Positions 1 to 64,000 of a DNA stretch of 64,000 nt are shown piece by piece. The notes under the pieces are model-generated. The model made no database searches and was not told where the DNA came from. It saw nothing but the letters and a program-made list of their open reading frames with translations. The stretch spans positions 4,588 to 68,587 of the forward strand of contig JAZUCF010000009.1 of NCBI GenBank assembly GCA_045638945.1, read 5' to 3'. The position numbers were made by a program, and so were the translations under genes. The stretch is from Clostridia bacterium (GTDB taxonomy: Bacteria; Bacillota; Clostridia; UMGS1883). How positions within the stretch are numbered: position 1 is the stretch's first letter; every line of letters starts with the position of its first letter.

Positions 1-1
1 C

Positions 2-931
<930 letters not shown>

Positions 932-954
932 ATTCCCAAAAAAGGGTTGAGATT

Positions 955-1359
955 ATGAACGGATTTGAACTTCAAATAGTAACTCCCGACGGGCTTTTGT
1001 ACAGCGGAAATGCAAACAAAATAATTCTTCGAACAAGTGAGGGTGACGTGGGAATCCTTCCCCGCCACTCTGACTATGTTGCACCGCTTTCAATAGGTCT
1101 TGCAAGGGTATTCACAGATGATGGTGAACGCACCGCTGCATGCTCCGGCGGTATGGTAACGGTGTCGGGCGGTGTTGTCCGCGTGGTTGCCTCCACCTTT
1201 GAATGGTCGGAGGATATTGACGTAGAAAGAGCCAATAGGGCTAAGGAAAAGGCACAAGCACGGCTTGCTGATACTAAGAGCAATGACTTTGAGCATCGCC
1301 TTGCGGAAATCAAACTGAAGAGATCTCTCACACGCTTGAGTGCATCGGAACGGAAATAA
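955..1359 (+). CDS. atpC: F0F1 ATP synthase subunit epsilon
   Basis: 134 aa with an N-terminal beta-sandwich (LQIVTPDG...) and a C-terminal helical hairpin (RAKEKAQARL). Sits directly after atpD. Confidence 0.93.
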   Translation: MNGFELQIVTPDGLLYSGNANKIILRTSEGDVGILPRHSDYVAPLSIGLARVFTDDGERTAACSGGMVTVSGGVVRVVASTFEWSEDIDVERANRAKEKAQARLADTKSNDFEHRLAEIKLKRSLTRLSASERK

Positions 1360-1390
1360 TCTGTTTCGGCTATCGGAAAGGAAATAAACT

Positions 1391-2053
1391 ATGGCTGAAA
1401 GATACGGTGAAATTCCAAAAAAATTCACAAAAAAATGGTGGTCTTATTTTTGGACATATTACAAATGGTGGGTAATTGTTCCTACTGTCCTTATAGTAGT
1501 TGTAGTGTGTCTTTTAACTTCCATTTGGAAAATGGAGCGTTATGACGTGACGCTGACTTATGCAGGTCCGCATTTTTTTCCAAATAACCATGTAAAACAA
1601 ATTTCAGATGAGCTTGGAAAGCTTTGCGAGGACGTAAATAATGACGGAGAAAAGCTTTTAACTCTTGCAAATATGACCATTTCCGACAAGGAAATTGACC
1701 TTGAATACAAATCCTCCCTTTTGATGTCCCTGCAATTTGCCTTAGAGGAAGAAGAAAAATACATCTTCATTATTCATAAGGATTTTGCACAGCGTTATCT
1801 TGCACAAAAGGCACAGGATTGCCGATATGCTCCCGTAGGCGAATGGTACGCAGGCGATACGGCGGAGCTTAAAACACTGTCGGCTCACGGAAATGACTAC
1901 GGAATTTCACTTGATGAAAGCGATATTTTTAAGAAATGGAACTGTGACCTAAAGGACCATTATCTTCTTATAAGAAAGAAGCCCGCCGATAAAGCGGAGC
2001 TTCCCCGCTATAATGCGGCAATAGAGCTTGCAAATGAGCTTTTAAAACAATAA
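1391..2053 (+). CDS. hypothetical membrane-anchored protein
   Basis: 220 aa with one N-terminal TM helix (WWVIVPTVLIVVVVCLLTSIW) followed by a soluble domain. No family recognised. Followed by a strong terminator. Confidence 0.7.
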   Translation: MAERYGEIPKKFTKKWWSYFWTYYKWWVIVPTVLIVVVVCLLTSIWKMERYDVTLTYAGPHFFPNNHVKQISDELGKLCEDVNNDGEKLLTLANMTISDKEIDLEYKSSLLMSLQFALEEEEKYIFIIHKDFAQRYLAQKAQDCRYAPVGEWYAGDTAELKTLSAHGNDYGISLDESDIFKKWNCDLKDHYLLIRKKPADKAELPRYNAAIELANELLKQ

Positions 2054-2060
2054 TCTATAA

Positions 2061-2103
2061 AATTTCCCAAAAAGGGGGTCAGTCCCCTTTTTGGGAAATT
2101 TTT
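2061..2103 (+). terminator. Rho-independent terminator
   Basis: AATTTCCCAAAAAGGGG-gtcagt-CCCCTTTTTGGGAAATT followed by TTT. Confidence 0.8.
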
Positions 2104-2124
2104 ACTAAGCAGGTGATTACTTTG

Positions 2125-2844
2125 ATGAAACCTTATCTGCCCCACGAAAAAGCAACGGTGTTTATAGCCGATGTTCATATAGACGATGCCACTGTTATCA
2201 CTCCTCCCGAAATTCCCGTTTTGCCCGAGGGGCTTATTCGTCATACGGATTTGGGAATATGCATTGTTTCCCCCAAAAAGGCGGTATGTCCGCCCGAAAG
2301 TTGTGCATACTATAGGGAAAAGCTCTCCCCCTACGGATTTGAGGTCATTTCGGGAAAATCACATATCGGCAGTAACTACCCAAGCGACAGTGCATATAAT
2401 GTTGGTATAGTCGGAAAAAAATGTTTTTTAAACAAAAGTGTATGTGATGAGCATTTATATGAAATACTTATCAGCGAGGGTTACGAAATAATAAATGTGA
2501 AGCAGGGGTACACAAAATGCTCCATATGCCCCGTAGATGAAAATAGCTTCATAACAGGTGACAAAGGGATTGCCTCCGCAGGAGAAAAAGCAGGGATGAG
2601 TGTGCTTTTAATTTCCAACGACAATATTTCACTGCAAGGCTATTCAAACGGATTTTTCGGAGGCTCTGTTGGAAAGGCTTCAAAAGACGAGCTTCTTGTA
2701 AACGGCGACATTAACACGCTCCCCGACTCAAAGAAAATAAAAGAATTTTTGGCAGAAAGAAATATCCGCATAAAAAGCATAAAGGAAGGAGAAGTAACAG
2801 ATATAGGTTCCATTATACCTCTGATAGCATCAAACGAAAGCTAA
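2125..2844 (+). CDS. conserved hypothetical protein, possibly DUF6873-type guanidino-modifying-enzyme (GME) fold
   Basis: The ORF track starts at GTG 2113. However, AGGTGA at 2111-2116 followed by ATG 2125 (MKPYLPHEK...) is a better SD/start pair. Motifs HTDLG, YPSDSAYN, VKQGYTKCSI and GFFGGS resemble what I recall of DUF6873. The family call is from memory only. Confidence 0.6.
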   Translation: MKPYLPHEKATVFIADVHIDDATVITPPEIPVLPEGLIRHTDLGICIVSPKKAVCPPESCAYYREKLSPYGFEVISGKSHIGSNYPSDSAYNVGIVGKKCFLNKSVCDEHLYEILISEGYEIINVKQGYTKCSICPVDENSFITGDKGIASAGEKAGMSVLLISNDNISLQGYSNGFFGGSVGKASKDELLVNGDINTLPDSKKIKEFLAERNIRIKSIKEGEVTDIGSIIPLIASNES

Positions 2845-2874
2845 TTACATAATTAAAAAATGAGGTGATAGCTT

Positions 2875-3564
2875 TTGGATTATAATACCGCTTTAACTCT
2901 GCCGAAGGACTGTGACATCAGGGAATTTGCAGGGCAGATAACAAGCGAAATTCTTGACAAATGCGAACGGAATTTACTATATAGGATTACTAAGAATGAA
3001 TTTCCTTATACCCCCGAAGGTGACAGGAACGAGATATTTAACATTGCCTTAAAGCACGCATCGGGACAGAGCGATGATGTGATGGATACAATTCATTATA
3101 ACAGACGGAAAGCACTGATTGAGGAACGTGCCATTGACTATCTTCGCGAAAACAACTGCATAATATTAAACGGATTTATAAATTTCAGACTGGAAGAATA
3201 TAAAAACGAATTGCGTGGTCTTTGCCATGATGCGGCAGACGAAATGTATGCCCTTCGGGAATATGATGAATTTATAAATATGCTGCGGTTCTTTGTATCC
3301 GTTCAATCGCCAAAGGAAAACACCGTCCATGTATTAAAAAAGAACGGTGTGCTGAGAATTGAAAACAAGTGGCACAGAGATATAACAAAATTTTATGCAG
3401 AGGAATTTGCTTTTTCCGGCGAAGATTTTACTCCTGAAGATATTGCCCTGAGTGCATTGATATCCATTTCCCCCAGAAAAATTATTGTCCATGATAATAA
3501 GGAAAATGATAAAATATATGAAACACTTTTAAGCGTATTTCCCAACGTGGAATTTACGGAATAA
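2875..3564 (+). CDS. ytxC: YtxC-like sporulation protein
   Basis: TTG start 7 nt after GAGGTG. The segment ILNGFINFRLEEYKNEL...EYDEFINMLRFFV resembles the YtxC family. Confidence 0.65.
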   Translation: MDYNTALTLPKDCDIREFAGQITSEILDKCERNLLYRITKNEFPYTPEGDRNEIFNIALKHASGQSDDVMDTIHYNRRKALIEERAIDYLRENNCIILNGFINFRLEEYKNELRGLCHDAADEMYALREYDEFINMLRFFVSVQSPKENTVHVLKKNGVLRIENKWHRDITKFYAEEFAFSGEDFTPEDIALSALISISPRKIIVHDNKENDKIYETLLSVFPNVEFTE

Positions 3565-3602
3565 CAAAGAACCGAAGCCCCTATGAGCTTCGGTTCTTTG
3601 TT
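3563..3602. terminator. bidirectional terminator between convergent genes
   Basis: AACAAAGAACCGAAGC-ccctatga-GCTTCGGTTCTTTGTT, a 16-bp stem with A/T runs on both sides. Confidence 0.8.
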
Positions 3603-3614
3603 CATTTAAATAGA

Positions 3615-6236
3615 CTAGGAATTAATTACTACACGCCTGCTTTCAGTGCTCCAGCCTACGCTAAGCTCCAATGCTTCCGCCGCAAATCGGATGGGAACCA
3701 TGGTTCTTCCCTTAGTCGTAACATAGGGAGCCGCATCAAGCGTTACATCCTTTCCATTAAGAGTAGCACTGAGGCTTCCTGCCTTCATGGTGATATAGTT
3801 ATTTCCCTTGCGTGCAGAGATTTCGCCTGTCTCGGCGTCGTAAGAAACCTTTGCATCAAGAGCTTCAAAAAGCTCACGCATGGGAACCATTGCCCTGCTG
3901 TTTTCTATAACGGGCATTTCGGAAAAGTCCGCTTCCGCACCGTCGATTTCAATGGTTATCTTATTATCAAGATATTTCCAGTATTCTTTGTAGTTATAGA
4001 TAAATACGCCTGCCATTGTGCCTATAAATACCTCGTCTGTATTTGAGGAGAAGGCAGGTCTGTGAACCTCACTGCTCACAAGTCCGGGAACTGCGTGCCA
4101 GGTATCACCGCCGTCACGTGTTTCCCAAAGTTTGGGATCATCGTGAAACTTTCCGTTTAAAATTCCGCTATAGGTAGTAACCAAAATATGCTTGGGGTCT
4201 TTGGGATTTTGTGCGATGTACCTGAAAGCAGGATATCTTGACAGCTTTGCGTTATGCGATTCAAAGGTACCGCTCTTTGTATCAAGCTTTACAAGATTCT
4301 TTTTCTCGGTGTACCACACGTAGCGTTCATCCGCATCAAAAATCACACTTGTGAAATCTCCGCCCGTTGCCGGGGTGCAGATGTATCGCCAGTTTTCGCC
4401 GCCGTCCTCGGTAAGATAGAGCTCTGCTGTTTTTCCCGTTCCCTTGCAGGCAAGGATTTTCCCGGGAGTAACATTGGAAACGGCAAGGTAATAATATTCG
4501 TTCTCTTTCCAGGTTTTTCCGTTATCGTAGCTCGTCCAATAGGTTGTGTATATGGTGTTTTTATCCTCTACATCATATTGAAGCACACGGGTATTTCCAT
4601 TTCCGAGCGGGGGAATATTTTCTTTGAGGATTTTTCGGTCATCTCCGGGAGCATCAAAGGTTTTTCCACCGTCAAAGGACTGACGGACTCCGTAGTATGC
4701 TCCCACACCATTGTTTGCTCCTATAAAGCCGACAATATGATTATCGTCATTGGGGTCGAAAACGGCACATACAAATCTGAATTCTTCCTTATCCTTTTTG
4801 TAAGTACGATAGGTAGGATAGCTGTTTTCTGTATAAACTCCCGACCGATGGATAAATGCACCAACGTCGGTTGTGCAGAGGAAGGTTTTACCGGTAGACG
4901 AGGTTATAAAATTAGTTACGGAAGCACCCGAAAAGCCTGATGAAAGCCAGCGGTAGCTGTCATCCTTTGCCAGCCACTCACCGGGGCCACCCTCAAAATG
5001 TATTACTCTGCCCTCAGGCTCCGACCAGTCCACAATAAACTGCTTAAAGAGCCAGCCTGCATATCCTTCCCCTTTTTCATAACGAACAGTGTCCTCGGCA
5101 GCATGATGCTCCGGCTTAAGAACCAACGAAAAGGTCTTGCCGTAGTCATAGCTGACACGCAAGGGATAGGTAGAGTTGTTTGCACAGTAGTACAGAGGAT
5201 AAATCCCATCGGGATTTTTTGGACCGAATTTCAGTCCGTAGAAGTTCGCGTAGGAAGCCGTCGCTCCCTCGTTCTGTCCGTGGTAGGTAATAAATTCCAA
5301 TTTCTCAAAGTCGGGATTTGTACGATAAAGTGCACAGGAAACACTCTTTTTTGAATCAAGCTTGTCTGTAATATTCATTGTAATATATATCTCGGATTCA
5401 TTTTCGGGATGAAAGGCGACTGAACGGACGATATAGACCTTTTCCTCTGTTTCCGGCAGCTTAAATTCCCAGGTTTTTCCGCCGTCGTGGCTGATCCACA
5501 CTCCGCGAGGAAGTGTGCTTGTAGTCTGCGTAGCATATATATGCTGACCGTCCTTCGTTACTTCAATATCGTACCAGCGGGGAACGCCCGTAAGAGTCTC
5601 CCCCTCTGCGGGCCAGAGCTTTGTAACCTCCTCCGTTTCCCGATTCATGGAATAAATTCCGTGTGAAAGTGCCATATAGAGATTACCTTTACCGTCTATG
5701 GCAAGAGTATTGTCACGGTGACCTTTGGTCACCTTTGTTTCGTTATCTTCAATCACTTTTTCCCAGGTTCTGCCGAAGTTGCGGCTTCGCTGAACGCCTA
5801 CACCGCGCATATGTGCATACACGGTTGCCTCGTCAAAAGCGTCGCACATGAGGCCTGCGGCATCAAAGCCGCCTGCGTTATTAACACAGTTGTACCATCT
5901 TTCACCATCGTTTTTTGAAACGTAAATACCGCTGGTATTGGTGACGAAGTACATTATATCAGGATTCACCGGTGACTGTGCGGCACTTCTTACCTGCTGG
6001 CAGGCTTCACCGCCTAATGAGCCACGGGCTACTTCATTATCGCTCATTAAATGGAAGTTTCTCATCCACGGACAGTATACCGTGGCAAACGGACTTTCGG
6101 GATATGGCTCTGTATATGCCGCCGACGGAATTCTCGCCGGGGAATAGGTCACCGTCATAGGTGCTTTTTCGGCAAATGCCGATGTCCCTGCAAGCAGGGT
6201 TAATGCAAGTATAAGGCTTGTTATTTTCTTTTTCAT
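3615..6236 (-). CDS. secreted Asp-box/BNR-repeat double beta-propeller protein with C-terminal copper-amine-oxidase-N-like (stalk) domain
   Basis: Signal peptide MKKKITSLILALTLLAGTSAFA. About 8 SxDxGxTW-type boxes (SKNDGERW, SHDGGKTW, SFDGGKTF, SYDNGKTW, TEDGGENW, TRDGGDTW...). The C-terminal 110 aa carry MVPMRELFEALDAKVSYD...MVPIRFAAEALELSVGW. Confidence 0.85.
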   Translation of the reverse strand: MKKKITSLILALTLLAGTSAFAEKAPMTVTYSPARIPSAAYTEPYPESPFATVYCPWMRNFHLMSDNEVARGSLGGEACQQVRSAAQSPVNPDIMYFVTNTSGIYVSKNDGERWYNCVNNAGGFDAAGLMCDAFDEATVYAHMRGVGVQRSRNFGRTWEKVIEDNETKVTKGHRDNTLAIDGKGNLYMALSHGIYSMNRETEEVTKLWPAEGETLTGVPRWYDIEVTKDGQHIYATQTTSTLPRGVWISHDGGKTWEFKLPETEEKVYIVRSVAFHPENESEIYITMNITDKLDSKKSVSCALYRTNPDFEKLEFITYHGQNEGATASYANFYGLKFGPKNPDGIYPLYYCANNSTYPLRVSYDYGKTFSLVLKPEHHAAEDTVRYEKGEGYAGWLFKQFIVDWSEPEGRVIHFEGGPGEWLAKDDSYRWLSSGFSGASVTNFITSSTGKTFLCTTDVGAFIHRSGVYTENSYPTYRTYKKDKEEFRFVCAVFDPNDDNHIVGFIGANNGVGAYYGVRQSFDGGKTFDAPGDDRKILKENIPPLGNGNTRVLQYDVEDKNTIYTTYWTSYDNGKTWKENEYYYLAVSNVTPGKILACKGTGKTAELYLTEDGGENWRYICTPATGGDFTSVIFDADERYVWYTEKKNLVKLDTKSGTFESHNAKLSRYPAFRYIAQNPKDPKHILVTTYSGILNGKFHDDPKLWETRDGGDTWHAVPGLVSSEVHRPAFSSNTDEVFIGTMAGVFIYNYKEYWKYLDNKITIEIDGAEADFSEMPVIENSRAMVPMRELFEALDAKVSYDAETGEISARKGNNYITMKAGSLSATLNGKDVTLDAAPYVTTKGRTMVPIRFAAEALELSVGWSTESRRVVINS

Positions 6237-6285
6237 TTTACCTCTTCTCCTTTCTGTGGGGGGTAAAATTGCTGTCGAATGTTAC

Positions 6286-6304
6286 GGGCGGATAATATCC
6301 GCCC
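6286..6304. repeat. GC-rich REP-like hairpin
   Basis: GGGCGGATA-A-TATCCGCCC, flanked by gttac/ctacg partial extensions. It stands out in AT-rich intergenic DNA. Confidence 0.5.
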
Positions 6305-6345
6305 CTACGGGATGTCGTTTTTATCTGTTTTGTAGTAGGAAACAA

Positions 6346-6375
6346 GCACAGGCTCGGCACACGCCGAGCCTGTGC
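6346..6375 (-). terminator. stem-loop terminator after the 476-aa gene
   Basis: GCACAGGCTCGGC-acac-GCCGAGCCTGTGC, a 13-bp perfect stem. The minus-sense trailing sequence is TTGTTTCC. Confidence 0.55.
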
Positions 6376-6441
6376 CTGCGTTTTGGATTTTGTGTTTAGT
6401 ATTACTTTTTTATACTACGGTTTCCACAGACGTAGGAATTA

Positions 6442-7872
6442 TTATTCCACAGTTACTAATGAACCATTGTCATAACCAACAATTTCTCCGCAGCCGTCGT
6501 ATGTGCCTATAGTTTCATAATAGGTGATATTTGTTCCTTGTGCAACGCTGCAGCCTTTAACTGTAACATAAGCAACACCAGCACCTAAAATTCCGCCGAC
6601 ACGTACATTGTAGGGACAGTTAAGTTCTCCATAATTCACACAGTTCTCAATTACTGCTCCTGCCTTGCTTCCGCCTGATTTCACACCGACTATTCCGCCA
6701 ACACCTAAGGTCTTTGCTCGATTTGTTTTCGTGGTGCTGACTGCTGTAGTAGCTCCGTCTGAAAGGTCAATAGTTACATGCGAAGTACAATTTGAAATTG
6801 TTGCACCTGTTCCGATAACATGACCTACAACAGAGCCTGCAAAGTACGCATACTTTCCAGCCGCCGCTGTAATCTTTCCGTCAACGGTTACGTTTGCAAC
6901 AGTGTGTCTTGTATTAGCACAAAGCACGCTCTTGGGTTGTGCAGGGGTTGTAGTTGTGTCATTTGAAACGACATATGCGCCAACCATATTGAGGTCTTTA
7001 ATTTCGCCGTCTGTTCCTGTTCCCATGTATCCGAAAAGAGCAGCTCCTGCACCGTCAGCAGGGGTACAATAGAGTCCGTAAATGGTATGTCCGTCACCGT
7101 CAAAGCTTCCGGTGTATCTGCTTGTTGTTCCATCAGTGTTACCAATCATATAATCCACAGTATCACTAACCCAAGGCTTAGCAGTTGCTACCTTAGCAGG
7201 GTCTTCGTACCAATCCTTGTCAAAGCTTCCGTCTGCTTCAAAGAAAGCATTGAGATAAATATCGTCGGTAAGAACAACATTTGCTGTTATATAATTAGTA
7301 TCGTCCTTTTCTGCATTCTTGCTGAACCATGCAAGCTCATCTGCAGTTGCTATGCTATAGGTGTTTGTAGCTTCATCGTATGCAGGCTTATCAGCCTCTG
7401 TGGGAGTTTCACCGCTCCATACGTCGGGGGTGTCTGCCTGAGGTATTACATTCAGTGCATAAGGCTGTGCAATGGGCTCAAGAGTAGTCTTGCTTTCCCA
7501 AAGATAGAATTTTACATTGTAGCTGTTGTTAGCAGTTGTCAATGCTGTGGGAAGAGTGATTGCTTTTGTGTTAGTACCTGCTGTAAGTGCCGCATCTGTG
7601 ATTGATGCTGTGAGAAATGACGTTCCGTCGAACACTGCTGTCACAACGATAGCATCAGCATAAGCTGCATCGCTTGTTACAGCGAGAGTAACAGTTCCAC
7701 CGAGACCTGTAGTGTCGTTGATTACGGCATTGTTCTGTGAAACTGCGATTGTCACAGGGAGGCCTTCATTAGCCAAAGCTCTGCTAATGGGTGAAATCGC
7801 ATCAGGTGCTGCAAATGCCGTTACGGAAAGAATTACAGCCACCAGGCTGAGGGTTAAAAGTTTCTTTAACAT
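6442..7872 (-). CDS. secreted protein with N-terminal Ala/Thr-rich Ig-like region and GLUG-like C-terminal module
   Basis: Signal peptide MLKKLLTLSLVAVILSVTAFA. The C-terminal 326 aa are paralogous to the C-terminus of the giant protein. They contain repeated ENC.N.G....GGI(V/L)G turns typical of GLUG-motif domains. Confidence 0.85.
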   Translation of the reverse strand: MLKKLLTLSLVAVILSVTAFAAPDAISPISRALANEGLPVTIAVSQNNAVINDTTGLGGTVTLAVTSDAAYADAIVVTAVFDGTSFLTASITDAALTAGTNTKAITLPTALTTANNSYNVKFYLWESKTTLEPIAQPYALNVIPQADTPDVWSGETPTEADKPAYDEATNTYSIATADELAWFSKNAEKDDTNYITANVVLTDDIYLNAFFEADGSFDKDWYEDPAKVATAKPWVSDTVDYMIGNTDGTTSRYTGSFDGDGHTIYGLYCTPADGAGAALFGYMGTGTDGEIKDLNMVGAYVVSNDTTTTPAQPKSVLCANTRHTVANVTVDGKITAAAGKYAYFAGSVVGHVIGTGATISNCTSHVTIDLSDGATTAVSTTKTNRAKTLGVGGIVGVKSGGSKAGAVIENCVNYGELNCPYNVRVGGILGAGVAYVTVKGCSVAQGTNITYYETIGTYDGCGEIVGYDNGSLVTVE

Positions 7873-8038
7873 TTCCTTTTAATTCCTTTCTTTTTTGGAT
7901 TTGAATATCGGGACGCCCTCCCGACGGGGGTGTATATTGTAATTTAATTTAATTAATTTTCCTTTTGTTGGGGACAGGTCAATTTTTGTGCACCTATGGA
8001 TTACAAAAATGTCCCCGTCCCCGTAAATGCGGTCTCAC

Positions 8039-9457
8039 TTAGTGAGTCTTTGAAATGTCCAGACCGTCCTCGCCCTGAAGATATCTTCTTACTCTCTTCT
8101 GGCGTGCCACGTCGTATTCTCCTCTGTCTACGGCTTTTCTGAGTGCCGTGGTTGCACGGGAGCTAAGGTCTTTTATTGCTTCATCAAGAGTTAAATCTCC
8201 CATCCATACCTTTGAGAAAAGACCATCCCATTTTTCGCCTTCAAGTGCATAGCTTTCGCCTGATGCATAGCGTTTTTCCTCGTCAACCAATTCCCCGAAC
8301 TTAACGAAACGGGGATCCATTTTACTTTCGTCAACTACTTCGAGAACATCACGCTTTGAAGAAAGGTTGATACCTCTTTCAAAAAGCTCTGCACGAACCT
8401 CCTTGGAATAGAAGAACTTTATTACCTCCATTGTTTCCTCGGGATTCTTTTCCGCTACCTTTCCTATGCTGCGTAATCCGCCGCGGGAATTCCAGTGATT
8501 AATAATCTCTCTGCCTTCGGGTGCAGGATATACGCAGATATCCCAGTCACATTCAGCCTTGAACTGTTCATTATAAACTGCCACGTCCCAGCTGATTGCA
8601 GGAATCATACCGATTGTACCTGCTGCAAAGTATGCACGTGCTGTGTCGTTATCAAGAGTTTCCGCACCGGGGAAAAGACTGCCGTCCTTCTTCATATCTA
8701 AAATCCACTGATACATTTCCTTGTAGCCGGAATAGTCAACCGTAAGCTTATCAAGGTCTGTGTATGCAGATGCGGTTTCCTTATAGTTATTGTCATAGTA
8801 CGAAGCAAGAGGTGAAGCAATAGTGTAGCTAATTCCGAATTTTAAGGGGAATGCAAAGCCGTATACTCCGCCGCCGAGGGCTGTGATTTTCTTTGCATAT
8901 TCCTTTACATCTTCAAGGGTTTCAGGGGCTTTTGCTTCGCCGTTTTTATCAACGATGCCTGCTTTTTTGAACAAGTCCTTGTTATATGCAAGTGCCGCTG
9001 TTTTAACGGTGGGCTGTACGCCGTAGGTCTTGCCATTAACGAGGGTGCTTCCCTCTATTCCGGGCTGACCGAATTCCTCGATAAACTCTTTACCTCCGGG
9101 AAGGTCATCAAGAGCGAGCACGTCACCCTGCTCAATAAACTTTTTAAGCTGATTTCCCGATACGTTGAACAGGTGCGGAAGCTGACCGCTCTGCTGTGCT
9201 ACGTCAATCTGAGTGTTGTCGGTGGTTGTAACATAATCGATGAAAATGTTCTTTTCATCACCTGTGGTTGCGTTCCAGTTGTCCACAAGCTCTTCATATG
9301 TTTGCTGTGCACCTGCTTCGCTCGACCATACTGTGATAGTTACATCATCGCTGTCTGCCGCAGGTTTTTGTGCTTTCTTATCCACTCCGCCGCCGCAGCC
9401 AAAAAGGCAGCCCGCACATAAAATGAGTGAAAGAATGATTGCTAATGTTTTCTTCAT
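8039..9457 (-). CDS. ABC transporter solute-binding lipoprotein (family 1, carbohydrate type)
   Basis: Lipobox LFGC (Cys21). 472 aa with overall SBP_bac_1-like composition. Lies 19 nt downstream of the preceding gene. Confidence 0.85.
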   Translation of the reverse strand: MKKTLAIILSLILCAGCLFGCGGGVDKKAQKPAADSDDVTITVWSSEAGAQQTYEELVDNWNATTGDEKNIFIDYVTTTDNTQIDVAQQSGQLPHLFNVSGNQLKKFIEQGDVLALDDLPGGKEFIEEFGQPGIEGSTLVNGKTYGVQPTVKTAALAYNKDLFKKAGIVDKNGEAKAPETLEDVKEYAKKITALGGGVYGFAFPLKFGISYTIASPLASYYDNNYKETASAYTDLDKLTVDYSGYKEMYQWILDMKKDGSLFPGAETLDNDTARAYFAAGTIGMIPAISWDVAVYNEQFKAECDWDICVYPAPEGREIINHWNSRGGLRSIGKVAEKNPEETMEVIKFFYSKEVRAELFERGINLSSKRDVLEVVDESKMDPRFVKFGELVDEEKRYASGESYALEGEKWDGLFSKVWMGDLTLDEAIKDLSSRATTALRKAVDRGEYDVARQKRVRRYLQGEDGLDISKTH

Positions 9458-9476
9458 TGTTTGTTTCCTCCTTGAA

Positions 9477-12400
9477 TTAATAAACTGTTCCTCCTGCGGG
9501 AACTACGGTTTTCACACCGTTAATCTTTATATAAACGTCGGCTGTGCCTCCGTTATATATTGAGTCATTGTTTATGACAAGTGCACGCAATGAATTTATG
9601 TATTCCACAAATTCAATATTGGTGGGTTGCCATACATTGCCTTTATCTATTTCCGCCTTCAGGGTAGTGGTAAATGGCTCAAAAATTGTATTTTTCCAGT
9701 TTCCTTCACTGTCAACGTAGTTGTACGCGTGTCCCCATACGGAAAGTACCTTCAGCGTACCATCATCTTCAAGGTTAAAGAAGGTATCTGCAAGCATGGT
9801 TTCTTCATCATAAAGATTTCCGTGATGGCAGGTGAAACCCCAATTCATGAAGTTTTCGGGGATATCAATGGAGCCGCCTGTAGAGCAACGGGCGTACTTA
9901 CCGCCAAGTCCCTTTATATATTCGGTAATTTCGCTAAAATACGTTTTAGGCTTACCACCGGGATATGCCATACCGGGAACAGAGCGGTTATATTTATATT
10001 CCAGAGTGTTTTTAGCACCGCTCACTCTTTCCTTGGCAGTTGTCAGGGTTTCCTCGGTCGAGTCAGCCGGAAGCAGATTGCCTTCGCCGTGGCTATTACA
10101 ATGGGATGCAATTTCGTGATTTCCCGAAATCAGTGCCTCGTCAAGAACCGCCTGTCGGGCTGCACTGAGGCTTGAGCCAACTCTGTCGGGAATTATATTC
10201 ACCGTTGTTCTTAGTCCCTTTTCGTTAAGCTTTGTCAAAAGGGTTATTGTTTCCTCGTCAGGCGCATCGTCATAGCTTAAGGTAACCGCTTTTCTGGAAT
10301 AATTCGGGTAAAATTCCTTATCCACAGTACCTATTGACGAGTTAAACAGGGGAACAAGGGTTTCAAGGCTTTCCACACCGAAGATTTTTATAATATCGGT
10401 GTCATTCTTCTGAGCAAAAGCAGGGATTCTTACCTGCACGCTCTGCCCCTTCGGCACGGAAATATCCTTTTTAATCGAGCTGTCCTTAAAAATTCCTCCG
10501 CTTGTGAAAAGTCCGCCGATAAGGGTGACGCTTTCATCCTTATCCGTAACATTTTCGAGAGTTACGGTGGTAGAGCCTACCAATGTAGTATCGGGAATTG
10601 TTTCTATTATGAGTTGCGGACGGGAAGACTCTGTCCCCACATATGCACCGTAAAGTCTGCAATAGTTTGACTCATTGGGAAGTCCCGGTACCGCCAGGGC
10701 AAAGTCCGCACTTACAGTATCTTCGGAAAGGGTTTTTATGTAATTGGTAACATCAATTTCAATTTTTGAGCCTTGTCCGGTAGATGTAGTAATCTGTGCC
10801 GTTCCGGCTATGTTACACGCCGAAATCTCGGCAAAGGTTTTTCCAAGAGAGCTGATACTTTCCCCAAAAGAAATATCGGTAAAGCCTGTATATGCATTCA
10901 TAGTCACATTTGAGGATAGTCCGTTTGTTCTTAAGGTTGTAACGAGCTTTGCACTCTTTATAGCTTCATTCTCTGAAAACGTCGGCAAGCGGAATCTCAG
11001 TACTGCTCCGTAGTTATTTGTTCCATTATTTCCAATCCATATCTGGCGTTTGGTGGAACCGTCAGCATCTTCGTTTAATTTAGCTACTGACAATGATCCC
11101 GTATCGCTCCATGAATAAGTCGCTTCATACTTTCGGTAAAGGTCTGCTTTGTTTTCATCTGTGTATGCGTTTCCGTCAGATGTTGTATAACGGGTATATG
11201 TATTCGACTGCACTTCACCGGAGTATTCTTCGGCGGATTTTATGATTACAGACGCCTTTGCAGTGTCAAAGGAAATACTGTCTGTGATTACATTTCCCGA
11301 AAGGTCTGTAAGACCACTTATAGAAAGCGTATAGGAGCTGCTATACTCCAAAGCCTTGTCAAAATAGACAAACACGCTCTTTCTTTCGGGGTGAAGAACC
11401 ACGGAAGATACCTCCGCTTCCGATCCATTCAGCATAAAGCAGTTCTCTGTTACAGAGGGCTGATAAAGCTCCTTGTTAAAATTCAGTGTGACAGAGTTTA
11501 TAGCCTTTACATTCTTTGCTCCCTTTTCGGGGAAGCTTGAAGAAATCTTCGGCAAAGTCTGTGCATCACTTGAAGAAGCTGTGGTGAATTTAAACGCCGC
11601 GCCTTCCTCCACGGCTATGCCGCCTGAGGATTTCACATTCCCGTTAAATGAAACTGTGTACTGGGTATTATGCAGAAGGTTGGAAGCGAGTCCTAACTTT
11701 ATTGTGGTTTTGTCCGCGGAATAGTTTACGCGGCTGATGGGAATATTCCCGGGGGTAATAGTGATATTTGCCGCGGTAAGTGTTTGGGTGTTCATTTCGC
11801 GGCTGAACTGAATCTCGGGAATATAACCGTTTACCGGAGCACCCGTTGCATCTGCGGTAAGAATTGTGGTAGGGGTTGTATTCTCCCCTGTTGTGATTAC
11901 AAGCACAGGGCGATTAGCCACAGTGCCGGCATATACTGAATCGGTTATCACATAGTTTGTAGCTGTGAGATTTGGCACTGCGAGGAAGAAATCTGCATTG
12001 CCGCTGCGGCTCTTTACATGCTCTGTGACGTCAATCTCAATTTTGTCCCCTGCTTTAGCCGTAGAGGGAACTGCAGTGCTTCCGACGCTATTCGCCGTAA
12101 TATCTGCAAAAGAGCCGAAGCCTGTTGCACTGAATTTACTTCCGAATTTTGTACTCGGCGAATATGCATATGCGTGAACCGTAAGTTCAGAGGTCATATT
12201 ATTCACGTCGCTGACCGTTGCCACAAGCTTTGCACTTTTTACTACCTCGTTTTCTGCAAGAGTTGGAAGCGGAAATCTTAAAAATGGTGCGTAGTCACTT
12301 TTACCATTGTTTCCTTTTCCAATCCAGTAAGTTAAAGGATGGGTTGTGCTTACAGAAGGAGAAGCAGACGTACTACCCCAGGCGTACTGAGACTCGTAAT

Positions 12401-12566
12401 AACGGTAGAGTCCACTTGTGGAAGTATCGGTGTATTCCGCTCCGGTCTTTGTAGCATGGTATGTATATGTTCCCCCGATGGCGGTTTCCTCCGCAAAGGC
12501 AGGAACAATGCCGATTATGGAAAAGCACATACATAGAGATAAAATTATTGAAATTAGCTTTTTCAT
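9477..12566 (-). CDS. secreted multidomain protein: DNRLRE-like module x2, SbsA-type Ig-like x2, C-terminal polysaccharide deacetylase (CE4/NodB)
   Basis: Signal peptide ends AFA-EE. Internal duplication of aa ~30-227 and ~445-657 (YRYYESQYAWGS/YRKYEATYSWSD; LRFPLPTLAENEVVKSAKLV/LRFRLPTFSENEAIKSAKLV; RPVLVITT/RPQLIIET). NodB motifs SYDDAP and HEIASHCNSH are present. Confidence 0.88.
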   Translation of the reverse strand: MKKLISIILSLCMCFSIIGIVPAFAEETAIGGTYTYHATKTGAEYTDTSTSGLYRYYESQYAWGSTSASPSVSTTHPLTYWIGKGNNGKSDYAPFLRFPLPTLAENEVVKSAKLVATVSDVNNMTSELTVHAYAYSPSTKFGSKFSATGFGSFADITANSVGSTAVPSTAKAGDKIEIDVTEHVKSRSGNADFFLAVPNLTATNYVITDSVYAGTVANRPVLVITTGENTTPTTILTADATGAPVNGYIPEIQFSREMNTQTLTAANITITPGNIPISRVNYSADKTTIKLGLASNLLHNTQYTVSFNGNVKSSGGIAVEEGAAFKFTTASSSDAQTLPKISSSFPEKGAKNVKAINSVTLNFNKELYQPSVTENCFMLNGSEAEVSSVVLHPERKSVFVYFDKALEYSSSYTLSISGLTDLSGNVITDSISFDTAKASVIIKSAEEYSGEVQSNTYTRYTTSDGNAYTDENKADLYRKYEATYSWSDTGSLSVAKLNEDADGSTKRQIWIGNNGTNNYGAVLRFRLPTFSENEAIKSAKLVTTLRTNGLSSNVTMNAYTGFTDISFGESISSLGKTFAEISACNIAGTAQITTSTGQGSKIEIDVTNYIKTLSEDTVSADFALAVPGLPNESNYCRLYGAYVGTESSRPQLIIETIPDTTLVGSTTVTLENVTDKDESVTLIGGLFTSGGIFKDSSIKKDISVPKGQSVQVRIPAFAQKNDTDIIKIFGVESLETLVPLFNSSIGTVDKEFYPNYSRKAVTLSYDDAPDEETITLLTKLNEKGLRTTVNIIPDRVGSSLSAARQAVLDEALISGNHEIASHCNSHGEGNLLPADSTEETLTTAKERVSGAKNTLEYKYNRSVPGMAYPGGKPKTYFSEITEYIKGLGGKYARCSTGGSIDIPENFMNWGFTCHHGNLYDEETMLADTFFNLEDDGTLKVLSVWGHAYNYVDSEGNWKNTIFEPFTTTLKAEIDKGNVWQPTNIEFVEYINSLRALVINNDSIYNGGTADVYIKINGVKTVVPAGGTVY

Positions 12567-12580
12567 TTTCTTTTTTCTCC

Positions 12581-15196
12581 TTAATTTACAATTTGAATCT
12601 TCTCTCCGGGCTTATAAGGCTTTCCTTCATATATCCAGCTCTCAAATTTCTTTCCCTGCGGAACGCTGTAGTTGTGAGGCGGAGCTATGATATACTTGCC
12701 GTTATTTACGTTTTTGCAGTCGTCGTCAACCCTGTCAAGAATTATCAAATCTGTTGTCAGCTCATCTATAATTATGGGAACGGCGGCGTAGTAATTGAAT
12801 TTATTATAGTCGTAGATAAGAACGCCTGCCATTGTGCCGATAAATACCTCGGTGGTATTTGGTACAAATTTGATTTCGTTGATTTGTCCGCTCCAAAGCC
12901 CGGGGACTGTGTGCCATGTCTTTCCGCCGTCGTAGGACTCGGAGAGCTTATTATCCTTGCCCCAATCTGTGAAATTCGGTCTGCTGCCCAAAAGTATATG
13001 ATTGGGATTTTGTGGGTTTTGTGCTATTTGTGAATATGCGTTGGGCATAAGCCTGTCATTGATAATTTCATACTTGCCTGTCTTAATATTATAGTGATAT
13101 ACACTTCTTTGTCTGACCATCCATACCCAATCGCCGTTATCCTCGCCGTTTTCACCATAGACATCAAACTCAGCACATACGAAATCCGGATCTGTTTCTA
13201 TTGTGCCTGTCCTTGTCCAGTTTTCTCCGCCGTCTTCACTGCGGTATAACACGCAGTTTGCCTGCTTCTTCCCTGTTATTCCCAGCATAAGCTTGGGATT
13301 TGTTTTTGATGCGGTGAGAATAAATATGGGGTTAGTTCCGTCTACAGTATTTCTTTTCCATGTGACACTATTCTCTGTGATTTTACCATTTATTTTAGTG
13401 ACAGTTCCCGTAAAGTAGGAGGTGTAAATTTTATCTCCGTCAAATCGGATAACGGTATTGTTTCCAATAGTGCCTTCGGCAACGGAAAGCGTTGCGGTTG
13501 TTTCCATATTTTTAAAGGTTACGCCGCCGTCAAAGGACTGACGGATTGCATAATGGCCATTGTTATTGTTATTCTGCCCTACTGTTGCAACAATGTGGTC
13601 ATCCTCTTCGGGGTTGAATTCCGCCATGGTGAAAAAGTCATCCACGCCCTCCTTAAAGGTGGGATAATTTGTGCTTCCGTCACTGTTTTTTGTATATGCA
13701 CTGTCTGCAATATGCGTTCCCACGTCGGTTGTTACAAAGAAGGGCTTGTTTTCACTGTCAAAGGTAATATCCGTGACACTTGCTCCCGAGAAGCCGCCGC
13801 TTATACGGTTGATGCTTCCGTCTGCTGTTTTTTCATAAATTCCGCATGCCGCAAAGACTACTCTTCCCGCATTGTTCATATCGGGAGCAAATGCCTGATA
13901 TAAAGTTCCTTTATAGGGTTTTCCGTCTGTAGTTCTTATTGTGCCTTCACCTAACTCGGTGTACACCTTGGCAAAGCTTGTTCCATAGTCATAGCTTACA
14001 CGCAAAGGATTCAGAGTACTGTTCGCACTGAAATACAAAGGATAAATATTGTTAGTGTTTTTCGGTCCGAAGCGAAGTCCGTAGAAATTACGGTAGGAAC
14101 CATCTTTTACTTTATACACGGAAACTGCCTCAAAGGCTCTACCGCCGTTCTCCGACAGATAGAGTGCACAATGTCCGGTATGGTCTTCATTAGTTACAAT
14201 CTCACCGCTTTCCTCCCCCGTTGTGTCCTCGGAGGTATCTTCGCCACCTGCATCACCTTCACCGCCTGCATCCACAGCGGTCTTTATTGCCGTGAAGTAG
14301 ATTTTTTGAGGATTTTCGGGATGGATTGCTATGGAATAAACATTGTAATCAAATTCATTATTCACAGTGGTTATGGTCTGCCTGTTCCATGTATCTCCGC
14401 CGTCGTGACTTATATACAGACCTGGAACAGCCTTGGAATATATACTTCTGCGTACAGCGGCATAGATATGCTCTCCGTCGGGCGATACATCTATATCCAT
14501 CCAGAGGGGATCTTTTTTACCAGCATTTTCGTTATCCACAACGGGGAGACCTGAAGTATCATAAAGGCATTCAAGGGTGTCATCACTGTGGTTTAAGCGA
14601 TAAATTCCGCTTGACGTTGCAAAATACGTATTGCCGTAACTATCCTGAGTGATGGTATTGCTGCGGTGTACGCTATTGGAAGCAACATCCTTTATAATAA
14701 GCTCCCAGCTTTTACCTCCGTTTGTGCTTCGGTAGAAGCCGTCACGCTCCATGGAGGCATAGACTGTGTTTTCGTTCTTCACATCGCACCAGAGTCCGCG
14801 TGCATTGTGACCTCTCATATTATTGGTGGTATTGTACCAGTGATCACCGCCGTCCTTGGTGGTGTAAATTCCCGAGTAGTTTGTGATGAAGTACATGATA
14901 TTGGAATTTTTCGGGGACATTTCAAACATTCGCACCATCTGGTATGCTTCACCGCCGGGGAGATTCTTCTCTTTGAGATTATCTGCTTCCTCCGCACTCA
15001 TCATATGGAAGTTACGAAGCCAGGGGGCGTAATGGGTGACAAAGGGATTGCCTTCGTCATTGTATGGTGTGAAATATGAATCCTCTTGCACTGCACGAAC
15101 ATCTTCGGGTGTGGGAAATTTCCCCTCGTCAGCTGCCATAGCAGGACAAGCTGCCATTATTGTGATAAGTAGTATACTTAGCAGTCGTTTTTTCAT
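12581..15196 (-). CDS. secreted Asp-box/BNR-repeat double beta-propeller protein (paralog of 3615-6236) with C-terminal Listeria-Bacteroides (Flg_new)-like repeat
   Basis: The ORF is open to 15202, but GGAAG plus a 6-nt spacer favours ATG 15196 (MKKRLLSILL). There are 8 Asp boxes at positions equivalent to the paralog. The N-terminal YAPWLRNFHMMS matches YCPWMRNFHLMS in the paralog. Confidence 0.85.
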   Translation of the reverse strand: MKKRLLSILLITIMAACPAMAADEGKFPTPEDVRAVQEDSYFTPYNDEGNPFVTHYAPWLRNFHMMSAEEADNLKEKNLPGGEAYQMVRMFEMSPKNSNIMYFITNYSGIYTTKDGGDHWYNTTNNMRGHNARGLWCDVKNENTVYASMERDGFYRSTNGGKSWELIIKDVASNSVHRSNTITQDSYGNTYFATSSGIYRLNHSDDTLECLYDTSGLPVVDNENAGKKDPLWMDIDVSPDGEHIYAAVRRSIYSKAVPGLYISHDGGDTWNRQTITTVNNEFDYNVYSIAIHPENPQKIYFTAIKTAVDAGGEGDAGGEDTSEDTTGEESGEIVTNEDHTGHCALYLSENGGRAFEAVSVYKVKDGSYRNFYGLRFGPKNTNNIYPLYFSANSTLNPLRVSYDYGTSFAKVYTELGEGTIRTTDGKPYKGTLYQAFAPDMNNAGRVVFAACGIYEKTADGSINRISGGFSGASVTDITFDSENKPFFVTTDVGTHIADSAYTKNSDGSTNYPTFKEGVDDFFTMAEFNPEEDDHIVATVGQNNNNNGHYAIRQSFDGGVTFKNMETTATLSVAEGTIGNNTVIRFDGDKIYTSYFTGTVTKINGKITENSVTWKRNTVDGTNPIFILTASKTNPKLMLGITGKKQANCVLYRSEDGGENWTRTGTIETDPDFVCAEFDVYGENGEDNGDWVWMVRQRSVYHYNIKTGKYEIINDRLMPNAYSQIAQNPQNPNHILLGSRPNFTDWGKDNKLSESYDGGKTWHTVPGLWSGQINEIKFVPNTTEVFIGTMAGVLIYDYNKFNYYAAVPIIIDELTTDLIILDRVDDDCKNVNNGKYIIAPPHNYSVPQGKKFESWIYEGKPYKPGEKIQIVN

Positions 15197-15216
15197 TATC
15201 ATCTTCCTTTTTGTTT

Positions 15217-15247
15217 GGTGACGGGGGAATTTTAAATCCCCGTCACC
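15217..15247. other. intergenic stem-loop between the giant gene and the propeller gene
   Basis: GGTGACGGGG(G)A-attttaaa-TCCCCGTCACC. No U-tract follows it on the coding (minus) sense, so it is not a canonical terminator. Confidence 0.4.
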
Positions 15248-15287
15248 TTTAGCACGAAATTAAATAGCAAATTCTCTGCGGTATTGA

Positions 15288-18200
15288 TTATTCTGCAGGG
15301 TACGGAACCAATGTTCCTCCTGCTGTATTTGTTCCTTCCTCGGTGAGACGAGTACCTCTGACGAATCCTACTAAGAGATTACATCCCTTACATGTTCCCC
15401 AGTCCTTAGCATGGGTAATAACAGACTCGCTACCGTTGGTACAATTCTTCAGCGTCAAAGTGGCTATTACTGTACCTACAACTCCGCCGATTTTCTGATT
15501 ATATGGTGCGAATATTGAACCATTGTTAGTACAATTCTCAACCAAGGTTCCATCCTTGGTAACCGCACCGACAATTCCGCCTATACCTCTGCTTCCTGTT
15601 TCGCTATTTCCGTCACCGCACAAATCGGTTCCTCCGCCGGTAAGGTCGATATCCACATCTGAAGTACAATCGACTATTGTTGCACTACGTGCAGTGCATA
15701 CTATAGAGCCTGCAAAACTTACATATTTTCCGTTCGCTACAGCAATCTTTCCGTCTGCTGTCAGGTTACTAAACGTACCGCTGGCCGTATATCCACAAAC
15801 AACACTTATAAATCCGTTGGTTGTATCAGCCTTCTCATCGTTTGCCACCACATAAGCACCCTTGAAGTTTGTATTTTTGACAGTGCCGCCGCTGCCAACT
15901 ATACCGAAGAAGCTTACATTTTCTCCTGAAGCACCTGAAAGGTAGAGACCATAGATTGTCTTTCCGTTACCATTGAAGGTACCTGTATATGCATTGCCTG
16001 AGCCCGATACGCCTATCTGATAGCCGTGCCAGTTGTTTGCACCTGCTACATTACCTGCTGTTTCATACCAACCCTCATCGAATGTGCCGTCATTATCAGC
16101 ATCAAACCAGTTGAGATAAATATCATCCGTAAGGATTGCATTAGCTGTTTTAGCTGCATTTTTACCAAACCATGCAAGCTGATTTCCGTTAGAAATCTGA
16201 TAGGGATTTGCCGCTGAGCCGTCACCGGTCGGCTTATCAGCATCTGTGGGTTCATTTCCGCTCCAGATTGAATACCATTGAGCGGTAAATACAACTGTAT
16301 CCCCTGCTCCTACGCTATGATCATTGGGGATATAGTCATATCCGGGGGGATATGGTTCACCATTGCTGTCTTTCCATCCATGTAGACCATGATTTTCCTT
16401 AACAGCTGTGGGAAGATCGTGTGATTCAGGGTTTCCGTCTATATCTTCAAGAGCCCATTTGTATGTGTGAATTTCTTCGACTCCGTCCATAAATACGAAG
16501 GTTGCTTTGGGAACTGTCTTCCACTCGGCTGTGAAGGTCTCCCCTGCAGGGCTTTCGGGAGTATATCCATTGCTTCCGGGGATATAGTCAGCTCCGGGGG
16601 CATATGGTGTACCATTGTTGTCTTTCCACCCTGTGAGGACTTTTTCACCGCTGTTATAACCTTTTCCATCAAGGTCTGCCTGTGTGGGAAGCTTATGCGT
16701 TTCAAATTCAGTACTTGCAGGTTTATAAATTGACCACCATTCATCACAAATCGAAGTACCGTCGGGATTTACAAATGAGAATTTGATTGAGGGATTATAA
16801 CCGCCCCAAGTTGCCCTAATCGTCACGCTTTCATTTACAGTATAGGATTCTCCCGGTTGTTTAATTTCTCCGTTAATATTCCAGCCTGCAAAGTCGTAAT
16901 TTGTACGTGTTGGTCCGGCAGGAAGTGAGCTGATTACGTAGCCTTTTTCTACACGATGCAATGCTGTATCAATTCCTGTGGCATCGGTTACGCCCTCACC
17001 TGCTGAATATGAGTACGTATACATTTCGGAAAGGTCAACGAGCCATATGTTCTTTATGAGTACATTATTTGTGTCACACATTACAATTCCCGTAGCCGTA
17101 AGCGGTGCATGACTGCTGAGACGGATATCGTTTTCCGTTGCAACAGTTACTTCAATTCCGGCACTGCTTCCCGTGAATTTATAAAAACCGTTTTGTGTGA
17201 TTTTGGATATAGAATTCCACATGTACTCTGTTGTGGAATCATCCAAATCAGCAGAGGAAGCATCAGGTTTTTGTGAAACACGCAGATATCCGTCCTCAAT
17301 ATGGGTTGTATATCCGCCGTGCACTCTGCCATCGCCCATGAAGCTTGTCGGTTTCATTCTGTCGCTGACTAAATCGACAAATGCTCTGTTTTTATAATCG
17401 TAAATCCTTTTAGCTGCGGAAAGCTTTCCGGAGGTATCTGCTCCAAAACGGAAAATATCTCCGCGGTTTAAGGCTGAAAGCGCTGAAAGATTATCCGCTG
17501 AAAGGTCATCACGTGCTGTTACGGATTTTCTTTCCAAACCGTCATAGTAATAAATTTTTGTAACCTCATAGCCATCTTCATCAAAGGCAATCACCGAGCG
17601 GTCAAAGAGCATCAGGCGGTTCTTTTCTCCTACAGTTTGTGACACCGTACCTTTTGCATATGCGATTGAAACATTAGGCGTGAGATTACCTACTGTATAA
17701 ATCTCGGTGGTTGTTCTGTCATGCCCGTCAGGCAGAACTCCGGTAAGAGTCTGATAATCTTCTATAGTAGTCGCTGAAGCAGCAGTATTCAAAACTGACA
17801 ACGTTGAAGCCGCGGTAAGGAAGTAGCGGTTGTAGAAGTTACCCTTTTCATACCTGTTATCTTTTGATTCCCCTTCACTTCTCAGGGGGAGGACGGTTCT
17901 CTTGTTAAGAGTGGTTTCACGCTTTTCCTTATTATCGGGATCGGTGTCCTGGGTGTCTTTATAATATGTGTCTACCTTGTTGATTTTTCCGTCCGCGTTA
18001 AGAGAGAAGATAATTCCCTGGGGTTCAAATGTCCCTTCTTTTTTGAAGCAATTCTCAATATCTTCTATTTTCTTCTTTATTTTTCCGTCAATTTCCACTT
18101 TATCGGCAAAATCATATACCACGTAGTCCTCAACATCTTTCACCATTATTGCCGCCTGGAGTTTTTTCCTTATGGCACTGCCGCTCTCGGCAACTGTTAT

Positions 18201-20648
18201 AATATAGCCGGGAATGTCGGTGATTTTTTCAGATTCAAAGCCTACAATTCTTCCGAATGCATCTATATAGAAAAGTCCGCTTGTTCCTACGTCAATACGC
18301 GATGTCCACACAGTTTTACGATTTGCGGTTTCGTATTCTGCGCCATTTATGGTGAGAACCATGTCCTCCGAGCCTGCGTTTTCAATAGCTTCAATTTTTC
18401 CGCTGATGTTTCTCTTTGCAACAATTGCTTTTACCAAAGTGTTATCCAGGCTTCTTGCAACCGAGATAACATCTTCCTTTGAAATTGAAGAAAGCGGAAT
18501 TTCAACACCATTCATGTCTTTAAGCGTATAAAAATCGCAATCCTCAAGCTCAAGGGTATTTCCGTAGGAGTCGTACAAATCGTATACCCTTTCGTTCTCT
18601 GCATCAACTGTGCTTACCACCATAGTTCTGTAAGCATCAATTACAGTGAGGCTGTCGCCGATAAGCTTGATGCTTCCGCCGTCTGCCTTGCTGAGAAGGA
18701 TTTTGCCGAGGTCGCTTGATGCGATGCTCTTTCCGTTGTAGATAACATATTTTCCGCTTCCTACAGAGAAAGTATCACTTACATTCTTTCCGTTTGCCTT
18801 TTTATATGTAAAGTTAACGGTGCTTCCGCTTACGCTATCGCCTGTAACATCGGCAAGGTCAATTTCGGTAATATCATATTCCTTTGTTCCCATGTAAAGG
18901 AGTCTGTCGTCGTTATCGTACCAGCCCTTTACGCGGTAGCCGAGGAAATTGTTATATTCCTTATAAAGAAGCTTAAGCTCTTTTGAGTCGATGTATATTG
19001 TGTTTTCCTTACCGCTTGCTGCGGGATTTTTAAGGTCGGAAAATTCGTTTTTCGTAACTGTTCCCTCAGTTACCTTTGCATTCCAGTACTCGGTAAGGAT
19101 ATTTTTGTTTTCGTTAAATATATATTCTGCAGTTCCGTTTGAGCTATAGGTTGTTACCTCAAGAACTGCGGCATCAAGAGCGTTACGAAGAATCTTGAAC
19201 ATTTCGTTGAAGGAAAGAGCCTTAGTGGCAGTTGCCGCACCCATATAAAGCTCTCCAATGCGTGCCGCATCAAAGTAGCCGGGGGTGTAGCCTCCTCTTT
19301 CCTCTGCATATACATCATAGTTTAAGATTCTGCCCATTACTGTGATTGCCTCACCCAAGGTGATGAAATCATAGGGACGGAAAGCTATACCTGCATCGCC
19401 TGCGATATAGCCCTGTGCACGGGCTGTATTCACTTCATCAAAGAAGGGAGCATCAGAAGGCACATCGGAGAAGTGCTGACTGCTTCCCTTAACTATCTGT
19501 GCATTTGCAAGGCGGAGTGCATAGCGGATAAATTCCCATCGCATTACGCCTTCATTAAAATCAAGAGGAAATTCGTCCTCCTCTGTAAATACGCCGAGCG
19601 AGCGAAGGATTCCCATTTCGCTGTAGCGGTTTTGGTCATCCGCGTCCGCCTGTACAGCTTCCTTTACGGGGAAATTATATGTTTCCTCCACGGTAATGCT
19701 GATTGTGGGAGGTGTAGGTGTGTTTACACCCTTTACGCCATAGGCGACCTTATCCATGTGCGATCTGTTCTCGCGATGTGTTCCGAGAAGCTTCAGGGAA
19801 AGCTCCGTATTTTCTGCAATCGCTCCGTTTACATGGCTTAATATGTCCAGCTTCACGTCGGCATAGGCTGAACCCGAAGTGCCTACAGCCTTTGACTTCT
19901 CCTCGCGCAGCTCGGGCTGATTATTCCAGTTAAGCTCACCCTTTTTCCAGGGGGCGGTTCTTACCGCAGTAATTTTAGCACCTGTATCTTTGAGGGATAC
20001 ATTCATTTCCAAAAATGCACTTTCAATCACTTTACCGCGGAAGGAACCAATATTTGCCATATAATAAACATAGCTTGATTTTTCCGGGAAGTTGTTCATT
20101 TGGTCGCGAAGTGCATCCGCTCCGGTAGCAGTCGTTACAAGAGCATCCTCATCGGGCTTTATTGCACTTACCGCTGCGGCATGCTGCTCGTCAATACGGA
20201 TTGTGTATACGTTAGGTGTAATCTCTACGCTGCGTAAATCTTCCGCAACTGCTACAGGCATACCAAAGCTCTGACTAAGCAATTCCACACCTGCATACAG
20301 CACACCGTTTCTTAAGATGGGCTGATGTGAAAGCTCAGCCTCTCTCCCGTTAACACTAAAGATAAGATTTCCCACCATAAAAGTGGCGGTGGAATCTCCT
20401 CTTTTCACGGTGAAGTTATCACCCGTGCGGGTAATCTCCATTTTGAGATATCCGCAAAGTTCCTCCATGGGAACAAAAATCGTATCATATGCGGCAAAGG
20501 GCTGATTTTTAAAATCCACCGCTGTGCCGGAAATTGTTACATCTGCCGGGTACTCACGCGCTGCAAGAGCTAAAGTCCCCGGTATTAATATCGTAACCAT
20601 TGCCATCACTAAAACGAGCGACAGCATTCTCATGAAAAGCTTCTTCAT
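15288..20648 (-). CDS. giant (~1786 aa) secreted surface protein: stalk domain, DNRLRE-like, SLH-like repeats, ~790-aa unassigned core, Flg_new-like repeats x3, GLUG-like C-terminal module
   Basis: The ORF is open to 20708, but AGGAG 9 nt upstream of ATG 20648 and the signal peptide MKKLFMRMLSLVLVMAMVTILIPGTLALA favour 20648. Domain motifs are listed in the findings. Confidence 0.9.
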   Translation of the reverse strand: MKKLFMRMLSLVLVMAMVTILIPGTLALAAREYPADVTISGTAVDFKNQPFAAYDTIFVPMEELCGYLKMEITRTGDNFTVKRGDSTATFMVGNLIFSVNGREAELSHQPILRNGVLYAGVELLSQSFGMPVAVAEDLRSVEITPNVYTIRIDEQHAAAVSAIKPDEDALVTTATGADALRDQMNNFPEKSSYVYYMANIGSFRGKVIESAFLEMNVSLKDTGAKITAVRTAPWKKGELNWNNQPELREEKSKAVGTSGSAYADVKLDILSHVNGAIAENTELSLKLLGTHRENRSHMDKVAYGVKGVNTPTPPTISITVEETYNFPVKEAVQADADDQNRYSEMGILRSLGVFTEEDEFPLDFNEGVMRWEFIRYALRLANAQIVKGSSQHFSDVPSDAPFFDEVNTARAQGYIAGDAGIAFRPYDFITLGEAITVMGRILNYDVYAEERGGYTPGYFDAARIGELYMGAATATKALSFNEMFKILRNALDAAVLEVTTYSSNGTAEYIFNENKNILTEYWNAKVTEGTVTKNEFSDLKNPAASGKENTIYIDSKELKLLYKEYNNFLGYRVKGWYDNDDRLLYMGTKEYDITEIDLADVTGDSVSGSTVNFTYKKANGKNVSDTFSVGSGKYVIYNGKSIASSDLGKILLSKADGGSIKLIGDSLTVIDAYRTMVVSTVDAENERVYDLYDSYGNTLELEDCDFYTLKDMNGVEIPLSSISKEDVISVARSLDNTLVKAIVAKRNISGKIEAIENAGSEDMVLTINGAEYETANRKTVWTSRIDVGTSGLFYIDAFGRIVGFESEKITDIPGYIITVAESGSAIRKKLQAAIMVKDVEDYVVYDFADKVEIDGKIKKKIEDIENCFKKEGTFEPQGIIFSLNADGKINKVDTYYKDTQDTDPDNKEKRETTLNKRTVLPLRSEGESKDNRYEKGNFYNRYFLTAASTLSVLNTAASATTIEDYQTLTGVLPDGHDRTTTEIYTVGNLTPNVSIAYAKGTVSQTVGEKNRLMLFDRSVIAFDEDGYEVTKIYYYDGLERKSVTARDDLSADNLSALSALNRGDIFRFGADTSGKLSAAKRIYDYKNRAFVDLVSDRMKPTSFMGDGRVHGGYTTHIEDGYLRVSQKPDASSADLDDSTTEYMWNSISKITQNGFYKFTGSSAGIEVTVATENDIRLSSHAPLTATGIVMCDTNNVLIKNIWLVDLSEMYTYSYSAGEGVTDATGIDTALHRVEKGYVISSLPAGPTRTNYDFAGWNINGEIKQPGESYTVNESVTIRATWGGYNPSIKFSFVNPDGTSICDEWWSIYKPASTEFETHKLPTQADLDGKGYNSGEKVLTGWKDNNGTPYAPGADYIPGSNGYTPESPAGETFTAEWKTVPKATFVFMDGVEEIHTYKWALEDIDGNPESHDLPTAVKENHGLHGWKDSNGEPYPPGYDYIPNDHSVGAGDTVVFTAQWYSIWSGNEPTDADKPTGDGSAANPYQISNGNQLAWFGKNAAKTANAILTDDIYLNWFDADNDGTFDEGWYETAGNVAGANNWHGYQIGVSGSGNAYTGTFNGNGKTIYGLYLSGASGENVSFFGIVGSGGTVKNTNFKGAYVVANDEKADTTNGFISVVCGYTASGTFSNLTADGKIAVANGKYVSFAGSIVCTARSATIVDCTSDVDIDLTGGGTDLCGDGNSETGSRGIGGIVGAVTKDGTLVENCTNNGSIFAPYNQKIGGVVGTVIATLTLKNCTNGSESVITHAKDWGTCKGCNLLVGFVRGTRLTEEGTNTAGGTLVPYPAE

Positions 20649-20693
20649 ATGCAATTTCTCCTTTCCTTTTCTTTCCACAACAAGCGAAAGCTC

Positions 20694-20722
20694 TTGACTT
20701 CGCTCCATAATTATTGTATAGT
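20694..20722 (+). promoter_or_regulatory. candidate sigma-A promoter of the AraC-family gene
   Basis: TTGACT (20694-20699), 17 nt spacer, TATAGT (20717-20722). Confidence 0.5.
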
Positions 20723-20741
20723 TATATCGTAAAAAAGTAAA
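20713..20741 (-). promoter_or_regulatory. candidate sigma-A promoter of the giant surface-protein gene
   Basis: Minus sense reads TTTACT (20741-20736), 17 nt spacer, TACAAT (20718-20713). Its -10 overlaps the -10 of the divergent promoter. Confidence 0.4.
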
Positions 20742-20776
20742 CCTTAAATCGTTTCTAAAAAGTCAGAAATCGTATC
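20724..20776. promoter_or_regulatory. three phased AWATCGT repeats (candidate AraC-family operator)
   Basis: ATATCGT at 20724, AAATCGT at 20746 and AAATCGT at 20767. Spacings are 22 and 21 bp. Confidence 0.3.
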
Positions 20777-20791
20777 ACTCGGAGGTAATGT

Positions 20792-21742
20792 ATGGAAATA
20801 AAAATCCGTTCCTTTAATTCTACTTATTTTCCCTCGGATAAAGGGGCAAATTCTATCATTAATATTGCCAGTGCAGGATATACCTTCGGAAATCCAAGCT
20901 TTAAAAGGAAAATTAACCCCGTGGACTCTGCTACCTCTTCTTCAGAATATTATCAACTGGAATACGTGACGGAAGGCATATGTCACATTGAAATGGGAGA
21001 CCGCACCTATTCCGTCTCCGAGGGGGAATTTTTCTTCATAAACAAAGGCATACCGCGTACTCTGTATGCAGATAAGAAAAAACCCGTAAAAAAATTTTTT
21101 ATCAACATAAAAGGCTCTCTCGCCGATGGGCTCATAAAAGGGCATGAGTTAAATCAACCAATATTAATACTGAAAATTGACGTTCTGAGTCATTTTCTCA
21201 GACTTATGGGAATTTTAGGGTCGGCAGACTCCTACGATACCAAAACAGAAGGTGAAATCAGCGCCGAGCTCTCAAGGCTTCTACACAAGGTTTACACCGC
21301 CAAGCAAAGCCTCGAAGCTGTAAAAATAAGCTCCGACTGCAGTGCTGAGGATATTTTAAGATATATTGATACAAATATGGGAAGGAAGTTTTCCATTGAA
21401 GAAATGTGCGAGCATTTCTTTATCAGCCGTGCAAAGCTCTGGAGGATATTCAAGTCAAAGTATAACACCACGCCTCATGTATATTTGCAATTGAAGCGGA
21501 TTGAGAAAGCCAAATATTATCTGCTTCACACAAATCATCCCATTTCAACCCTTCATGAAACCATAGGGCTTAGCGACTCAAAGTATTTTTTTCAGCTTTT
21601 CAAAAAGGAAACGGGGATGACTCCTCTCAAGTTCCGCGAAAAATTCTTCGGAATGGATAACATAACTCCGCTGGTTATTAAAAATCCTCAGGAGGAATTT
21701 TCTCTTCGAAAAACCGGAAATGCTCTTGAAAAGAAACGGTAA
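20792..21742 (+). CDS. AraC/XylS-family transcriptional regulator (cupin-like N-terminal domain plus C-terminal double HTH)
   Basis: GGAGG lies 6 nt upstream. The C-terminus reads ILRYIDTNMGRKFSIEEMCEHFFISRAKLWRIFKSKYNTTPHVYLQLKRIEKAKYYLLHTNHPISTLHETIGLSDSKYFFQLFKKETGMTPLKFR. Confidence 0.92.
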   Translation: MEIKIRSFNSTYFPSDKGANSIINIASAGYTFGNPSFKRKINPVDSATSSSEYYQLEYVTEGICHIEMGDRTYSVSEGEFFFINKGIPRTLYADKKKPVKKFFINIKGSLADGLIKGHELNQPILILKIDVLSHFLRLMGILGSADSYDTKTEGEISAELSRLLHKVYTAKQSLEAVKISSDCSAEDILRYIDTNMGRKFSIEEMCEHFFISRAKLWRIFKSKYNTTPHVYLQLKRIEKAKYYLLHTNHPISTLHETIGLSDSKYFFQLFKKETGMTPLKFREKFFGMDNITPLVIKNPQEEFSLRKTGNALEKKR

Positions 21743-21837
21743 AAAAGAAGCGCGCCGCTTCACCCATATTGCGTCCCGACTAAATTCAAATATGACAAAT
21801 GTCGCTCGCGATAAAATCAAGCAATTTCCTATACAGT

Positions 21838-21890
21838 AAAAAAGCACGGAGTTGTAAAAAAGATACACTTTTTTACAACTCCGTGCTTTT
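21838..21890. terminator. bidirectional terminator
   Basis: AAAAAAGCACGGAGTTGTAAAAAAG-ataca-CTTTTTTACAACTCCGTGCTTTT. It overlaps the stop codon of the minus-strand gene. Confidence 0.85.
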
Positions 21891-23530
21891 TAGTGAACTA
21901 TTGTGCTTCCGCCGATAAACTCCCTTATAATTGAGGTGGGCGGTATGGGGTATGGGTCAAATTCTTCAAAGTAGGAAAGAAGCTTGATAAGCCTTCTAGC
22001 ACGGCTTAAATAGGGGCTGTCCTCCCCTATTTCCGAAAGCAGCTTAATTGCAGGCTCTTTCAGAACGGAAAGCTCATACACCAAGGAGGAATTAAACACC
22101 TCGTCCGCTTCGCATTCAAATGGGAAAATATACTTTTGCTCCCCACGCCTTACACTCTGCCACAGCTTAAATGTTCCCTCGGCAGGGGTGTTTCTGTGGG
22201 AGGCATCGCGGACAATTCTGCGAAGAAGTCTGTTATCCGTGGGAGAAAATGCGTTATACTCATCAAGACACAAACTGGTAAGACAGCTAAGATATATTTT
22301 ATACTTGTTTTCACGCTTAACACGGCTTGTGAGAAGCTCATTAAGTGCGTGAATACCCTCGGCAATGATTATCTGATTTTCACCTAAAGTGAGCGTTTTT
22401 CCTTTAACACGCTTCCTTATTTTGAAATCGTATTTGGGAAGCTCTACGCTTTCACCCTTTGCAAGAAGCGAAAGATGCTCATTGAAAAGCTCATAGTCAA
22501 TTGCTTCCACACATTCAAAATCCATTTCTCCGTTTTCATCACGCGGCATACGCTCATCATCTACATAGTAATCGTCAAGCGATATTACCACAGGATTTAT
22601 ATGGTTGATTTTAAGATGCAGGCAAAGTCTGTTTGCAAATGAGGTTTTTCCCGAAGATGACGGCCCTGCAATCAATATGACTTTTATCTTCGGATTTTCC
22701 TTGATTTTGTCCGCAATACGGCTTATACGCTTTTCGTGAAGCCCCTCTGCCATATTCACTATCTCGGATATATTTCCGTTTTGTATGGTTTCGTTCAGAG
22801 AAAATATATCACCTACTCCTACCGTGCTTATCCAGTCGCGGTAATCTTCAATTGCGTTGTGCACCTTTATCCCCGTTTTAATTTCGGGGATTGCGTCAAC
22901 TGTGTAATCTGTGGGATATTTCAGCAAAAATCCGTCGTCAAAGGGAACTATATCAAAAACGCTTAAAGCTTCCACGGAGTATGCAATCGGCTGATAGGTA
23001 AGGTGATATCTTTTCGCCGTCCTGCAGGCGGTAATAACCTTGGCAGGGAGCTTTTCTATAAGCTCTGCCTTATCGGCTTCCCCATTCTGTCTGAAAAGCT
23101 CCGCCAGAACTTCTTTTTTGAGCTTAATGGAATGAAGCTTCTCATTCTGACGGATAGTTTCATTCATTTTTTCTTTGATTGCCTCTGCTATGCGTACTTT
23201 ATCAGAGGCTGAATTTATCTCAAAGTAGGTTGATTTATTTACTGACTGGCGTACAAAAACCGTGTCCGCCCCTGTAATCTGTTCCGCCGCGTGAAGGAGC
23301 AATAAAATAAGGGATTCCTTGTAGATAAGATAGCCCTCGTCGCTTTTTATTGTAAGAGGAAAAACCGTGTCCCCACTCTGCAAAATGTAGTCTGACGGCA
23401 CAATTTTGCCGTTGACCTTACAGGCAAGAACACTTTTCCCGAGTCCTTTTTGGGTTATAAAATCGCCTATTTTAATTTCTTTTTCTGTGGAGAAGCTTTC
23501 GGAAGCATAAGTAAATTTAATCATTTTCAA
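21890..23530 (-). CDS. uridine-kinase-family nucleoside kinase with N-terminal TGS-like domain
   Basis: P-loop ILIAGPSSSGKTSFANRL. The C-terminal half resembles Udk/PRK. The N-terminal beta-grasp segment reads KVNGKIVPSDYILQSGDTVFPL. Confidence 0.75.
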   Translation of the reverse strand: MKMIKFTYASESFSTEKEIKIGDFITQKGLGKSVLACKVNGKIVPSDYILQSGDTVFPLTIKSDEGYLIYKESLILLLLHAAEQITGADTVFVRQSVNKSTYFEINSASDKVRIAEAIKEKMNETIRQNEKLHSIKLKKEVLAELFRQNGEADKAELIEKLPAKVITACRTAKRYHLTYQPIAYSVEALSVFDIVPFDDGFLLKYPTDYTVDAIPEIKTGIKVHNAIEDYRDWISTVGVGDIFSLNETIQNGNISEIVNMAEGLHEKRISRIADKIKENPKIKVILIAGPSSSGKTSFANRLCLHLKINHINPVVISLDDYYVDDERMPRDENGEMDFECVEAIDYELFNEHLSLLAKGESVELPKYDFKIRKRVKGKTLTLGENQIIIAEGIHALNELLTSRVKRENKYKIYLSCLTSLCLDEYNAFSPTDNRLLRRIVRDASHRNTPAEGTFKLWQSVRRGEQKYIFPFECEADEVFNSSLVYELSVLKEPAIKLLSEIGEDSPYLSRARRLIKLLSYFEEFDPYPIPPTSIIREFIGGSTIVH

Positions 23531-23531
23531 A

Positions 23532-24950
23532 TCACCTCAAAAATTCAAGTCCCTTTCTCTTCTTTTCTATTATCTCATCAATTCTATTTATATAATCGGC
23601 GGCTTCCTTGGGGTTAAATACTCTTTCAATTCTGTCACCCTTTACCATTTTTGTTGATGCCCCACCGCCCATGGCAAGAATCGTCTGTATTTCCTCCATA
23701 ATGTAGATATTGTAGAGGCTTTCGTTTCCCTCAAGGGAAAACCCCACATTTTCAAGATTTCCCAGGGTGTTTTTTTGCTTGTACATATAATAGGGATTAT
23801 ACCCTTTTTCCGTGAGGAAACCGTAGGAATACTGCACCATTTTATCCATATTATCGGCAAAACGCAGTTTTTCAAAATCATCAATAAGACGTGCGGCTCT
23901 TTTCAAATACATTGTATGCACAGTCACGCCATGGGGCGAAAGGGAACACACTTCACCCACTGTTTTTTGAAAATCCTCTATGTTCTCGCCCGGAAGCCCT
24001 GCAATAAGGTCTGCATTAATACTGAAGCAACCGTATTTTTTTGTCATTTCAAAGGCTCGTATGGTTTCCTCCACAGTGTGTTTTCTTCCAATCCTCTCCA
24101 GAGTTTTCTGATTCATGGTCTGGGGATTTATACTGATGCGATTAACCTTGTTTTCAGAAAGGACACTGAGCATCTCATCGGAAAAAGTATCAGGTCTGCC
24201 TGCTTCCACGGTAAATTCTCTGAGCGAAGATACATCAAAGGAATTTTTAACCTTCTTTATCAGTATATTCAGATTTTCGGGAGATAATGTGGTCGGAGTG
24301 CCGCCGCCAAAATAAATTGTTTCCGCTTTAAAGCCTAAATTCTCCGCCATTCGTGCCGTCTCTTCGATTTCCTTTATAAGCGCCTCCACATAAGGCTGTA
24401 CAAATTTCTGGTTGTGTGCCATTGCCTGAGAAATAAAGGAGCAATAGGAGCATCTTGTGGGACAGAAAGGTATTCCGATATAAAGACCTACGCCGTTTTT
24501 TACGCGGTTTTTAAGAAGTCCGAATTCCTTTTTCGCCACGTCAAGACTGAGCCGTGCTTTTTTGGGAGTAATGAAGAACTCCTCCTGCATGTAGCGGAGT
24601 ATCTCGCTTTCACTCTTATTCTCATCGAGCATCATTCTGGCAGTTTTGGCAGGCCGTATCCCTGTTGAAATTCCCCAAGGAGCAGGCATATCAGAAAGCT
24701 TTCTGCACGCAAAAAACACCGATTTCTTTATTAAATCGCTGATTTGTCTTTTCTCGGGAGAAAAAAGCTGCATTTCAATTTCACCCTCGGCTTGTCTTTC
24801 GCCGAGGGTGATTTTTGCTTTTGCTTTATATATATTTTCTTCAATATCAAGCTCTGTTATTACACTAAATTCGGAATTTATATCGAAAAAGAGCTGTAAT
24901 ATCTGCCTTACGGCATCCTCAAATGAATGTCCTTTTAATTCAATTTTCAT
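23532..24950 (-). CDS. hemZ: radical SAM coproporphyrinogen dehydrogenase HemZ-type protein
   Basis: CxxxCxxC (CPTRCSYCSF), a HemN-like core, and the long N-terminal extension characteristic of HemZ. Confidence 0.75.
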   Translation of the reverse strand: MKIELKGHSFEDAVRQILQLFFDINSEFSVITELDIEENIYKAKAKITLGERQAEGEIEMQLFSPEKRQISDLIKKSVFFACRKLSDMPAPWGISTGIRPAKTARMMLDENKSESEILRYMQEEFFITPKKARLSLDVAKKEFGLLKNRVKNGVGLYIGIPFCPTRCSYCSFISQAMAHNQKFVQPYVEALIKEIEETARMAENLGFKAETIYFGGGTPTTLSPENLNILIKKVKNSFDVSSLREFTVEAGRPDTFSDEMLSVLSENKVNRISINPQTMNQKTLERIGRKHTVEETIRAFEMTKKYGCFSINADLIAGLPGENIEDFQKTVGEVCSLSPHGVTVHTMYLKRAARLIDDFEKLRFADNMDKMVQYSYGFLTEKGYNPYYMYKQKNTLGNLENVGFSLEGNESLYNIYIMEEIQTILAMGGGASTKMVKGDRIERVFNPKEAADYINRIDEIIEKKRKGLEFLR

Positions 24951-24955
24951 ATAAA

Positions 24956-25579
24956 TCAGTCCAATACATGATTAACTATATAGGGATTGCCCCTCTTTTC
25001 TTCGCCGATTGTTGTTTTTACTCCGTGACCGGGAAGCACTATTGTTTCTTCGGGGAACCTTGTGATAAGGAACTTAATAGATTCAAGTTCCGTCTTTAAA
25101 TCCCCGAAATCAAATCTTCCTATGGAATTCTGGAAAAGCAAATCTCCGCAGAATAGATTGTCCCCCCACTGATAGGTTACACTGCCCGCACTATGACCGG
25201 GAGTGTGGTATACTTTTATGGTTGTGTTCCCGAAGGGAATTTCGCACACTTCGTCCAGCAATATATCGGGGGTATATGGCTCTATCTTCTCCCCCGTAAG
25301 GAAGCTCAGGTTACAGTTGTTATCGAGTAGCATCATCTTATCCCCGCTGTGGATATAAACCTTTGCACCTGTCCTTTCGGCAAGGTCGCAAACGGCACCT
25401 ATATGGTCAAAATGCCCGTGAGTAAGAAGTATTTTTGTAAGAGAGGCGCCGCTTTTTTCTATTTTCTTTAAAATCAAATCAGCCTGTGCACCGGGGTCAA
25501 TCACTGCCGCTTCCCCGTTATCCGTCAGAAGATAACAGTTCACACATAACTGACCTACCATAATACGCTGTATATCCAT
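24956..25579 (-). CDS. MBL-fold metallo-hydrolase (glyoxalase II-like)
   Basis: THGHFDH metal motif, HTPGHS, 207 aa. Confidence 0.88.
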   Translation of the reverse strand: MDIQRIMVGQLCVNCYLLTDNGEAAVIDPGAQADLILKKIEKSGASLTKILLTHGHFDHIGAVCDLAERTGAKVYIHSGDKMMLLDNNCNLSFLTGEKIEPYTPDILLDEVCEIPFGNTTIKVYHTPGHSAGSVTYQWGDNLFCGDLLFQNSIGRFDFGDLKTELESIKFLITRFPEETIVLPGHGVKTTIGEEKRGNPYIVNHVLD

Positions 25580-25600
25580 TTATATCCGCTCCTCCCTGCC

Positions 25601-27769
25601 TTACTGAACGGTTCTCCTGATGTCATGCACACCGGGAACACGGTGCAATTTCTTTATAATAGCGTCAAGCTGCTGCTTGCTGTCTACCTCGATAGTGATA
25701 TCAATAAGAGCTGTCCTATCCTTAAGGGCACGTGCATTTGCGGCAATAAGGTTAAGCTTCTGCTCGGAAACAACACCGATAACATCAGCTAAAATTCCGC
25801 TTCTGTTAGTACATTCAATGCTGAGCTCTGTATTAAATGAGGATGCCACATCATCAAGCCAGTTACATTCTATCATACGCTTACGCATATCCTCGCTGAG
25901 CTTACTCTCCATGACATTAATGCAGTCGCTTCTGTGGATGCTGACACCTCTGCCGCGGGTAATAAATCCGATAATATCATCACCTGGGACGGGGTTACAG
26001 CAACGAGAAAGTCTGACTAAGCAGTTGTCTACCCCTCTGATTTCTATTCCCACTTCACCCTTTGCACTCTTTTTAGATGCAGTTTTGGGTGTAAGCTCAG
26101 GAACAATTTCTTCCTTATGGTCATTCTGATAACTGTCACGCAATCTTGTTACGACCTTTGCCGCAGTAATTCCGCCAAAGCCTATTGCCGCATACATTTC
26201 CTCCACGCCTGCAAAGCCGTAACGTTTAAGCATAGGCTCAAGATATTTATTTTTGAACAAATCGCTCTGATTCATTCCTACACGCTTAAGCTCTGCCTCC
26301 ACGGCATCTTTTCCGCGTTGAATGTTTACTTCCCTGTTTTCTTTCTTAAACCAGGAATTGATTTTACTGCGTGCTGTAGAGGTTTTAACAATTTTCAGCC
26401 AGTCACGACTGGGGCCTTTGTTGGAGCTTGATGTAACTACCTCCACAATATCTCCGTTCTGGAGCTTATAATCAAGGGTTACCATTTTGGAGTTTACCTT
26501 GGCACCCGTCATTTTATAGCCTACTGCGGAGTGAATATAGAATGCAAAATCTATGGGGCATGACCCTGCCGGAAGACCTATTACGTCCCCTCTGGGGGTG
26601 AACACGAATACTTCATCGGCAAACATATCTATTTTAAGAGTACGCATGAAATCTTCAGGGTCAACCGCTTCACTCTGGATTTCCAGAAGTTTATTAACCC
26701 AGTCAAGATTCTTGCTGTCGCCTGCTCTTCCCTCTTTGTATTTCCAATGCGCAGCAATACCGCGTTCCGCAACACGGTGCATATCCCATGTACGAATCTG
26801 AATTTCAAAGGGCTGACCGTCCGGACCTATAACAGTGGTATGAAGCGACTGATACATATTAGGCTTGGGCATAGCGATATAATCCTTGAACCGTCCGGGA
26901 ATGGGCTTATATTCCTCATGAACGATACCAAGCACCGCATAACATTCAGCCACCGTATCAACAATTATACGAACTGCAAAAAGGTCATATATTTCGTCGA
27001 GGGTTTTGTTCTGATTGTACATCTTTCTGAAAATCGAATAGATGTGCTTTGCACGGGCGGCAATGTGGCATTTAATACCCATTTCCTCCATCTTATCGGC
27101 AATAACACCTCTTACGTTCTGCACATACGCATCACGCTCGGATTGCTTCTGAGAAAGACCGTCAACAATTTCGTAGTACGCTACACTGTCAAGATATTTA
27201 AGAGCTAAATCCTCAAGCTCAATCTTGATTTTAGATATACCCAGCCTGTAAGCAAGGGGTGCATATACGTCTAACGCTTCCTTTGCCTTCTGGAGCTGTT
27301 TTTCGGGCTTCATATGCTTAAGAGTACGCATATTGTGAAGCCTGTCGGCAAGCTTTATAAGAACGACACGAATGTCCTCTGCCATGGCAAAAAACATTTT
27401 CCTGAGGTTTTCAATGTGAGCTTCTTCCTTGGAAATACACTTGATTTTATCAAGCTTTGTCACACCCTCAACCAAAAGAGCTACCTGCTCTCCGAATTCC
27501 TCTTTCATGAGGTCGTAGCCGTAGTCCGTATCTTCTATAATATCATGCAAAAGCCCCGCTACAATTGCCTGAGCATCAAGCTCCATTTCCGCAAGTATGC
27601 AGGCAACCTCATAGGGATGCACAAAATACGGTTCTCCGCTGTGGCGAAGCTGGTCACCGTGTTTTTCTTTGCACAAGGTATACGCTTTAAGAATCAGGCT
27701 TCTGTCCTCATCTGCATTTTTATTATATTTTTTTATTTTCTCCATCAAGGCTTCAAATGCCTGATCCAT
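25601..27769 (-). CDS. relA: bifunctional (p)ppGpp synthetase/hydrolase
   Basis: HD domain (HDIIEDT), synthetase motif RFKDYIAMPKPNMYQSLHTTV, and TGS and C-terminal ACT regions. 722 aa. Confidence 0.96.
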   Translation of the reverse strand: MDQAFEALMEKIKKYNKNADEDRSLILKAYTLCKEKHGDQLRHSGEPYFVHPYEVACILAEMELDAQAIVAGLLHDIIEDTDYGYDLMKEEFGEQVALLVEGVTKLDKIKCISKEEAHIENLRKMFFAMAEDIRVVLIKLADRLHNMRTLKHMKPEKQLQKAKEALDVYAPLAYRLGISKIKIELEDLALKYLDSVAYYEIVDGLSQKQSERDAYVQNVRGVIADKMEEMGIKCHIAARAKHIYSIFRKMYNQNKTLDEIYDLFAVRIIVDTVAECYAVLGIVHEEYKPIPGRFKDYIAMPKPNMYQSLHTTVIGPDGQPFEIQIRTWDMHRVAERGIAAHWKYKEGRAGDSKNLDWVNKLLEIQSEAVDPEDFMRTLKIDMFADEVFVFTPRGDVIGLPAGSCPIDFAFYIHSAVGYKMTGAKVNSKMVTLDYKLQNGDIVEVVTSSSNKGPSRDWLKIVKTSTARSKINSWFKKENREVNIQRGKDAVEAELKRVGMNQSDLFKNKYLEPMLKRYGFAGVEEMYAAIGFGGITAAKVVTRLRDSYQNDHKEEIVPELTPKTASKKSAKGEVGIEIRGVDNCLVRLSRCCNPVPGDDIIGFITRGRGVSIHRSDCINVMESKLSEDMRKRMIECNWLDDVASSFNTELSIECTNRSGILADVIGVVSEQKLNLIAANARALKDRTALIDITIEVDSKQQLDAIIKKLHRVPGVHDIRRTVQ

Positions 27770-27785
27770 AAAATCACTCCCGTCA

Positions 27786-29801
27786 TCAGCCGTACACTTC
27801 TTCTGCTTCTTTCTTTATACGCTGATATTCACCGCTCTTATCAATCGAAACCTTTTTTCCTTTTTCGGTTTCGAGCAGTGTAATCTGAACAACATCGCCC
27901 AACTTGTTATAATTTAAAATGGCTAAATCCTTAAACACTCTGAGCACATTTAATATTTTATCACGCATTATACGTCTTCCGAGCCTTTCCGAAAGGATTC
28001 CCGAAAGGTTTGCCAGATCTTCACTTATATTTCCCTTTTGGCGTAAAAACTTGTAAATATCCACAAAATCCTGTCTGTCGGGAAGAACGTCACCGAGTTC
28101 TTTATGAGAAAAACGTATTCCACTTAATATAAGCTGTAGCCTTGTCTGTCCGTTATACAAATTAATGTTAAGTTCCCCTGCAAGGTCTACAATATCTCCG
28201 GGGCAATATTCCGAAGCAAGAGAGCCTGCACCGAAAGCAATTGTTTCCACAATACGCTTGTCACTCTCAACCAAAAATCTGCAATGCTTTCCGTCGGAAA
28301 GAGTTTTTACATCTACAATTCTGGCATTCATAAGAGCAAACACCGGAACTTTATTTCCTGCACCGTAGGGAGCGAGAATTTCTGTTTTTCTGATTGTTGC
28401 GGCATTAATATCCTCTATGGTTATTTTAGAATCAATAAGAAGCCTTGGAAGCTTTTCCTCTATTTCGCAATCTTTGGCAAACTCGTTAAGACGTCTGTCA
28501 AGCTCTCCGATGTATTCCTCCTTGATTGAAAATCCTGCCGCATATGCATGACCGCCGAACTTTTCTAAAATATCGGCACAGTTTCCGAGTGCGTCAAACA
28601 AATTAAGACCTTCCACACTTCTGCCTGAGCTCTTGCACCAATCATCCTCAATGGATATAAGAATACACGTTTTATTATATTTCTCGCATATTCTTGAAGC
28701 CACAACTCCGATAATTCCGTGATGCCAGTTACGCTTTGCAAGTACAAGCACCTTTTTGTCGGCAATATCTATGCTGTTAATCATTTCCACTGCCTGGTCA
28801 AAAATTATCTTTTCCTCATTCTGGCGGTTTCTGTTATCCTCGTCAAGCTTAATTGCAAGGTCCTGTGCCGTAGCTTTATCGTTTGTAAGCAAAAGGTCTA
28901 CTGCAATCATAGCGTTTGACATTCTGCCTGCCGCATTAAGCCTTGGTGCAATGGAATAGCTTACCACGGCACAATTGTTCCACTTCTGACGAAGCCCTAA
29001 GGTGGAAATTACTGCGGCTAAACCTATGTTGGGGTTTTTAGCCAGTTTCTCAATACCCCTTGCCGCTATTATTCTGTTTTCGTCACGCAGGGATACCACG
29101 TCTGCAATTGTTCCCAATGCCACCAAATCGGCATACTGATTAAGCAGTTCATTTTCGCTCTTATCACTTGCCGCACATACGAGTTTAAATGCAACGCCCA
29201 CGCCTGCAAGATCCTTAAAGGGATACTCGCAATCCATTCTTTTGGGGTTTACCACGGCAACAGCACGAGGAAGCTCCGCCTTACATTCATGGTGGTCGGT
29301 TATAATAACATCGCATCCTAATTGTGCGGCATACTCCGTTTCCTCAAAAGCGGTGATACCCGTATCAACGCTTATAATAAGCGTTGCCCCGCTTTCGTGA
29401 ATTTTCTCTATTGCATTTTTATTTATTCCGTAGCCCTCGTTCTGTCTGTCGGGTATGTACGCACGGGCATCGACGCCCTGCTCTCTGAGATAGCTCACAA
29501 CAAGTGCCGTAGATGTGATGCCGTCAACATCATAGTCACCGTATACAACAACATGCTCCTTGTTTTCGATAGCTTTCCTGATTCGGGCAACGGCTTTATC
29601 CATGTCCCGAAGAAGGCTCGGTGAATAAAAACTGCCTGAGTCTTTTTCAAGAAATTTTTTTGCATCGGCGGCATCGGTAAAGCCTCGGTTTAAAAGAACC
29701 TTGGCAACAATTTCGGGAATATCAAAAATCTCCGAATACGCCTGCGCCTGTGCCTGACTGATATTTTCATCCAAAAATACCCATTCTTTTTCAAGCATCA
29801 T
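27786..29801 (-). CDS. recJ: single-stranded-DNA-specific exonuclease RecJ
   Basis: DHH motifs (GDYDVDGITS, SVDTG, ITDHHE), a DHHA1 region, and the conserved recJ-relA order. Confidence 0.93.
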   Translation of the reverse strand: MMLEKEWVFLDENISQAQAQAYSEIFDIPEIVAKVLLNRGFTDAADAKKFLEKDSGSFYSPSLLRDMDKAVARIRKAIENKEHVVVYGDYDVDGITSTALVVSYLREQGVDARAYIPDRQNEGYGINKNAIEKIHESGATLIISVDTGITAFEETEYAAQLGCDVIITDHHECKAELPRAVAVVNPKRMDCEYPFKDLAGVGVAFKLVCAASDKSENELLNQYADLVALGTIADVVSLRDENRIIAARGIEKLAKNPNIGLAAVISTLGLRQKWNNCAVVSYSIAPRLNAAGRMSNAMIAVDLLLTNDKATAQDLAIKLDEDNRNRQNEEKIIFDQAVEMINSIDIADKKVLVLAKRNWHHGIIGVVASRICEKYNKTCILISIEDDWCKSSGRSVEGLNLFDALGNCADILEKFGGHAYAAGFSIKEEYIGELDRRLNEFAKDCEIEEKLPRLLIDSKITIEDINAATIRKTEILAPYGAGNKVPVFALMNARIVDVKTLSDGKHCRFLVESDKRIVETIAFGAGSLASEYCPGDIVDLAGELNINLYNGQTRLQLILSGIRFSHKELGDVLPDRQDFVDIYKFLRQKGNISEDLANLSGILSERLGRRIMRDKILNVLRVFKDLAILNYNKLGDVVQITLLETEKGKKVSIDKSGEYQRIKKEAEEVYG

Positions 29802-29897
29802 TTTCCCTTCTTTCGTATATAACTAACTATAATAGATTAAGTATATCATAATTAATAGTAGGTTTCAATATTTTTTGAAAGGAAAAGGTTATAAAAT

Positions 29898-30845
29898 ATG
29901 TGTACGGCAATTTCTTTATGTGGCAAAAAACACTTTTTCGGCAGAAACTTGGACTTTGAACATTCCTTTGGTGAAAAAATCCTGATTACTCCACGTAATT
30001 TTCCCATTAATTTCCGCCATACGGATTCAATCAAATCCCACTACGCCATGATTGGAATGGGAATTGTTTCGGATGGTTATCCGCTGTATTTTGATGCAAC
30101 CAATGAAAAAGGGCTTAGCATGGCAGGGCTTCTTTTTTCAGGATATGCACATTATCACAATATTAACCCGAAATGCACAAATCTTGCCCCTTTTGAGGTT
30201 GTTCTCTGGATTTTGTCGCAATGTGCCGATACTAAAGAAGCAAAAGAACTGCTTGGTAAGCTTAGCATCACAAATACCCATTTCAGCAATGAATATCCGA
30301 ATACTCCCCTGCACTGGATTATCAGCGACAGAAAAAGCAGTATCGTACTAGAATCTGTGCAAGAGGGCATAAAATTTTACGATAATCCTACACACGTTCT
30401 TACCAACAATCCTCCTTTTGAAATGCAGATTTTTAATCTTAACAACTATATGTCCCTTTCTCCCTTTCCTCCCGAAAACAAATTTGCAGATAGTCTGAAC
30501 CTCAGAACTTACAGCCGAGGCATGGGTGCCATAGGGCTTCCAGGAGATTTTTCTTCCGCATCAAGGTTTGTCAGGGCGGCTTTTTTCAGGGCTAATTGCA
30601 GAAATGAAAAAAATGAATCGGGACTACTTTTTGATATGCTTAAAAACCTCTCTCCTCTCCCCGGATGCGTAATTACCGAAGATGGAAAAGAGGAAATTAC
30701 CATTTATTCCTCCTGTGTTGACACGGAGAGAGGAATATATTATTACACAACCTGCGACGGGAATAAGGTTCACTCTGTAAGCATTGAGGAGCATGAGCTT
30801 GATAGCAACTGCTTGGCGACGTTTTCTTACAATCTCTTACATTGA
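29898..30845 (+). CDS. choloylglycine hydrolase family (Ntn) linear amide C-N hydrolase; bile salt hydrolase / penicillin V acylase-like
   Basis: N-terminal MCTA (Cys2 nucleophile), FGRNLDFE and ITPRNFP, typical of the BSH/PVA family. Confidence 0.85.
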   Translation: MCTAISLCGKKHFFGRNLDFEHSFGEKILITPRNFPINFRHTDSIKSHYAMIGMGIVSDGYPLYFDATNEKGLSMAGLLFSGYAHYHNINPKCTNLAPFEVVLWILSQCADTKEAKELLGKLSITNTHFSNEYPNTPLHWIISDRKSSIVLESVQEGIKFYDNPTHVLTNNPPFEMQIFNLNNYMSLSPFPPENKFADSLNLRTYSRGMGAIGLPGDFSSASRFVRAAFFRANCRNEKNESGLLFDMLKNLSPLPGCVITEDGKEEITIYSSCVDTERGIYYYTTCDGNKVHSVSIEEHELDSNCLATFSYNLLH

Positions 30846-30901
30846 CTCAATCTTCCCGACAGACTATAATTAAAGTATAATTGATTCGGGAGGTTATATA
30901 A

Positions 30902-31294
30902 ATGTCCGCTTCGCAGACAGATGAATTTCAGAAAAAAGTTTCGTCACTTATAGTTCGCAACAGTAATATTTTAGATATTCTTACAAAATGCCAGATTAGC
31001 TGCGGAAAGCTGTGCCGCAGCGTGGTAAAATCCGCTACAGGCTGCGGTTGTGTGGATATATCGGGAGAAAAGTCGCTTTCTGCATTTTCTCTTTCCAAGG
31101 ATTTTGATGCAAAGGAAGCCTCGGGAATGAACGGAAGCTTATGCTGTGGGTGTAAGAGCCGTGTGGAAAATGAAATTGGTGAGCTGCTATTTTACATTGC
31201 AGGCATGTGCAATGCACTGGAATTAAATATGAGCGATATAATGAAAAAAGAGATTAAGAATGTGGAGGTGCTGGGGAAGTATAGTCTGAAGTGA
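30902..31294 (+). CDS. hypothetical Cys-rich protein with C-terminal MazG-like helix motif
   Basis: GGAGG-type SD. 130 aa with 9 Cys (CQISCGKLC, GCGC, CCGC). ENEIGELLFYIAGMCNALELNMSDIM resembles the MazG ExxE helix. Function uncertain. Confidence 0.6.
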   Translation: MSASQTDEFQKKVSSLIVRNSNILDILTKCQISCGKLCRSVVKSATGCGCVDISGEKSLSAFSLSKDFDAKEASGMNGSLCCGCKSRVENEIGELLFYIAGMCNALELNMSDIMKKEIKNVEVLGKYSLK

Positions 31295-31347
31295 GAATAT
31301 AAAAACGAGGAGAAAAAATTTGACTTTTTTCTCCTCGTTTTATATTC
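31295..31347. terminator. bidirectional terminator
   Basis: GAATATAAAAACGAGGAGAAAAAA-tttgac-TTTTTTCTCCTCGTTTTATATTC. Confidence 0.85.
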
Positions 31348-31378
31348 TTTTTGCGGTCTGGACTTTTTTACGTCCCGT

Positions 31379-31801
31379 TTATTTTCTTCTGCTTCCGCGT
31401 TTAGACTCTACATTACGCTTTATATCAAGCATTCTGGCATCGCTTGACTGCTTGAAGCTCGCCATCATATCCTCAAAGGACATATCCTTCCGGTTGTTTT
31501 CACTGTTCCAATCAATTTCCGCAGGCTTACCCGAAAAAGGAGCCGCACCTCTGCGTGCAAAATTATTTTCCTGTGCCTTTTTAATTGAAAGGCTGATTTT
31601 TCCCTTTTCATCAAGAGAAAGAACCTTTACCTTAACCTGCTGCCCTACACTAAGATGCTCGTTAATATCCTTAACATAATTACGAGCAACCTCCGAAATA
31701 TGTACGAGACCTGTTTCTCCATCGGGCAAATCAATAAATGCTCCGAATCCCGTAATTCCTGAAACCTTACCTTCTACAATTTGTCCTACTTCAAGTGCCA
31801 T
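31379..31801 (-). CDS. yabR: S1 domain RNA-binding protein (YabR-like)
   Basis: S1 fold VGQIVEGKVSGITGFGAFIDL...GLVHISEV. Position after divIC matches the Bacillus yabP-yabQ-divIC-yabR order. Confidence 0.88.
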   Translation of the reverse strand: MALEVGQIVEGKVSGITGFGAFIDLPDGETGLVHISEVARNYVKDINEHLSVGQQVKVKVLSLDEKGKISLSIKKAQENNFARRGAAPFSGKPAEIDWNSENNRKDMSFEDMMASFKQSSDARMLDIKRNVESKRGSRRK

Positions 31802-31841
31802 AAAGGTGATATACCCCTTTCAGTATGTAAAAATAATATAA

Positions 31842-32150
31842 TCAGTTACCAATGACGAAAACAACTTCGTTTTCAAGAACATAGCCTTCATCACGGGCTT
31901 TTTTCTCGTAATAATCGGCGGAGGCGTTGGCATCACTCTGCTGCTTTGCCAATTCGTATTCCTCTTTTTTTGCTTTGTATTCGTTTTCGCACTTTATCCT
32001 GTCCTCGCGAATACTCCAAAGGCGATGTTGAAGTGACATAAATGTATATAAAAAGCTTCCCAGCACTAAAAGCACTATTGCAAGACGTATGTAATCACTG
32101 CTTTTTCTTCTACGCTTTTTTGCCGTAGTTTTTTTCACAACTTTATGCAC
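31842..32150 (-). CDS. divIC: septum formation initiator family protein (FtsB/DivIC)
   Basis: Basic N-terminus, one TM helix, then a coiled coil. The ORF is open to 32165, but GGAGG plus an 8-nt spacer favours GTG 32150 (MHKVVKK...). Confidence 0.8.
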   Translation of the reverse strand: MHKVVKKTTAKKRRRKSSDYIRLAIVLLVLGSFLYTFMSLQHRLWSIREDRIKCENEYKAKKEEYELAKQQSDANASADYYEKKARDEGYVLENEVVFVIGN

Positions 32151-32208
32151 ACAACTCACCTCCACAACCTATAGTATAACGTAAAGTAATCTGTTTGTAA
32201 AGATTTTT

Positions 32209-32697
32209 TTACAACATTTTAATTCTTTTTTTGAGCTTTTTTGTGCGCCTTTTAAGCTTTGAGAATATATTTTTTATTATCTTCCTTCTTTTTGCCGAAA
32301 ATCGTTTTCTCAAAAACCAGATTTTCTTGATGGGATACAGTGCCGATTTAAATATTTTTTTTGCAGGAACAATAATCAGTTTCGTAATTAAATCTAAGAT
32401 TTTTCCGCAGATTCTCATGAAAATCCCACTTAAAAACGCCGCATAGAATAATGCACCGCTTATGCTCCCAAGAATAAGATAGTATCTTATGGCTCCCTCA
32501 TCAAAGAGGTATCCCACAGACAGGGTAATTCCGACACAAAAAAGAGTGAAAATAACATCTTCAAGTGCAGTTCTCCACTCCCCTGCATGAAGTTTTTTGC
32601 GGAGCGAACGCTGAACATCAAAAAACATCCCGCACAGCATACCTGAACACAGGCTGATCATAAACACATAAAGCTGACTGAGGGAAGAAACCTCCAT
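32209..32697 (-). CDS. yabQ: spore cortex biosynthesis protein YabQ
   Basis: Multi-TM small protein with FDVQRSLRK, followed by a basic tail. Overlaps the yabP stop by 1 nt. Confidence 0.8.
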   Translation of the reverse strand: MEVSSLSQLYVFMISLCSGMLCGMFFDVQRSLRKKLHAGEWRTALEDVIFTLFCVGITLSVGYLFDEGAIRYYLILGSISGALFYAAFLSGIFMRICGKILDLITKLIIVPAKKIFKSALYPIKKIWFLRKRFSAKRRKIIKNIFSKLKRRTKKLKKRIKML

Positions 32698-32972
32698 TAT
32701 TTAAGAACCCTCCTGAGAAAGCCTTCTCTTTCGCTTCTGCCGGGAGTGTATACACATCCGTTGATTTCGCCCTCTATAAAAATTTCCCCCGTTTCCGTTG
32801 AAAGCTTTTTCACTTTCATATTACTTCCCGTGACAGTGAGCAGATGATTCTCCGTAACAAGCACGATTTTATCCGTTGAAAAGCTTTCAACGTCCTTTAC
32901 CCCTCCCGCGGTAAGCTTCTGTCTGTTTTCGATAATTATGTTTCCCGATTTTTTATTTGTTGTTTCAGTCAT
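32697..32972 (-). CDS. yabP: sporulation protein YabP
   Basis: 91 aa with LTAGGVKDVESFSTDKIVLVT...LLTVTGSNMKVKKLSTETGEIFIEGEINGCVY, the typical YabP pattern. Confidence 0.88.
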   Translation of the reverse strand: MTETTNKKSGNIIIENRQKLTAGGVKDVESFSTDKIVLVTENHLLTVTGSNMKVKKLSTETGEIFIEGEINGCVYTPGRSEREGFLRRVLK

Positions 32973-33022
32973 ATAAAAACCCCCTTGTCTTCTATATCTA
33001 TGAAAAACAAGGGGGTGTTATG

Positions 33023-35848
33023 CTATTTAAGCATTTTTTTAAGAAACATTCCAGTATATGATTTCGCGTTTTTGGCTACTTCTTCGGGAGTTCCCTCTGC
33101 AACTATTGTTCCGCCGTTTTCTCCGCCTTCGGGGCCGAGGTCTATTATATGGTCGGCAGTTTTTATAACGTCAAGGTTGTGCTCTATAACGAGTACAGTA
33201 TTTCCTTCCTCCACGAAACGCAACAGCACCTCTATCAGCCTGTGTACATCGGCACTGTGAAGTCCCGTGGTGGGCTCATCAAGAATGTAAATAGTCTTTC
33301 CCGTGGAACGCTTGGAAAGCTCCGTGGCAAGCTTCACACGCTGTGCCTCGCCTCCCGAAAGAGTGGTAGAGGACTGTCCAAGCTTGATATATCCCAAGCC
33401 TACGTCCTTTATGGTCTGAAGCTTGTTTTTTATTTTGGGTATAGAATCAAAAAATTCCGTTGCCTCGTCGATAGTCATATCCAGAACTTCAAATATATTC
33501 TTCCCCTTATAATGCACATCAAGGGTTTCACGGTTATAGCGTTTTCCCTTGCACACTTCACAGGGAACAAATACATCGGGAAGAAAGTGCATCTCAATTT
33601 TAATAATACCGTCACCGCTGCAAGCTTCACATCTTCCTCCGCGGACGTTAAAGCTGAATCTTCCCGCATTATAGCCTCTTGCTTTTGCTTCGGGAGTCAT
33701 TGCGAAAAGCTCACGGATATCATTGAATACGCCTGTGTATGTGGCAGGATTAGAGCGGGGAGTTCTTCCTATGGGTGACTGGTCAATGTCGATAACCTTA
33801 TCAAGATTTTCTATTCCCTCGATGGTTTTGTGTTTACCGGGAACCTGTTTTGAACGGTTGAGCTTATATGCAAGATGCTTGTAAACAACCTCATTCACAA
33901 GCGAGCTTTTTCCGCTTCCCGAAACGCCTGTTACACAGACAAATTTGCCCAAGGGGATATCCACATTGATATCCTTCAGGTTGTTTTCAGACGCCTTAAC
34001 CACACGAAGCTTATTTCCGTTTCCTTTCCGTCTTTCCTTGGGTACGGGAATTTTCTTTCTGCCGCTTAGGTAGTCACCTGTCAATGACCCCTGTGTATTC
34101 ATAATATCCTGAACGCTTCCCTGTGCGATTATTTCACCGCCGTGAATACCTGCTCCCGGACCGACATCCACAATATGGTCGGCGGCAAACATTGTGTCCT
34201 CATCATGCTCTACAACTATAAGGGTATTTCCCATATCTCTGAGGGATTTGAGTGCGGAAATAAGCTTATTATTGTCACGCTGATGAAGGCCTATGCTCGG
34301 TTCGTCAAGTATATAAAGAACACCCACAAGCCCTGAGCCTATCTGCGTAGCAAGGCGGATTCGCTGTGCTTCACCGCCCGAAAGGGTTCCTGCACTTCTG
34401 GACATGGTAAGATATTCAAGCCCCACATTATTAAGAAATCCGATTCGGGCATTTATTTCCTTTAAAATTTCCTCTGCAATCATAGTTTGCTGTTTATCAA
34501 GCTTTAGTCCGTTAAAAAAGTCCTTAGCACGGTTTACGGGAAGGTCGCAGACCTCGTCAATGTTTTTTCCGCCCACAGTTACGCTAAGGCTTTCTCTGCG
34601 GAGTCTCTTTCCCTTACATTCATTACAGGGAATTTCACGCATAAGTCCCTCGATGTCCCATTTTGACCATTCGCTGTCCGTTTCGTCATAACGACGTTGA
34701 AGATTCGTGACAATTCCTTCAAAAGGAGCCATATATTTAGAAAACCCGCGTTTTCCCATGTGTTCAATTTCAATTTCTTCTCCCTTTGTTCCGAAAAGAA
34801 TGATATCAATAATCTCCTGTGGCAGGTTTTTCACGGGAACATTAAGGCTGAAATTATATTTTTTGGCAAGTCCGCGGAACACGGCATTTGCCATGCTTCC
34901 GTCCTTATCGGGGGCACGCCAACCGCTTACTGAAAATGCACCCTCCATAACAGAAAGCTCATCACTGATAAGAACAAGCGACGGGTCTACACGCTTTAAA
35001 AGTCCGATACCGCTGCACTTCGGGCAAGCTCCCAAGGGATTGTTGAAGGAAAACATTCTGGGAGAAAGCTCCTCCATACTGATTCCGCAATCCTCGCAGG
35101 CATAATTCCGGCTGAAGGTCATTTCCTCCTCGCCGTTTAATATCATTACTATTCCCTCTGCCTGATGGAGAGCTATTTCCACGCTGTCGGCAAGCCTTGT
35201 GCGGATGTCGGAACGTACAACAAGACGGTCAACCACGATTTCTATATTATGCTTTTTTTGCTTTTCAAGCTCTATTTCTTCGGAAAGGTCATAAATAATT
35301 CCATCCACACGCACACGGACATATCCGCTTTTGCGTGCATTTTCAAATATTTTCTGATGCTCGCCCTTTTTTCTGCGGACTACGGGGGCAAGAATCTGCA
35401 CTCTGCTCCCCTCAGGAAGAGAAAGCACCTTGTCCACAATCTGGTCAAGTGACTGCTGAGAAATAACCTTGCCGCACTGTGGGCAGTGGGGAATTCCCAC
35501 ACGGGCATAGAGAAGCCTTAAATAATCATATATTTCCGTTACCGTTCCAACTGTTGAACGGGGATTTTTATTGGTGGTTTTCTGGTCTATACTGATTGCG
35601 GGGCTAAGTCCCTCTATATAGTCAACCTCAGGCTTTTCCATCTGCCCCAAAAACATTCGTGCATACGAAGAAAGGGACTCCACGTATCTTCGTTGTCCTT
35701 CCGCATAAATGGTATCAAAGGCAAGCGATGTTTTACCGCTTCCGGACACCCCCGTAAAAACGATAAGCTTGTCACGCGGGATTGTCAAATCTATGTTTTT
35801 AAGATTGTTTTCACGGGCGCCTTGTATCACAATTTCTTCTTTTTTCAT
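33023..35848 (-). CDS. uvrA: excinuclease ABC subunit A
   Basis: 941 aa with two ABC ATPase modules ([14 protein letters not shown]; [11 protein letters not shown]), zinc fingers, and LSGGEAQR twice. Confidence 0.98.
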
Positions 35849-35849
35849 T

Positions 35850-37793
35850 TTAAAGCACCTCTTTCCTCAGTCTCTTTATTCTGTCGCGGATTTTTGCCGC
35901 ATCCTCAAAGCGAAGCTCCTCCGCGGCAATACGCATTTCATTTTCAAGCTTGGAAAGTACCATTGCCGCATTGTTTTCTGGGGTTTCCTCCTCCAAGGCG
36001 GTAGTAGCCGCAATAACACCGCTTACAGCCTTTACAATGGTTTTGGGAACAATGCCGTGTTCTTCATTATATTTCTGCTGAATTTCACGGCGGCGGTTTG
36101 TTTCATCTATGGCACGCTTCATGGAATCGGTTATCCTGTCGGCATACATGATTACCTTTCCCTCGGCATTTCTGGCAGTTCTTCCTATGGTCTGAATAAG
36201 GGAGGTTTCACTTCTTAAAAAGCCTTCCTTATCAGCGTCAAGAATTGCGACCAGGGACACTTCGGGAATATCAAGACCTTCACGAAGAAGATTGATTCCT
36301 ACAAGCACGTCAAACACGCCAAGTCTTAAATCACGGACGATTTCAAGACGTTCCAGTGTTTCAACGTCCGAGTGCATATATTTAACCTTAATCCCCATAC
36401 TTCTGAGATAGTCGGTTAAATCCTCTGCCATTTTCTTTGTAAGGGTGGTAACAAGCACTCTTTCCTTTTTGTCCGCTCTGGTATAAATCTCCGTCAAAAG
36501 GTCATCAATCTGTCCTTCTATCGGGCGGACAAAAATTTCGGGGTCAAGAAGCCCCGTAGGTCTTATAAGCTGCTCTGCAACCGCACGTGAATTTTCATAT
36601 TCATATTGTGCAGGGGTGGCACTCACATAGATAACCTGATTAATACGCTGCTCAAATTCTTCAAAATTAAGGGGACGATTATCAAATGCCGAGGGCAGAC
36701 GAAAGCCGTATTTTACAAGGCTCTCCTTTCGGCTTCGGTCGCCTGCGTACATGGCACGCACCTGCGGAACGGTAACATGGCTCTCATCAATGACAAGCAA
36801 AAAATCATCGGGGAAGTAATCCATGAGGGTATAGGGAGCACTGCCCGGCTCTCTGCCGCTTATATGGCGGGAATAGTTTTCGATTCCGCTGCAAAAGCCA
36901 ATCTCACGCATCATTTCAATATCGTAGTTAGTGCGTTCTTCAAGCCTCTGTGCTTCCAAAAGGCGGTCGTTGTCACGAAGCTCTTTAAGCCTTACCTCAA
37001 GCTCTTTTCTGATTGAGGCTATGGCAATTTCACGTTTTTCAGGAGTGGTTACATAGTGGGAAGCAGGATATATTCCCACATGCTGCCTTACTCCCAGAAC
37101 CTCGCCCGTTAAAACATCAATTTCCGTTATGCGGTCTATTTCATCACCGAAAAATTCCACTCTTACCGCATTTTCATTACTGCTTATGGGGAATATTTCA
37201 AGCACATCTCCGCGGACACGGAATTTACCGCGGATAAAATTAATATCGTTACGCTCATACTGCATTTCAATAAGCTTTCTGATTACTTCATCACGGTCTT
37301 TCTGCATACCGGGGCGAAGAGAAATTACCATGGTGCTATAATCCTCCGGGTCTCCAAGACCGTAAATACAACTAACCGAGGCAACCACAATTACGTCACG
37401 CCTTTCAAAAAGTGCCATGGTGGCACTGTGGCGGAGCTTGTCAATCTCATCGTTTACCTGAGCGTCTTTTTCTATATAAGTATCACTGTGGGCAATATAT
37501 GCCTCCGGCTGATAATAATCGTAGTAGGACACAAAATATTCTACTGCGTTCTCGGGGAAAAATTCCTTGAATTCACTGGAAAGCTGTGCCGCAAGTGTTT
37601 TATTATGGGCAAGCACCAATGTAGGCTTATTAATGCGTGCAATGGCATTTGCAACGGTAAAGGTTTTACCACTTCCCGTCACTCCCAAAAGCACCTGACC
37701 GCGGTTTCCGCTCTGTATGCTTTCCACAAGCTTGTCTATAGCCTGCGGCTGATCGCCCGTGGGCTTAAAATCCGATACAAGCTTAAAATTCAT
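35850..37793 (-). CDS. uvrB: excinuclease ABC subunit B
   Basis: [10 protein letters not shown] Walker A, DESH box, and a C-terminal UVR domain ([17 protein letters not shown]). Abuts uvrA. Confidence 0.98.
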
Positions 37794-37892
37794 AAATATT
37801 TCCCCTCCTTCGTTTTGGTCATTAGGTCATTATATTATTTTACACTAAACAGAAAAATATTTCAACCGGTAAAAGAAGGTTTTTTAATAAAT

Positions 37893-37918
37893 AAAGGATG
37901 CATTTTCTTGCATCCTTT
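37893..37918 (-). terminator. stem-loop after the EamA gene
   Basis: AAAGGATGCA-ttttct-TGCATCCTTT. The minus-sense tail is ATTTATT. Confidence 0.5.
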
Positions 37919-37923
37919 GTTTA

Positions 37924-38796
37924 TTATTCACTTTGCCTGCTCAATACAAACACAGAACTAAGTATCAATGTTATACCCACCGCAGGTAACGGCAATAAAT
38001 CCTCTCCGAGAAACGCCACGCTTAATAGCGTAGCCGACATAGGTTCGAGTATCGCAAGTGAAGATGCCGTCCCCGCGGGAATTGTTTTAAGTGCACAGGA
38101 ATAGCACAGATAAGGCATCACGCTCGTACACAATCCCAAAAGAATCGCAAGCGGAATTGTATAACGAATATTTTCCGCTATACATACAGGAATCTGTCCT
38201 ACATTTGCCGTTAATGCCCCTATTGCCGAAGCAAACAAAAATCCATACAAATTTGCCGTTATGGGGTTTATCCCCTTTTTCATCTGTATTTTTGTAAGAA
38301 TGTTATATGCACTGTAGCAAAGTCCTGACAATAGCCCAAACACTATTCCCACAGCATCAAATCTGAAACCGCCTATTATTCCCGAAACAAGGCAGCATCC
38401 CAAAAGCATAAATACCACGCAGAAGGTTTTCGCCTTTGTCAATTTTTCTCCCAAAAAAAGCACCGAGTATATCATAACAAAAATCGGTGCCGTATACATA
38501 AGCACAACGGCAGTGGATACAGAGCTTTTCACCATTGAATAAAAGTAACAGCTTGCCGTACCGAAAAATGCAAGTCCGCTTCCCAACGTCAAAAGCAAAT
38601 GAGGAAACGAAATTTTAAAAAGACCTCTGTCGCAGATTAAGACATATAAAAGCATGGAAGCAAGCATTGCCAGCGAGCGTAAAAAAGTCATATGCAGGGA
38701 CGTGAATCCCAAAGGCGAAAGACAATCCACAAAAATGCCCGATGTTCCCCAACCTATACTTGCGGCAACAATGCATATAAGTGCCGATTTTTTCAT
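37924..38796 (-). CDS. DMT/EamA-family transporter
   Basis: 290 aa, about 10 TM segments, and a duplicated EamA-like architecture. Confidence 0.85.
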   Translation of the reverse strand: MKKSALICIVAASIGWGTSGIFVDCLSPLGFTSLHMTFLRSLAMLASMLLYVLICDRGLFKISFPHLLLTLGSGLAFFGTASCYFYSMVKSSVSTAVVLMYTAPIFVMIYSVLFLGEKLTKAKTFCVVFMLLGCCLVSGIIGGFRFDAVGIVFGLLSGLCYSAYNILTKIQMKKGINPITANLYGFLFASAIGALTANVGQIPVCIAENIRYTIPLAILLGLCTSVMPYLCYSCALKTIPAGTASSLAILEPMSATLLSVAFLGEDLLPLPAVGITLILSSVFVLSRQSE

Positions 38797-38813
38797 TTGT
38801 AATCACTTCCGAA

Positions 38814-39737
38814 TTAAACAGAATATAGCCACACAAGCACAGGCATTGTAGCAATACACACAACCGTGGTGATAATATTAATTGCAACAGAGTACTCAAT
38901 CTCAGTATTATACACCTGAGCAAATTGCATCATCATTGCTGCCGAGGGTGTCATAGTGGCAAGAAAAGTAACCAAGAGTATCTCTGAGGCATTTTCAACA
39001 GGAATGTAAGGAAGCACACCGCGGAGCAATAAGAGGATTATAAAAGGACATATAACATTGCGCATAAGTGTCACCAGATAAAGCCTTTTGTTTGCCAGCA
39101 TTTTTTTAAAATTCATATCTGCGGCAGTCATTCCCGCTATGAGCATACCGATATTCCCTATCATCGTTCCCAGCGAGGAAGATAAATCACTGGCAAATTT
39201 CGGAAGTCTGATTCCGGTGATCATAAGCGTAGCACCAATCGCAATTGCAATAATGTTGGTGTTGAGCAGGATTTTCTTTAAATTAAACTTTTCCTGTTTT
39301 GAAAAGAGTGTTACACCCTGAGTCCATATTAGCACCAACTGAACCGATACATATGTACAGCTGTAAATTACCCACTCGTCTCCCAAAATAAACGCAACTA
39401 TGGGAATAATAAGATTTGCCGCATTGGAATAAATAATAGAGGCACGCTCAACAGGGGTTCCGTGAAAAATCTTCTTGTAAAGAAAATCAATAATAAGCAG
39501 TATTATATGAATCACAACCGCTGCAATAAGTGAAAGCAAAATTCCTTCTACAATTTCATCGGTTATCTTCACATTAAATGCCGCTATAATATTTGCAGGC
39601 ATCAGAAGATACAGAGATATTTTTGAAAGCACTAATGAATCCGTACTTTTTACAACCTTTGCTTTAACAATAATAAAGCCTAAAAGCATTACCGCAAAAA
39701 GCTGCATAATTTTATAAAGTAATAACTGGGGTATCAT
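38814..39737 (-). CDS. AEC (auxin efflux carrier / Mem_trans) family transporter
   Basis: 307 aa polytopic protein. The N-terminus reads MIPQLLLYKIMQLFAVMLLGFIIVK, typical of AEC family proteins. Confidence 0.8.
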   Translation of the reverse strand: MIPQLLLYKIMQLFAVMLLGFIIVKAKVVKSTDSLVLSKISLYLLMPANIIAAFNVKITDEIVEGILLSLIAAVVIHIILLIIDFLYKKIFHGTPVERASIIYSNAANLIIPIVAFILGDEWVIYSCTYVSVQLVLIWTQGVTLFSKQEKFNLKKILLNTNIIAIAIGATLMITGIRLPKFASDLSSSLGTMIGNIGMLIAGMTAADMNFKKMLANKRLYLVTLMRNVICPFIILLLLRGVLPYIPVENASEILLVTFLATMTPSAAMMMQFAQVYNTEIEYSVAINIITTVVCIATMPVLVWLYSV

Positions 39738-39754
39738 CGTTTTGCTCCTTTTCT

Positions 39755-40396
39755 TTATACGTTTTCGCCTAAAGCCGTCCGAAGCTCTTTCAAATGGCTA
39801 TCCTCGCTGTAAAGTGTCACATTCCACTTTTTGTTCTCATATTCAAGCACTGTTACTGAGGCATTTGTTGCCCAGGGGAGGTCTCTCATTTTCGCAAGCG
39901 ATCCGTGAAGAATAAGGCTCACCGCCACACTTATGGGGGTGGCATGGGTTGTGATTGCTACAGTTTTTCCGTCGTTTGCTTCGGCAATTTCAGTAAGAAT
40001 CCCCATAATTCTTTCCCCAACTTCCTTCATTGACTCCCCTTCAACTCCGGGAAATTCGCCAATATTCTTAACCCAGATATCATATTCTTTGGGATTAGCT
40101 TTTGCCAGACTGTCAAATTTAATGCCCTCCCATTTTCCTCCGTCAATTTCACGAAGCCTTTTTTCGGGAATGATTTCCATATCAAGAAGCCTTGCAAGGC
40201 TCTCTCCCGTCCTGTACGCCCTTTTAAGGTCGCTGGAATAAATTTTATCCACGCTGTAGTTTTCAGAAACGTATTTGGCAGTAAGCTCTGCCTGCATTAC
40301 TCCTCTTTCCTCCAAATCCGGGTTAATCTGCCCTGCAAACACATTCATCCTGTTAGCCTGGCTTTCACCGTGTCTTATTAAAATTAATGTAGTCAT
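39755..40396 (-). CDS. histidine phosphatase family protein (phosphoglycerate-mutase-like)
   Basis: LIRHGESQAN (RHG catalytic motif) and a downstream TTHATPI His motif. Confidence 0.88.
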   Translation of the reverse strand: MTTLILIRHGESQANRMNVFAGQINPDLEERGVMQAELTAKYVSENYSVDKIYSSDLKRAYRTGESLARLLDMEIIPEKRLREIDGGKWEGIKFDSLAKANPKEYDIWVKNIGEFPGVEGESMKEVGERIMGILTEIAEANDGKTVAITTHATPISVAVSLILHGSLAKMRDLPWATNASVTVLEYENKKWNVTLYSEDSHLKELRTALGENV

Positions 40397-40464
40397 GTTG
40401 ATTCACCTCGTCAATGTGATATTAGGTATAGATTTGTGCATAATATCTATTATACATCTTATTC

Positions 40465-40507
40465 AAAAAAATGACAACCTCTGCAACGCAGAAATTGTCA
40501 TTTTTTT
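40465..40507. terminator. bidirectional terminator
   Basis: AAAAAAATGACAA-cctCTGCaacGCAGaaa-TTGTCATTTTTTT. Confidence 0.8.
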
Positions 40508-40508
40508 G

Positions 40509-40637
40509 TTATTTGGAGTTTTCTCCGCCGGGTCCGTCCCTGCGGTCTTTTTCGTCAGCAGGGCGGGTTATGCCCGTTGAAACCCAACGATTATCGGTTG
40601 CTGTTTTATCTTTTTCCTTTTTTTCGTTATCTGTCAT
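40509..40637 (-). CDS. unannotated small ORF, 42 aa, hydrophilic (MTDNEKKEKDKTATDNRWVSTGITRPADEKDRRDGPGGENSK)
   Basis: Not in the ORF track because it is under 60 aa. SD GAGGTGG lies 5 nt before ATG 40637. The stop TAA (40511-40509) is followed immediately by the terminator at 40465-40507. Confidence 0.5.
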   Translation of the reverse strand: MTDNEKKEKDKTATDNRWVSTGITRPADEKDRRDGPGGENSK

Positions 40638-40693
40638 TTCTACCACCTCTGTGATAGTATGACACATTCAAAAAAATTTATTATTCCTTTTTA

Positions 40694-41575
40694 TTAAATA
40701 TCCACACCGAGGAAGTTCTTTGCAAGGATTCCCACGAAGAAGGAAAGCACAGCAACGCCTATACTGATAAGTGCCATTTCAAGAAACCCTCTGCGGAATT
40801 TTTCGTCCTTTGCCACGCTTATGTAATAGGTGAAGCCTGCTATAATAAGAATTACCACTGCCAGCATACAAATCAGTGCGGGTAAAAATTGATTTGCGGG
40901 GAAAAGCAAATAGGGAAGCACCAGAAAAGCAACCGTAAGCAAGTACGCTATTCCTGTATAAGTACAGGATTTAAAGGCATCCGTTCTTCCTTCGCTTCGT
41001 GCTGACAAAAATTCGCTTGCCGCCATAGAAAATGTAGCAGATATGCCTACAATAAGCCCCGAAAGCGCAATGAGTCTTGTATTCTGCATGGCAAACGTAA
41101 ATCCTGCAAGGGAGCCTGTAAGCTCAACCAAGGCGTCATTCATACCCAGCACCATGCTTCCCACATACTGAAGCCTTTCCTCGTCAAGCATGGAAAGAAG
41201 TGCTTTTTCATGCTCCTCCTCCTGGCTTCTTATTCTTACGCTTTCCTCAACCTCGTCTTTGAGAAAATCATATTCTGTCTGGGCGTTCTCCTCTCCACGT
41301 TCCATAAGCTTCACCGCAAAGGTAAATCCTAAAAGCCGTGCAATAAGGCTGTACCTAAACACTTTGAATTTCTGCGGTTTCATTTCGATTCCCGTATAGC
41401 TTTTCCATATTTCGTAATGTGCCTTTTCCTCTGCCGCCAATCGGTTAAGAGTTTTCTTATTTTCTTCACCCTTGGCAAAGCGTGCAATCTTAGCATAAAT
41501 TACGCTTTCAGTAAGCTCGCTTTGCTGCATTTTTTTAATAATTTCAAGGGCTTTTTTTGAAATCTGTTTTATCAT
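40694..41575 (-). CDS. VIT1/CCC1-family iron/manganese transporter with N-terminal ferritin-like domain
   Basis: N-terminal ERGEENAQTEY/EEEHEKAL ferritin-like helices and a C-terminal 5-TM VIT1 region. Confidence 0.85.
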   Translation of the reverse strand: MIKQISKKALEIIKKMQQSELTESVIYAKIARFAKGEENKKTLNRLAAEEKAHYEIWKSYTGIEMKPQKFKVFRYSLIARLLGFTFAVKLMERGEENAQTEYDFLKDEVEESVRIRSQEEEHEKALLSMLDEERLQYVGSMVLGMNDALVELTGSLAGFTFAMQNTRLIALSGLIVGISATFSMAASEFLSARSEGRTDAFKSCTYTGIAYLLTVAFLVLPYLLFPANQFLPALICMLAVVILIIAGFTYYISVAKDEKFRRGFLEMALISIGVAVLSFFVGILAKNFLGVDI

Positions 41576-41617
41576 ATGTATCCACTTCCTTTAATTCTAT
41601 TATAACCATAAAAAGGA

Positions 41618-41659
41618 AAAAAGACAATACAGTTTTTGCAAAAACTGTATTGTCTTTTT
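41618..41659. terminator. terminator after the Ldh_2 gene
   Basis: AAAAAGACAATACAGTTTTT-gc-AAAAACTGTATTGTCTTTTT. Confidence 0.8.
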
Positions 41660-41667
41660 AGTTACAT

Positions 41668-42798
41668 TTACATATCATAAGAGCTTTGACGAAGAGTTAG
41701 CTTTTCAGCTTCCTCGCCAAGATATTCCTTAACGTCCATGTTAAGATAATTACACAAATCTACCATTTCGGCAACGGTATTGATATTTACATCTATGCCG
41801 TTTTTAAGTCTGTCCTCATATGCAATAACCTCTTTTTCGCCGTGGGTATAAATTCTTTCTGCACCCTCTGCCTTGGGAGCCTCACGAAGCTCACGAAGAA
41901 GAGTCGAAAGATGTTCACGTATTGCGTCCGCATCACCAAATACCGCAGGGTTAATCGCAATAAATCCGTGACAGGTGCCTCCCTTTCCTCCGATATGGGT
42001 GTGGTTTGAGGTGAGTCCCATTGACAATATGGAAGTGAAGATTTCACAAAACATTCCGTAGCCGTATCCCTTATGACCGCCGCTCTGCTCAATTTCACCG
42101 CCAAGGGGCATAATTCCGCCGCCGGCCTTTGCAACAATATTTTTAAGTACGTCGCTTGCATCAGATGTTCCCTTACCATTCTTGTCAAGTGCCCAGCCGT
42201 CGGGGAGGGGTTTCTGAAGCTTATTATAAATTTCAAGCTTTCCGCGTGTAACAACCGTTGTCGATGCATCAAAGAAGAAATCATAAGGCTCCGCAGGCAT
42301 TGCTATAGCAATCGGGTTGCTGCCCAGCATTGCCTTTCTGCTGAAGGTCGGCACCATAATCGCCTCGGAATTTGTCATGGACATTCCGATAAGCCCTTCC
42401 TTGCAAGCCATTTTTGCATAGTAGCCCGCAATTCCGTAATGGTTGGAATTACGCACTGTAACTACTGCCATACCAGTTGTCTTTGCCTTTTCGATAGCAA
42501 TTTCCATTGCCTTATGTCCTAAAAGCTGACCCATTCCGTCATTACCCTCGATAACTGCCGATACGGGTGTTTCAAAAACGATTTCAGGCTTTGCATCCAC
42601 TTTAATAAGACCCTTTTCGATACCCTTGTGGTAACGAACAAGTCTTTGCATTCCGTGGGACTCAATTCCGTAAAGGTCGCTTGTCAAAAGTACATCTACA
42701 ATAATTTCGCACTCTTTTTCGTTAAATCCGAACTTTAAAAATGCATCTGTACAGAACTTTTTGAGTTGTTCATAAGAATAATTGATACTGTTTCCCAT
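41668..42798 (-). CDS. Ldh_2 family (malate/L-lactate/ureidoglycolate-type) NAD(P)H oxidoreductase
   Basis: GIESHGMQRL, NSNHYGIAGYY and GGHKGYGYGM are typical Ldh_2 motifs. Confidence 0.85.
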   Translation of the reverse strand: MGNSINYSYEQLKKFCTDAFLKFGFNEKECEIIVDVLLTSDLYGIESHGMQRLVRYHKGIEKGLIKVDAKPEIVFETPVSAVIEGNDGMGQLLGHKAMEIAIEKAKTTGMAVVTVRNSNHYGIAGYYAKMACKEGLIGMSMTNSEAIMVPTFSRKAMLGSNPIAIAMPAEPYDFFFDASTTVVTRGKLEIYNKLQKPLPDGWALDKNGKGTSDASDVLKNIVAKAGGGIMPLGGEIEQSGGHKGYGYGMFCEIFTSILSMGLTSNHTHIGGKGGTCHGFIAINPAVFGDADAIREHLSTLLRELREAPKAEGAERIYTHGEKEVIAYEDRLKNGIDVNINTVAEMVDLCNYLNMDVKEYLGEEAEKLTLRQSSYDM

Positions 42799-42979
42799 TT
42801 TCTTTTCCTCCGATTACTATGTAATATAATTTCCGCTTAAGTATATTGTAGCATCGATAAAAGAAAAAGACAATCCTTTCCAAAAAAGAATTGCCTTATA
42901 TACATAAAAAAGTTCATTTTTTACAGGATGTGCGTTTTTTACAATACATTTTTTCTTTATTTTTGATTGATATTATATG

Positions 42980-43008
42980 TTGACTTTTTTCTGAAATTAG
43001 AGTATAGT
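42980..43008 (+). promoter_or_regulatory. candidate sigma-A promoter of the uracil permease-upp operon
   Basis: TTGACT (42980-42985), 17 nt spacer, TATAGT (43003-43008). Confidence 0.55.
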
Positions 43009-43085
43009 TAAATTTAGGTGGAAATGTCGCATTTTGCAAAACTTCCACTACAAAAAATATAATAATTTAAGGGGGAAATTCACAA

Positions 43086-44429
43086 ATGAAACTAGTTTAC
43101 AATGTAAACGACAAACCCAAGTTCGGTCAAATTCTGATTTTTGCATTCCAGCAATTGCTTGCAATTCTGGCGGCAACAATCGCAGTGCCTTCCATTATCG
43201 GTAACGGAATGTCCCAGTCTGCGGCACTTTTCGGTGCAGGTGCAGGTACACTTATTTATCAGCTTTTCACAAAGTTCAAAAGCCCTGTTTTCCTTGGTTC
43301 TTCTTTTGCTTTCATCGGTTCCATGTTTGCAGCCTTTGCGGGCGCAGCATCTGCTGAAGCAGGATTCCTCGGACTTTTGATAGGTGCATTTTTCGCAGGT
43401 CTTGTTTATGTAGTTATCGCCCTTGTCGTTAAACTCGCAGGCGTTAACTGGATTTCAAAGCTTATGCCTGCTGTTGTTATCGGACCTACGGTTGCAATCA
43501 TCGGTCTTTCTCTTGCAGGAAATGCTGTAGGCGATGTTTTGAAATTTGCTTCTTATGATGCAGCTAACAGTGTTTATGTCATGGGCACACACGGTTGGGT
43601 AGGATTTATCTGTGCAATGGTAACAATCCTCACCGTTATTCTTTGCTCCGTATACGGAAAGAAGACTTTAAAGCTTATTCCCTTTATCATAGGTATCCTT
43701 GCAGGTTACGCAGTTGCGACTATTTTCACCTTAATCGGTATGAAGACAGGTAACGCATCTTTGCAGGTTATTAATTTCAGCGTATTTGAAAATATGCAGT
43801 GGTATCCCGATTTCACATTCATTAAAGCATTTAAAGGAATTAAAGATATTAACGCTGAGTATATAGCAACAATTGCGGTTGCGTATATCCCGGTTGCATT
43901 CGTTGTTTTTGCAGAACATATCGCAGACCATAAGAACCTTTCAAGCATTATTGAAAAAGATTTGCTTGAAGAACCCGGTCTCCACAGAACACTTCTTGGT
44001 GACGGTATCGGTTCCATTATCGGTGCACTTTTCGGCGGTTGCCCGAACACTACTTATGGCGAGTCTGTAGGTTGCGTAGCTATAACAAAGAACGCATCAG
44101 TTGTCACTATTTTAGCTACTGCAATTATTGCAATTATTGCTTCATTCGTAGCACCCTTTGTTACATTCCTCGCTACTATCCCCAACTGCGTTATGGGCGG
44201 TGTTTGTATTACGCTTTACGGATTCATTGCCGTATCAGGTCTTAAGATGCTCCAAAACGTAAATCTGAACAACAATAAAAACCTCTTTGTTGTATCTGTT
44301 ATTCTGATTACCGGTATCGGTGGTATGGCACTTCAAATCGGTGCAATTAAAATCACCTCTATCGCATGTGCACTTATTTTTGGTATCGTAGTAAATCTTC
44401 TCGTATCAAAAGCACCTGACCAGGAATAA
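43086..44429 (+). CDS. pyrP: uracil/xanthine permease (NCS2 family)
   Basis: 447 aa polytopic protein with [15 protein letters not shown] and [14 protein letters not shown]2 motifs. Followed directly by upp. Confidence 0.88.
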
Positions 44430-44457
44430 TAACAGAAACAAGAACAGGAGAATTGTT

Positions 44458-45087
44458 ATGAAAAACGTCACAATTTTTGATCATCCGCTGATTCAGCATA
44501 AAACCACATTACTGAGAAAAACCTCTACAACGAATAAAGAATTCCGTGAGCTTGTGGAAGAAATAACAATGCTGATGTGCTATGAATCACTGCGTGATTT
44601 ACCGCTTGAGGATGTGGAGATTGAAACACCTATCACAAAAACCACACAAAAAATGATTAAAGGAAAGAAGCTCGCTGTGGTACCCATTCTCCGTGCAGGA
44701 CTGGGTATGGTGAACGGACTTTTAAGATTAGTTCCTTCTGCTAAAGTAGGACATATCGGAATGTACCGTGACGAGGAAACAATGATTCCCCATCCCTATT
44801 ACTGCAAGCTTCCCAAAGATATCGAAAGCAGACTTATAGTAGTTGTAGACCCTATGCTTGCAACAGGTGGAAGTGCCATTGATGCAATCAGCCAGATAAA
44901 AGCAGTGGGCGGATCAAATATTAAGTTCCTGTGCCTTATTGCGGCTCCCGAAGGAATAGAAGCACTTACAAAAGCACATCCCGATGTACAAATTTACTGT
45001 GCAAATGTAGATGAAAAGCTTAACGAAAAGTGCTATATCGTTCCCGGACTCGGTGATGCAGGAGACAGAATTTTCGGCACGAAATAA
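44458..45087 (+). CDS. upp: uracil phosphoribosyltransferase
   Basis: 209 aa with [28 protein letters not shown] (PRPP loop) and [17 protein letters not shown]. Confidence 0.97.
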
Positions 45088-45102
45088 AAATAAGGATATA
45101 TT

Positions 45103-45145
45103 AAAAAACAAAACAGGTGTGACGTCACACCTGTTTTGTTTTTTT
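45103..45145 (+). terminator. Rho-independent terminator after upp
   Basis: AAAAAACAAAACAGGTGTGAC/GTCACACCTGTTTTGTTTTTTT, a near-perfect long hairpin with a T-run. Confidence 0.88.
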
Positions 45146-45171
45146 AATATAATGGATAGTGGAGGTGTTAT

Positions 45172-45975
45172 ATGGATAACTATGTCTTTATGGCACTGCT
45201 TGCCACCCTTGGCACATGGTTTGTGACCGCACTGGGTGCGGCGACAGTTGCCTTTTTTAAATCTCCTAATCCTAAAATTTTAAATTTAATGCTGGGGTTT
45301 GCATCAGGGGTTATGATAGCGGCAAGCTTCTGGTCACTTCTTCAGCCTGCCATAGAACGGGCGGAGACGATTTCTGCTCTCCCCGCCTGGTTTGTTGCAA
45401 CAACAGGCTTTTTATTCGGAGCAATTTTTATGTGGCTTTCTGACAAAGCCGTTTCTTTTGCAAGAAGAAAAGCCGATAATGCTCAAGGAGAAACAAGTGA
45501 AAAGCTTAATCGCATTATCATGCTGATTCTTTCGATTACATTACACAATATCCCCGAAGGGCTTGCAGTGGGAGTTGCCTTTGGTGCATTGGGAAGCGGA
45601 AGCTTCAGCACAGAGGCACTGATGGGTGCAATCACCATTGCTGTGGGGATAGGACTTCAGAATTTCCCCGAAGGTGCGGCGGTTTCCCTACCACTTCGGC
45701 GTGAAGGCTATTCAAGAAAGCAAAGCTTCCTCTGCGGTCAGGCATCGGGAATGGTGGAGCCGTTTGCAGGAGTGTTGGGTGCATGGCTTGTGGTATATAT
45801 TGAGAAAATTCTTCCCTATGCCCTTTCCTTTGCCGCAGGTGCCATGATTTTGGTTGCAGTGCATGAGCTTATCCCTGAATGTCAGAGAGAAAGAAAATGC
45901 CATCCGTATTTTTCAACAATGGGAATTATATCGGGCTTTGCGGTGATGATGTTACTCGACGTAATGCTTGGATAA
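45172..45975 (+). CDS. ZIP-family divalent metal (zinc) transporter
   Basis: HNIPEGLAVG and QNFPEGAAVS signature pairs. 267 aa, about 8 TM segments. Confidence 0.88.
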   Translation: MDNYVFMALLATLGTWFVTALGAATVAFFKSPNPKILNLMLGFASGVMIAASFWSLLQPAIERAETISALPAWFVATTGFLFGAIFMWLSDKAVSFARRKADNAQGETSEKLNRIIMLILSITLHNIPEGLAVGVAFGALGSGSFSTEALMGAITIAVGIGLQNFPEGAAVSLPLRREGYSRKQSFLCGQASGMVEPFAGVLGAWLVVYIEKILPYALSFAAGAMILVAVHELIPECQRERKCHPYFSTMGIISGFAVMMLLDVMLG

Positions 45976-46018
45976 AATTAAGGCGTAAAAAAGCTCAGCT
46001 TTTTTACGCCTTAATTTT
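45974..46018. terminator. bidirectional terminator overlapping the 3' end of the RluA-family gene
   Basis: AAAATTAAGGCGTAAAAAAG-ctcag-CTTTTTTACGCCTTAATTTT. Confidence 0.85.
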
Positions 46019-46864
46019 ATCCCAAGTATTGGGAACAGGAGCTTCGATAATTATATCTTCACCCGTATGGGGATGTGGAAAGCTTATCTTCCGGCAGTGC
46101 AGGCACATAAATTCTCCGTCTGAATTTCCGTACAGGCTATCCCCATATATGGGACAGCCCATATGGTTCATATGCACTCTTAGCTGATGTGTTCTGCCTG
46201 TGATGGGAATAAGCCTTACAAAAGAATTTTTTCCGTCCGTATTTAAAACCTCATATTTGGTAACGGCTTCTTTTCCCAGAGCCGAAACAATTCGTTTAAT
46301 GGAGTTTTCCTCTTTCTTTATAGGTGCATTTATTTCACCCGCGGTCAATTGGAGAGTTCCATTTACTATTGCAACATATTCCTTCTGAATCTTCCTTTGT
46401 TTCATCAAATCCGTCAGAAGTGCCGCCATATGTGGGTTTTTTGCCACGAGAACAACACCTGTAGTATCCTTATCGAGACGGGTTATTATGTGCGGAGAAC
46501 ATCCCGTGTAATACTTCAGTGCATTTGCTAAGGTATCATTTTTATGGAGTCTTGAAGGATGTGACGGCATGCCGCAGGGCTTATTTACTGCGATTATATC
46601 CTCATCCTCATATAAGGTTTCCAGTGGCAAGCATACACCTTCAACACTGTCTCTTTCGGTCTGGGGCAGAGTTATCACGAGAGTTTGTCCCGTTTTTACA
46701 ACTTGTATTACTTTTGCCGGTTCCCCCTCTAACTTGACACCATCAGGGCTTCTTTTTAATTTAGCAATAAGCGAGCGGGAAATTTGCAGGTGCTTTTCCA
46801 ATATATAATCTATTTTCTTTTCACTGAGACTTTCGTCTATTTTTATTTCTATTTTTTTTACCAT
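46004..46864 (-). CDS. RluA-family 23S rRNA pseudouridine synthase with N-terminal S4 domain
   Basis: ITRLDKDTTGVVLVAK (catalytic Asp motif) and TGRTHQLRVHM. Confidence 0.9.
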   Translation of the reverse strand: MVKKIEIKIDESLSEKKIDYILEKHLQISRSLIAKLKRSPDGVKLEGEPAKVIQVVKTGQTLVITLPQTERDSVEGVCLPLETLYEDEDIIAVNKPCGMPSHPSRLHKNDTLANALKYYTGCSPHIITRLDKDTTGVVLVAKNPHMAALLTDLMKQRKIQKEYVAIVNGTLQLTAGEINAPIKKEENSIKRIVSALGKEAVTKYEVLNTDGKNSFVRLIPITGRTHQLRVHMNHMGCPIYGDSLYGNSDGEFMCLHCRKISFPHPHTGEDIIIEAPVPNTWDKIKA

Positions 46865-47316
46865 AAAATTTTAACCAATCACTAAAAAATTCCGAAGGGC
46901 TCAAAATTAGTATCTCTTTGAGAAAAACCATTTTATTATCCCAGCCCATTTCATGCTGGGTGAGACCTCTATGACTTGAGGGATTATTCATATCTGTCGC
47001 CTTCCATTTTTGTATAATATCATACATTTCACCTTAATTCAACCAATAATTTTACTTGAAATTCATTAGCTGACCAGTTTTTTGTATATGTTGCACAAAA
47101 AATATTTTAAAATAATGTTCGTTTCTTATACTTTGCTTATTGAATTTTTTGTATATTTGAATTATTATATAGGTGTACCGAAAAGGTACTTAAACTTTTT
47201 TCATTTTCCCTCCTTTTAGTGGCAGACGATTCTCCTTGTCTGTCATATTTTTTTTGCCTTTTTTATCATAATGGATATGCCTTCATCATATATTCGTGTT
47301 GTAAGGAGGCAAAGCT

Positions 47317-48843
47317 ATGGAATTAAATATTAAAAATGAAAATCTGAACGTCTGCAGCCAAATATGCCGCAGCAAAAACAATTTCACGACAGAATGTGAG
47401 GTTATCGTTCCCGACTCAAAGCCTGATATCCTGAAGGTTCTTCAGCTTAGTGCACGCCCAAAGGTGACAAGCTGTGAAAGCCGCAGCGGCAGAGTTACGG
47501 TGTCTGGAAGCATCACATTCAACATTTTATATCTTGCAGATGACGAGGAAAAGTGTGTAAAATCCATTACTTCCTCCTGCGAGTTCTCTACGCTGATACG
47601 TGATGACCATATCGGAGAGAATATGTATGTGTTTACCGATGTGGATGTAAGCGACCTTGGCTGCACTATTGCAAACTGTCGAAAGCTTTCGCTTAAGGCA
47701 ACGTTATGTGCAAATGTAAGAGTATATTCCTGTTACGGGATTGATGTGATTACGGATATTGAAGGAGCATGCACGAAAAAAACCACTCTTTCTTCGGGAG
47801 TAATATGCGCTCATGCACAGGATTTAGCCACGATTTGTGACAGTTTCTCCATTTCTCCCGGTAAAAGTCCCATAGAGGAAATTTTAAAATCAGATGCAGT
47901 CATAACAGACAGCAGTCTTAAGATTATTGATGATAAAGCGATTTTAAAAGGCACACTGCGAACAGTAATTCTTTACAGAAGTGAAAGCGGTATCGAATAT
48001 GCACAAACAGACATGTCTTTTGCCCACGTAATGGAATGTGACGGCATTCGGGAGGATATGGACTGCGAGCATACGGTTAAGCTGTGCGATATTTCTGCCA
48101 CAGCGGCAGAGGATACCGACGGCAAGCAATGCATAATTGAGCTTACGAGCGAATTGTTTTTCCGCGTTATCGCACGCAAGACCTACTGTCACCAGTGCAT
48201 AGTTGACGCATATATTCCTCACGGAGCATTGGATACCAAGCACTCTATGGTAAGTGTGGACTGTGTTGATACTCTTATTAAGCGCGATGCAGATTTCCGC
48301 GAAAAAATCACTCTCCCCGATTCTCTCCCTGATATTGAGTCTGTTTATCAGGTGATTGCCCGCCCCTTTACGGAAAGCTGTATTACAGAGGGCGAGAAGC
48401 TTCGTGTTTCGGGATATACAGAAGTATATATTCTCTATCTCAGCCGTGATAAGACGCTTCCTGCATGCAGTTTTAAGACGGACATTGATTTTTCCGTACT
48501 GTGCGACAGCCCCGGATGTATGCTGACGCCATATGCAGACTGCAAACTGAATAATATAAGCTACACCATCACAAATGAAAACAGCGTGGAAATACGCGGC
48601 AGTGTGGATGTAGCCATTGAATGTATACGCACCACCGAGGAAGAAATTATTTACAATGTACAGGAGGCAGAATATGAGGCTGACGCGCGCCCCTCAATTA
48701 TTGTTTCTTTTGTAAATAGCGGAAGGACGCTTTGGGATATAGCAAAGGAATACCTGGTAAGCCCCGAAGATATTTTAATTGCAAACGCACTTGAGAATGA
48801 AGCTTCAATTCTGCCGAGTATGGCACTTATAATTCCAAAATAA
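47317..48843 (+). CDS. DUF3794 (SPOCS) repeat protein with C-terminal LysM domain
   Basis: Repeated beta-rich modules (VIVPDSKPDILKVL, LPDSLPDIESVYQV). The C-terminal LysM segment reads GRTLWDIAKEYLVSPEDILIANAL. AGGAGG SD present. Confidence 0.8.
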   Translation: MELNIKNENLNVCSQICRSKNNFTTECEVIVPDSKPDILKVLQLSARPKVTSCESRSGRVTVSGSITFNILYLADDEEKCVKSITSSCEFSTLIRDDHIGENMYVFTDVDVSDLGCTIANCRKLSLKATLCANVRVYSCYGIDVITDIEGACTKKTTLSSGVICAHAQDLATICDSFSISPGKSPIEEILKSDAVITDSSLKIIDDKAILKGTLRTVILYRSESGIEYAQTDMSFAHVMECDGIREDMDCEHTVKLCDISATAAEDTDGKQCIIELTSELFFRVIARKTYCHQCIVDAYIPHGALDTKHSMVSVDCVDTLIKRDADFREKITLPDSLPDIESVYQVIARPFTESCITEGEKLRVSGYTEVYILYLSRDKTLPACSFKTDIDFSVLCDSPGCMLTPYADCKLNNISYTITNENSVEIRGSVDVAIECIRTTEEEIIYNVQEAEYEADARPSIIVSFVNSGRTLWDIAKEYLVSPEDILIANALENEASILPSMALIIPK

Positions 48844-48848
48844 TAGTA

Positions 48849-48890
48849 ATGGGGTGTAAAAAAAGTACGTCTTTTTTTACACCCCATTTT
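48849..48890 (+). terminator. Rho-independent terminator
   Basis: ATGGGGTGTAAAAAAAG-tacgt-CTTTTTTTACACCCCAT followed by TTT. Confidence 0.85.
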
Positions 48891-48944
48891 TAAGGGGATA
48901 GGAAAAAGTCTTTTTGCGGTCTGGGCTTTTTTTTACATTCCCTT

Positions 48945-49715
48945 TCATATATTCTTTCGCATACTGCTGATGGCACTTTTCTCAAGCCGTGATACCTGCG
49001 CCTGACTTATTCCCACTTCCTCGGCAACCTCTGTTTGCGTTTTCCCACGGAAAAACCGCATTATTATAATCATTTTCTCTCTGTCGGAAAGCTTATCCAT
49101 TGCTTCACGCAGGGATATTTTTTCAATCCACGCTTCGTCAATATTTTTCTTGTCCGATACCTGATCCATGACATAAACTGCATCTCCTCCGTCGTGGTAG
49201 ACAGGCTCAAAAAGCGAAATAGGCTCCTGTATGGCATCAAGCGCCATGGTTACTTCTTCGGGGGTGGAGTCGATAGCCTTGGCTATTTCGGCACATGTAG
49301 GCTCTTTATTGTTATCGTGTATCATCTTTTCACGCACGCAGAGTGCCTTGTATGCAATATCACGAAGCGAGCGTGAAACCCTTACGGCGTTATTATCCCT
49401 CAGGTATCGGCGAATTTCGCCTATAATCATCGGCACGGCATAGGTAGAGAACTGTACATCTAACTCCGTGTTAAAGTTATCGATTGATTTTATCAGCCCT
49501 ATACATCCCACCTGAAAGAGGTCATCAACATTTTCTCCCCTGTTATTAAATCTTCCTATAACGCTGAGGACAAGCCTCAGATTGCCTCTGATAAAGGTTT
49601 CGCGGGCTTCCTTATCCCCTTTTTTTATCTTCTCGAAAAGCTCTTTTTTCTCCTGTGCAGTAAGTGTGGGCAGCTTTGAAGTATTAACTCCGCAGATTTC
49701 AACTTTACTTATCAT
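48945..49715 (-). CDS. sigG: sporulation (forespore) sigma factor SigG
   Basis: Nearly colinear with B. subtilis SigG as I recall it: KVEICGV.TSKLP, GNLRLVLSVI.RFNNRGE.VDDLFQVGCIGL.KSIDNF, FSTYAVPMIIGEIRRYLRDNN, RVSRSLRDIAYKAL, GISQAQVSRLEK. Confidence 0.9.
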   Translation of the reverse strand: MISKVEICGVNTSKLPTLTAQEKKELFEKIKKGDKEARETFIRGNLRLVLSVIGRFNNRGENVDDLFQVGCIGLIKSIDNFNTELDVQFSTYAVPMIIGEIRRYLRDNNAVRVSRSLRDIAYKALCVREKMIHDNNKEPTCAEIAKAIDSTPEEVTMALDAIQEPISLFEPVYHDGGDAVYVMDQVSDKKNIDEAWIEKISLREAMDKLSDREKMIIIMRFFRGKTQTEVAEEVGISQAQVSRLEKSAISSMRKNI

Positions 49716-49769
49716 AAAAAGCCTCCTGGGGAAAAATTTAGTACAAAATCATCTTTCCCCCGAAGGCTC
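49716..49769 (-). terminator. pgi terminator-like hairpin whose 3' arm contains the sigG Shine-Dalgarno
   Basis: Minus sense reads GAGCCTTCGGGG-(26 nt)-CCCCAGGAGGCTT followed by TTTATG(sigG). This gives 12 pairs with one bulged A. AGGAGG lies inside the stem. Confidence 0.5.
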
Positions 49770-49779
49770 TTTTTTATTC
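49750..49779 (-). promoter_or_regulatory. candidate forespore (sigma-F/G-type) promoter of sigG
   Basis: Minus sense reads GAATA (49779-49775), 16 nt spacer, GGAAAGATG (49758-49750). This fits GHATR / GGHRARHTX as I recall those consensus sequences. Confidence 0.35.
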
Positions 49780-49796
49780 AACTTATACTGTCTAAA

Positions 49797-51137
49797 TTAT
49801 CCATTAAGTCTTGCCAAAAGCTCTGCCTGCTGCATCTCATAGCCGGGCTTACCCAAAAGGGCAAACATATTCTTCTTATATGCTTCAACACCGGGCTGGT
49901 CAAAGGGATTTACTCCCAGTACATAGCCGCTGATTCCACAAGCCTTTTCAAAGAAGTAGATAAGATTTCCAAGACAGTACTCATCCATCTTTTCAACCCT
50001 TAAAATAAGGTTGGGAACATCTCCGTCCGTATGAGCAAGAAGCGTTCCGTTGAATGCCTGCTCGTTAACGTAGCTGAGGTTCTTTCCTGCAAGGAAATTA
50101 AGACCGTCTACATTATCCCTATCCTCCTTGATAACAATGTCCTTACGTGCATTGTCAAAGAAGATAACCGTTTCAAACATCATACGAAGTCCCTGCTGGA
50201 TATACTGCCCCATAGAGTGAAGGTCTGCGGAGAAATCAACCGCTGCGGGGAAAACACCCTTATTTTCCTTACCCTCGCTCTCGCCGAAGAGCTGCTTCCA
50301 CCATTCTGCGAAATAGTGAACCTGAGGCTCGTAATTTACCATAATTTCAATATTCTTACCCTTGCGGTAAAGAGCATTTCTTGCGGCTACATATTTATAG
50401 CAATCGTTTTCATCAAGATTGGGATTTGCGTATTCTTTCATGGCATCGTACGCACCCTGCATCAGTGCATCAATGTCGGCACCGCTTGCCGCAATGGGAA
50501 GAAGACCTACAGCTGTAAGAACACTGTAGCGTCCGCCTACATTATCGGGAACAACAAATGTTTCATAGCCCTCTTCATCGGCAAGATTCTTAAGAGCACC
50601 CTTCTCCTTGTCTGTTGTGGCAAAGATTCTTTCCTTTGCACCTTCTTTTCCGTACTTTTCAATAAGAAGCTCACGAAAAACACGGAATGCAATCGCAGGC
50701 TCTGTTGTAGTACCGCTCTTTGAAATAATATTTACTGAGAAATCCATATCCTTAACTGTTTCAATAAGGTCGGCAAGGTAAGTAGAGCTGATTGAATTTC
50801 CCGCAAAGAAAATTCTTACGCCCTTTTTATTAATTTCGGGGAAATTGTTGTGAAGCATCTCCACAGCCATTCTCGCACCAAGGTAGCTTCCGCCAATACC
50901 TATAACAATAAGTGCCTCAGAATTGCTCTTAATCTTTTCTGCCGCCTTTTTAATGCGTGTAAATTCTTCCTTATCATAATTTTCGGGAAGATTCACCCAT
51001 CCTAAGAAATCACTTCCTCTGCCTGTTCCATTGTGAAGTGTATCATGTGCCGCCTTAACAGCACCTTCAAGTGCACCTATTTCTTCCTTTGAAATAAATT
51101 TTTCTGCTTTCGTATAGTCAAATCTGATCTTTGTCAT
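49797..51137 (-). CDS. pgi: glucose-6-phosphate isomerase
   Basis: 446 aa Gram-positive-type PGI with [21 protein letters not shown] and [14 protein letters not shown]. Confidence 0.97.
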
Positions 51138-51218
51138 TTTTCTTTACTCCTTATTCCCCATATCCATTCGGATTATTACTCTGCCATCTCCATGCATAGG
51201 CACATATGTACCTATGAT

Positions 51219-51247
51219 ATTTTATACCAATTAAGGCGGTATGTCAA
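51219..51247 (-). promoter_or_regulatory. candidate sigma-A promoter of pgi
   Basis: Minus sense reads TTGACA (51247-51242), 17 nt spacer, TAAAAT (51224-51219). It lies about 75 nt upstream of the start codon. Confidence 0.45.
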
Positions 51248-51543
51248 GAAAAAGAAAGCCCTGTTTTCTTTCTTTTTTAAGCAAACTTCATATAAAAACA
51301 TCTTTCTGTTTAACATACCTTTTCATAGTATGTCAAAGCGGACACCTTTATGTCATTTTATTACTTTATCTTCCCCTCTGACATATTTTTTTAACATCTT
51401 TAACATTTCGACATTTTTTTGTTATTCCCTTTTCAAACATAGCAATAATAATTTTAACAAAATTATTATGTAAACCATTTTTTAGCCTTAAATACGCCTT
51501 TTGGCTTTTTCACAGAATTTAAAAAAAGCACTGTGAAATTCTG

Positions 51544-51604
51544 TTGAAACTGTTAATAACTCTTGTTAATAACATAATATTCGGGTTTGAAACTGTTAAT
51601 AACT
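51544..51604. repeat. 18-nt perfect direct repeat x2 plus a third core copy
   Basis: TTGAAACTGTTAATAACT occurs at 51544-51561 and 51587-51604. The core TGTTAATAAC also occurs at 51564-51573. GTTA-N-TAAC is palindromic. Confidence 0.85.
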
Positions 51605-51630
51605 TCCTTCAACCAAGAAAATCCCTTCAT

Positions 51631-51660
51631 TTATTATGTAACCTTGGGTTTACATAATAA
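51631..51660. repeat. 11-bp perfect inverted repeat
   Basis: TTATTATGTAA-ccttggg t-TTACATAATAA. A further copy, TTATTATGTAAACC, lies at 51464-51477. Confidence 0.8.
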
Positions 51661-51757
51661 AATAATAAGTTTTTAATTATTGAAACCTTAATTATTACAG
51701 ATTTCGACAGCAAAATACGACAACACTGCGTCTAATTCAAAAAAAATGGTTGTTTTT

Positions 51758-51885
51758 CAACTATTGGGGTGAGATTCTTCAGTAGTAAGCTCCATCAGAA
51801 TGACAAACAAAGCACTTTTTAGCTAATTAAGCTTCTTCTTTGTCATTCCGAGTGCAAATGAGGATTCTCTTCACCCCAATAGTTG
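51758..51885. repeat. 128-bp composite palindromic element (two inverted ~50-nt copies)
   Basis: Outer arms are CAACTATTGGGGTGA (51758-51772) and TCACCCCAATAGTTG (51871-51885). Inner arms are GAATGACAAA (51798-51807) and TTTGTCATTC (51839-51848). Confidence 0.8.
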
Positions 51886-51895
51886 TTACAGAACC

Positions 51896-51946
51896 AAAAA
51901 AATGAGGCTTTAGCAAAACTTATTGTTTCTTTTGCTAAAGCCTCAT
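51896..51946 (-). terminator. Rho-independent terminator of the paaK-ior-ACT operon
   Basis: Minus sense reads ATGAGGCTTTAGCAAAA-loop-TTTTGCTAAAGCCTCAT followed by TTTTTTT. Confidence 0.88.
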
Positions 51947-51959
51947 CTAAAAACTTATT

Positions 51960-52400
51960 TTACAGGGAATCAATATCAGCCTGGCTTACAAGCTTAACGC
52001 CCTTTTCGGTAAGAATCTTTGCCGCTTTTTCGTTATCCTCTACTCTTAAAACAACATAAGCGTGCTTTCCTGAAATTGTAATGAAAGCATAAAGATACTC
52101 AACATTGATATTGTTTTCACTCATAAGCTCAAGCACTTCGGAAAGTCCTCCTGCAACATCAGGAATCTCTACACCGATAACCTTTGTCACGGAAACCACA
52201 CATTCACTCTCGCTGAGAGCTTCCTTTGCCTTTTCAACATCACTTACAATAAGACGAAGGATTCCAAATTCCTGCGTATCCGCTACGCTGAGAGCACGGA
52301 TGCTTACGCCTGCCTTTGCAATGCTCTTTGTAATCTCAGCAACTGTACCCGCTTTGTTTTCAACAAAAATTGATAACTGGTTAATTGTCATCTTCCCCAC
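51960..52400 (-). CDS. ACT domain-containing protein (two ACT repeats)
   Basis: 146 aa. The segments LSIFVENKAGTVAEITKSIAKAGVSIRALSVA and GLSEVLELMSENNINVEYLYAF form tandem ACT folds. Confidence 0.85.
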   Translation of the reverse strand: MGKMTINQLSIFVENKAGTVAEITKSIAKAGVSIRALSVADTQEFGILRLIVSDVEKAKEALSESECVVSVTKVIGVEIPDVAGGLSEVLELMSENNINVEYLYAFITISGKHAYVVLRVEDNEKAAKILTEKGVKLVSQADIDSL

Positions 52401-52406
52401 TCCTTC

Positions 52407-53723
52407 TTAGTTATTATAAAGTTTTCTTCTATCAATTACTCTGACTGCCTTGCCCTCGCTTCTCACAATAGACTTGGGCTCTACGATCTTTACAACCGCA
52501 AAAATACCAATCATGGATTTAAGTGCCTCAGTAATTTCCCTTTCAATCTTTGAAAGCTCATTAATCTTATCGGAGAAAAGCTCGGGAGTCATTTCAACTC
52601 TTACTTCGATTGTGTCACTGGTCTTTTCGCGGTCTACTATAATCTGATAGTTACTTGTAAGACCTTTAGCAAGAAGAACCTCCTCAATCTGCGACGGGAA
52701 TACATTTACACCCTTGACAATAAGCATATCATCACTTCTGCCCATGGGCTTTGCCATCTTGACATGAGTTCTTCCGCAGGAGCATTTTTCCCTTGAAAGG
52801 ACACATATATCCTTTGTGCGATAGCGAATCATAGGGAATGCTTCCTTTGTGATACAAGTAAATACAAGTTCACCCTTTTCACCTTCGGGAAGCACCTCTC
52901 CCGTCTTGGGGTCTATAATTTCCGCAATGAAATGGTCCTCATTTACGTGCATGCCTTTCTGTGCACTGCATTCAAAAGCAACACCGGGACCGCAGATTTC
53001 CGTAAGTCCGTAAATGTCGTAAGCCTTGATTCCAAGTCTCTTTTCAATGTCCTTACGCATTTCCTCTGTCCATGCTTCTGCACCGAAAATGCCGGCTTTC
53101 AGCTTAACGTTATCTTTAATTCCTCTTTCCTCAATGCTTTCAGCAAGGTACTGAGCATATGAGGGAGTACAGCAGATAATTGTAGCCTCCAAATCGCACA
53201 TAAACTGAAGCTGACGCTCGGTATTTCCCGATGACATGGGAAGTGTAAGGCATCCTACCTTATGCGAGCCGCCGTTAAGACCGGGACCTCCGGTGAAAAG
53301 GCCGTAGCCGTAGCAAACCTGGCATACATCCTCTTTTGTTCCGCCTGCCGCAACGATTGCTCTTGCACAGCAATCCTCCCAGAGGTTAATATCGTTTTGG
53401 GTATAGAATGCAACTACCCTCTTACCTGTTGTTCCGCTTGTGGACTGAATACGCACACACTCGGAGAGGGGTTTTGACATAAGTCCGTAGGGATATGCCT
53501 CTCTAAGGTCATCTTTCGTAAGGAAAGGAAGCTTGTGAAGGTCATCCACACCCTTGATATCATCAGGGGTTACTCCTTTTTCATCCATAAGCTTTCTGTA
53601 GTATTTATTATTCTCATAAACGTGCTTAACGGTTTTTACAAGTCTTTCACTCTGCCACGCTCTGATTTGCTCATGGCTGGCAGTTTCAATTTCTTTCTGA
53701 TAATAATTCTCCATTTTTACCAC
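52407..53723 (-). CDS. paaK: phenylacetate-CoA ligase family (PaaK-like) adenylate-forming enzyme, copy 2
   Basis: STSGTTGKRVV AMP-binding motif, YGLTE and KG(V)NVFPSQIE. 438 aa. Confidence 0.88.
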   Translation of the reverse strand: MVKMENYYQKEIETASHEQIRAWQSERLVKTVKHVYENNKYYRKLMDEKGVTPDDIKGVDDLHKLPFLTKDDLREAYPYGLMSKPLSECVRIQSTSGTTGKRVVAFYTQNDINLWEDCCARAIVAAGGTKEDVCQVCYGYGLFTGGPGLNGGSHKVGCLTLPMSSGNTERQLQFMCDLEATIICCTPSYAQYLAESIEERGIKDNVKLKAGIFGAEAWTEEMRKDIEKRLGIKAYDIYGLTEICGPGVAFECSAQKGMHVNEDHFIAEIIDPKTGEVLPEGEKGELVFTCITKEAFPMIRYRTKDICVLSREKCSCGRTHVKMAKPMGRSDDMLIVKGVNVFPSQIEEVLLAKGLTSNYQIIVDREKTSDTIEVRVEMTPELFSDKINELSKIEREITEALKSMIGIFAVVKIVEPKSIVRSEGKAVRVIDRRKLYNN

Positions 53724-53734
53724 TCCCTTTTAAA

Positions 53735-54307
53735 TCAGTGGTTGTAGCCAAGCTCAAAAGCTTTCTTGTTAAGTTCTACAAACTTGGGGGCAACCGTTTT
53801 TTCAATAGCCTGTATCCATTTGTCGTAGCTGATATCAAAATATTTTGCAAGGCGAGCCATAAGGACGATATTTACTGCCTTAGAGCTACCTGCTTCATTT
53901 GCAAGAGAAAGAGCGTCAAGAGCATCTACAAACGCACCCTTTTCTCCGATTTTATCAAGAGCATCCGCAGGATACTTAGCTGCACCTATAATTACGGGCA
54001 TGGGGTCAATCTGCTGAGTATTAACAATTATCTTGCCGTCTTTCTTAAGGCAGGAGAGCCATCTTGCCGCTTCAATTTTTTCAAAAGAAACGATAAAGTC
54101 AGCCTCGCCTTCTTCGATAATGGGAGAGTAAACCTTTTCTCCATAGCGTACATATGTAACAACGCTTCCTCCGCGCTGACTCATACCATGCACCTCGGAA
54201 ACCTTTACGTCATAGCCCTCATCAACCAAGAGTCTTCCTAAAAGCTTACTTGCAAGGAGGCTTCCCTGTCCGCCTACGCCCACAATCATAATATTCTTAG
54301 TTTCCAT
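53735..54307 (-). CDS. iorB: indolepyruvate:ferredoxin oxidoreductase subunit beta
   Basis: 190 aa with VGVGGQGSLLASK (POR gamma-type fold). Its start overlaps the iorA stop (TAATG). Confidence 0.9.
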   Translation of the reverse strand: METKNIMIVGVGGQGSLLASKLLGRLLVDEGYDVKVSEVHGMSQRGGSVVTYVRYGEKVYSPIIEEGEADFIVSFEKIEAARWLSCLKKDGKIIVNTQQIDPMPVIIGAAKYPADALDKIGEKGAFVDALDALSLANEAGSSKAVNIVLMARLAKYFDISYDKWIQAIEKTVAPKFVELNKKAFELGYNH

Positions 54308-56046
54308 TACTCCTGCACCTCGCTTTCAATCGCACCAAAGGGACAAAGTCCGCTGCAAACCTCGCAGCCTACGCAGAGAGTTGTGTCAATCTCTGCCTTG
54401 CCGTCGTGCATACTGATTGCCGGACAGCCGAAGGACATACATTTCTTACAGCTCTTACATTTATCCTTGTTAACCGTAAGAGGCTTTTTGGGTTTAACAT
54501 ATTTAAGAAGCACGCAGGGACGTCTTGAAATAATAACTGACGGTTCCTCCGCCGCAAGCTCCTCTTTAAGAGCCTTTTCACACGCTGCAAGGTCGTAGGG
54601 GTCTACAACCGTTACACGGTTTATTCCCACGCTTCTGCAAAGAGTTTCGAGGTCTATTTTTGATGCAGGATCACCCTTTATATTATATCCCGTTGTGGGA
54701 TTCTGCTGATGACCTGTCATACCCGTGATTGAATTATCAAGAATAATAACGGTGGAATTTGAGCCGTTATACGCAATATTAATAAGTCCTGTTACACCGC
54801 TGTGCATAAAGGTGGAATCACCGATTACGCAAACGCTCTTTTTCTCGCTGTCCTCTCCACCAGCCTTATTAAAGCCGTGAAGTCCTGATACAGAGGCACC
54901 CATGCAAAGGGTAGAATCAAGTGCCGTAAGAGGAGGCATTGCACCGAGAGTGTAGCAACCGATATCACCAAGAACGCTTACCTTGTTCTTCGCAAGGACG
55001 TAGTATATACCTCTGTGAGGACAGCCTGCACACATCATCGGAGGACGCATGGGAATATCCATTTCAAGGTCGTATGCCTTTTTAGCTTCCTTACCCATAG
55101 CTTCGGCAATTGTTTTCTGTGAAAATTCACCGATGCAACTGAAAAGTTCCTTGCCTACTACATCTACGCCGATTGTTTTGCAGTGAGTTTCAATGATGCC
55201 GTCAAGCTCCTCAATAACATATACCTTATCCATTTTGGAAGCAAATTCCTTTATGGTTTTTACAGGAAGAGGATTTACAAGACCAAGCTTATAAACGCTC
55301 ACACTGTCGCCGAGTGCTTCCTTAACGTACTGATAGCTTGCACCGGATGTGATAACACCGATTTTTGAATCTGTATATTCTATGCGATTAAACTCGCAGT
55401 TTTCCGCAAATTCTGTAAGACGGGCTGTTCTTTCTTCAACGAAAGGATGGCGTTTCTTTGCATTGCCAGGCATCATAATATATTTAGCCGGATTCTTTTC
55501 ATATGCTTTAACTCCTGCTTCCACTCTTTCCCCTGTTTCCACAATGCTCTGTGAATGAGCAATTCTCGTGCACATTCTGAAAAGAACGGGGGTGTCAAAG
55601 TTTTCTGAAAGCTCAAAGGCTTTTTTTGCAAATTCATAGGATTCCTGCGAATCGGCAGGCTCAAGCATGGGAACTTTTGCACCAATTGCATAATGACGGG
55701 AATCCTGTTCATTCTGTGATGAGTGCATTCCGGGGTCGTCTGCCACGCAGATAACCATACCGCCGTTTACACCTGTGTAAGACAGAGTGAAAAGCGGGTC
55801 AGCCGCAACATTAAGACCAACGTGCTTCATTGCACAAGCTGTTCTTGCACCCTGAAGTGATGCACCGAAGGACACCTCGCAGGCTACCTTTTCATTGGGA
55901 GCCCATTCGCAGTACATTTCATCATATTTTGCCGCAAATTCGGTTATTTCTGTGCTGGGCGTTCCGGGGTAGGAGCTGATTACATTACATCCTGCCTCGT
56001 ACAGACCGCGGGCAACAGCGGCATTACCGATAAGTAATTCTTTCAT
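54307..56046 (-). CDS. iorA: indolepyruvate:ferredoxin oxidoreductase subunit alpha
   Basis: 579 aa with a TPP-binding region (GDSTFMHSG) and a C-terminal 2x[4Fe-4S] region (CKSCKKCMSFGCP...CVGCEVCSGLCP). Confidence 0.93.
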   Translation of the reverse strand: MKELLIGNAAVARGLYEAGCNVISSYPGTPSTEITEFAAKYDEMYCEWAPNEKVACEVSFGASLQGARTACAMKHVGLNVAADPLFTLSYTGVNGGMVICVADDPGMHSSQNEQDSRHYAIGAKVPMLEPADSQESYEFAKKAFELSENFDTPVLFRMCTRIAHSQSIVETGERVEAGVKAYEKNPAKYIMMPGNAKKRHPFVEERTARLTEFAENCEFNRIEYTDSKIGVITSGASYQYVKEALGDSVSVYKLGLVNPLPVKTIKEFASKMDKVYVIEELDGIIETHCKTIGVDVVGKELFSCIGEFSQKTIAEAMGKEAKKAYDLEMDIPMRPPMMCAGCPHRGIYYVLAKNKVSVLGDIGCYTLGAMPPLTALDSTLCMGASVSGLHGFNKAGGEDSEKKSVCVIGDSTFMHSGVTGLINIAYNGSNSTVIILDNSITGMTGHQQNPTTGYNIKGDPASKIDLETLCRSVGINRVTVVDPYDLAACEKALKEELAAEEPSVIISRRPCVLLKYVKPKKPLTVNKDKCKSCKKCMSFGCPAISMHDGKAEIDTTLCVGCEVCSGLCPFGAIESEVQE

Positions 56047-56066
56047 TTTATATCTTTCCTTTCGGG

Positions 56067-57377
56067 TTATTTCTGATTTCTGAGGTCTAAAATTCTTTTA
56101 GCTTTACCTTGGAAGCGTTCAAGAGTTTTCGGAGGAACAAGGGTGATTTTCGCCTGAAGTCCAAGCACGCTCTTAATTCTTTCCTGTATAAGACGAATCA
56201 GTTTTTCAAGCTCGCCATAGTTTTCAAGTACGCTTGCATCCAGAAGCTCAACCTTAATTTCAAGAGTATCCTTGAAATTGCCCTCTCTGCGTACTACAAG
56301 CTGATAATGAGGTCCGATTTTATCAATATTGATAAGCACACTTTCAATCTGTGTGGGGAATACATTAACGCCCTTGATAATAAGCATATCGTCTGTTCTT
56401 CCCTTGGTCTTACTCATTCTAACGTGAGTTCTTCCGCACTTACACGGCTCGTAATCAAGAGTTGTAATATCACGTGTTCTGTAACGAAGAACAGGCATAC
56501 CCTGCTTTGTAAGAGTAGTAACGATAAGCTCACCCGTTTCTCCCGAAGCAAGTCTTTTTCCTGTATCGGGATCTACGATTTCGGGCAGGAAATGATCCTC
56601 TGCAAAGTGCATTCCGTCACGCTCAAAGCAGTCGCCGCTTACGCCGGGACCGCCAAGCTCTGTCATACCGTAGTTATCTGAAACGTAAATGCCCAAATTC
56701 TTTTCAATTGTTTCACGCATTTCGGGTGTACACGGCTCGCTTCCCAATATACCAAGCTTTAATTTATAAGCATCGAGAGGATATTCTCCCTCTTTCACTG
56801 CTTCACTAAGGTAGAGTGCATATGAGGGAGTTGCAACAAGACCTGTTACTCCAAGGTCACGCATCATCATAAGCTGCTTTTCGGTATTGCCCGATGACAT
56901 AGGAATAACCATTGCACCAAGCTTTTCAAGACCATAATGAAGTCCGAGTGCACCTGTGAATAGTCCGTAACCGAAAGAAATCTGAATGATATCCTCATCA
57001 GTTACACCACCTGCGGCACAAACACGGGCAACGCAGTCGCTCCAGATGTCAATATCCTGCTTGGTATAAACGCCTACCGTGGGCTTACCTGTAGTACCGC
57101 TGGAGGCGTGTACACGGACAATGTCCTTATGCGGAACGGCAACCATACCGAAAGGATAATTGTCACGGAACTCGCTCTTTTCAGTAAAGGGTATGTACTC
57201 GATATCGGAAAGCTGTTTAATTTTGCTTCCGTCTCCTACCCCTGCCTTATCAAGCTTGTCATGATAAAATTTAGTATTGTTATAGCAATATGCCACGATG
57301 TTTTTAAGACGCTCAAGCTGAAGTGCTTCAAGTTCCTTACGGGGCATTGTTTCTATATCTTTCTGGAAAAAGTTCAT
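56067..57377 (-). CDS. paaK: phenylacetate-CoA ligase family (PaaK-like) adenylate-forming enzyme, copy 1
   Basis: ASSGTTGKPTV, YGMTE and KGVNVFPTQIE. 436 aa. Confidence 0.88.
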   Translation of the reverse strand: MNFFQKDIETMPRKELEALQLERLKNIVAYCYNNTKFYHDKLDKAGVGDGSKIKQLSDIEYIPFTEKSEFRDNYPFGMVAVPHKDIVRVHASSGTTGKPTVGVYTKQDIDIWSDCVARVCAAGGVTDEDIIQISFGYGLFTGALGLHYGLEKLGAMVIPMSSGNTEKQLMMMRDLGVTGLVATPSYALYLSEAVKEGEYPLDAYKLKLGILGSEPCTPEMRETIEKNLGIYVSDNYGMTELGGPGVSGDCFERDGMHFAEDHFLPEIVDPDTGKRLASGETGELIVTTLTKQGMPVLRYRTRDITTLDYEPCKCGRTHVRMSKTKGRTDDMLIIKGVNVFPTQIESVLINIDKIGPHYQLVVRREGNFKDTLEIKVELLDASVLENYGELEKLIRLIQERIKSVLGLQAKITLVPPKTLERFQGKAKRILDLRNQK

Positions 57378-57420
57378 TTATGAAACCTTCCTTTCATAGT
57401 TATCCATTTTAACAGAATAT

Positions 57421-57429
57421 ATTGTACCA
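57421..57429 (-). promoter_or_regulatory. candidate extended -10 (TGgTACAAT) of the proximal paaK promoter
   Basis: Minus sense reads TGGTACAAT, about 45 nt upstream of ATG 57377. No convincing -35 is present. Confidence 0.35.
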
Positions 57430-57506
57430 TACTTTTTTGTGTTTTCATAGTGTTTTTTTATTAATTAACTCATTTTTTGTAACGTTTTTTGCGGAATTGG
57501 TCAGCA

Positions 57507-57554
57507 GCAAAAGGGTATAACAAACCCATATGAGGATTCATTATACCCTTTTGC
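57507..57554. other. 14-bp perfect stem-loop
   Basis: GCAAAAGGGTATAA-(20 nt)-TTATACCCTTTTGC. Confidence 0.7.
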
Positions 57555-57583
57555 CTTTGTCTGTGTCGCAACAATCGGGGTGC

Positions 57584-57650
57584 ATATCCCAACTTGGGAC
57601 AATTAGATTATAACATATAATCAGAGTAAATTTATCCCAAGTTGGGATAT
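57584..57650. promoter_or_regulatory. pair of 16-nt palindromic boxes flanking an extended -10
   Basis: ATATCCCAACTTGGGA (57584-57599) and TCCCAAGTTGGGATAT (57635-57650). Each core CCCAA-S-TTGGG is itself palindromic. The minus-sense TGTTATAAT lies at 57615-57607. Confidence 0.5.
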
Positions 57651-57674
57651 ACGAAAAAATTTTTTAAAAACCAC

Positions 57675-57717
57675 AAAAAGGCTTCTATAACGATGCTGCA
57701 GCATCGTCATAGAAGCC
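57675..57717 (-). terminator. Rho-independent terminator after rplQ
   Basis: Minus sense reads GGCTTCTATGACGATGCTGCAGCATCGTTATAGAAGCC followed by TTTTTGTGGTTTTT. Confidence 0.88.
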
Positions 57718-57734
57718 TTTTTTATTTGTGTTGA

Positions 57735-58079
57735 TTAGTCAACAAGCTTAATGATAGCCATGGGAGCATTGTCACCACGACGTACGCCTGTCTTAATAAT
57801 CTGTGTGTAACCGCCGTTACGTTCTGCGTATTTGGGAGCAAGCTCCTCGAATACCTTCTTAACAACATCTTCTTTTGTGATGAAGCTAAGAGCCTGTCTT
57901 CTTGCATGAAGGTCGCCGCGCTTTCCGAGAGTAATCATATTCTCAGCAAGGGGACGAACTTCCTTTGCACGAGTTACAGTTGTTTCGATTTTGCCATTTT
58001 CCAAAAGAGCAGTAACCATACCGCGGAGCATAGCCATTCTCTGGTCGGTAGGACGACCGAGTTTTCTTGTTCCAGCCAT
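57735..58079 (-). CDS. rplQ: 50S ribosomal protein L17
   Basis: 114 aa starting [14 protein letters not shown]. Position after rpoA. Confidence 0.98.
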
Positions 58080-58122
58080 TTAGGTTTCCTCCTTCAAAAC
58101 TTCTGATAAGTCAAATTATGAA

Positions 58123-59079
58123 TTAGTCTTCATCGGGAGCAAAGCCAAGCTTGAGTTCTTTAAGTTTACCGATAACTTCCTCAAGTGACTTACGTCCCAG
58201 ATTTCTTACCTTCACCATTTCTTCTTCCTTACGGAGAGTAAGGTCTTCAACAGTGTTGATACCTGCTCTCTTAAGGCAGTTGTAGGAACGAACGGAAAGG
58301 TCAAGCTCTTCAATAGTCATATCAAGAACTTTTTCTTTCTTTGTTTCTTCCTTTTCAACCATAGTTTCAACATTCATAGCTTCGTCTGTAAGCTGGATGA
58401 AGAGCATCATATGATCGTTAATAATCTTTGCAGAAAGGCTGATTGCCTCGTCCGCAGTTTTGGTGCCGTTTGTCCATACTTCAACCGTAAGCTTGTCGAA
58501 ATCTGTGTTCTGTCCTACACGGGTGTTTTCCACGTAGTAGTTTACCTTTTCAACAGGAGTGTAGATAGAATCCACGGGAATAAGACCGATAAGGGGCTGA
58601 AGAAGCGCCTTGTTCTTTTCTGCGGAAACATATCCTCTGCCTCTGTTGATAGTAATCTCCATGTACAACTTAGCATCTTCGTTTAAGGTTGCAATGTGAA
58701 GGTCACCGTTGATGATTTCAACATCGCTGTCAGTTTTGATATCGCGTGCACAAAGCTCGCCTGCGCCCTCTGCCTCAATATAGACAGTTTTGGGGCCGTC
58801 AGAATGAAGCTTTATTATAACCTGCTTCATATTGAGAACAATCTCGCTGACATCTTCCTTAACACCGGGAATTGTTGAAAATTCATGCTGTACATTTTCA
58901 ATCTTGATAGATGAAATTGCAGCACCTTCGAGAGATGAAAGCATCATTCTGCGAAGTGAATTTCCAAGGGTTGTACCGTATCCGCGCTGAAGCGGAGCTA
59001 CAGTGTATTTACCGTAAGAACCATCCTCGCTGAGCTCTACTCGCTCAACACGAGGCTTTTCAAATCTTAAATCAGTCAT
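58123..59079 (-). CDS. rpoA: DNA-directed RNA polymerase subunit alpha
   Basis: 318 aa with [12 protein letters not shown] and the C-terminal domain motif [16 protein letters not shown]. Confidence 0.98.
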
Positions 59080-59115
59080 TTAAATAACCCTCCCACTTTT
59101 TTATTTAATATAAAA

Positions 59116-59149
59116 TACCCGAGGGTACAGGCAGATATAAAATCTGCCT
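59116..59149 (-). promoter_or_regulatory. two adjacent small hairpins between rpsD and rpoA (possible partial terminator or processing site)
   Basis: Minus sense reads AGGCAGAT-tttat-ATCTGCCT, then TACC-ctcg-GGTA, followed by TTTTATATT. Confidence 0.3.
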
Positions 59150-59155
59150 TAGCTA

Positions 59156-59782
59156 TTACTTGGAGTACAACTCAACGATAAGTGTTTCGTTGATCTCGTA
59201 TTCGATGTCTTCACGCTTAGCAAGATTAAGAACCTTTACGCTGTGAGCGTTGGCATCGAGCTGGAGCCAAGCAGGAACATTCTTTCCTTCGTTAGCTTCA
59301 AGTACTGCTTTAATCTTGGGAGAATCCTTGCTCTTATCAGTAAGTGCGATAACATCGCCTTCCTTGATAATATAAGAAGGAATATTTACTTTCTTACCGT
59401 TTACTGTAAAATGACCATGTCTTACAAGCTGACGTGCTTCAGGACGGCTCATACCGAAGCCTGCTCTGTAGCATACGTTGTCAAGACGGCTTTCGCAAAG
59501 TGTAAGAAGGTTTTCACCGACAATACCGCTCTTCTTGGAAGCGAGCTCGAAGTAATGAGCAAACTGCTTCTCAGCGATACCGTAGTATCTCTTAACTTTC
59601 TGCTTTTCGCGAAGCTGAAGACCGTATTCGGAAATCTTCTTTCTGCCCTGGCCATGCTGACCGGGAGCATACTCACGTCTTGCGATAGCACATTTGTCAG
59701 AATAACATCTGTCGCCCTTCAAAAAGAGCTTCTGTCCTTCACGGCGGCAAAGTCTGCACACCGCATCTGTATATCTTGCCAT
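59156..59782 (-). CDS. rpsD: 30S ribosomal protein S4
   Basis: 208 aa starting [16 protein letters not shown], with a zinc-ribbon type N-terminus and an S4 domain. Confidence 0.98.
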
Positions 59783-59800
59783 ATTACTTTCGCACCTCCA

Positions 59801-60196
59801 TCACACTCTTCTTCTTTTGGGCGGACGGCAACCATTGTGAGGAATAGGAGTTACGTCCTTAATCATGCTAACTTCAAGACCTGCTGCCTGAAGTGCACGG
59901 ATTGCTGCCTCACGACCTGCGCCGGGACCCTTAACGAAAACTTCTACAGTCTTCAGACCATGCTCCATAGCTGCCTTTGCAGCTGTTTCTGCTGCCATCT
60001 GAGCAGCAAAGGGAGTGCTCTTCTTAGAACCACGGAAACCAAGTCCGCCGGCACTTGCCCAGGAAAGAGCGTTACCGTTTACGTCGGTCATGGTTACGAT
60101 TGTGTTGTTAAATGTGCTGCGGATATGTGCTGCACCGCGCTCGATATTCTTGCGCTCTTTTCTCTTACGAGTTACTTTTTTAACTGCCTTAGCCAT
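59801..60196 (-). CDS. rpsK: 30S ribosomal protein S11
   Basis: 131 aa with the C-terminal motif [17 protein letters not shown]. Confidence 0.98.
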
Positions 60197-60208
60197 GCTC
60201 TCTCCTCC

Positions 60209-60577
60209 TTACTTCTTCTTATTAGCAATTGTGCGCTTGGGACCCTTACGGGTTCTTGCGTTTGTCTTTGTTCTCTGACCTCTTACGGGGAGTCCTTTTC
60301 TGTGACGGATACCTCTGTAAGAGCCGATTTCAGTAAGACGCTTAATGTTAAGCGCTACTTCACGGCGAAGGTCACCTTCAACTGTAAATTCTTTGTCTAT
60401 TGCTTCTCTGATCTTACCAATTTCATCCTCTGTAAGGTCTTTTACACGAGTATCGGGATTGATACCTGTTGCCTCAAGGATTTTCTTTGCGCTTGTTCTG
60501 CCAATACCGTAAACATATGTGAGACCAATCTCAACTCTCTTTTCACGGGGCAGGTCAACACCGGCTATTCTCGCCAT
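60209..60577 (-). CDS. rpsM: 30S ribosomal protein S13
   Basis: 122 aa starting [26 protein letters not shown]. Confidence 0.98.
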
Positions 60578-60697
60578 CTGTTAATACACCTCCAAAAATT
60601 AAATGAAACATACTTTTATTGGATTAGGGGTAATTGATTATGCGTTTTGGGCAATCATACAAAATGATTTCAGCCGCGCCCTTAACGGACTAAAAAA

Positions 60698-60826
<129 letters not shown>

Positions 60827-60862
60827 CTAACGCTCAGGCACAAGACGTGCCTTACATTTTGT

Positions 60863-61081
60863 TTATTTTGCTCGCCAAGTGATTCTTCCGCGAGTGAGGT
60901 CATAGGGGGAAAGTTCCACCGTAACCTTGTCGCCGGGCAAAATCCTTATAAAGTTCATCCTTAACTTACCGGAAATATGTGCCAGGATTTGATGACCGTT
61001 TTCCAGTTCAACCTGAAACATTGCATTTGGCAAAGCTTCAAGAACGGTGCCTTCAAGTTCTAATACATCTTCTTTAGCCAA
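60863..61081 (-). CDS. infA: translation initiation factor IF-1
   Basis: The track ORF extends to 61201. The conserved IF-1 N-terminus (M)[12 protein letters not shown] starts at TTG 61081, preceded by GGAGG. 72 aa. Confidence 0.93.
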
Positions 61082-61094
61082 GGTTACAACCTCC

Positions 61095-61361
61095 TTATTT
61101 TTTACAAATGCTTGAATCAATACATTTGTCGAAGCCTTTAAGTGCTTTTCTGATGTGAGCATCATAGAGCGGATTATATACCGACAAATCAATATACACA
61201 CCCATATCTATGAGATGCTTTATATTTTTCTTTTTCGGGTTTGATAAAAGCTTATTTTTTCCGTCGCTTATAAAGAGAAAATTTTCCTCTTTCTTAAGCA
61301 CGACATATAAGCTTCCTTTATCGTGACCCGAAAGCGACATTACAACCGTTCCCGTTTTCAT
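61095..61361 (-). CDS. KOW domain-containing RNA-binding protein
   Basis: 88 aa starting [22 protein letters not shown], a KOW motif. Occupies the conserved slot between map and infA seen in many Clostridia. Confidence 0.8.
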
Positions 61362-61369
61362 ACAATCAC

Positions 61370-62119
61370 CTATACTGTAAGGAAAACAGGACCGTTCGGC
61401 GTAATCGCAACGGTATTTTCATAGTGAGCAGAAAGTGCTCTGTCACTTGTCCTTACCGTCCAGCCGTCACTCTGGTCGAAGTCAACGTCTTTTGAGCCTG
61501 CGTTTATCATAGGCTCAATGGCAATTACCATGCCATTACAAAGCCGTTTCCCCCTGCCGCTGTTTCCGAAATTCGGAATATCGGGCTCTTCGTGCAGGTT
61601 TTTTCCTACACCGTGCCCCACAAGCTCACGTACAACACCGTAGCCATTTTCTTCTGCAAGGCTTTGCACTGCAAATCCGATGTCTCCGATTCTGTTTCCG
61701 TGAACTGCCATCTGGGCACCCCGCATAAAACACTGCTTTGTCACATCAATTAGCCGTTGGGCTTCTTTTGAAATATTTCCTACCGGATAGGTTCTCGCCG
61801 CGTCTGCGTGATAACCATTTAGATAAGCACCTACATCTACGCTTACTATGTCGCCTTCTTTAAGAATAACCTTTTTGGAGGGTATTCCGTGAACTACTAC
61901 ACAGTTAGGTGAAATGCAGCTTGCCGCAGGGAAGCCATTGTAGTTTTTAAAGGACGGGTAAGCCTTGTGACTTACTATGACCTTCTCAATCTGAGAGTTA
62001 ATTTCCCATGTTGTTATCCCGGGTTTTATAATCTCTCCTGCAAGCATAAGAGCTTCTGCCACAATTTTTCCTGCTTCTCTTATCTTTTCTATTTCTTGTG
62101 ATGATTTTAGAATAATCAT
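61370..62119 (-). CDS. map: type I methionine aminopeptidase
   Basis: 249 aa. Metal ligands lie in VDVGAYLNGYHADAA, GHGVG and IEPM. Confidence 0.97.
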   Translation of the reverse strand: MIILKSSQEIEKIREAGKIVAEALMLAGEIIKPGITTWEINSQIEKVIVSHKAYPSFKNYNGFPAASCISPNCVVVHGIPSKKVILKEGDIVSVDVGAYLNGYHADAARTYPVGNISKEAQRLIDVTKQCFMRGAQMAVHGNRIGDIGFAVQSLAEENGYGVVRELVGHGVGKNLHEEPDIPNFGNSGRGKRLCNGMVIAIEPMINAGSKDVDFDQSDGWTVRTSDRALSAHYENTVAITPNGPVFLTV

Positions 62120-62757
62120 TAACCTTTAACTCCCAATGCTTCCAGAACTGCCTTGGTTGTTTCCTCGATCCCGTCGCATCCGGTAACATTTACCAGAATG
62201 TCTTTCTCGGTAAAGAACGCTATAAGGGGTTCTGTCTGCTCATGATATACGCTAAGGCGTTTGCGGATTGTTTCCGGAACGTCATCGTCACGGGTGATAA
62301 GCACCCCGCCGCACTTATCGCATATGCCGTCCTTTTCAGGAGGGTTAAATTCAACGTGGTACGGTGCTGCACACTGTTTACATTCGCGTCTGCCGCCAAG
62401 TCTCTTTACGATAACCTCGTCGTCGACAACCAAATTAAGTGCACAGTCTAATTCCATACCGATTTTTTCCATCGCACGGGCCTGAGGAAGAGTCCTGGGA
62501 AAGCCGTCTAAAATATAGCCGTTTTCACAGTCCTTTTCCTTAAGACGCTGATTTACCATATCAATTGCCAGTTCATCGGGGATGAGCTGACCCTTATTTA
62601 TATAGTCTTCAGCAATAAGTCCGAGCTGAGTTTTCTCTCTGATGGCATTTCGTATAATTGCTCCTGTGGAGATGTGAGGGATTCCCAGTGTATGGCTGAC
62701 TCTTTCAGCCTGAGTTCCCTTTCCGCCTCCGGGAGGACCCATTATAGTTATTTTCAT
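62119..62757 (-). CDS. adk: adenylate kinase (Zn-lid type)
   Basis: The track ORF starts at 62781. GAAGGGA SD plus ATG 62757 gives the canonical MKITIMGPPGGGKGTQ. The lid carries CKQC...CDKC. Confidence 0.96.
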   Translation of the reverse strand: MKITIMGPPGGGKGTQAERVSHTLGIPHISTGAIIRNAIREKTQLGLIAEDYINKGQLIPDELAIDMVNQRLKEKDCENGYILDGFPRTLPQARAMEKIGMELDCALNLVVDDEVIVKRLGGRRECKQCAAPYHVEFNPPEKDGICDKCGGVLITRDDDVPETIRKRLSVYHEQTEPLIAFFTEKDILVNVTGCDGIEETTKAVLEALGVKG

Positions 62758-62804
62758 ACTTTCCCTTCTTTCAGGATGCAAACTACCAAATTCCTGTCTA
62801 CAAA

Positions 62805-64000
62805 TTATTCAAGAAATCCTTTGTAATGACGCATTACCATCTGGCTTTCAACTTCTCTAACTGTTTCAAGAGCAACACCAACTACAATGAGAAGGCTTGT
62901 TCCTGTAAGCGAAAGAGCTGAAAGGTCACTTGCGGGAAGAATGTTGTAGTTATTCAATACCTGTGTAAGAATAATGGGAAGCACTGCTATAATACCAAGG
63001 AACATTGCACCGATAAGAGTAAGTCTTCCGAGAACCTTTGAAATATAATCGGTTGTGGAACGACCCGGACGGATACCGGGAATCATACCGTTGTTATTCT
63101 TGATGTTATTTGATACTTCAATGGGATTGAAAGTAATTGATGTGTAGAAATAAGTAAATCCTACAATCAAAAGGAAGTACAAGATGGGGTAAATAGCACC
63201 TGTTGTCAAAAATCTTGTCATCTTGTAAAGGAAGTCATCAGGCTGTGATCCGAAGAGCTGAGCAAGTGTTCCGGGGAAGGACATAATGCTCATTGCAAAG
63301 ATAATCGGAATAACGCCTGCCATAGCAACCTTTATCGGGATGTTAGAGCTCTGACCGCCGTACATCTTTCTTCCAACAACACGCTTTGCGTACTGAACGG
63401 GAATTCTGCGTTCTGCCTGGTTAACAAGAACAACGAACATAATGGAAAGAAGGCTGTAGAGCATCAAAACTACGAAGTAGTACCAATGTCCCTGACCTAT
63501 AAATCCTGTCCATGCTGTGAAGAACATATGGGGAACTCGGCTTACGATACCTGCAAAGATAAGCATTGAGATACCGTTACCGATTCCACGACCTGTAATC
63601 TGCTCACCAAGCCACATAAGAAATGCTGTACCTGCAGTAAATGCAAGGACGATAGTGAGTCCTACAACAAAGGGATGAACTCCGCTAACCTGTGCTATAG
63701 CACCCTGATTATGCAGTGTAACATACAGACCGTATGCCTGAACTGCTGCAAGAACTACAGTGAGATAACGTGTAAGCTTTGTAATCTTCTTTCTGCCTTC
63801 CTCGCCTTCCTTGGAGAGTCTCTCAAGGGCAGGAATAGCAATTGTGAGAAGCTGCATAATAATGGATGAATTGATGTATGGTGTGATGCTCATCGCGATA
63901 ACTGACATCTGCGAGAGACCACCACCGGAAATCATATCCATAAAGTTCAATGCTTCATAATTTTCAAGAGAAGTCTTAATAACATCTGTATTAACACCGG
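62805..64000 (-). CDS. secY: preprotein translocase subunit SecY (N-terminus beyond window end)
   Basis: The frame stays open past the internal TTG at 63950 up to base 64000. SecY motifs ITPYINSSIIMQLL and GGQSSNIPIKV are present. Confidence 0.96.
   Translation of the reverse strand, partial: GVNTDVIKTSLENYEALNFMDMISGGGLSQMSVIAMSITPYINSSIIMQLLTIAIPALERLSKEGEEGRKKITKLTRYLTVVLAAVQAYGLYVTLHNQGAIAQVSGVHPFVVGLTIVLAFTAGTAFLMWLGEQITGRGIGNGISMLIFAGIVSRVPHMFFTAWTGFIGQGHWYYFVVLMLYSLLSIMFVVLVNQAERRIPVQYAKRVVGRKMYGGQSSNIPIKVAMAGVIPIIFAMSIMSFPGTLAQLFGSQPDDFLYKMTRFLTTGAIYPILYFLLIVGFTYFYTSITFNPIEVSNNIKNNNGMIPGIRPGRSTTDYISKVLGRLTLIGAMFLGIIAVLPIILTQVLNNYNILPASDLSALSLTGTSLLIVVGVALETVREVESQMVMRHYKGFLE

Follow-up and report, generated by a model that had tools for sequence, protein, structure and literature searches.

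An AraC-linked island of secreted proteins in Clostridia: a candidate polysaccharide-utilisation-type locus at the cell surface

Introduction

By definition, Gram-positive polysaccharide-utilisation loci (gpPULs) encode a transporter and a regulator in addition to a degrading enzyme (PMC5320581). The island described here lies in a stretch of 64,000 nucleotides from a Clostridia bacterium (hereafter the window) and, like the gpPULs of gut Firmicutes (Sheridan et al. 2016, PMC5320581), it combines clustered secreted carbohydrate-active enzymes and CBM-type modules with an ABC binding protein, an AraC-type regulator and an accessory, species-variable content. Unlike gpPULs, the window holds no permease, ATPase or cytoplasmic glycoside hydrolase, and the main components of the island are a non-enzymatic protein of 1,786 aa (P6) and a GH74-like propeller family (P1 and P5) that is small, nameless and has no characterised member.

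The nearest described relatives of the propellers are GH74 endo-xyloglucanases and oligoxyloglucan cellobiohydrolases, represented by Clostridium thermocellum Xgh74A (2cn2/2cn3) and the structures from Acidothermus (4lgn) and Paenibacillus odorifer (6mgj). Like these enzymes, P1 and P5 are secreted and contain a tandem pair of seven-bladed Asp-box propellers spanning about 740 aa. The active-site loop of the first half carries 'Y-x-x-(T)-D/N-x-x-G-x-Y' followed by an Asp-box, that of the second half carries 'G-x-x-x-x-x-V-x-D/N ... D-x-G-x-F', and the second catalytic Asp is kept. However, they are just 13-15% identical to GH74 structures, have GGE(A/G)xQ where GH74 has its GGGG signature, and both carry Asn at the position of the first catalytic Asp. 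P1 bears a Cu_amine_oxidN1 domain instead of CBM2, CBM3 or dockerin, and the genomic partners of the island are not xyloglucan side-chain enzymes.

Cellulosomes and amylosomes resemble the island in that genes for secreted enzymes lie next to one for a very large, wall-associated protein of many modules. A further likeness is that one small module, Cu_amine_oxidN1, is common to the giant and one enzyme (P1), although pairing through it is hypothetical. This domain mediates protein-protein pairing in the secreted Firmicute protein PaSOD (PMC10432803). In contrast to cellulosomes and amylosomes, the island has neither cohesin nor dockerin, and in two relatives (L001 and L033) the propeller retains Cu_amine_oxidN1 with no giant gene nearby. 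Three further island modules are matched by the Pfam CBM96 and NCBIfam DNRLRE models. The founding member of CBM96 belongs to the alginate lyase Dp0100 of Defluviitalea phaphyphila (PMC9971899). The copy in the giant scores near threshold, and modules of this family are also found on enzymes with unrelated substrates, so alginate specificity is not transferable to the island.

Results

Organisation of the island

Six consecutive minus-strand genes and a divergent regulator make up the locus:

3615-6236, minus strand: P1, 873 aa
6346-6375, minus strand: G+C-rich hairpin with a 13-bp stem followed by TTGTTT, between P2 and P1 (terminator scan and sequence)
6442-7872, minus strand: P2, 476 aa
8039-9457, minus strand: P3, 472 aa, lipoprotein
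9477-12566, minus strand: P4, 1029 aa
12581-15202, minus strand: P5, 873 aa
15288-20708, minus strand: open reading frame of the giant P6 (1786 aa from the ATG at 20648, 15288-20648)
20690-20778, both directions: divergent control region with overlapping promoter-like sites (promoter scan)
20792-21742, plus strand: AraC/XylS-family regulator, 316 aa

Each of the six proteins has an N-terminal signal peptide, and P3 additionally has a lipobox-like LCAGC. The start of P6 was placed at ATG 20648, which has GGAAAGGAGA ahead of it, and not at the ATG further upstream (20708), as the latter has no ribosome-binding site. With this start the gap to the AraC gene is 143 bp. The preliminary description had proposed six secreted proteins at 3615-20648 and this same gap, and the gene layout and signal peptides agree with it. 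Housekeeping genes border the island on both sides. As described earlier, the island proteins have no cohesin or dockerin match in Pfam, and the LPXTG sorting signal is absent from all six C-termini. No permease or ATPase gene and no gene for a cytoplasmic oligosaccharide-degrading enzyme was found anywhere in the 64-kb window. The hairpin between P2 and P1 may be an internal terminator or attenuator, and transcription of P1 may thus be partly independent.

Propeller proteins P1 and P5

The following features were assigned to the two propellers, the catalytic-equivalent positions by motif mapping in P1:

P1 aa ~27-760, minus strand: GH74-like tandem beta-propeller
3624-3947, minus strand: P1 Cu_amine_oxidN1, C-terminal, aa 764-871 (Pfam E 1.6e-31)
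4866-4868, minus strand: P1 D457, GH74 catalytic-equivalent position
5937-5939, minus strand: P1 N100, GH74 catalytic-equivalent position
13724-13726, minus strand: P5 D493, catalytic-equivalent position
14879-14881, minus strand: P5 N108, catalytic-equivalent position
15196, minus strand: P5 Met3, which may be the actual start

P5 is a tandem-propeller paralogue of P1 (38% identity across 834 aa, E 7e-151) that has no Cu_amine_oxidN1 and matches BNR and Sortilin-Vps10 in Pfam. The AF2 model of P1 (pLDDT 90.8, pTM 0.89) was compared with the PDB by Foldseek, and the best 24 matches were all GH74 (TM 0.56-0.64, normalised to target). With a profile of the propeller family GH74 chains ranked first (E 1e-18), and hhalign aligned the propellers with GH74-like bridging proteins at 99.96% probability over 615 collinear columns, while single-sequence searches returned no GH74 chain at E <= 0.01. 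P1 and P5 are thus tandem beta-propellers, modelled with high confidence, and very distant homologues of GH74, in line with the two Asp-box double propellers described earlier. The preliminary description had also considered that they might fall into a characterised glycoside hydrolase family in a locus already described. GH74 is indeed the nearest by structure, but the low identity and the catalytic change separate the propellers from it, and no locus of such type was found in the literature.

All close relatives (56 of 56) and all wider relatives (76 of 76) keep the second GH74 catalytic Asp. The first position is exclusively Asp or Asn across both sets, which argues for constraint and not decay; it is Asp in most relatives and Asn in P1, P5 and 17 of the 55 close relatives. 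Because of N100 and N108, P1 and P5 themselves may be poor hydrolases or non-hydrolases.

The C-terminal tail of P5 (roughly 60 aa) had been described as Flg_new-like, which was not borne out: there was no Flg_new match in Pfam, and BLAST gave E of about 0.1-0.2 over a motif of 11-19 residues. The tail has no domain assignment.

The giant protein P6

Behind its signal peptide, P6 is composed of the following parts:

20220-20534, minus strand: Cu_amine_oxidN1, aa 59-163 counted from ATG 20708 (Pfam E 6.6e-13)
19767-20075, minus strand: CBM96/DNRLRE (Pfam CBM96, 30 bits vs cut-off 26)
19344-19472, minus strand: single SLH repeat (20.3-24.7 bits vs cut-off 20.8)
~17022-19331, minus strand: conserved centre of ~770 aa, matching no known family
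16269-17021, minus strand: three Flg_new-type repeats
15291-16268, minus strand: GLUG-type module

The occurrence of a copper-amine-oxidase-N domain on both the first propeller and the giant, as proposed, is supported by Pfam. For the Flg_new-type repeats of the giant, one repeat passes Pfam and the others are linked by mutual similarity (repeats 2 vs 3, E 7e-10; 3 vs 1, E 0.001). SLH repeats had been listed in the plural, whereas one marginal repeat was detected. The centre of ~770 aa gave no PDB or Pfam match and no assignable activity. Orthologues of P6 are found in L002, L003, L031 and L032 at 36-50% identity.

P2, P3 and P4

The remaining three proteins contain the following domains:

7447-7755, minus strand: P2 N-terminal beta-sandwich, aa ~40-142
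6445-7422, minus strand: P2 GLUG-type Cys-containing module, aa 151-476
11886-12479, minus strand: P4 DNRLRE/CBM96-like domain 1
11262-11561, minus strand: second of two P4 Big_5 Ig-like domains (Pfam)
10596-11234, minus strand: P4 DNRLRE-like domain 2, followed by a linker and the CE4 domain
9930-10298, minus strand: P4 CE4 polysaccharide deacetylase domain, aa 757-879 (Pfam Polysacc_deac_1)

The C-terminal 330 aa of P2 are 44% identical to the C-terminus of P6 (E 6e-68), which confirms that the GLUG-like module occurs twice, with the Pfam Glug motif weak and barely above threshold (20.8 bits vs cut-off 20.5). In the AF2 model of P2 (pLDDT 82.4), the beta-sandwich resembles the porphyran-binding CBM 8wae (Foldseek TM 0.61-0.65), and the best match of the whole model is a weak one to the IgA1 protease 7uvl. 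No catalytic family was detected in P2 and no activity could be assigned. Only 13 clusters of P2 homologues were found.

P3 matches SBP_bac_1 and SBP_bac_8 (E about 1e-19 to 1e-20), with weak NgcE and GanS similarity, and its orthologues in L002, L003, L031 and L032 are 59-63% identical. By these matches P3 is the predicted substrate-binding component of a sugar ABC importer, and it is an orphan, its partner permease and ATPase being absent from the whole 64-kb window. The preliminary description had overlooked this identity, and its statement that the island has no transporter core therefore holds for permease and ATPase but not for the binding component.

In P4, the NCBIfam DNRLRE model matches two stretches (59.7 bits) that are 41% identical to each other; together with the CBM96 match in P6, the module is present three times, as had been claimed. 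The family motifs of the CE4 domain, 'SYDD' and 'HEIASHCNSH', line up with the structure of CtCE4 (2c71). The best structural relative is an acetyl-xylan esterase, and peptidoglycan deacetylases are among the weak PDB matches.

The regulator and its control region

The regulator consists of an N-terminal cupin-type ligand-binding domain and a C-terminal double helix-turn-helix (Pfam AraC_binding, HTH_18 and HTH_AraC). Its orthologues beside the same gene set are 67% (L031), 42% (L032) and 32% (L003) identical. Within the control region, shortly upstream of the -35 element of the P6 promoter, there is a direct repeat with a spacing of 21 bp (AAATCGTTTC at 20746-20755 and AAATCGTATC at 20767-20776). 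The motif occurs three times in 64 kb, all at the island locus, against 0.37 expected, and the repeat-bearing block is conserved with L031 while the remaining spacer is not. This repeat is a candidate AraC operator.

Relatives of the island

Nine loci were compared, namely the window and eight relatives (L001, L002, L003 and L031-L035). A few uncultured spore-forming Clostridia share the locus, whose distribution is patchy and accessory (about 56 clusters). Both propellers and the giant have orthologues in L002 and L003 (65-69% identity for P5), and AraC, the giant, P3 and a P1-type propeller have orthologues in L003, L031 and L032; L034 and L035 contain the gene set in a more distant form. 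In all, the combination of regulator, giant, binding protein and two propellers is seen again in six loci besides the window. The genes thus travel together. In the closest relative, L031, the island sits at the matching chromosomal position, next to a PRK gene with 87% identity, but its genes are ordered differently and include a PGA_cap gene. In P0069-71 a DNRLRE domain is joined to the P2 N-terminal domain. Modules are thus reshuffled between island proteins and between relatives, as the preliminary description had suggested from the window.

Two ABC permeases adjoin the gene set in L002 and L034, while no permease lies within 10 kb in L003 and L032. Carbohydrate-active partner genes were found in L001, L002, L033 and L035; the partners added among relatives are an SGNH esterase, a heparinase-II/III-like protein, GH3 and GH26, and the GH3 gene adjoins the propeller in L001 and L033.

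Discussion

The domains and the conserved gene set agree with the earlier idea of a regulator-linked surface system directed at an extracellular glycan. Its placement outside canonical gpPULs is not supported, given the ABC binding component P3, the permeases in L002 and L034, and the GH3, GH26, esterase and heparinase-II/III-like genes of the relatives. On balance we consider the island to be an AraC-controlled Gram-positive polysaccharide-utilisation-type locus at the cell surface with permeases encoded elsewhere, a reading that we regard as probable though well short of certain.

The absence of a permease from the window and the Asn in place of the GH74 catalytic Asp would also suit a non-catalytic adhesion or glycan-binding system, in which lectin-like pseudo-enzyme propellers, with the giant and P2 as adhesins, anchor the cell to glycan surfaces of host, dietary or microbial origin and any degradation is left to enzymes encoded elsewhere. 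GLUG modules, like those of Flg_new (InlB B-repeat type), are characteristic of adhesins and surface proteases, and the P2 N-terminal domain is similar to a carbohydrate-binding module. However, the restriction of the first catalytic position to D or N and the invariance of the second Asp in 132 sequences are at odds with this, as are the intact Asp-Asp and His-His motifs of the CE4 domain, the conserved sugar-binding protein, the permeases adjoining the set in two relatives and the co-located esterases, GH3 and GH26; we consider such a system unlikely.

Less probable again is remodelling of the cell's own envelope (peptidoglycan, secondary cell-wall polymer or exopolysaccharide), in which the CE4 domain would deacetylate the wall and Cu_amine_oxidN1 and SLH would serve as wall-targeting modules. 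That CE4 includes peptidoglycan deacetylases, also seen among the weak structural matches, is in its favour, along with the SLH repeat and the PGA_cap gene of L031, but the closest structural relative of the CE4 domain is an acetyl-xylan esterase, the conserved partners are an AraC protein with a sugar-type cupin and an ABC sugar-binding protein, the distribution is patchy, and the neighbouring GH3, GH26, lyase-like and permease genes are of catabolic type. We give the smallest chance to a conventional locus for xyloglucan utilisation whose propellers are genuine GH74 xyloglucanases that have simply diverged. GH74 provides the only close fold matches and the best profile matches, and GH3 stands beside the propeller in two relatives; against this are the low identity, the failure of single-sequence searches to reach GH74, the altered signature and first catalytic residue, and the usual side-chain genes (GH31, GH2/GH42/GH35, GH29/GH95), which occur in none of the nine loci.

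As a polysaccharide-utilisation-type locus, the island most likely captures, de-acetylates and imports a polysaccharide. P6 would be anchored at the wall via its SLH repeat and/or Cu_amine_oxidN1, and its CBM96/DNRLRE, Flg_new and GLUG modules would hold the polysaccharide. P1 and P5, as very distant homologues of GH74 endo-beta-1,4-glucanases, would bind a substituted glycan by its backbone and probably cleave it there, and the Cu_amine_oxidN1 common to P1 and P6 may retain P1 at the wall or pair it with P6. The CE4 domain of P4, with its metal and catalytic motifs, points to removal of acetyl groups that block cleavage. P3 would capture oligosaccharides and pass them to ABC permeases encoded elsewhere in the genome, and the imported product would bind the AraC cupin and activate the divergent operon.

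The substrate is probably an acetylated, substituted glycan. The CE4/SGNH esterase, GH3, GH26 and heparinase-II/III-like partners point to an acetylated, side-chain-bearing, possibly uronic-acid-containing beta-glycan and not to ordinary xyloglucan. The island is kin of known sugar-harvesting loci and not a novel type of machine.

Organization of the island

The island comprises six ORFs on the minus strand plus a divergently transcribed regulator gene, with housekeeping genes on either side:

Left flank: ATP synthase beta, ATP synthase epsilon, DUF6873 and YtxC genes
3615-6236, minus strand: P1, tandem beta-propeller protein
6442-7872, minus strand: P2, protein related to the C-terminus of the giant protein
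8039-9457, minus strand: P3, substrate-binding lipoprotein of sugar ABC type
9477-12566, minus strand: P4, CE4 protein
12581-15202, minus strand: P5, tandem beta-propeller protein
15288-20648, minus strand: P6, giant protein (1786 aa)
20792-21742, plus strand: AraC regulator
Right flank: uridine-kinase-like, radical-SAM, MBL, RelA/SpoT, RecJ and further housekeeping genes

A signal peptide is found at the start of all six proteins, and P3 also carries a lipoprotein-type cysteine. The giant gene starts at ATG 20648, preceded by GGAAAGGAGA, while the alternative in-frame ATG at 20708 is without a ribosome-binding site; the 143-bp giant-araC spacer of the preliminary description follows from the former start. 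Intergenic gaps are 85 nt (giant-P5), 14 nt (P5-P4) and 19 nt (P4-P3), widening to 166 nt (P3-P2) and 205 nt (P2-P1), and in the last of these lies a strong hairpin with TTGTTT after it. What looks like a bidirectional terminator marks the island's right edge (window 21843-21887): a hairpin with a perfect 20-bp stem and T-runs on either side, located between araC and the uridine-kinase-like gene convergent to it. Neither Rfam nor tRNA scans gave any match in the window.

The araC-giant spacer holds overlapping promoter-like sites in both directions, together with a direct repeat (AAATCGTTTC / AAATCGTATC, 21 bp spacing) adjoining the -35 element of the giant-gene promoter. The direct-repeat block is conserved with L031, a relative's contig with a related locus; the remainder of the spacer is not. 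Only three copies of AAATCGTWTC exist in the window (20477-20486, 20746-20755 and 20767-20776), all of them at the 5' end of the giant gene or in the araC spacer (0.37 copies expected in 64 kb; three copies were reached in 2 of 100 shuffles), and one copy also lies near the start of the PGA_cap gene of L031 (3700-3709). The repeat is a plausible candidate for the AraC operator.

Several other features of the window concern the host. A choloylglycine (bile-salt) hydrolase family gene (29898-30845, plus strand; CBAH, E 1.7e-93) hints that the organism is from an animal gut. Sporulation-associated genes are located at 31379-32972 (minus strand), 47317-48843 (plus strand) and 48945-49715 (minus strand), including a SipL/SPOCS-domain protein and a sigma-70-family sigma factor (possibly sporulation), and among them are small ORFs that, from reading the sequence, we take to be YabP-, YabQ- and DivIC-like. 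These genes and YtxC (2875-3564) indicate a spore-forming Clostridia-type host. Two phenylacetate-CoA-ligase-like genes around an indolepyruvate/2-oxoacid:ferredoxin oxidoreductase-type gene (52407-57377, minus strand) form a cluster for the fermentation of aromatic amino acids, which has no relation to the island.

Similarity of the propellers to GH74

P1 and P5 share 38% identity over 834 aa in pairwise comparison, and both have BNR/Sortilin-type propeller matches in Pfam/NCBIfam. The homologue search returned about 56 clusters of close relatives and no more (30-73% identity); they all stem from metagenomes or MAGs, and none is named. Exact-sequence look-ups of P1, P0003, P0012 and P0065 retrieved no contig. 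Wider relatives came from an exhaustive HMMER search through 1.84 billion representatives, which yielded 45 sequences at E <= 1e-30, 460 at E <= 1e-10 and 3,054 at E <= 1e-3. An AlphaFold2 model built from the alignment of propeller relatives (pLDDT 90.8, pTM 0.89) was compared with the PDB by Foldseek, and the best 24 matches were all GH74 structures (~760-840 columns, TM 0.56-0.64 normalised to target, 13-15% identity), followed at much lower TM by unrelated double propellers. Judged by these fold matches, the predicted model has two tandem seven-bladed propellers as in GH74, a family in which the active-site cleft lies between the two and beta-1,4-glucan backbones (typically of xyloglucan) are hydrolysed with inversion.

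At the sequence level, phmmer searches against the PDB gave no matches for P1 and a sole match, a 394-aa BNR protein, for P5. The family profile ranked GH74 chains first (E 1e-18), with alignments that are short single-blade fragments, partly out of register. A genome contig scan using generic Asp-box peptides detected, among remote BNR proteins of unrelated phyla, two GH74-like bridging proteins (L004 and L013), and by hhalign the propeller family is collinear with these bridges over 615 columns (probability 99.96%). The GH74 catalytic motifs were located in the propellers through the L004 protein. Because of this collinearity and the pairing of the catalytic motifs, homology to GH74-type enzymes along the whole double propeller is well supported. 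P1 and P5 are the most distant full-length GH74 relatives among those linkable to GH74 here, and no described GH74-like family with their features was found in the literature.

Other assignments were rejected for the propellers. Sialidase (GH33) matches were limited to single blades; the Pfam matches to Sortilin/Vps10 receptors reflect Asp-box blades, and the fold has 2 x 7 blades, not 10; scores for Ycf48 and F510_1955 were far under the cut-offs.

Propeller positions equivalent to the GH74 catalytic residues

The first catalytic Asp of GH74 is Asp70 of Xgh74A, which is Ala in PDB 2cn3 ('ARADIGGAY' in the wild type 2cn2 and 'ARAAIGGAY' in the catalytic mutant) and lies within 'RTDIGG' in 4lgn. 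In this latter structure, the Acidothermus GH74, the motifs are 'VRTDIGGMY' in half 1 and 'GLEETAVNDLISPPSGAPLISALGDLGGF' in half 2, the second catalytic Asp being within 'GDLGGF'. We take the second Asp to be Asp480 of Xgh74A and Asp465 of OXG-RCBH, with Asp70 and Asp480 of Xgh74A presumably acting as base and acid, respectively. P1 has 'GGEACQQVRSAAQSPVNPDIMYFVTNTSGIY' and 'GFSGASVTNFITSSTGKTFLCTTDVGAF' at the matching places, and its N100 and D457 pair with the two Asp of the bridging protein in the profile-profile alignment. The first position is therefore Asn in both propellers (N100 of P1, window codon 5937-5939; N108 of P5, window codon 14879-14881), and the second Asp is retained (D457 of P1, D493 of P5).

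Only Asp or Asn ever occurs at the first position in the alignment of about 130 homologues (Asp in 38/55 and Asn in 17/55 close relatives; 68/75 and 7/75, respectively, in wider relatives), and the second Asp is invariant (56/56 close and 76/76 wider sequences). D132 and D181 are also invariant. All sampled P5-type orthologues and the nearest P1-type orthologues have Asn, a distribution which suggests that Asn arose at least twice or spread via gene conversion. The loop around the first position stays conserved, and the Asp/Asn variation looks like a constrained switch rather than decay. As the first Asp, one of the defining features of GH74, is replaced, P1 and P5 are regarded as GH74-like candidate enzymes and are not filed as GH74 members.

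Modules of the other proteins

Nearly all of the modules and duplications listed in the preliminary description were borne out by Pfam, NCBIfam and pairwise comparisons. P1 carries Cu_amine_oxidN1 C-terminally and the giant carries it N-terminally (Pfam/NCBIfam), the two copies being 23% identical (E 5e-9). The Pfam/NCBIfam matches of P4 are two DNRLRE (41% identical to each other), two Big_5 and one CE4 domain. Those of the giant are CBM96, which in Pfam corresponds to DNRLRE, a single SLH repeat, Flg_new and a GLUG motif; pairwise comparison shows three Flg_new-type repeats. The regulator combines a cupin and a double-HTH. Two assignments fared less well. The Flg_new module proposed for the C-terminus of P5 was discarded, the evidence there being an 11-19-residue motif. 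The proposed SLH-like repeats of the giant shrank to a single repeat at the cut-off (20.3-24.7 bits vs 20.8), while SLH-anchored proteins have a set of usually three; SLH was matched in 3/5 giant orthologues, and the Sap SLH domain gave weak profile matches to the giant (E 0.03-0.05).

P3, overlooked in the preliminary description, is a solute-binding protein of a sugar ABC importer, whose best named-family matches are weak (the NgcE chitobiose and GanS galacto-oligosaccharide binders). The CE4 domain of P4 scored 35.4 bits for Polysacc_deac_1 (Pfam cut-off 23.1) and keeps the Asp-Asp and His-x3-His of CE4 motifs 1 and 2 (metal/catalytic residues; (T/S)(F/Y)DD and H(S/T)xxH), 'LSYDDAPD' and 'NHEIASHCNSH' aligning to 'LTFDDGPD' and 'GHEIGNHSWSY' of the acetyl-xylan esterase CtCE4 (2c71), its nearest solved structure at a weak E of 0.0024.

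P2 has homologues in 13 clusters only, none named, and is 44% identical to the C-terminus of the giant over 330 aa. In the P2 model (pLDDT 82), the predicted N-terminal beta-sandwich resembles the porphyran-binding CBM 8wae (TM 0.61-0.65, 23-28% identity), and the best match of the whole model, pneumococcal IgA1 protease, is weak (TM 0.33 normalised to query). Because no catalytic family was detected in it, the simplest view is that P2 serves in binding or as a spacer. Some relatives have its N-terminal domain joined to a DNRLRE module instead, which backs the module shuffling described earlier. The best-conserved part of the giant, about 770 residues from the SLH repeat to the Flg_new repeats, matched nothing in Pfam, NCBIfam or the PDB in sequence and profile searches. 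A homologue search with this part returned only two remote relatives, both SLH proteins, and did not recover the known orthologues; a metagenome contig scan with the giant-protein alignment found nothing.

Related gene sets in other genomes

Comparative genomics confirmed that the genes travel together, with the set recurring on six relatives' contigs and in reduced form on two more (orthology between loci by BLAST).

Gene sets related to the island; propeller(CuAO), propeller with Cu_amine_oxidN1; SBP, substrate-binding protein.
L031: AraC / PGA_cap-giant-propeller(CuAO)-CE4-SBP-(P2-related); at the same chromosomal site as the island, order differs
L003: AraC / giant-SBP-487 aa-propeller(CuAO)-propeller
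L002: giant-SBP-292 aa-SGNH esterase-propeller(CuAO)-propeller-heparinase-II/III-like-two ABC permeases
L032: SBP, AraC / giant-propeller(CuAO)-propeller(CuAO)-sugar-isomerase-like-propeller
L034: two permeases-476 aa-propeller(CuAO)-giant-propeller
L035: two-component system, GLUG protein-propeller-SBP-SBP-propeller(CuAO)-giant, then AraC/PocR regulator and GHL6 protein
L001, L033: reduced form, GH26 / AraC-GH3-propeller(CuAO)

In L031, the closest relative, the P1 orthologue is 73% identical and the flanking PRK gene 87% identical. The stable core consists of the giant, the Cu_amine_oxidN1-bearing propeller, a second propeller, the binding protein and usually AraC, and the deacetylase/esterase, lyase-like protein, GLUG protein and permeases vary across loci. 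L031 also contains a RelB/ParE toxin-antitoxin pair and a PGA_cap (CapA-like) gene (1705-2255 and 3746-4909), both missing from the window. A Card1-type endonuclease (CRISPR ancillary nuclease family; 5340-6545, minus strand) lies between GH26 and AraC in L033 and not in the otherwise syntenic L001.

In six loci, a single propeller and the giant both carry Cu_amine_oxidN1, which suggests that it may serve in wall retention or pairing; L001 and L033, however, have no giant gene in the vicinity, and their propeller still bears the domain. Cu_amine_oxidN1 occurs commonly in wall hydrolases (PMC4137172) and mediates dimerisation of a secreted Paenibacillus superoxide dismutase (PMC10432803). The island differs from a cellulosome or amylosome in that cohesin (PF00963) and dockerin (PF00404) are unmatched in its six proteins, and from sortase-anchored proteins and pili in that none of the six proteins ends in LPXTG plus a hydrophobic tail and no sortase is encoded in the window; on both points the preliminary description was correct.

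Polysaccharide utilization and alternative readings

[quoted passage not shown] Among enzymes, the island encodes a CE4 protein with intact motifs, and its sole backbone-cleaving candidates are the propellers with one altered catalytic position. Transport is represented in the window by the substrate-binding lipoprotein only; no permease or ATPase genes were found in the 64 kb, and two BPD_transp_1 permeases adjoin the gene set in L002 and L034. The regulator is the divergent AraC with a cupin ligand domain, 143 bp away, and an AraC regulator is also beside the set in L003, L031, L032 and L035. The locus is probably of gpPUL type and is incomplete within the window, because the permeases are not within the 64 kb. 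The preliminary description had reasonably proposed a surface apparatus tied to a regulator and directed at an extracellular glycan; its claim that the locus falls outside the PUL concept is not supported, as the binding protein of a sugar importer is present and permeases are adjacent in relatives. No description of a locus of this type was found in the literature.

We consider it probable that the island is a conserved PUL-type locus, linked to AraC, for processing glycans at the cell surface, with GH74-like propellers and a giant wall-associated protein at its centre. The partners in relatives (CE4/SGNH esterase, GH3, GH26 and heparinase-II/III-like proteins) suggest an acetylated, branched beta-glycan as substrate, possibly with uronic acid. 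The usual xyloglucan side-chain enzyme genes were absent from all nine loci (the window and eight relatives). The founding CBM96 binds alginate (PMC9971899); alginate was rejected as a substrate on CBM96 alone, since the module is found on enzymes for many substrates. The main rival, a non-catalytic binding or adhesion system, stays in view because of the Asn substitution at the first catalytic position of the propellers, and we regard it as unlikely. Going beyond the glycan-processing reading, it is a long shot that the propellers represent a new family of glycoside hydrolases, or a deep subfamily of GH74, in which the members with Asn would have as substrate an acidic and acetylated glycan with side chains, a substrate carboxylate or another residue perhaps standing in for the missing Asp, and that Cu_amine_oxidN1 'handshake' domains, not cohesin-dockerin, would tether enzyme to a giant wall-anchored scaffold in a new surface assembly.

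The glycan loci of gut and other anaerobic Clostridia are far less understood than those of Bacteroidota, and the present locus is a small, conserved and wholly unannotated gene set, in whose propellers a position catalytic in GH74 switches naturally between Asp and Asn. Active propellers would take GH74-type chemistry to a new substrate, and the locus would then give a handle on how Firmicutes keep enzymes wall-bound in the absence of cellulosomal modules; inactive ones would exemplify, for Gram-positives, surface proteins that bind glycans and derive from enzymes.
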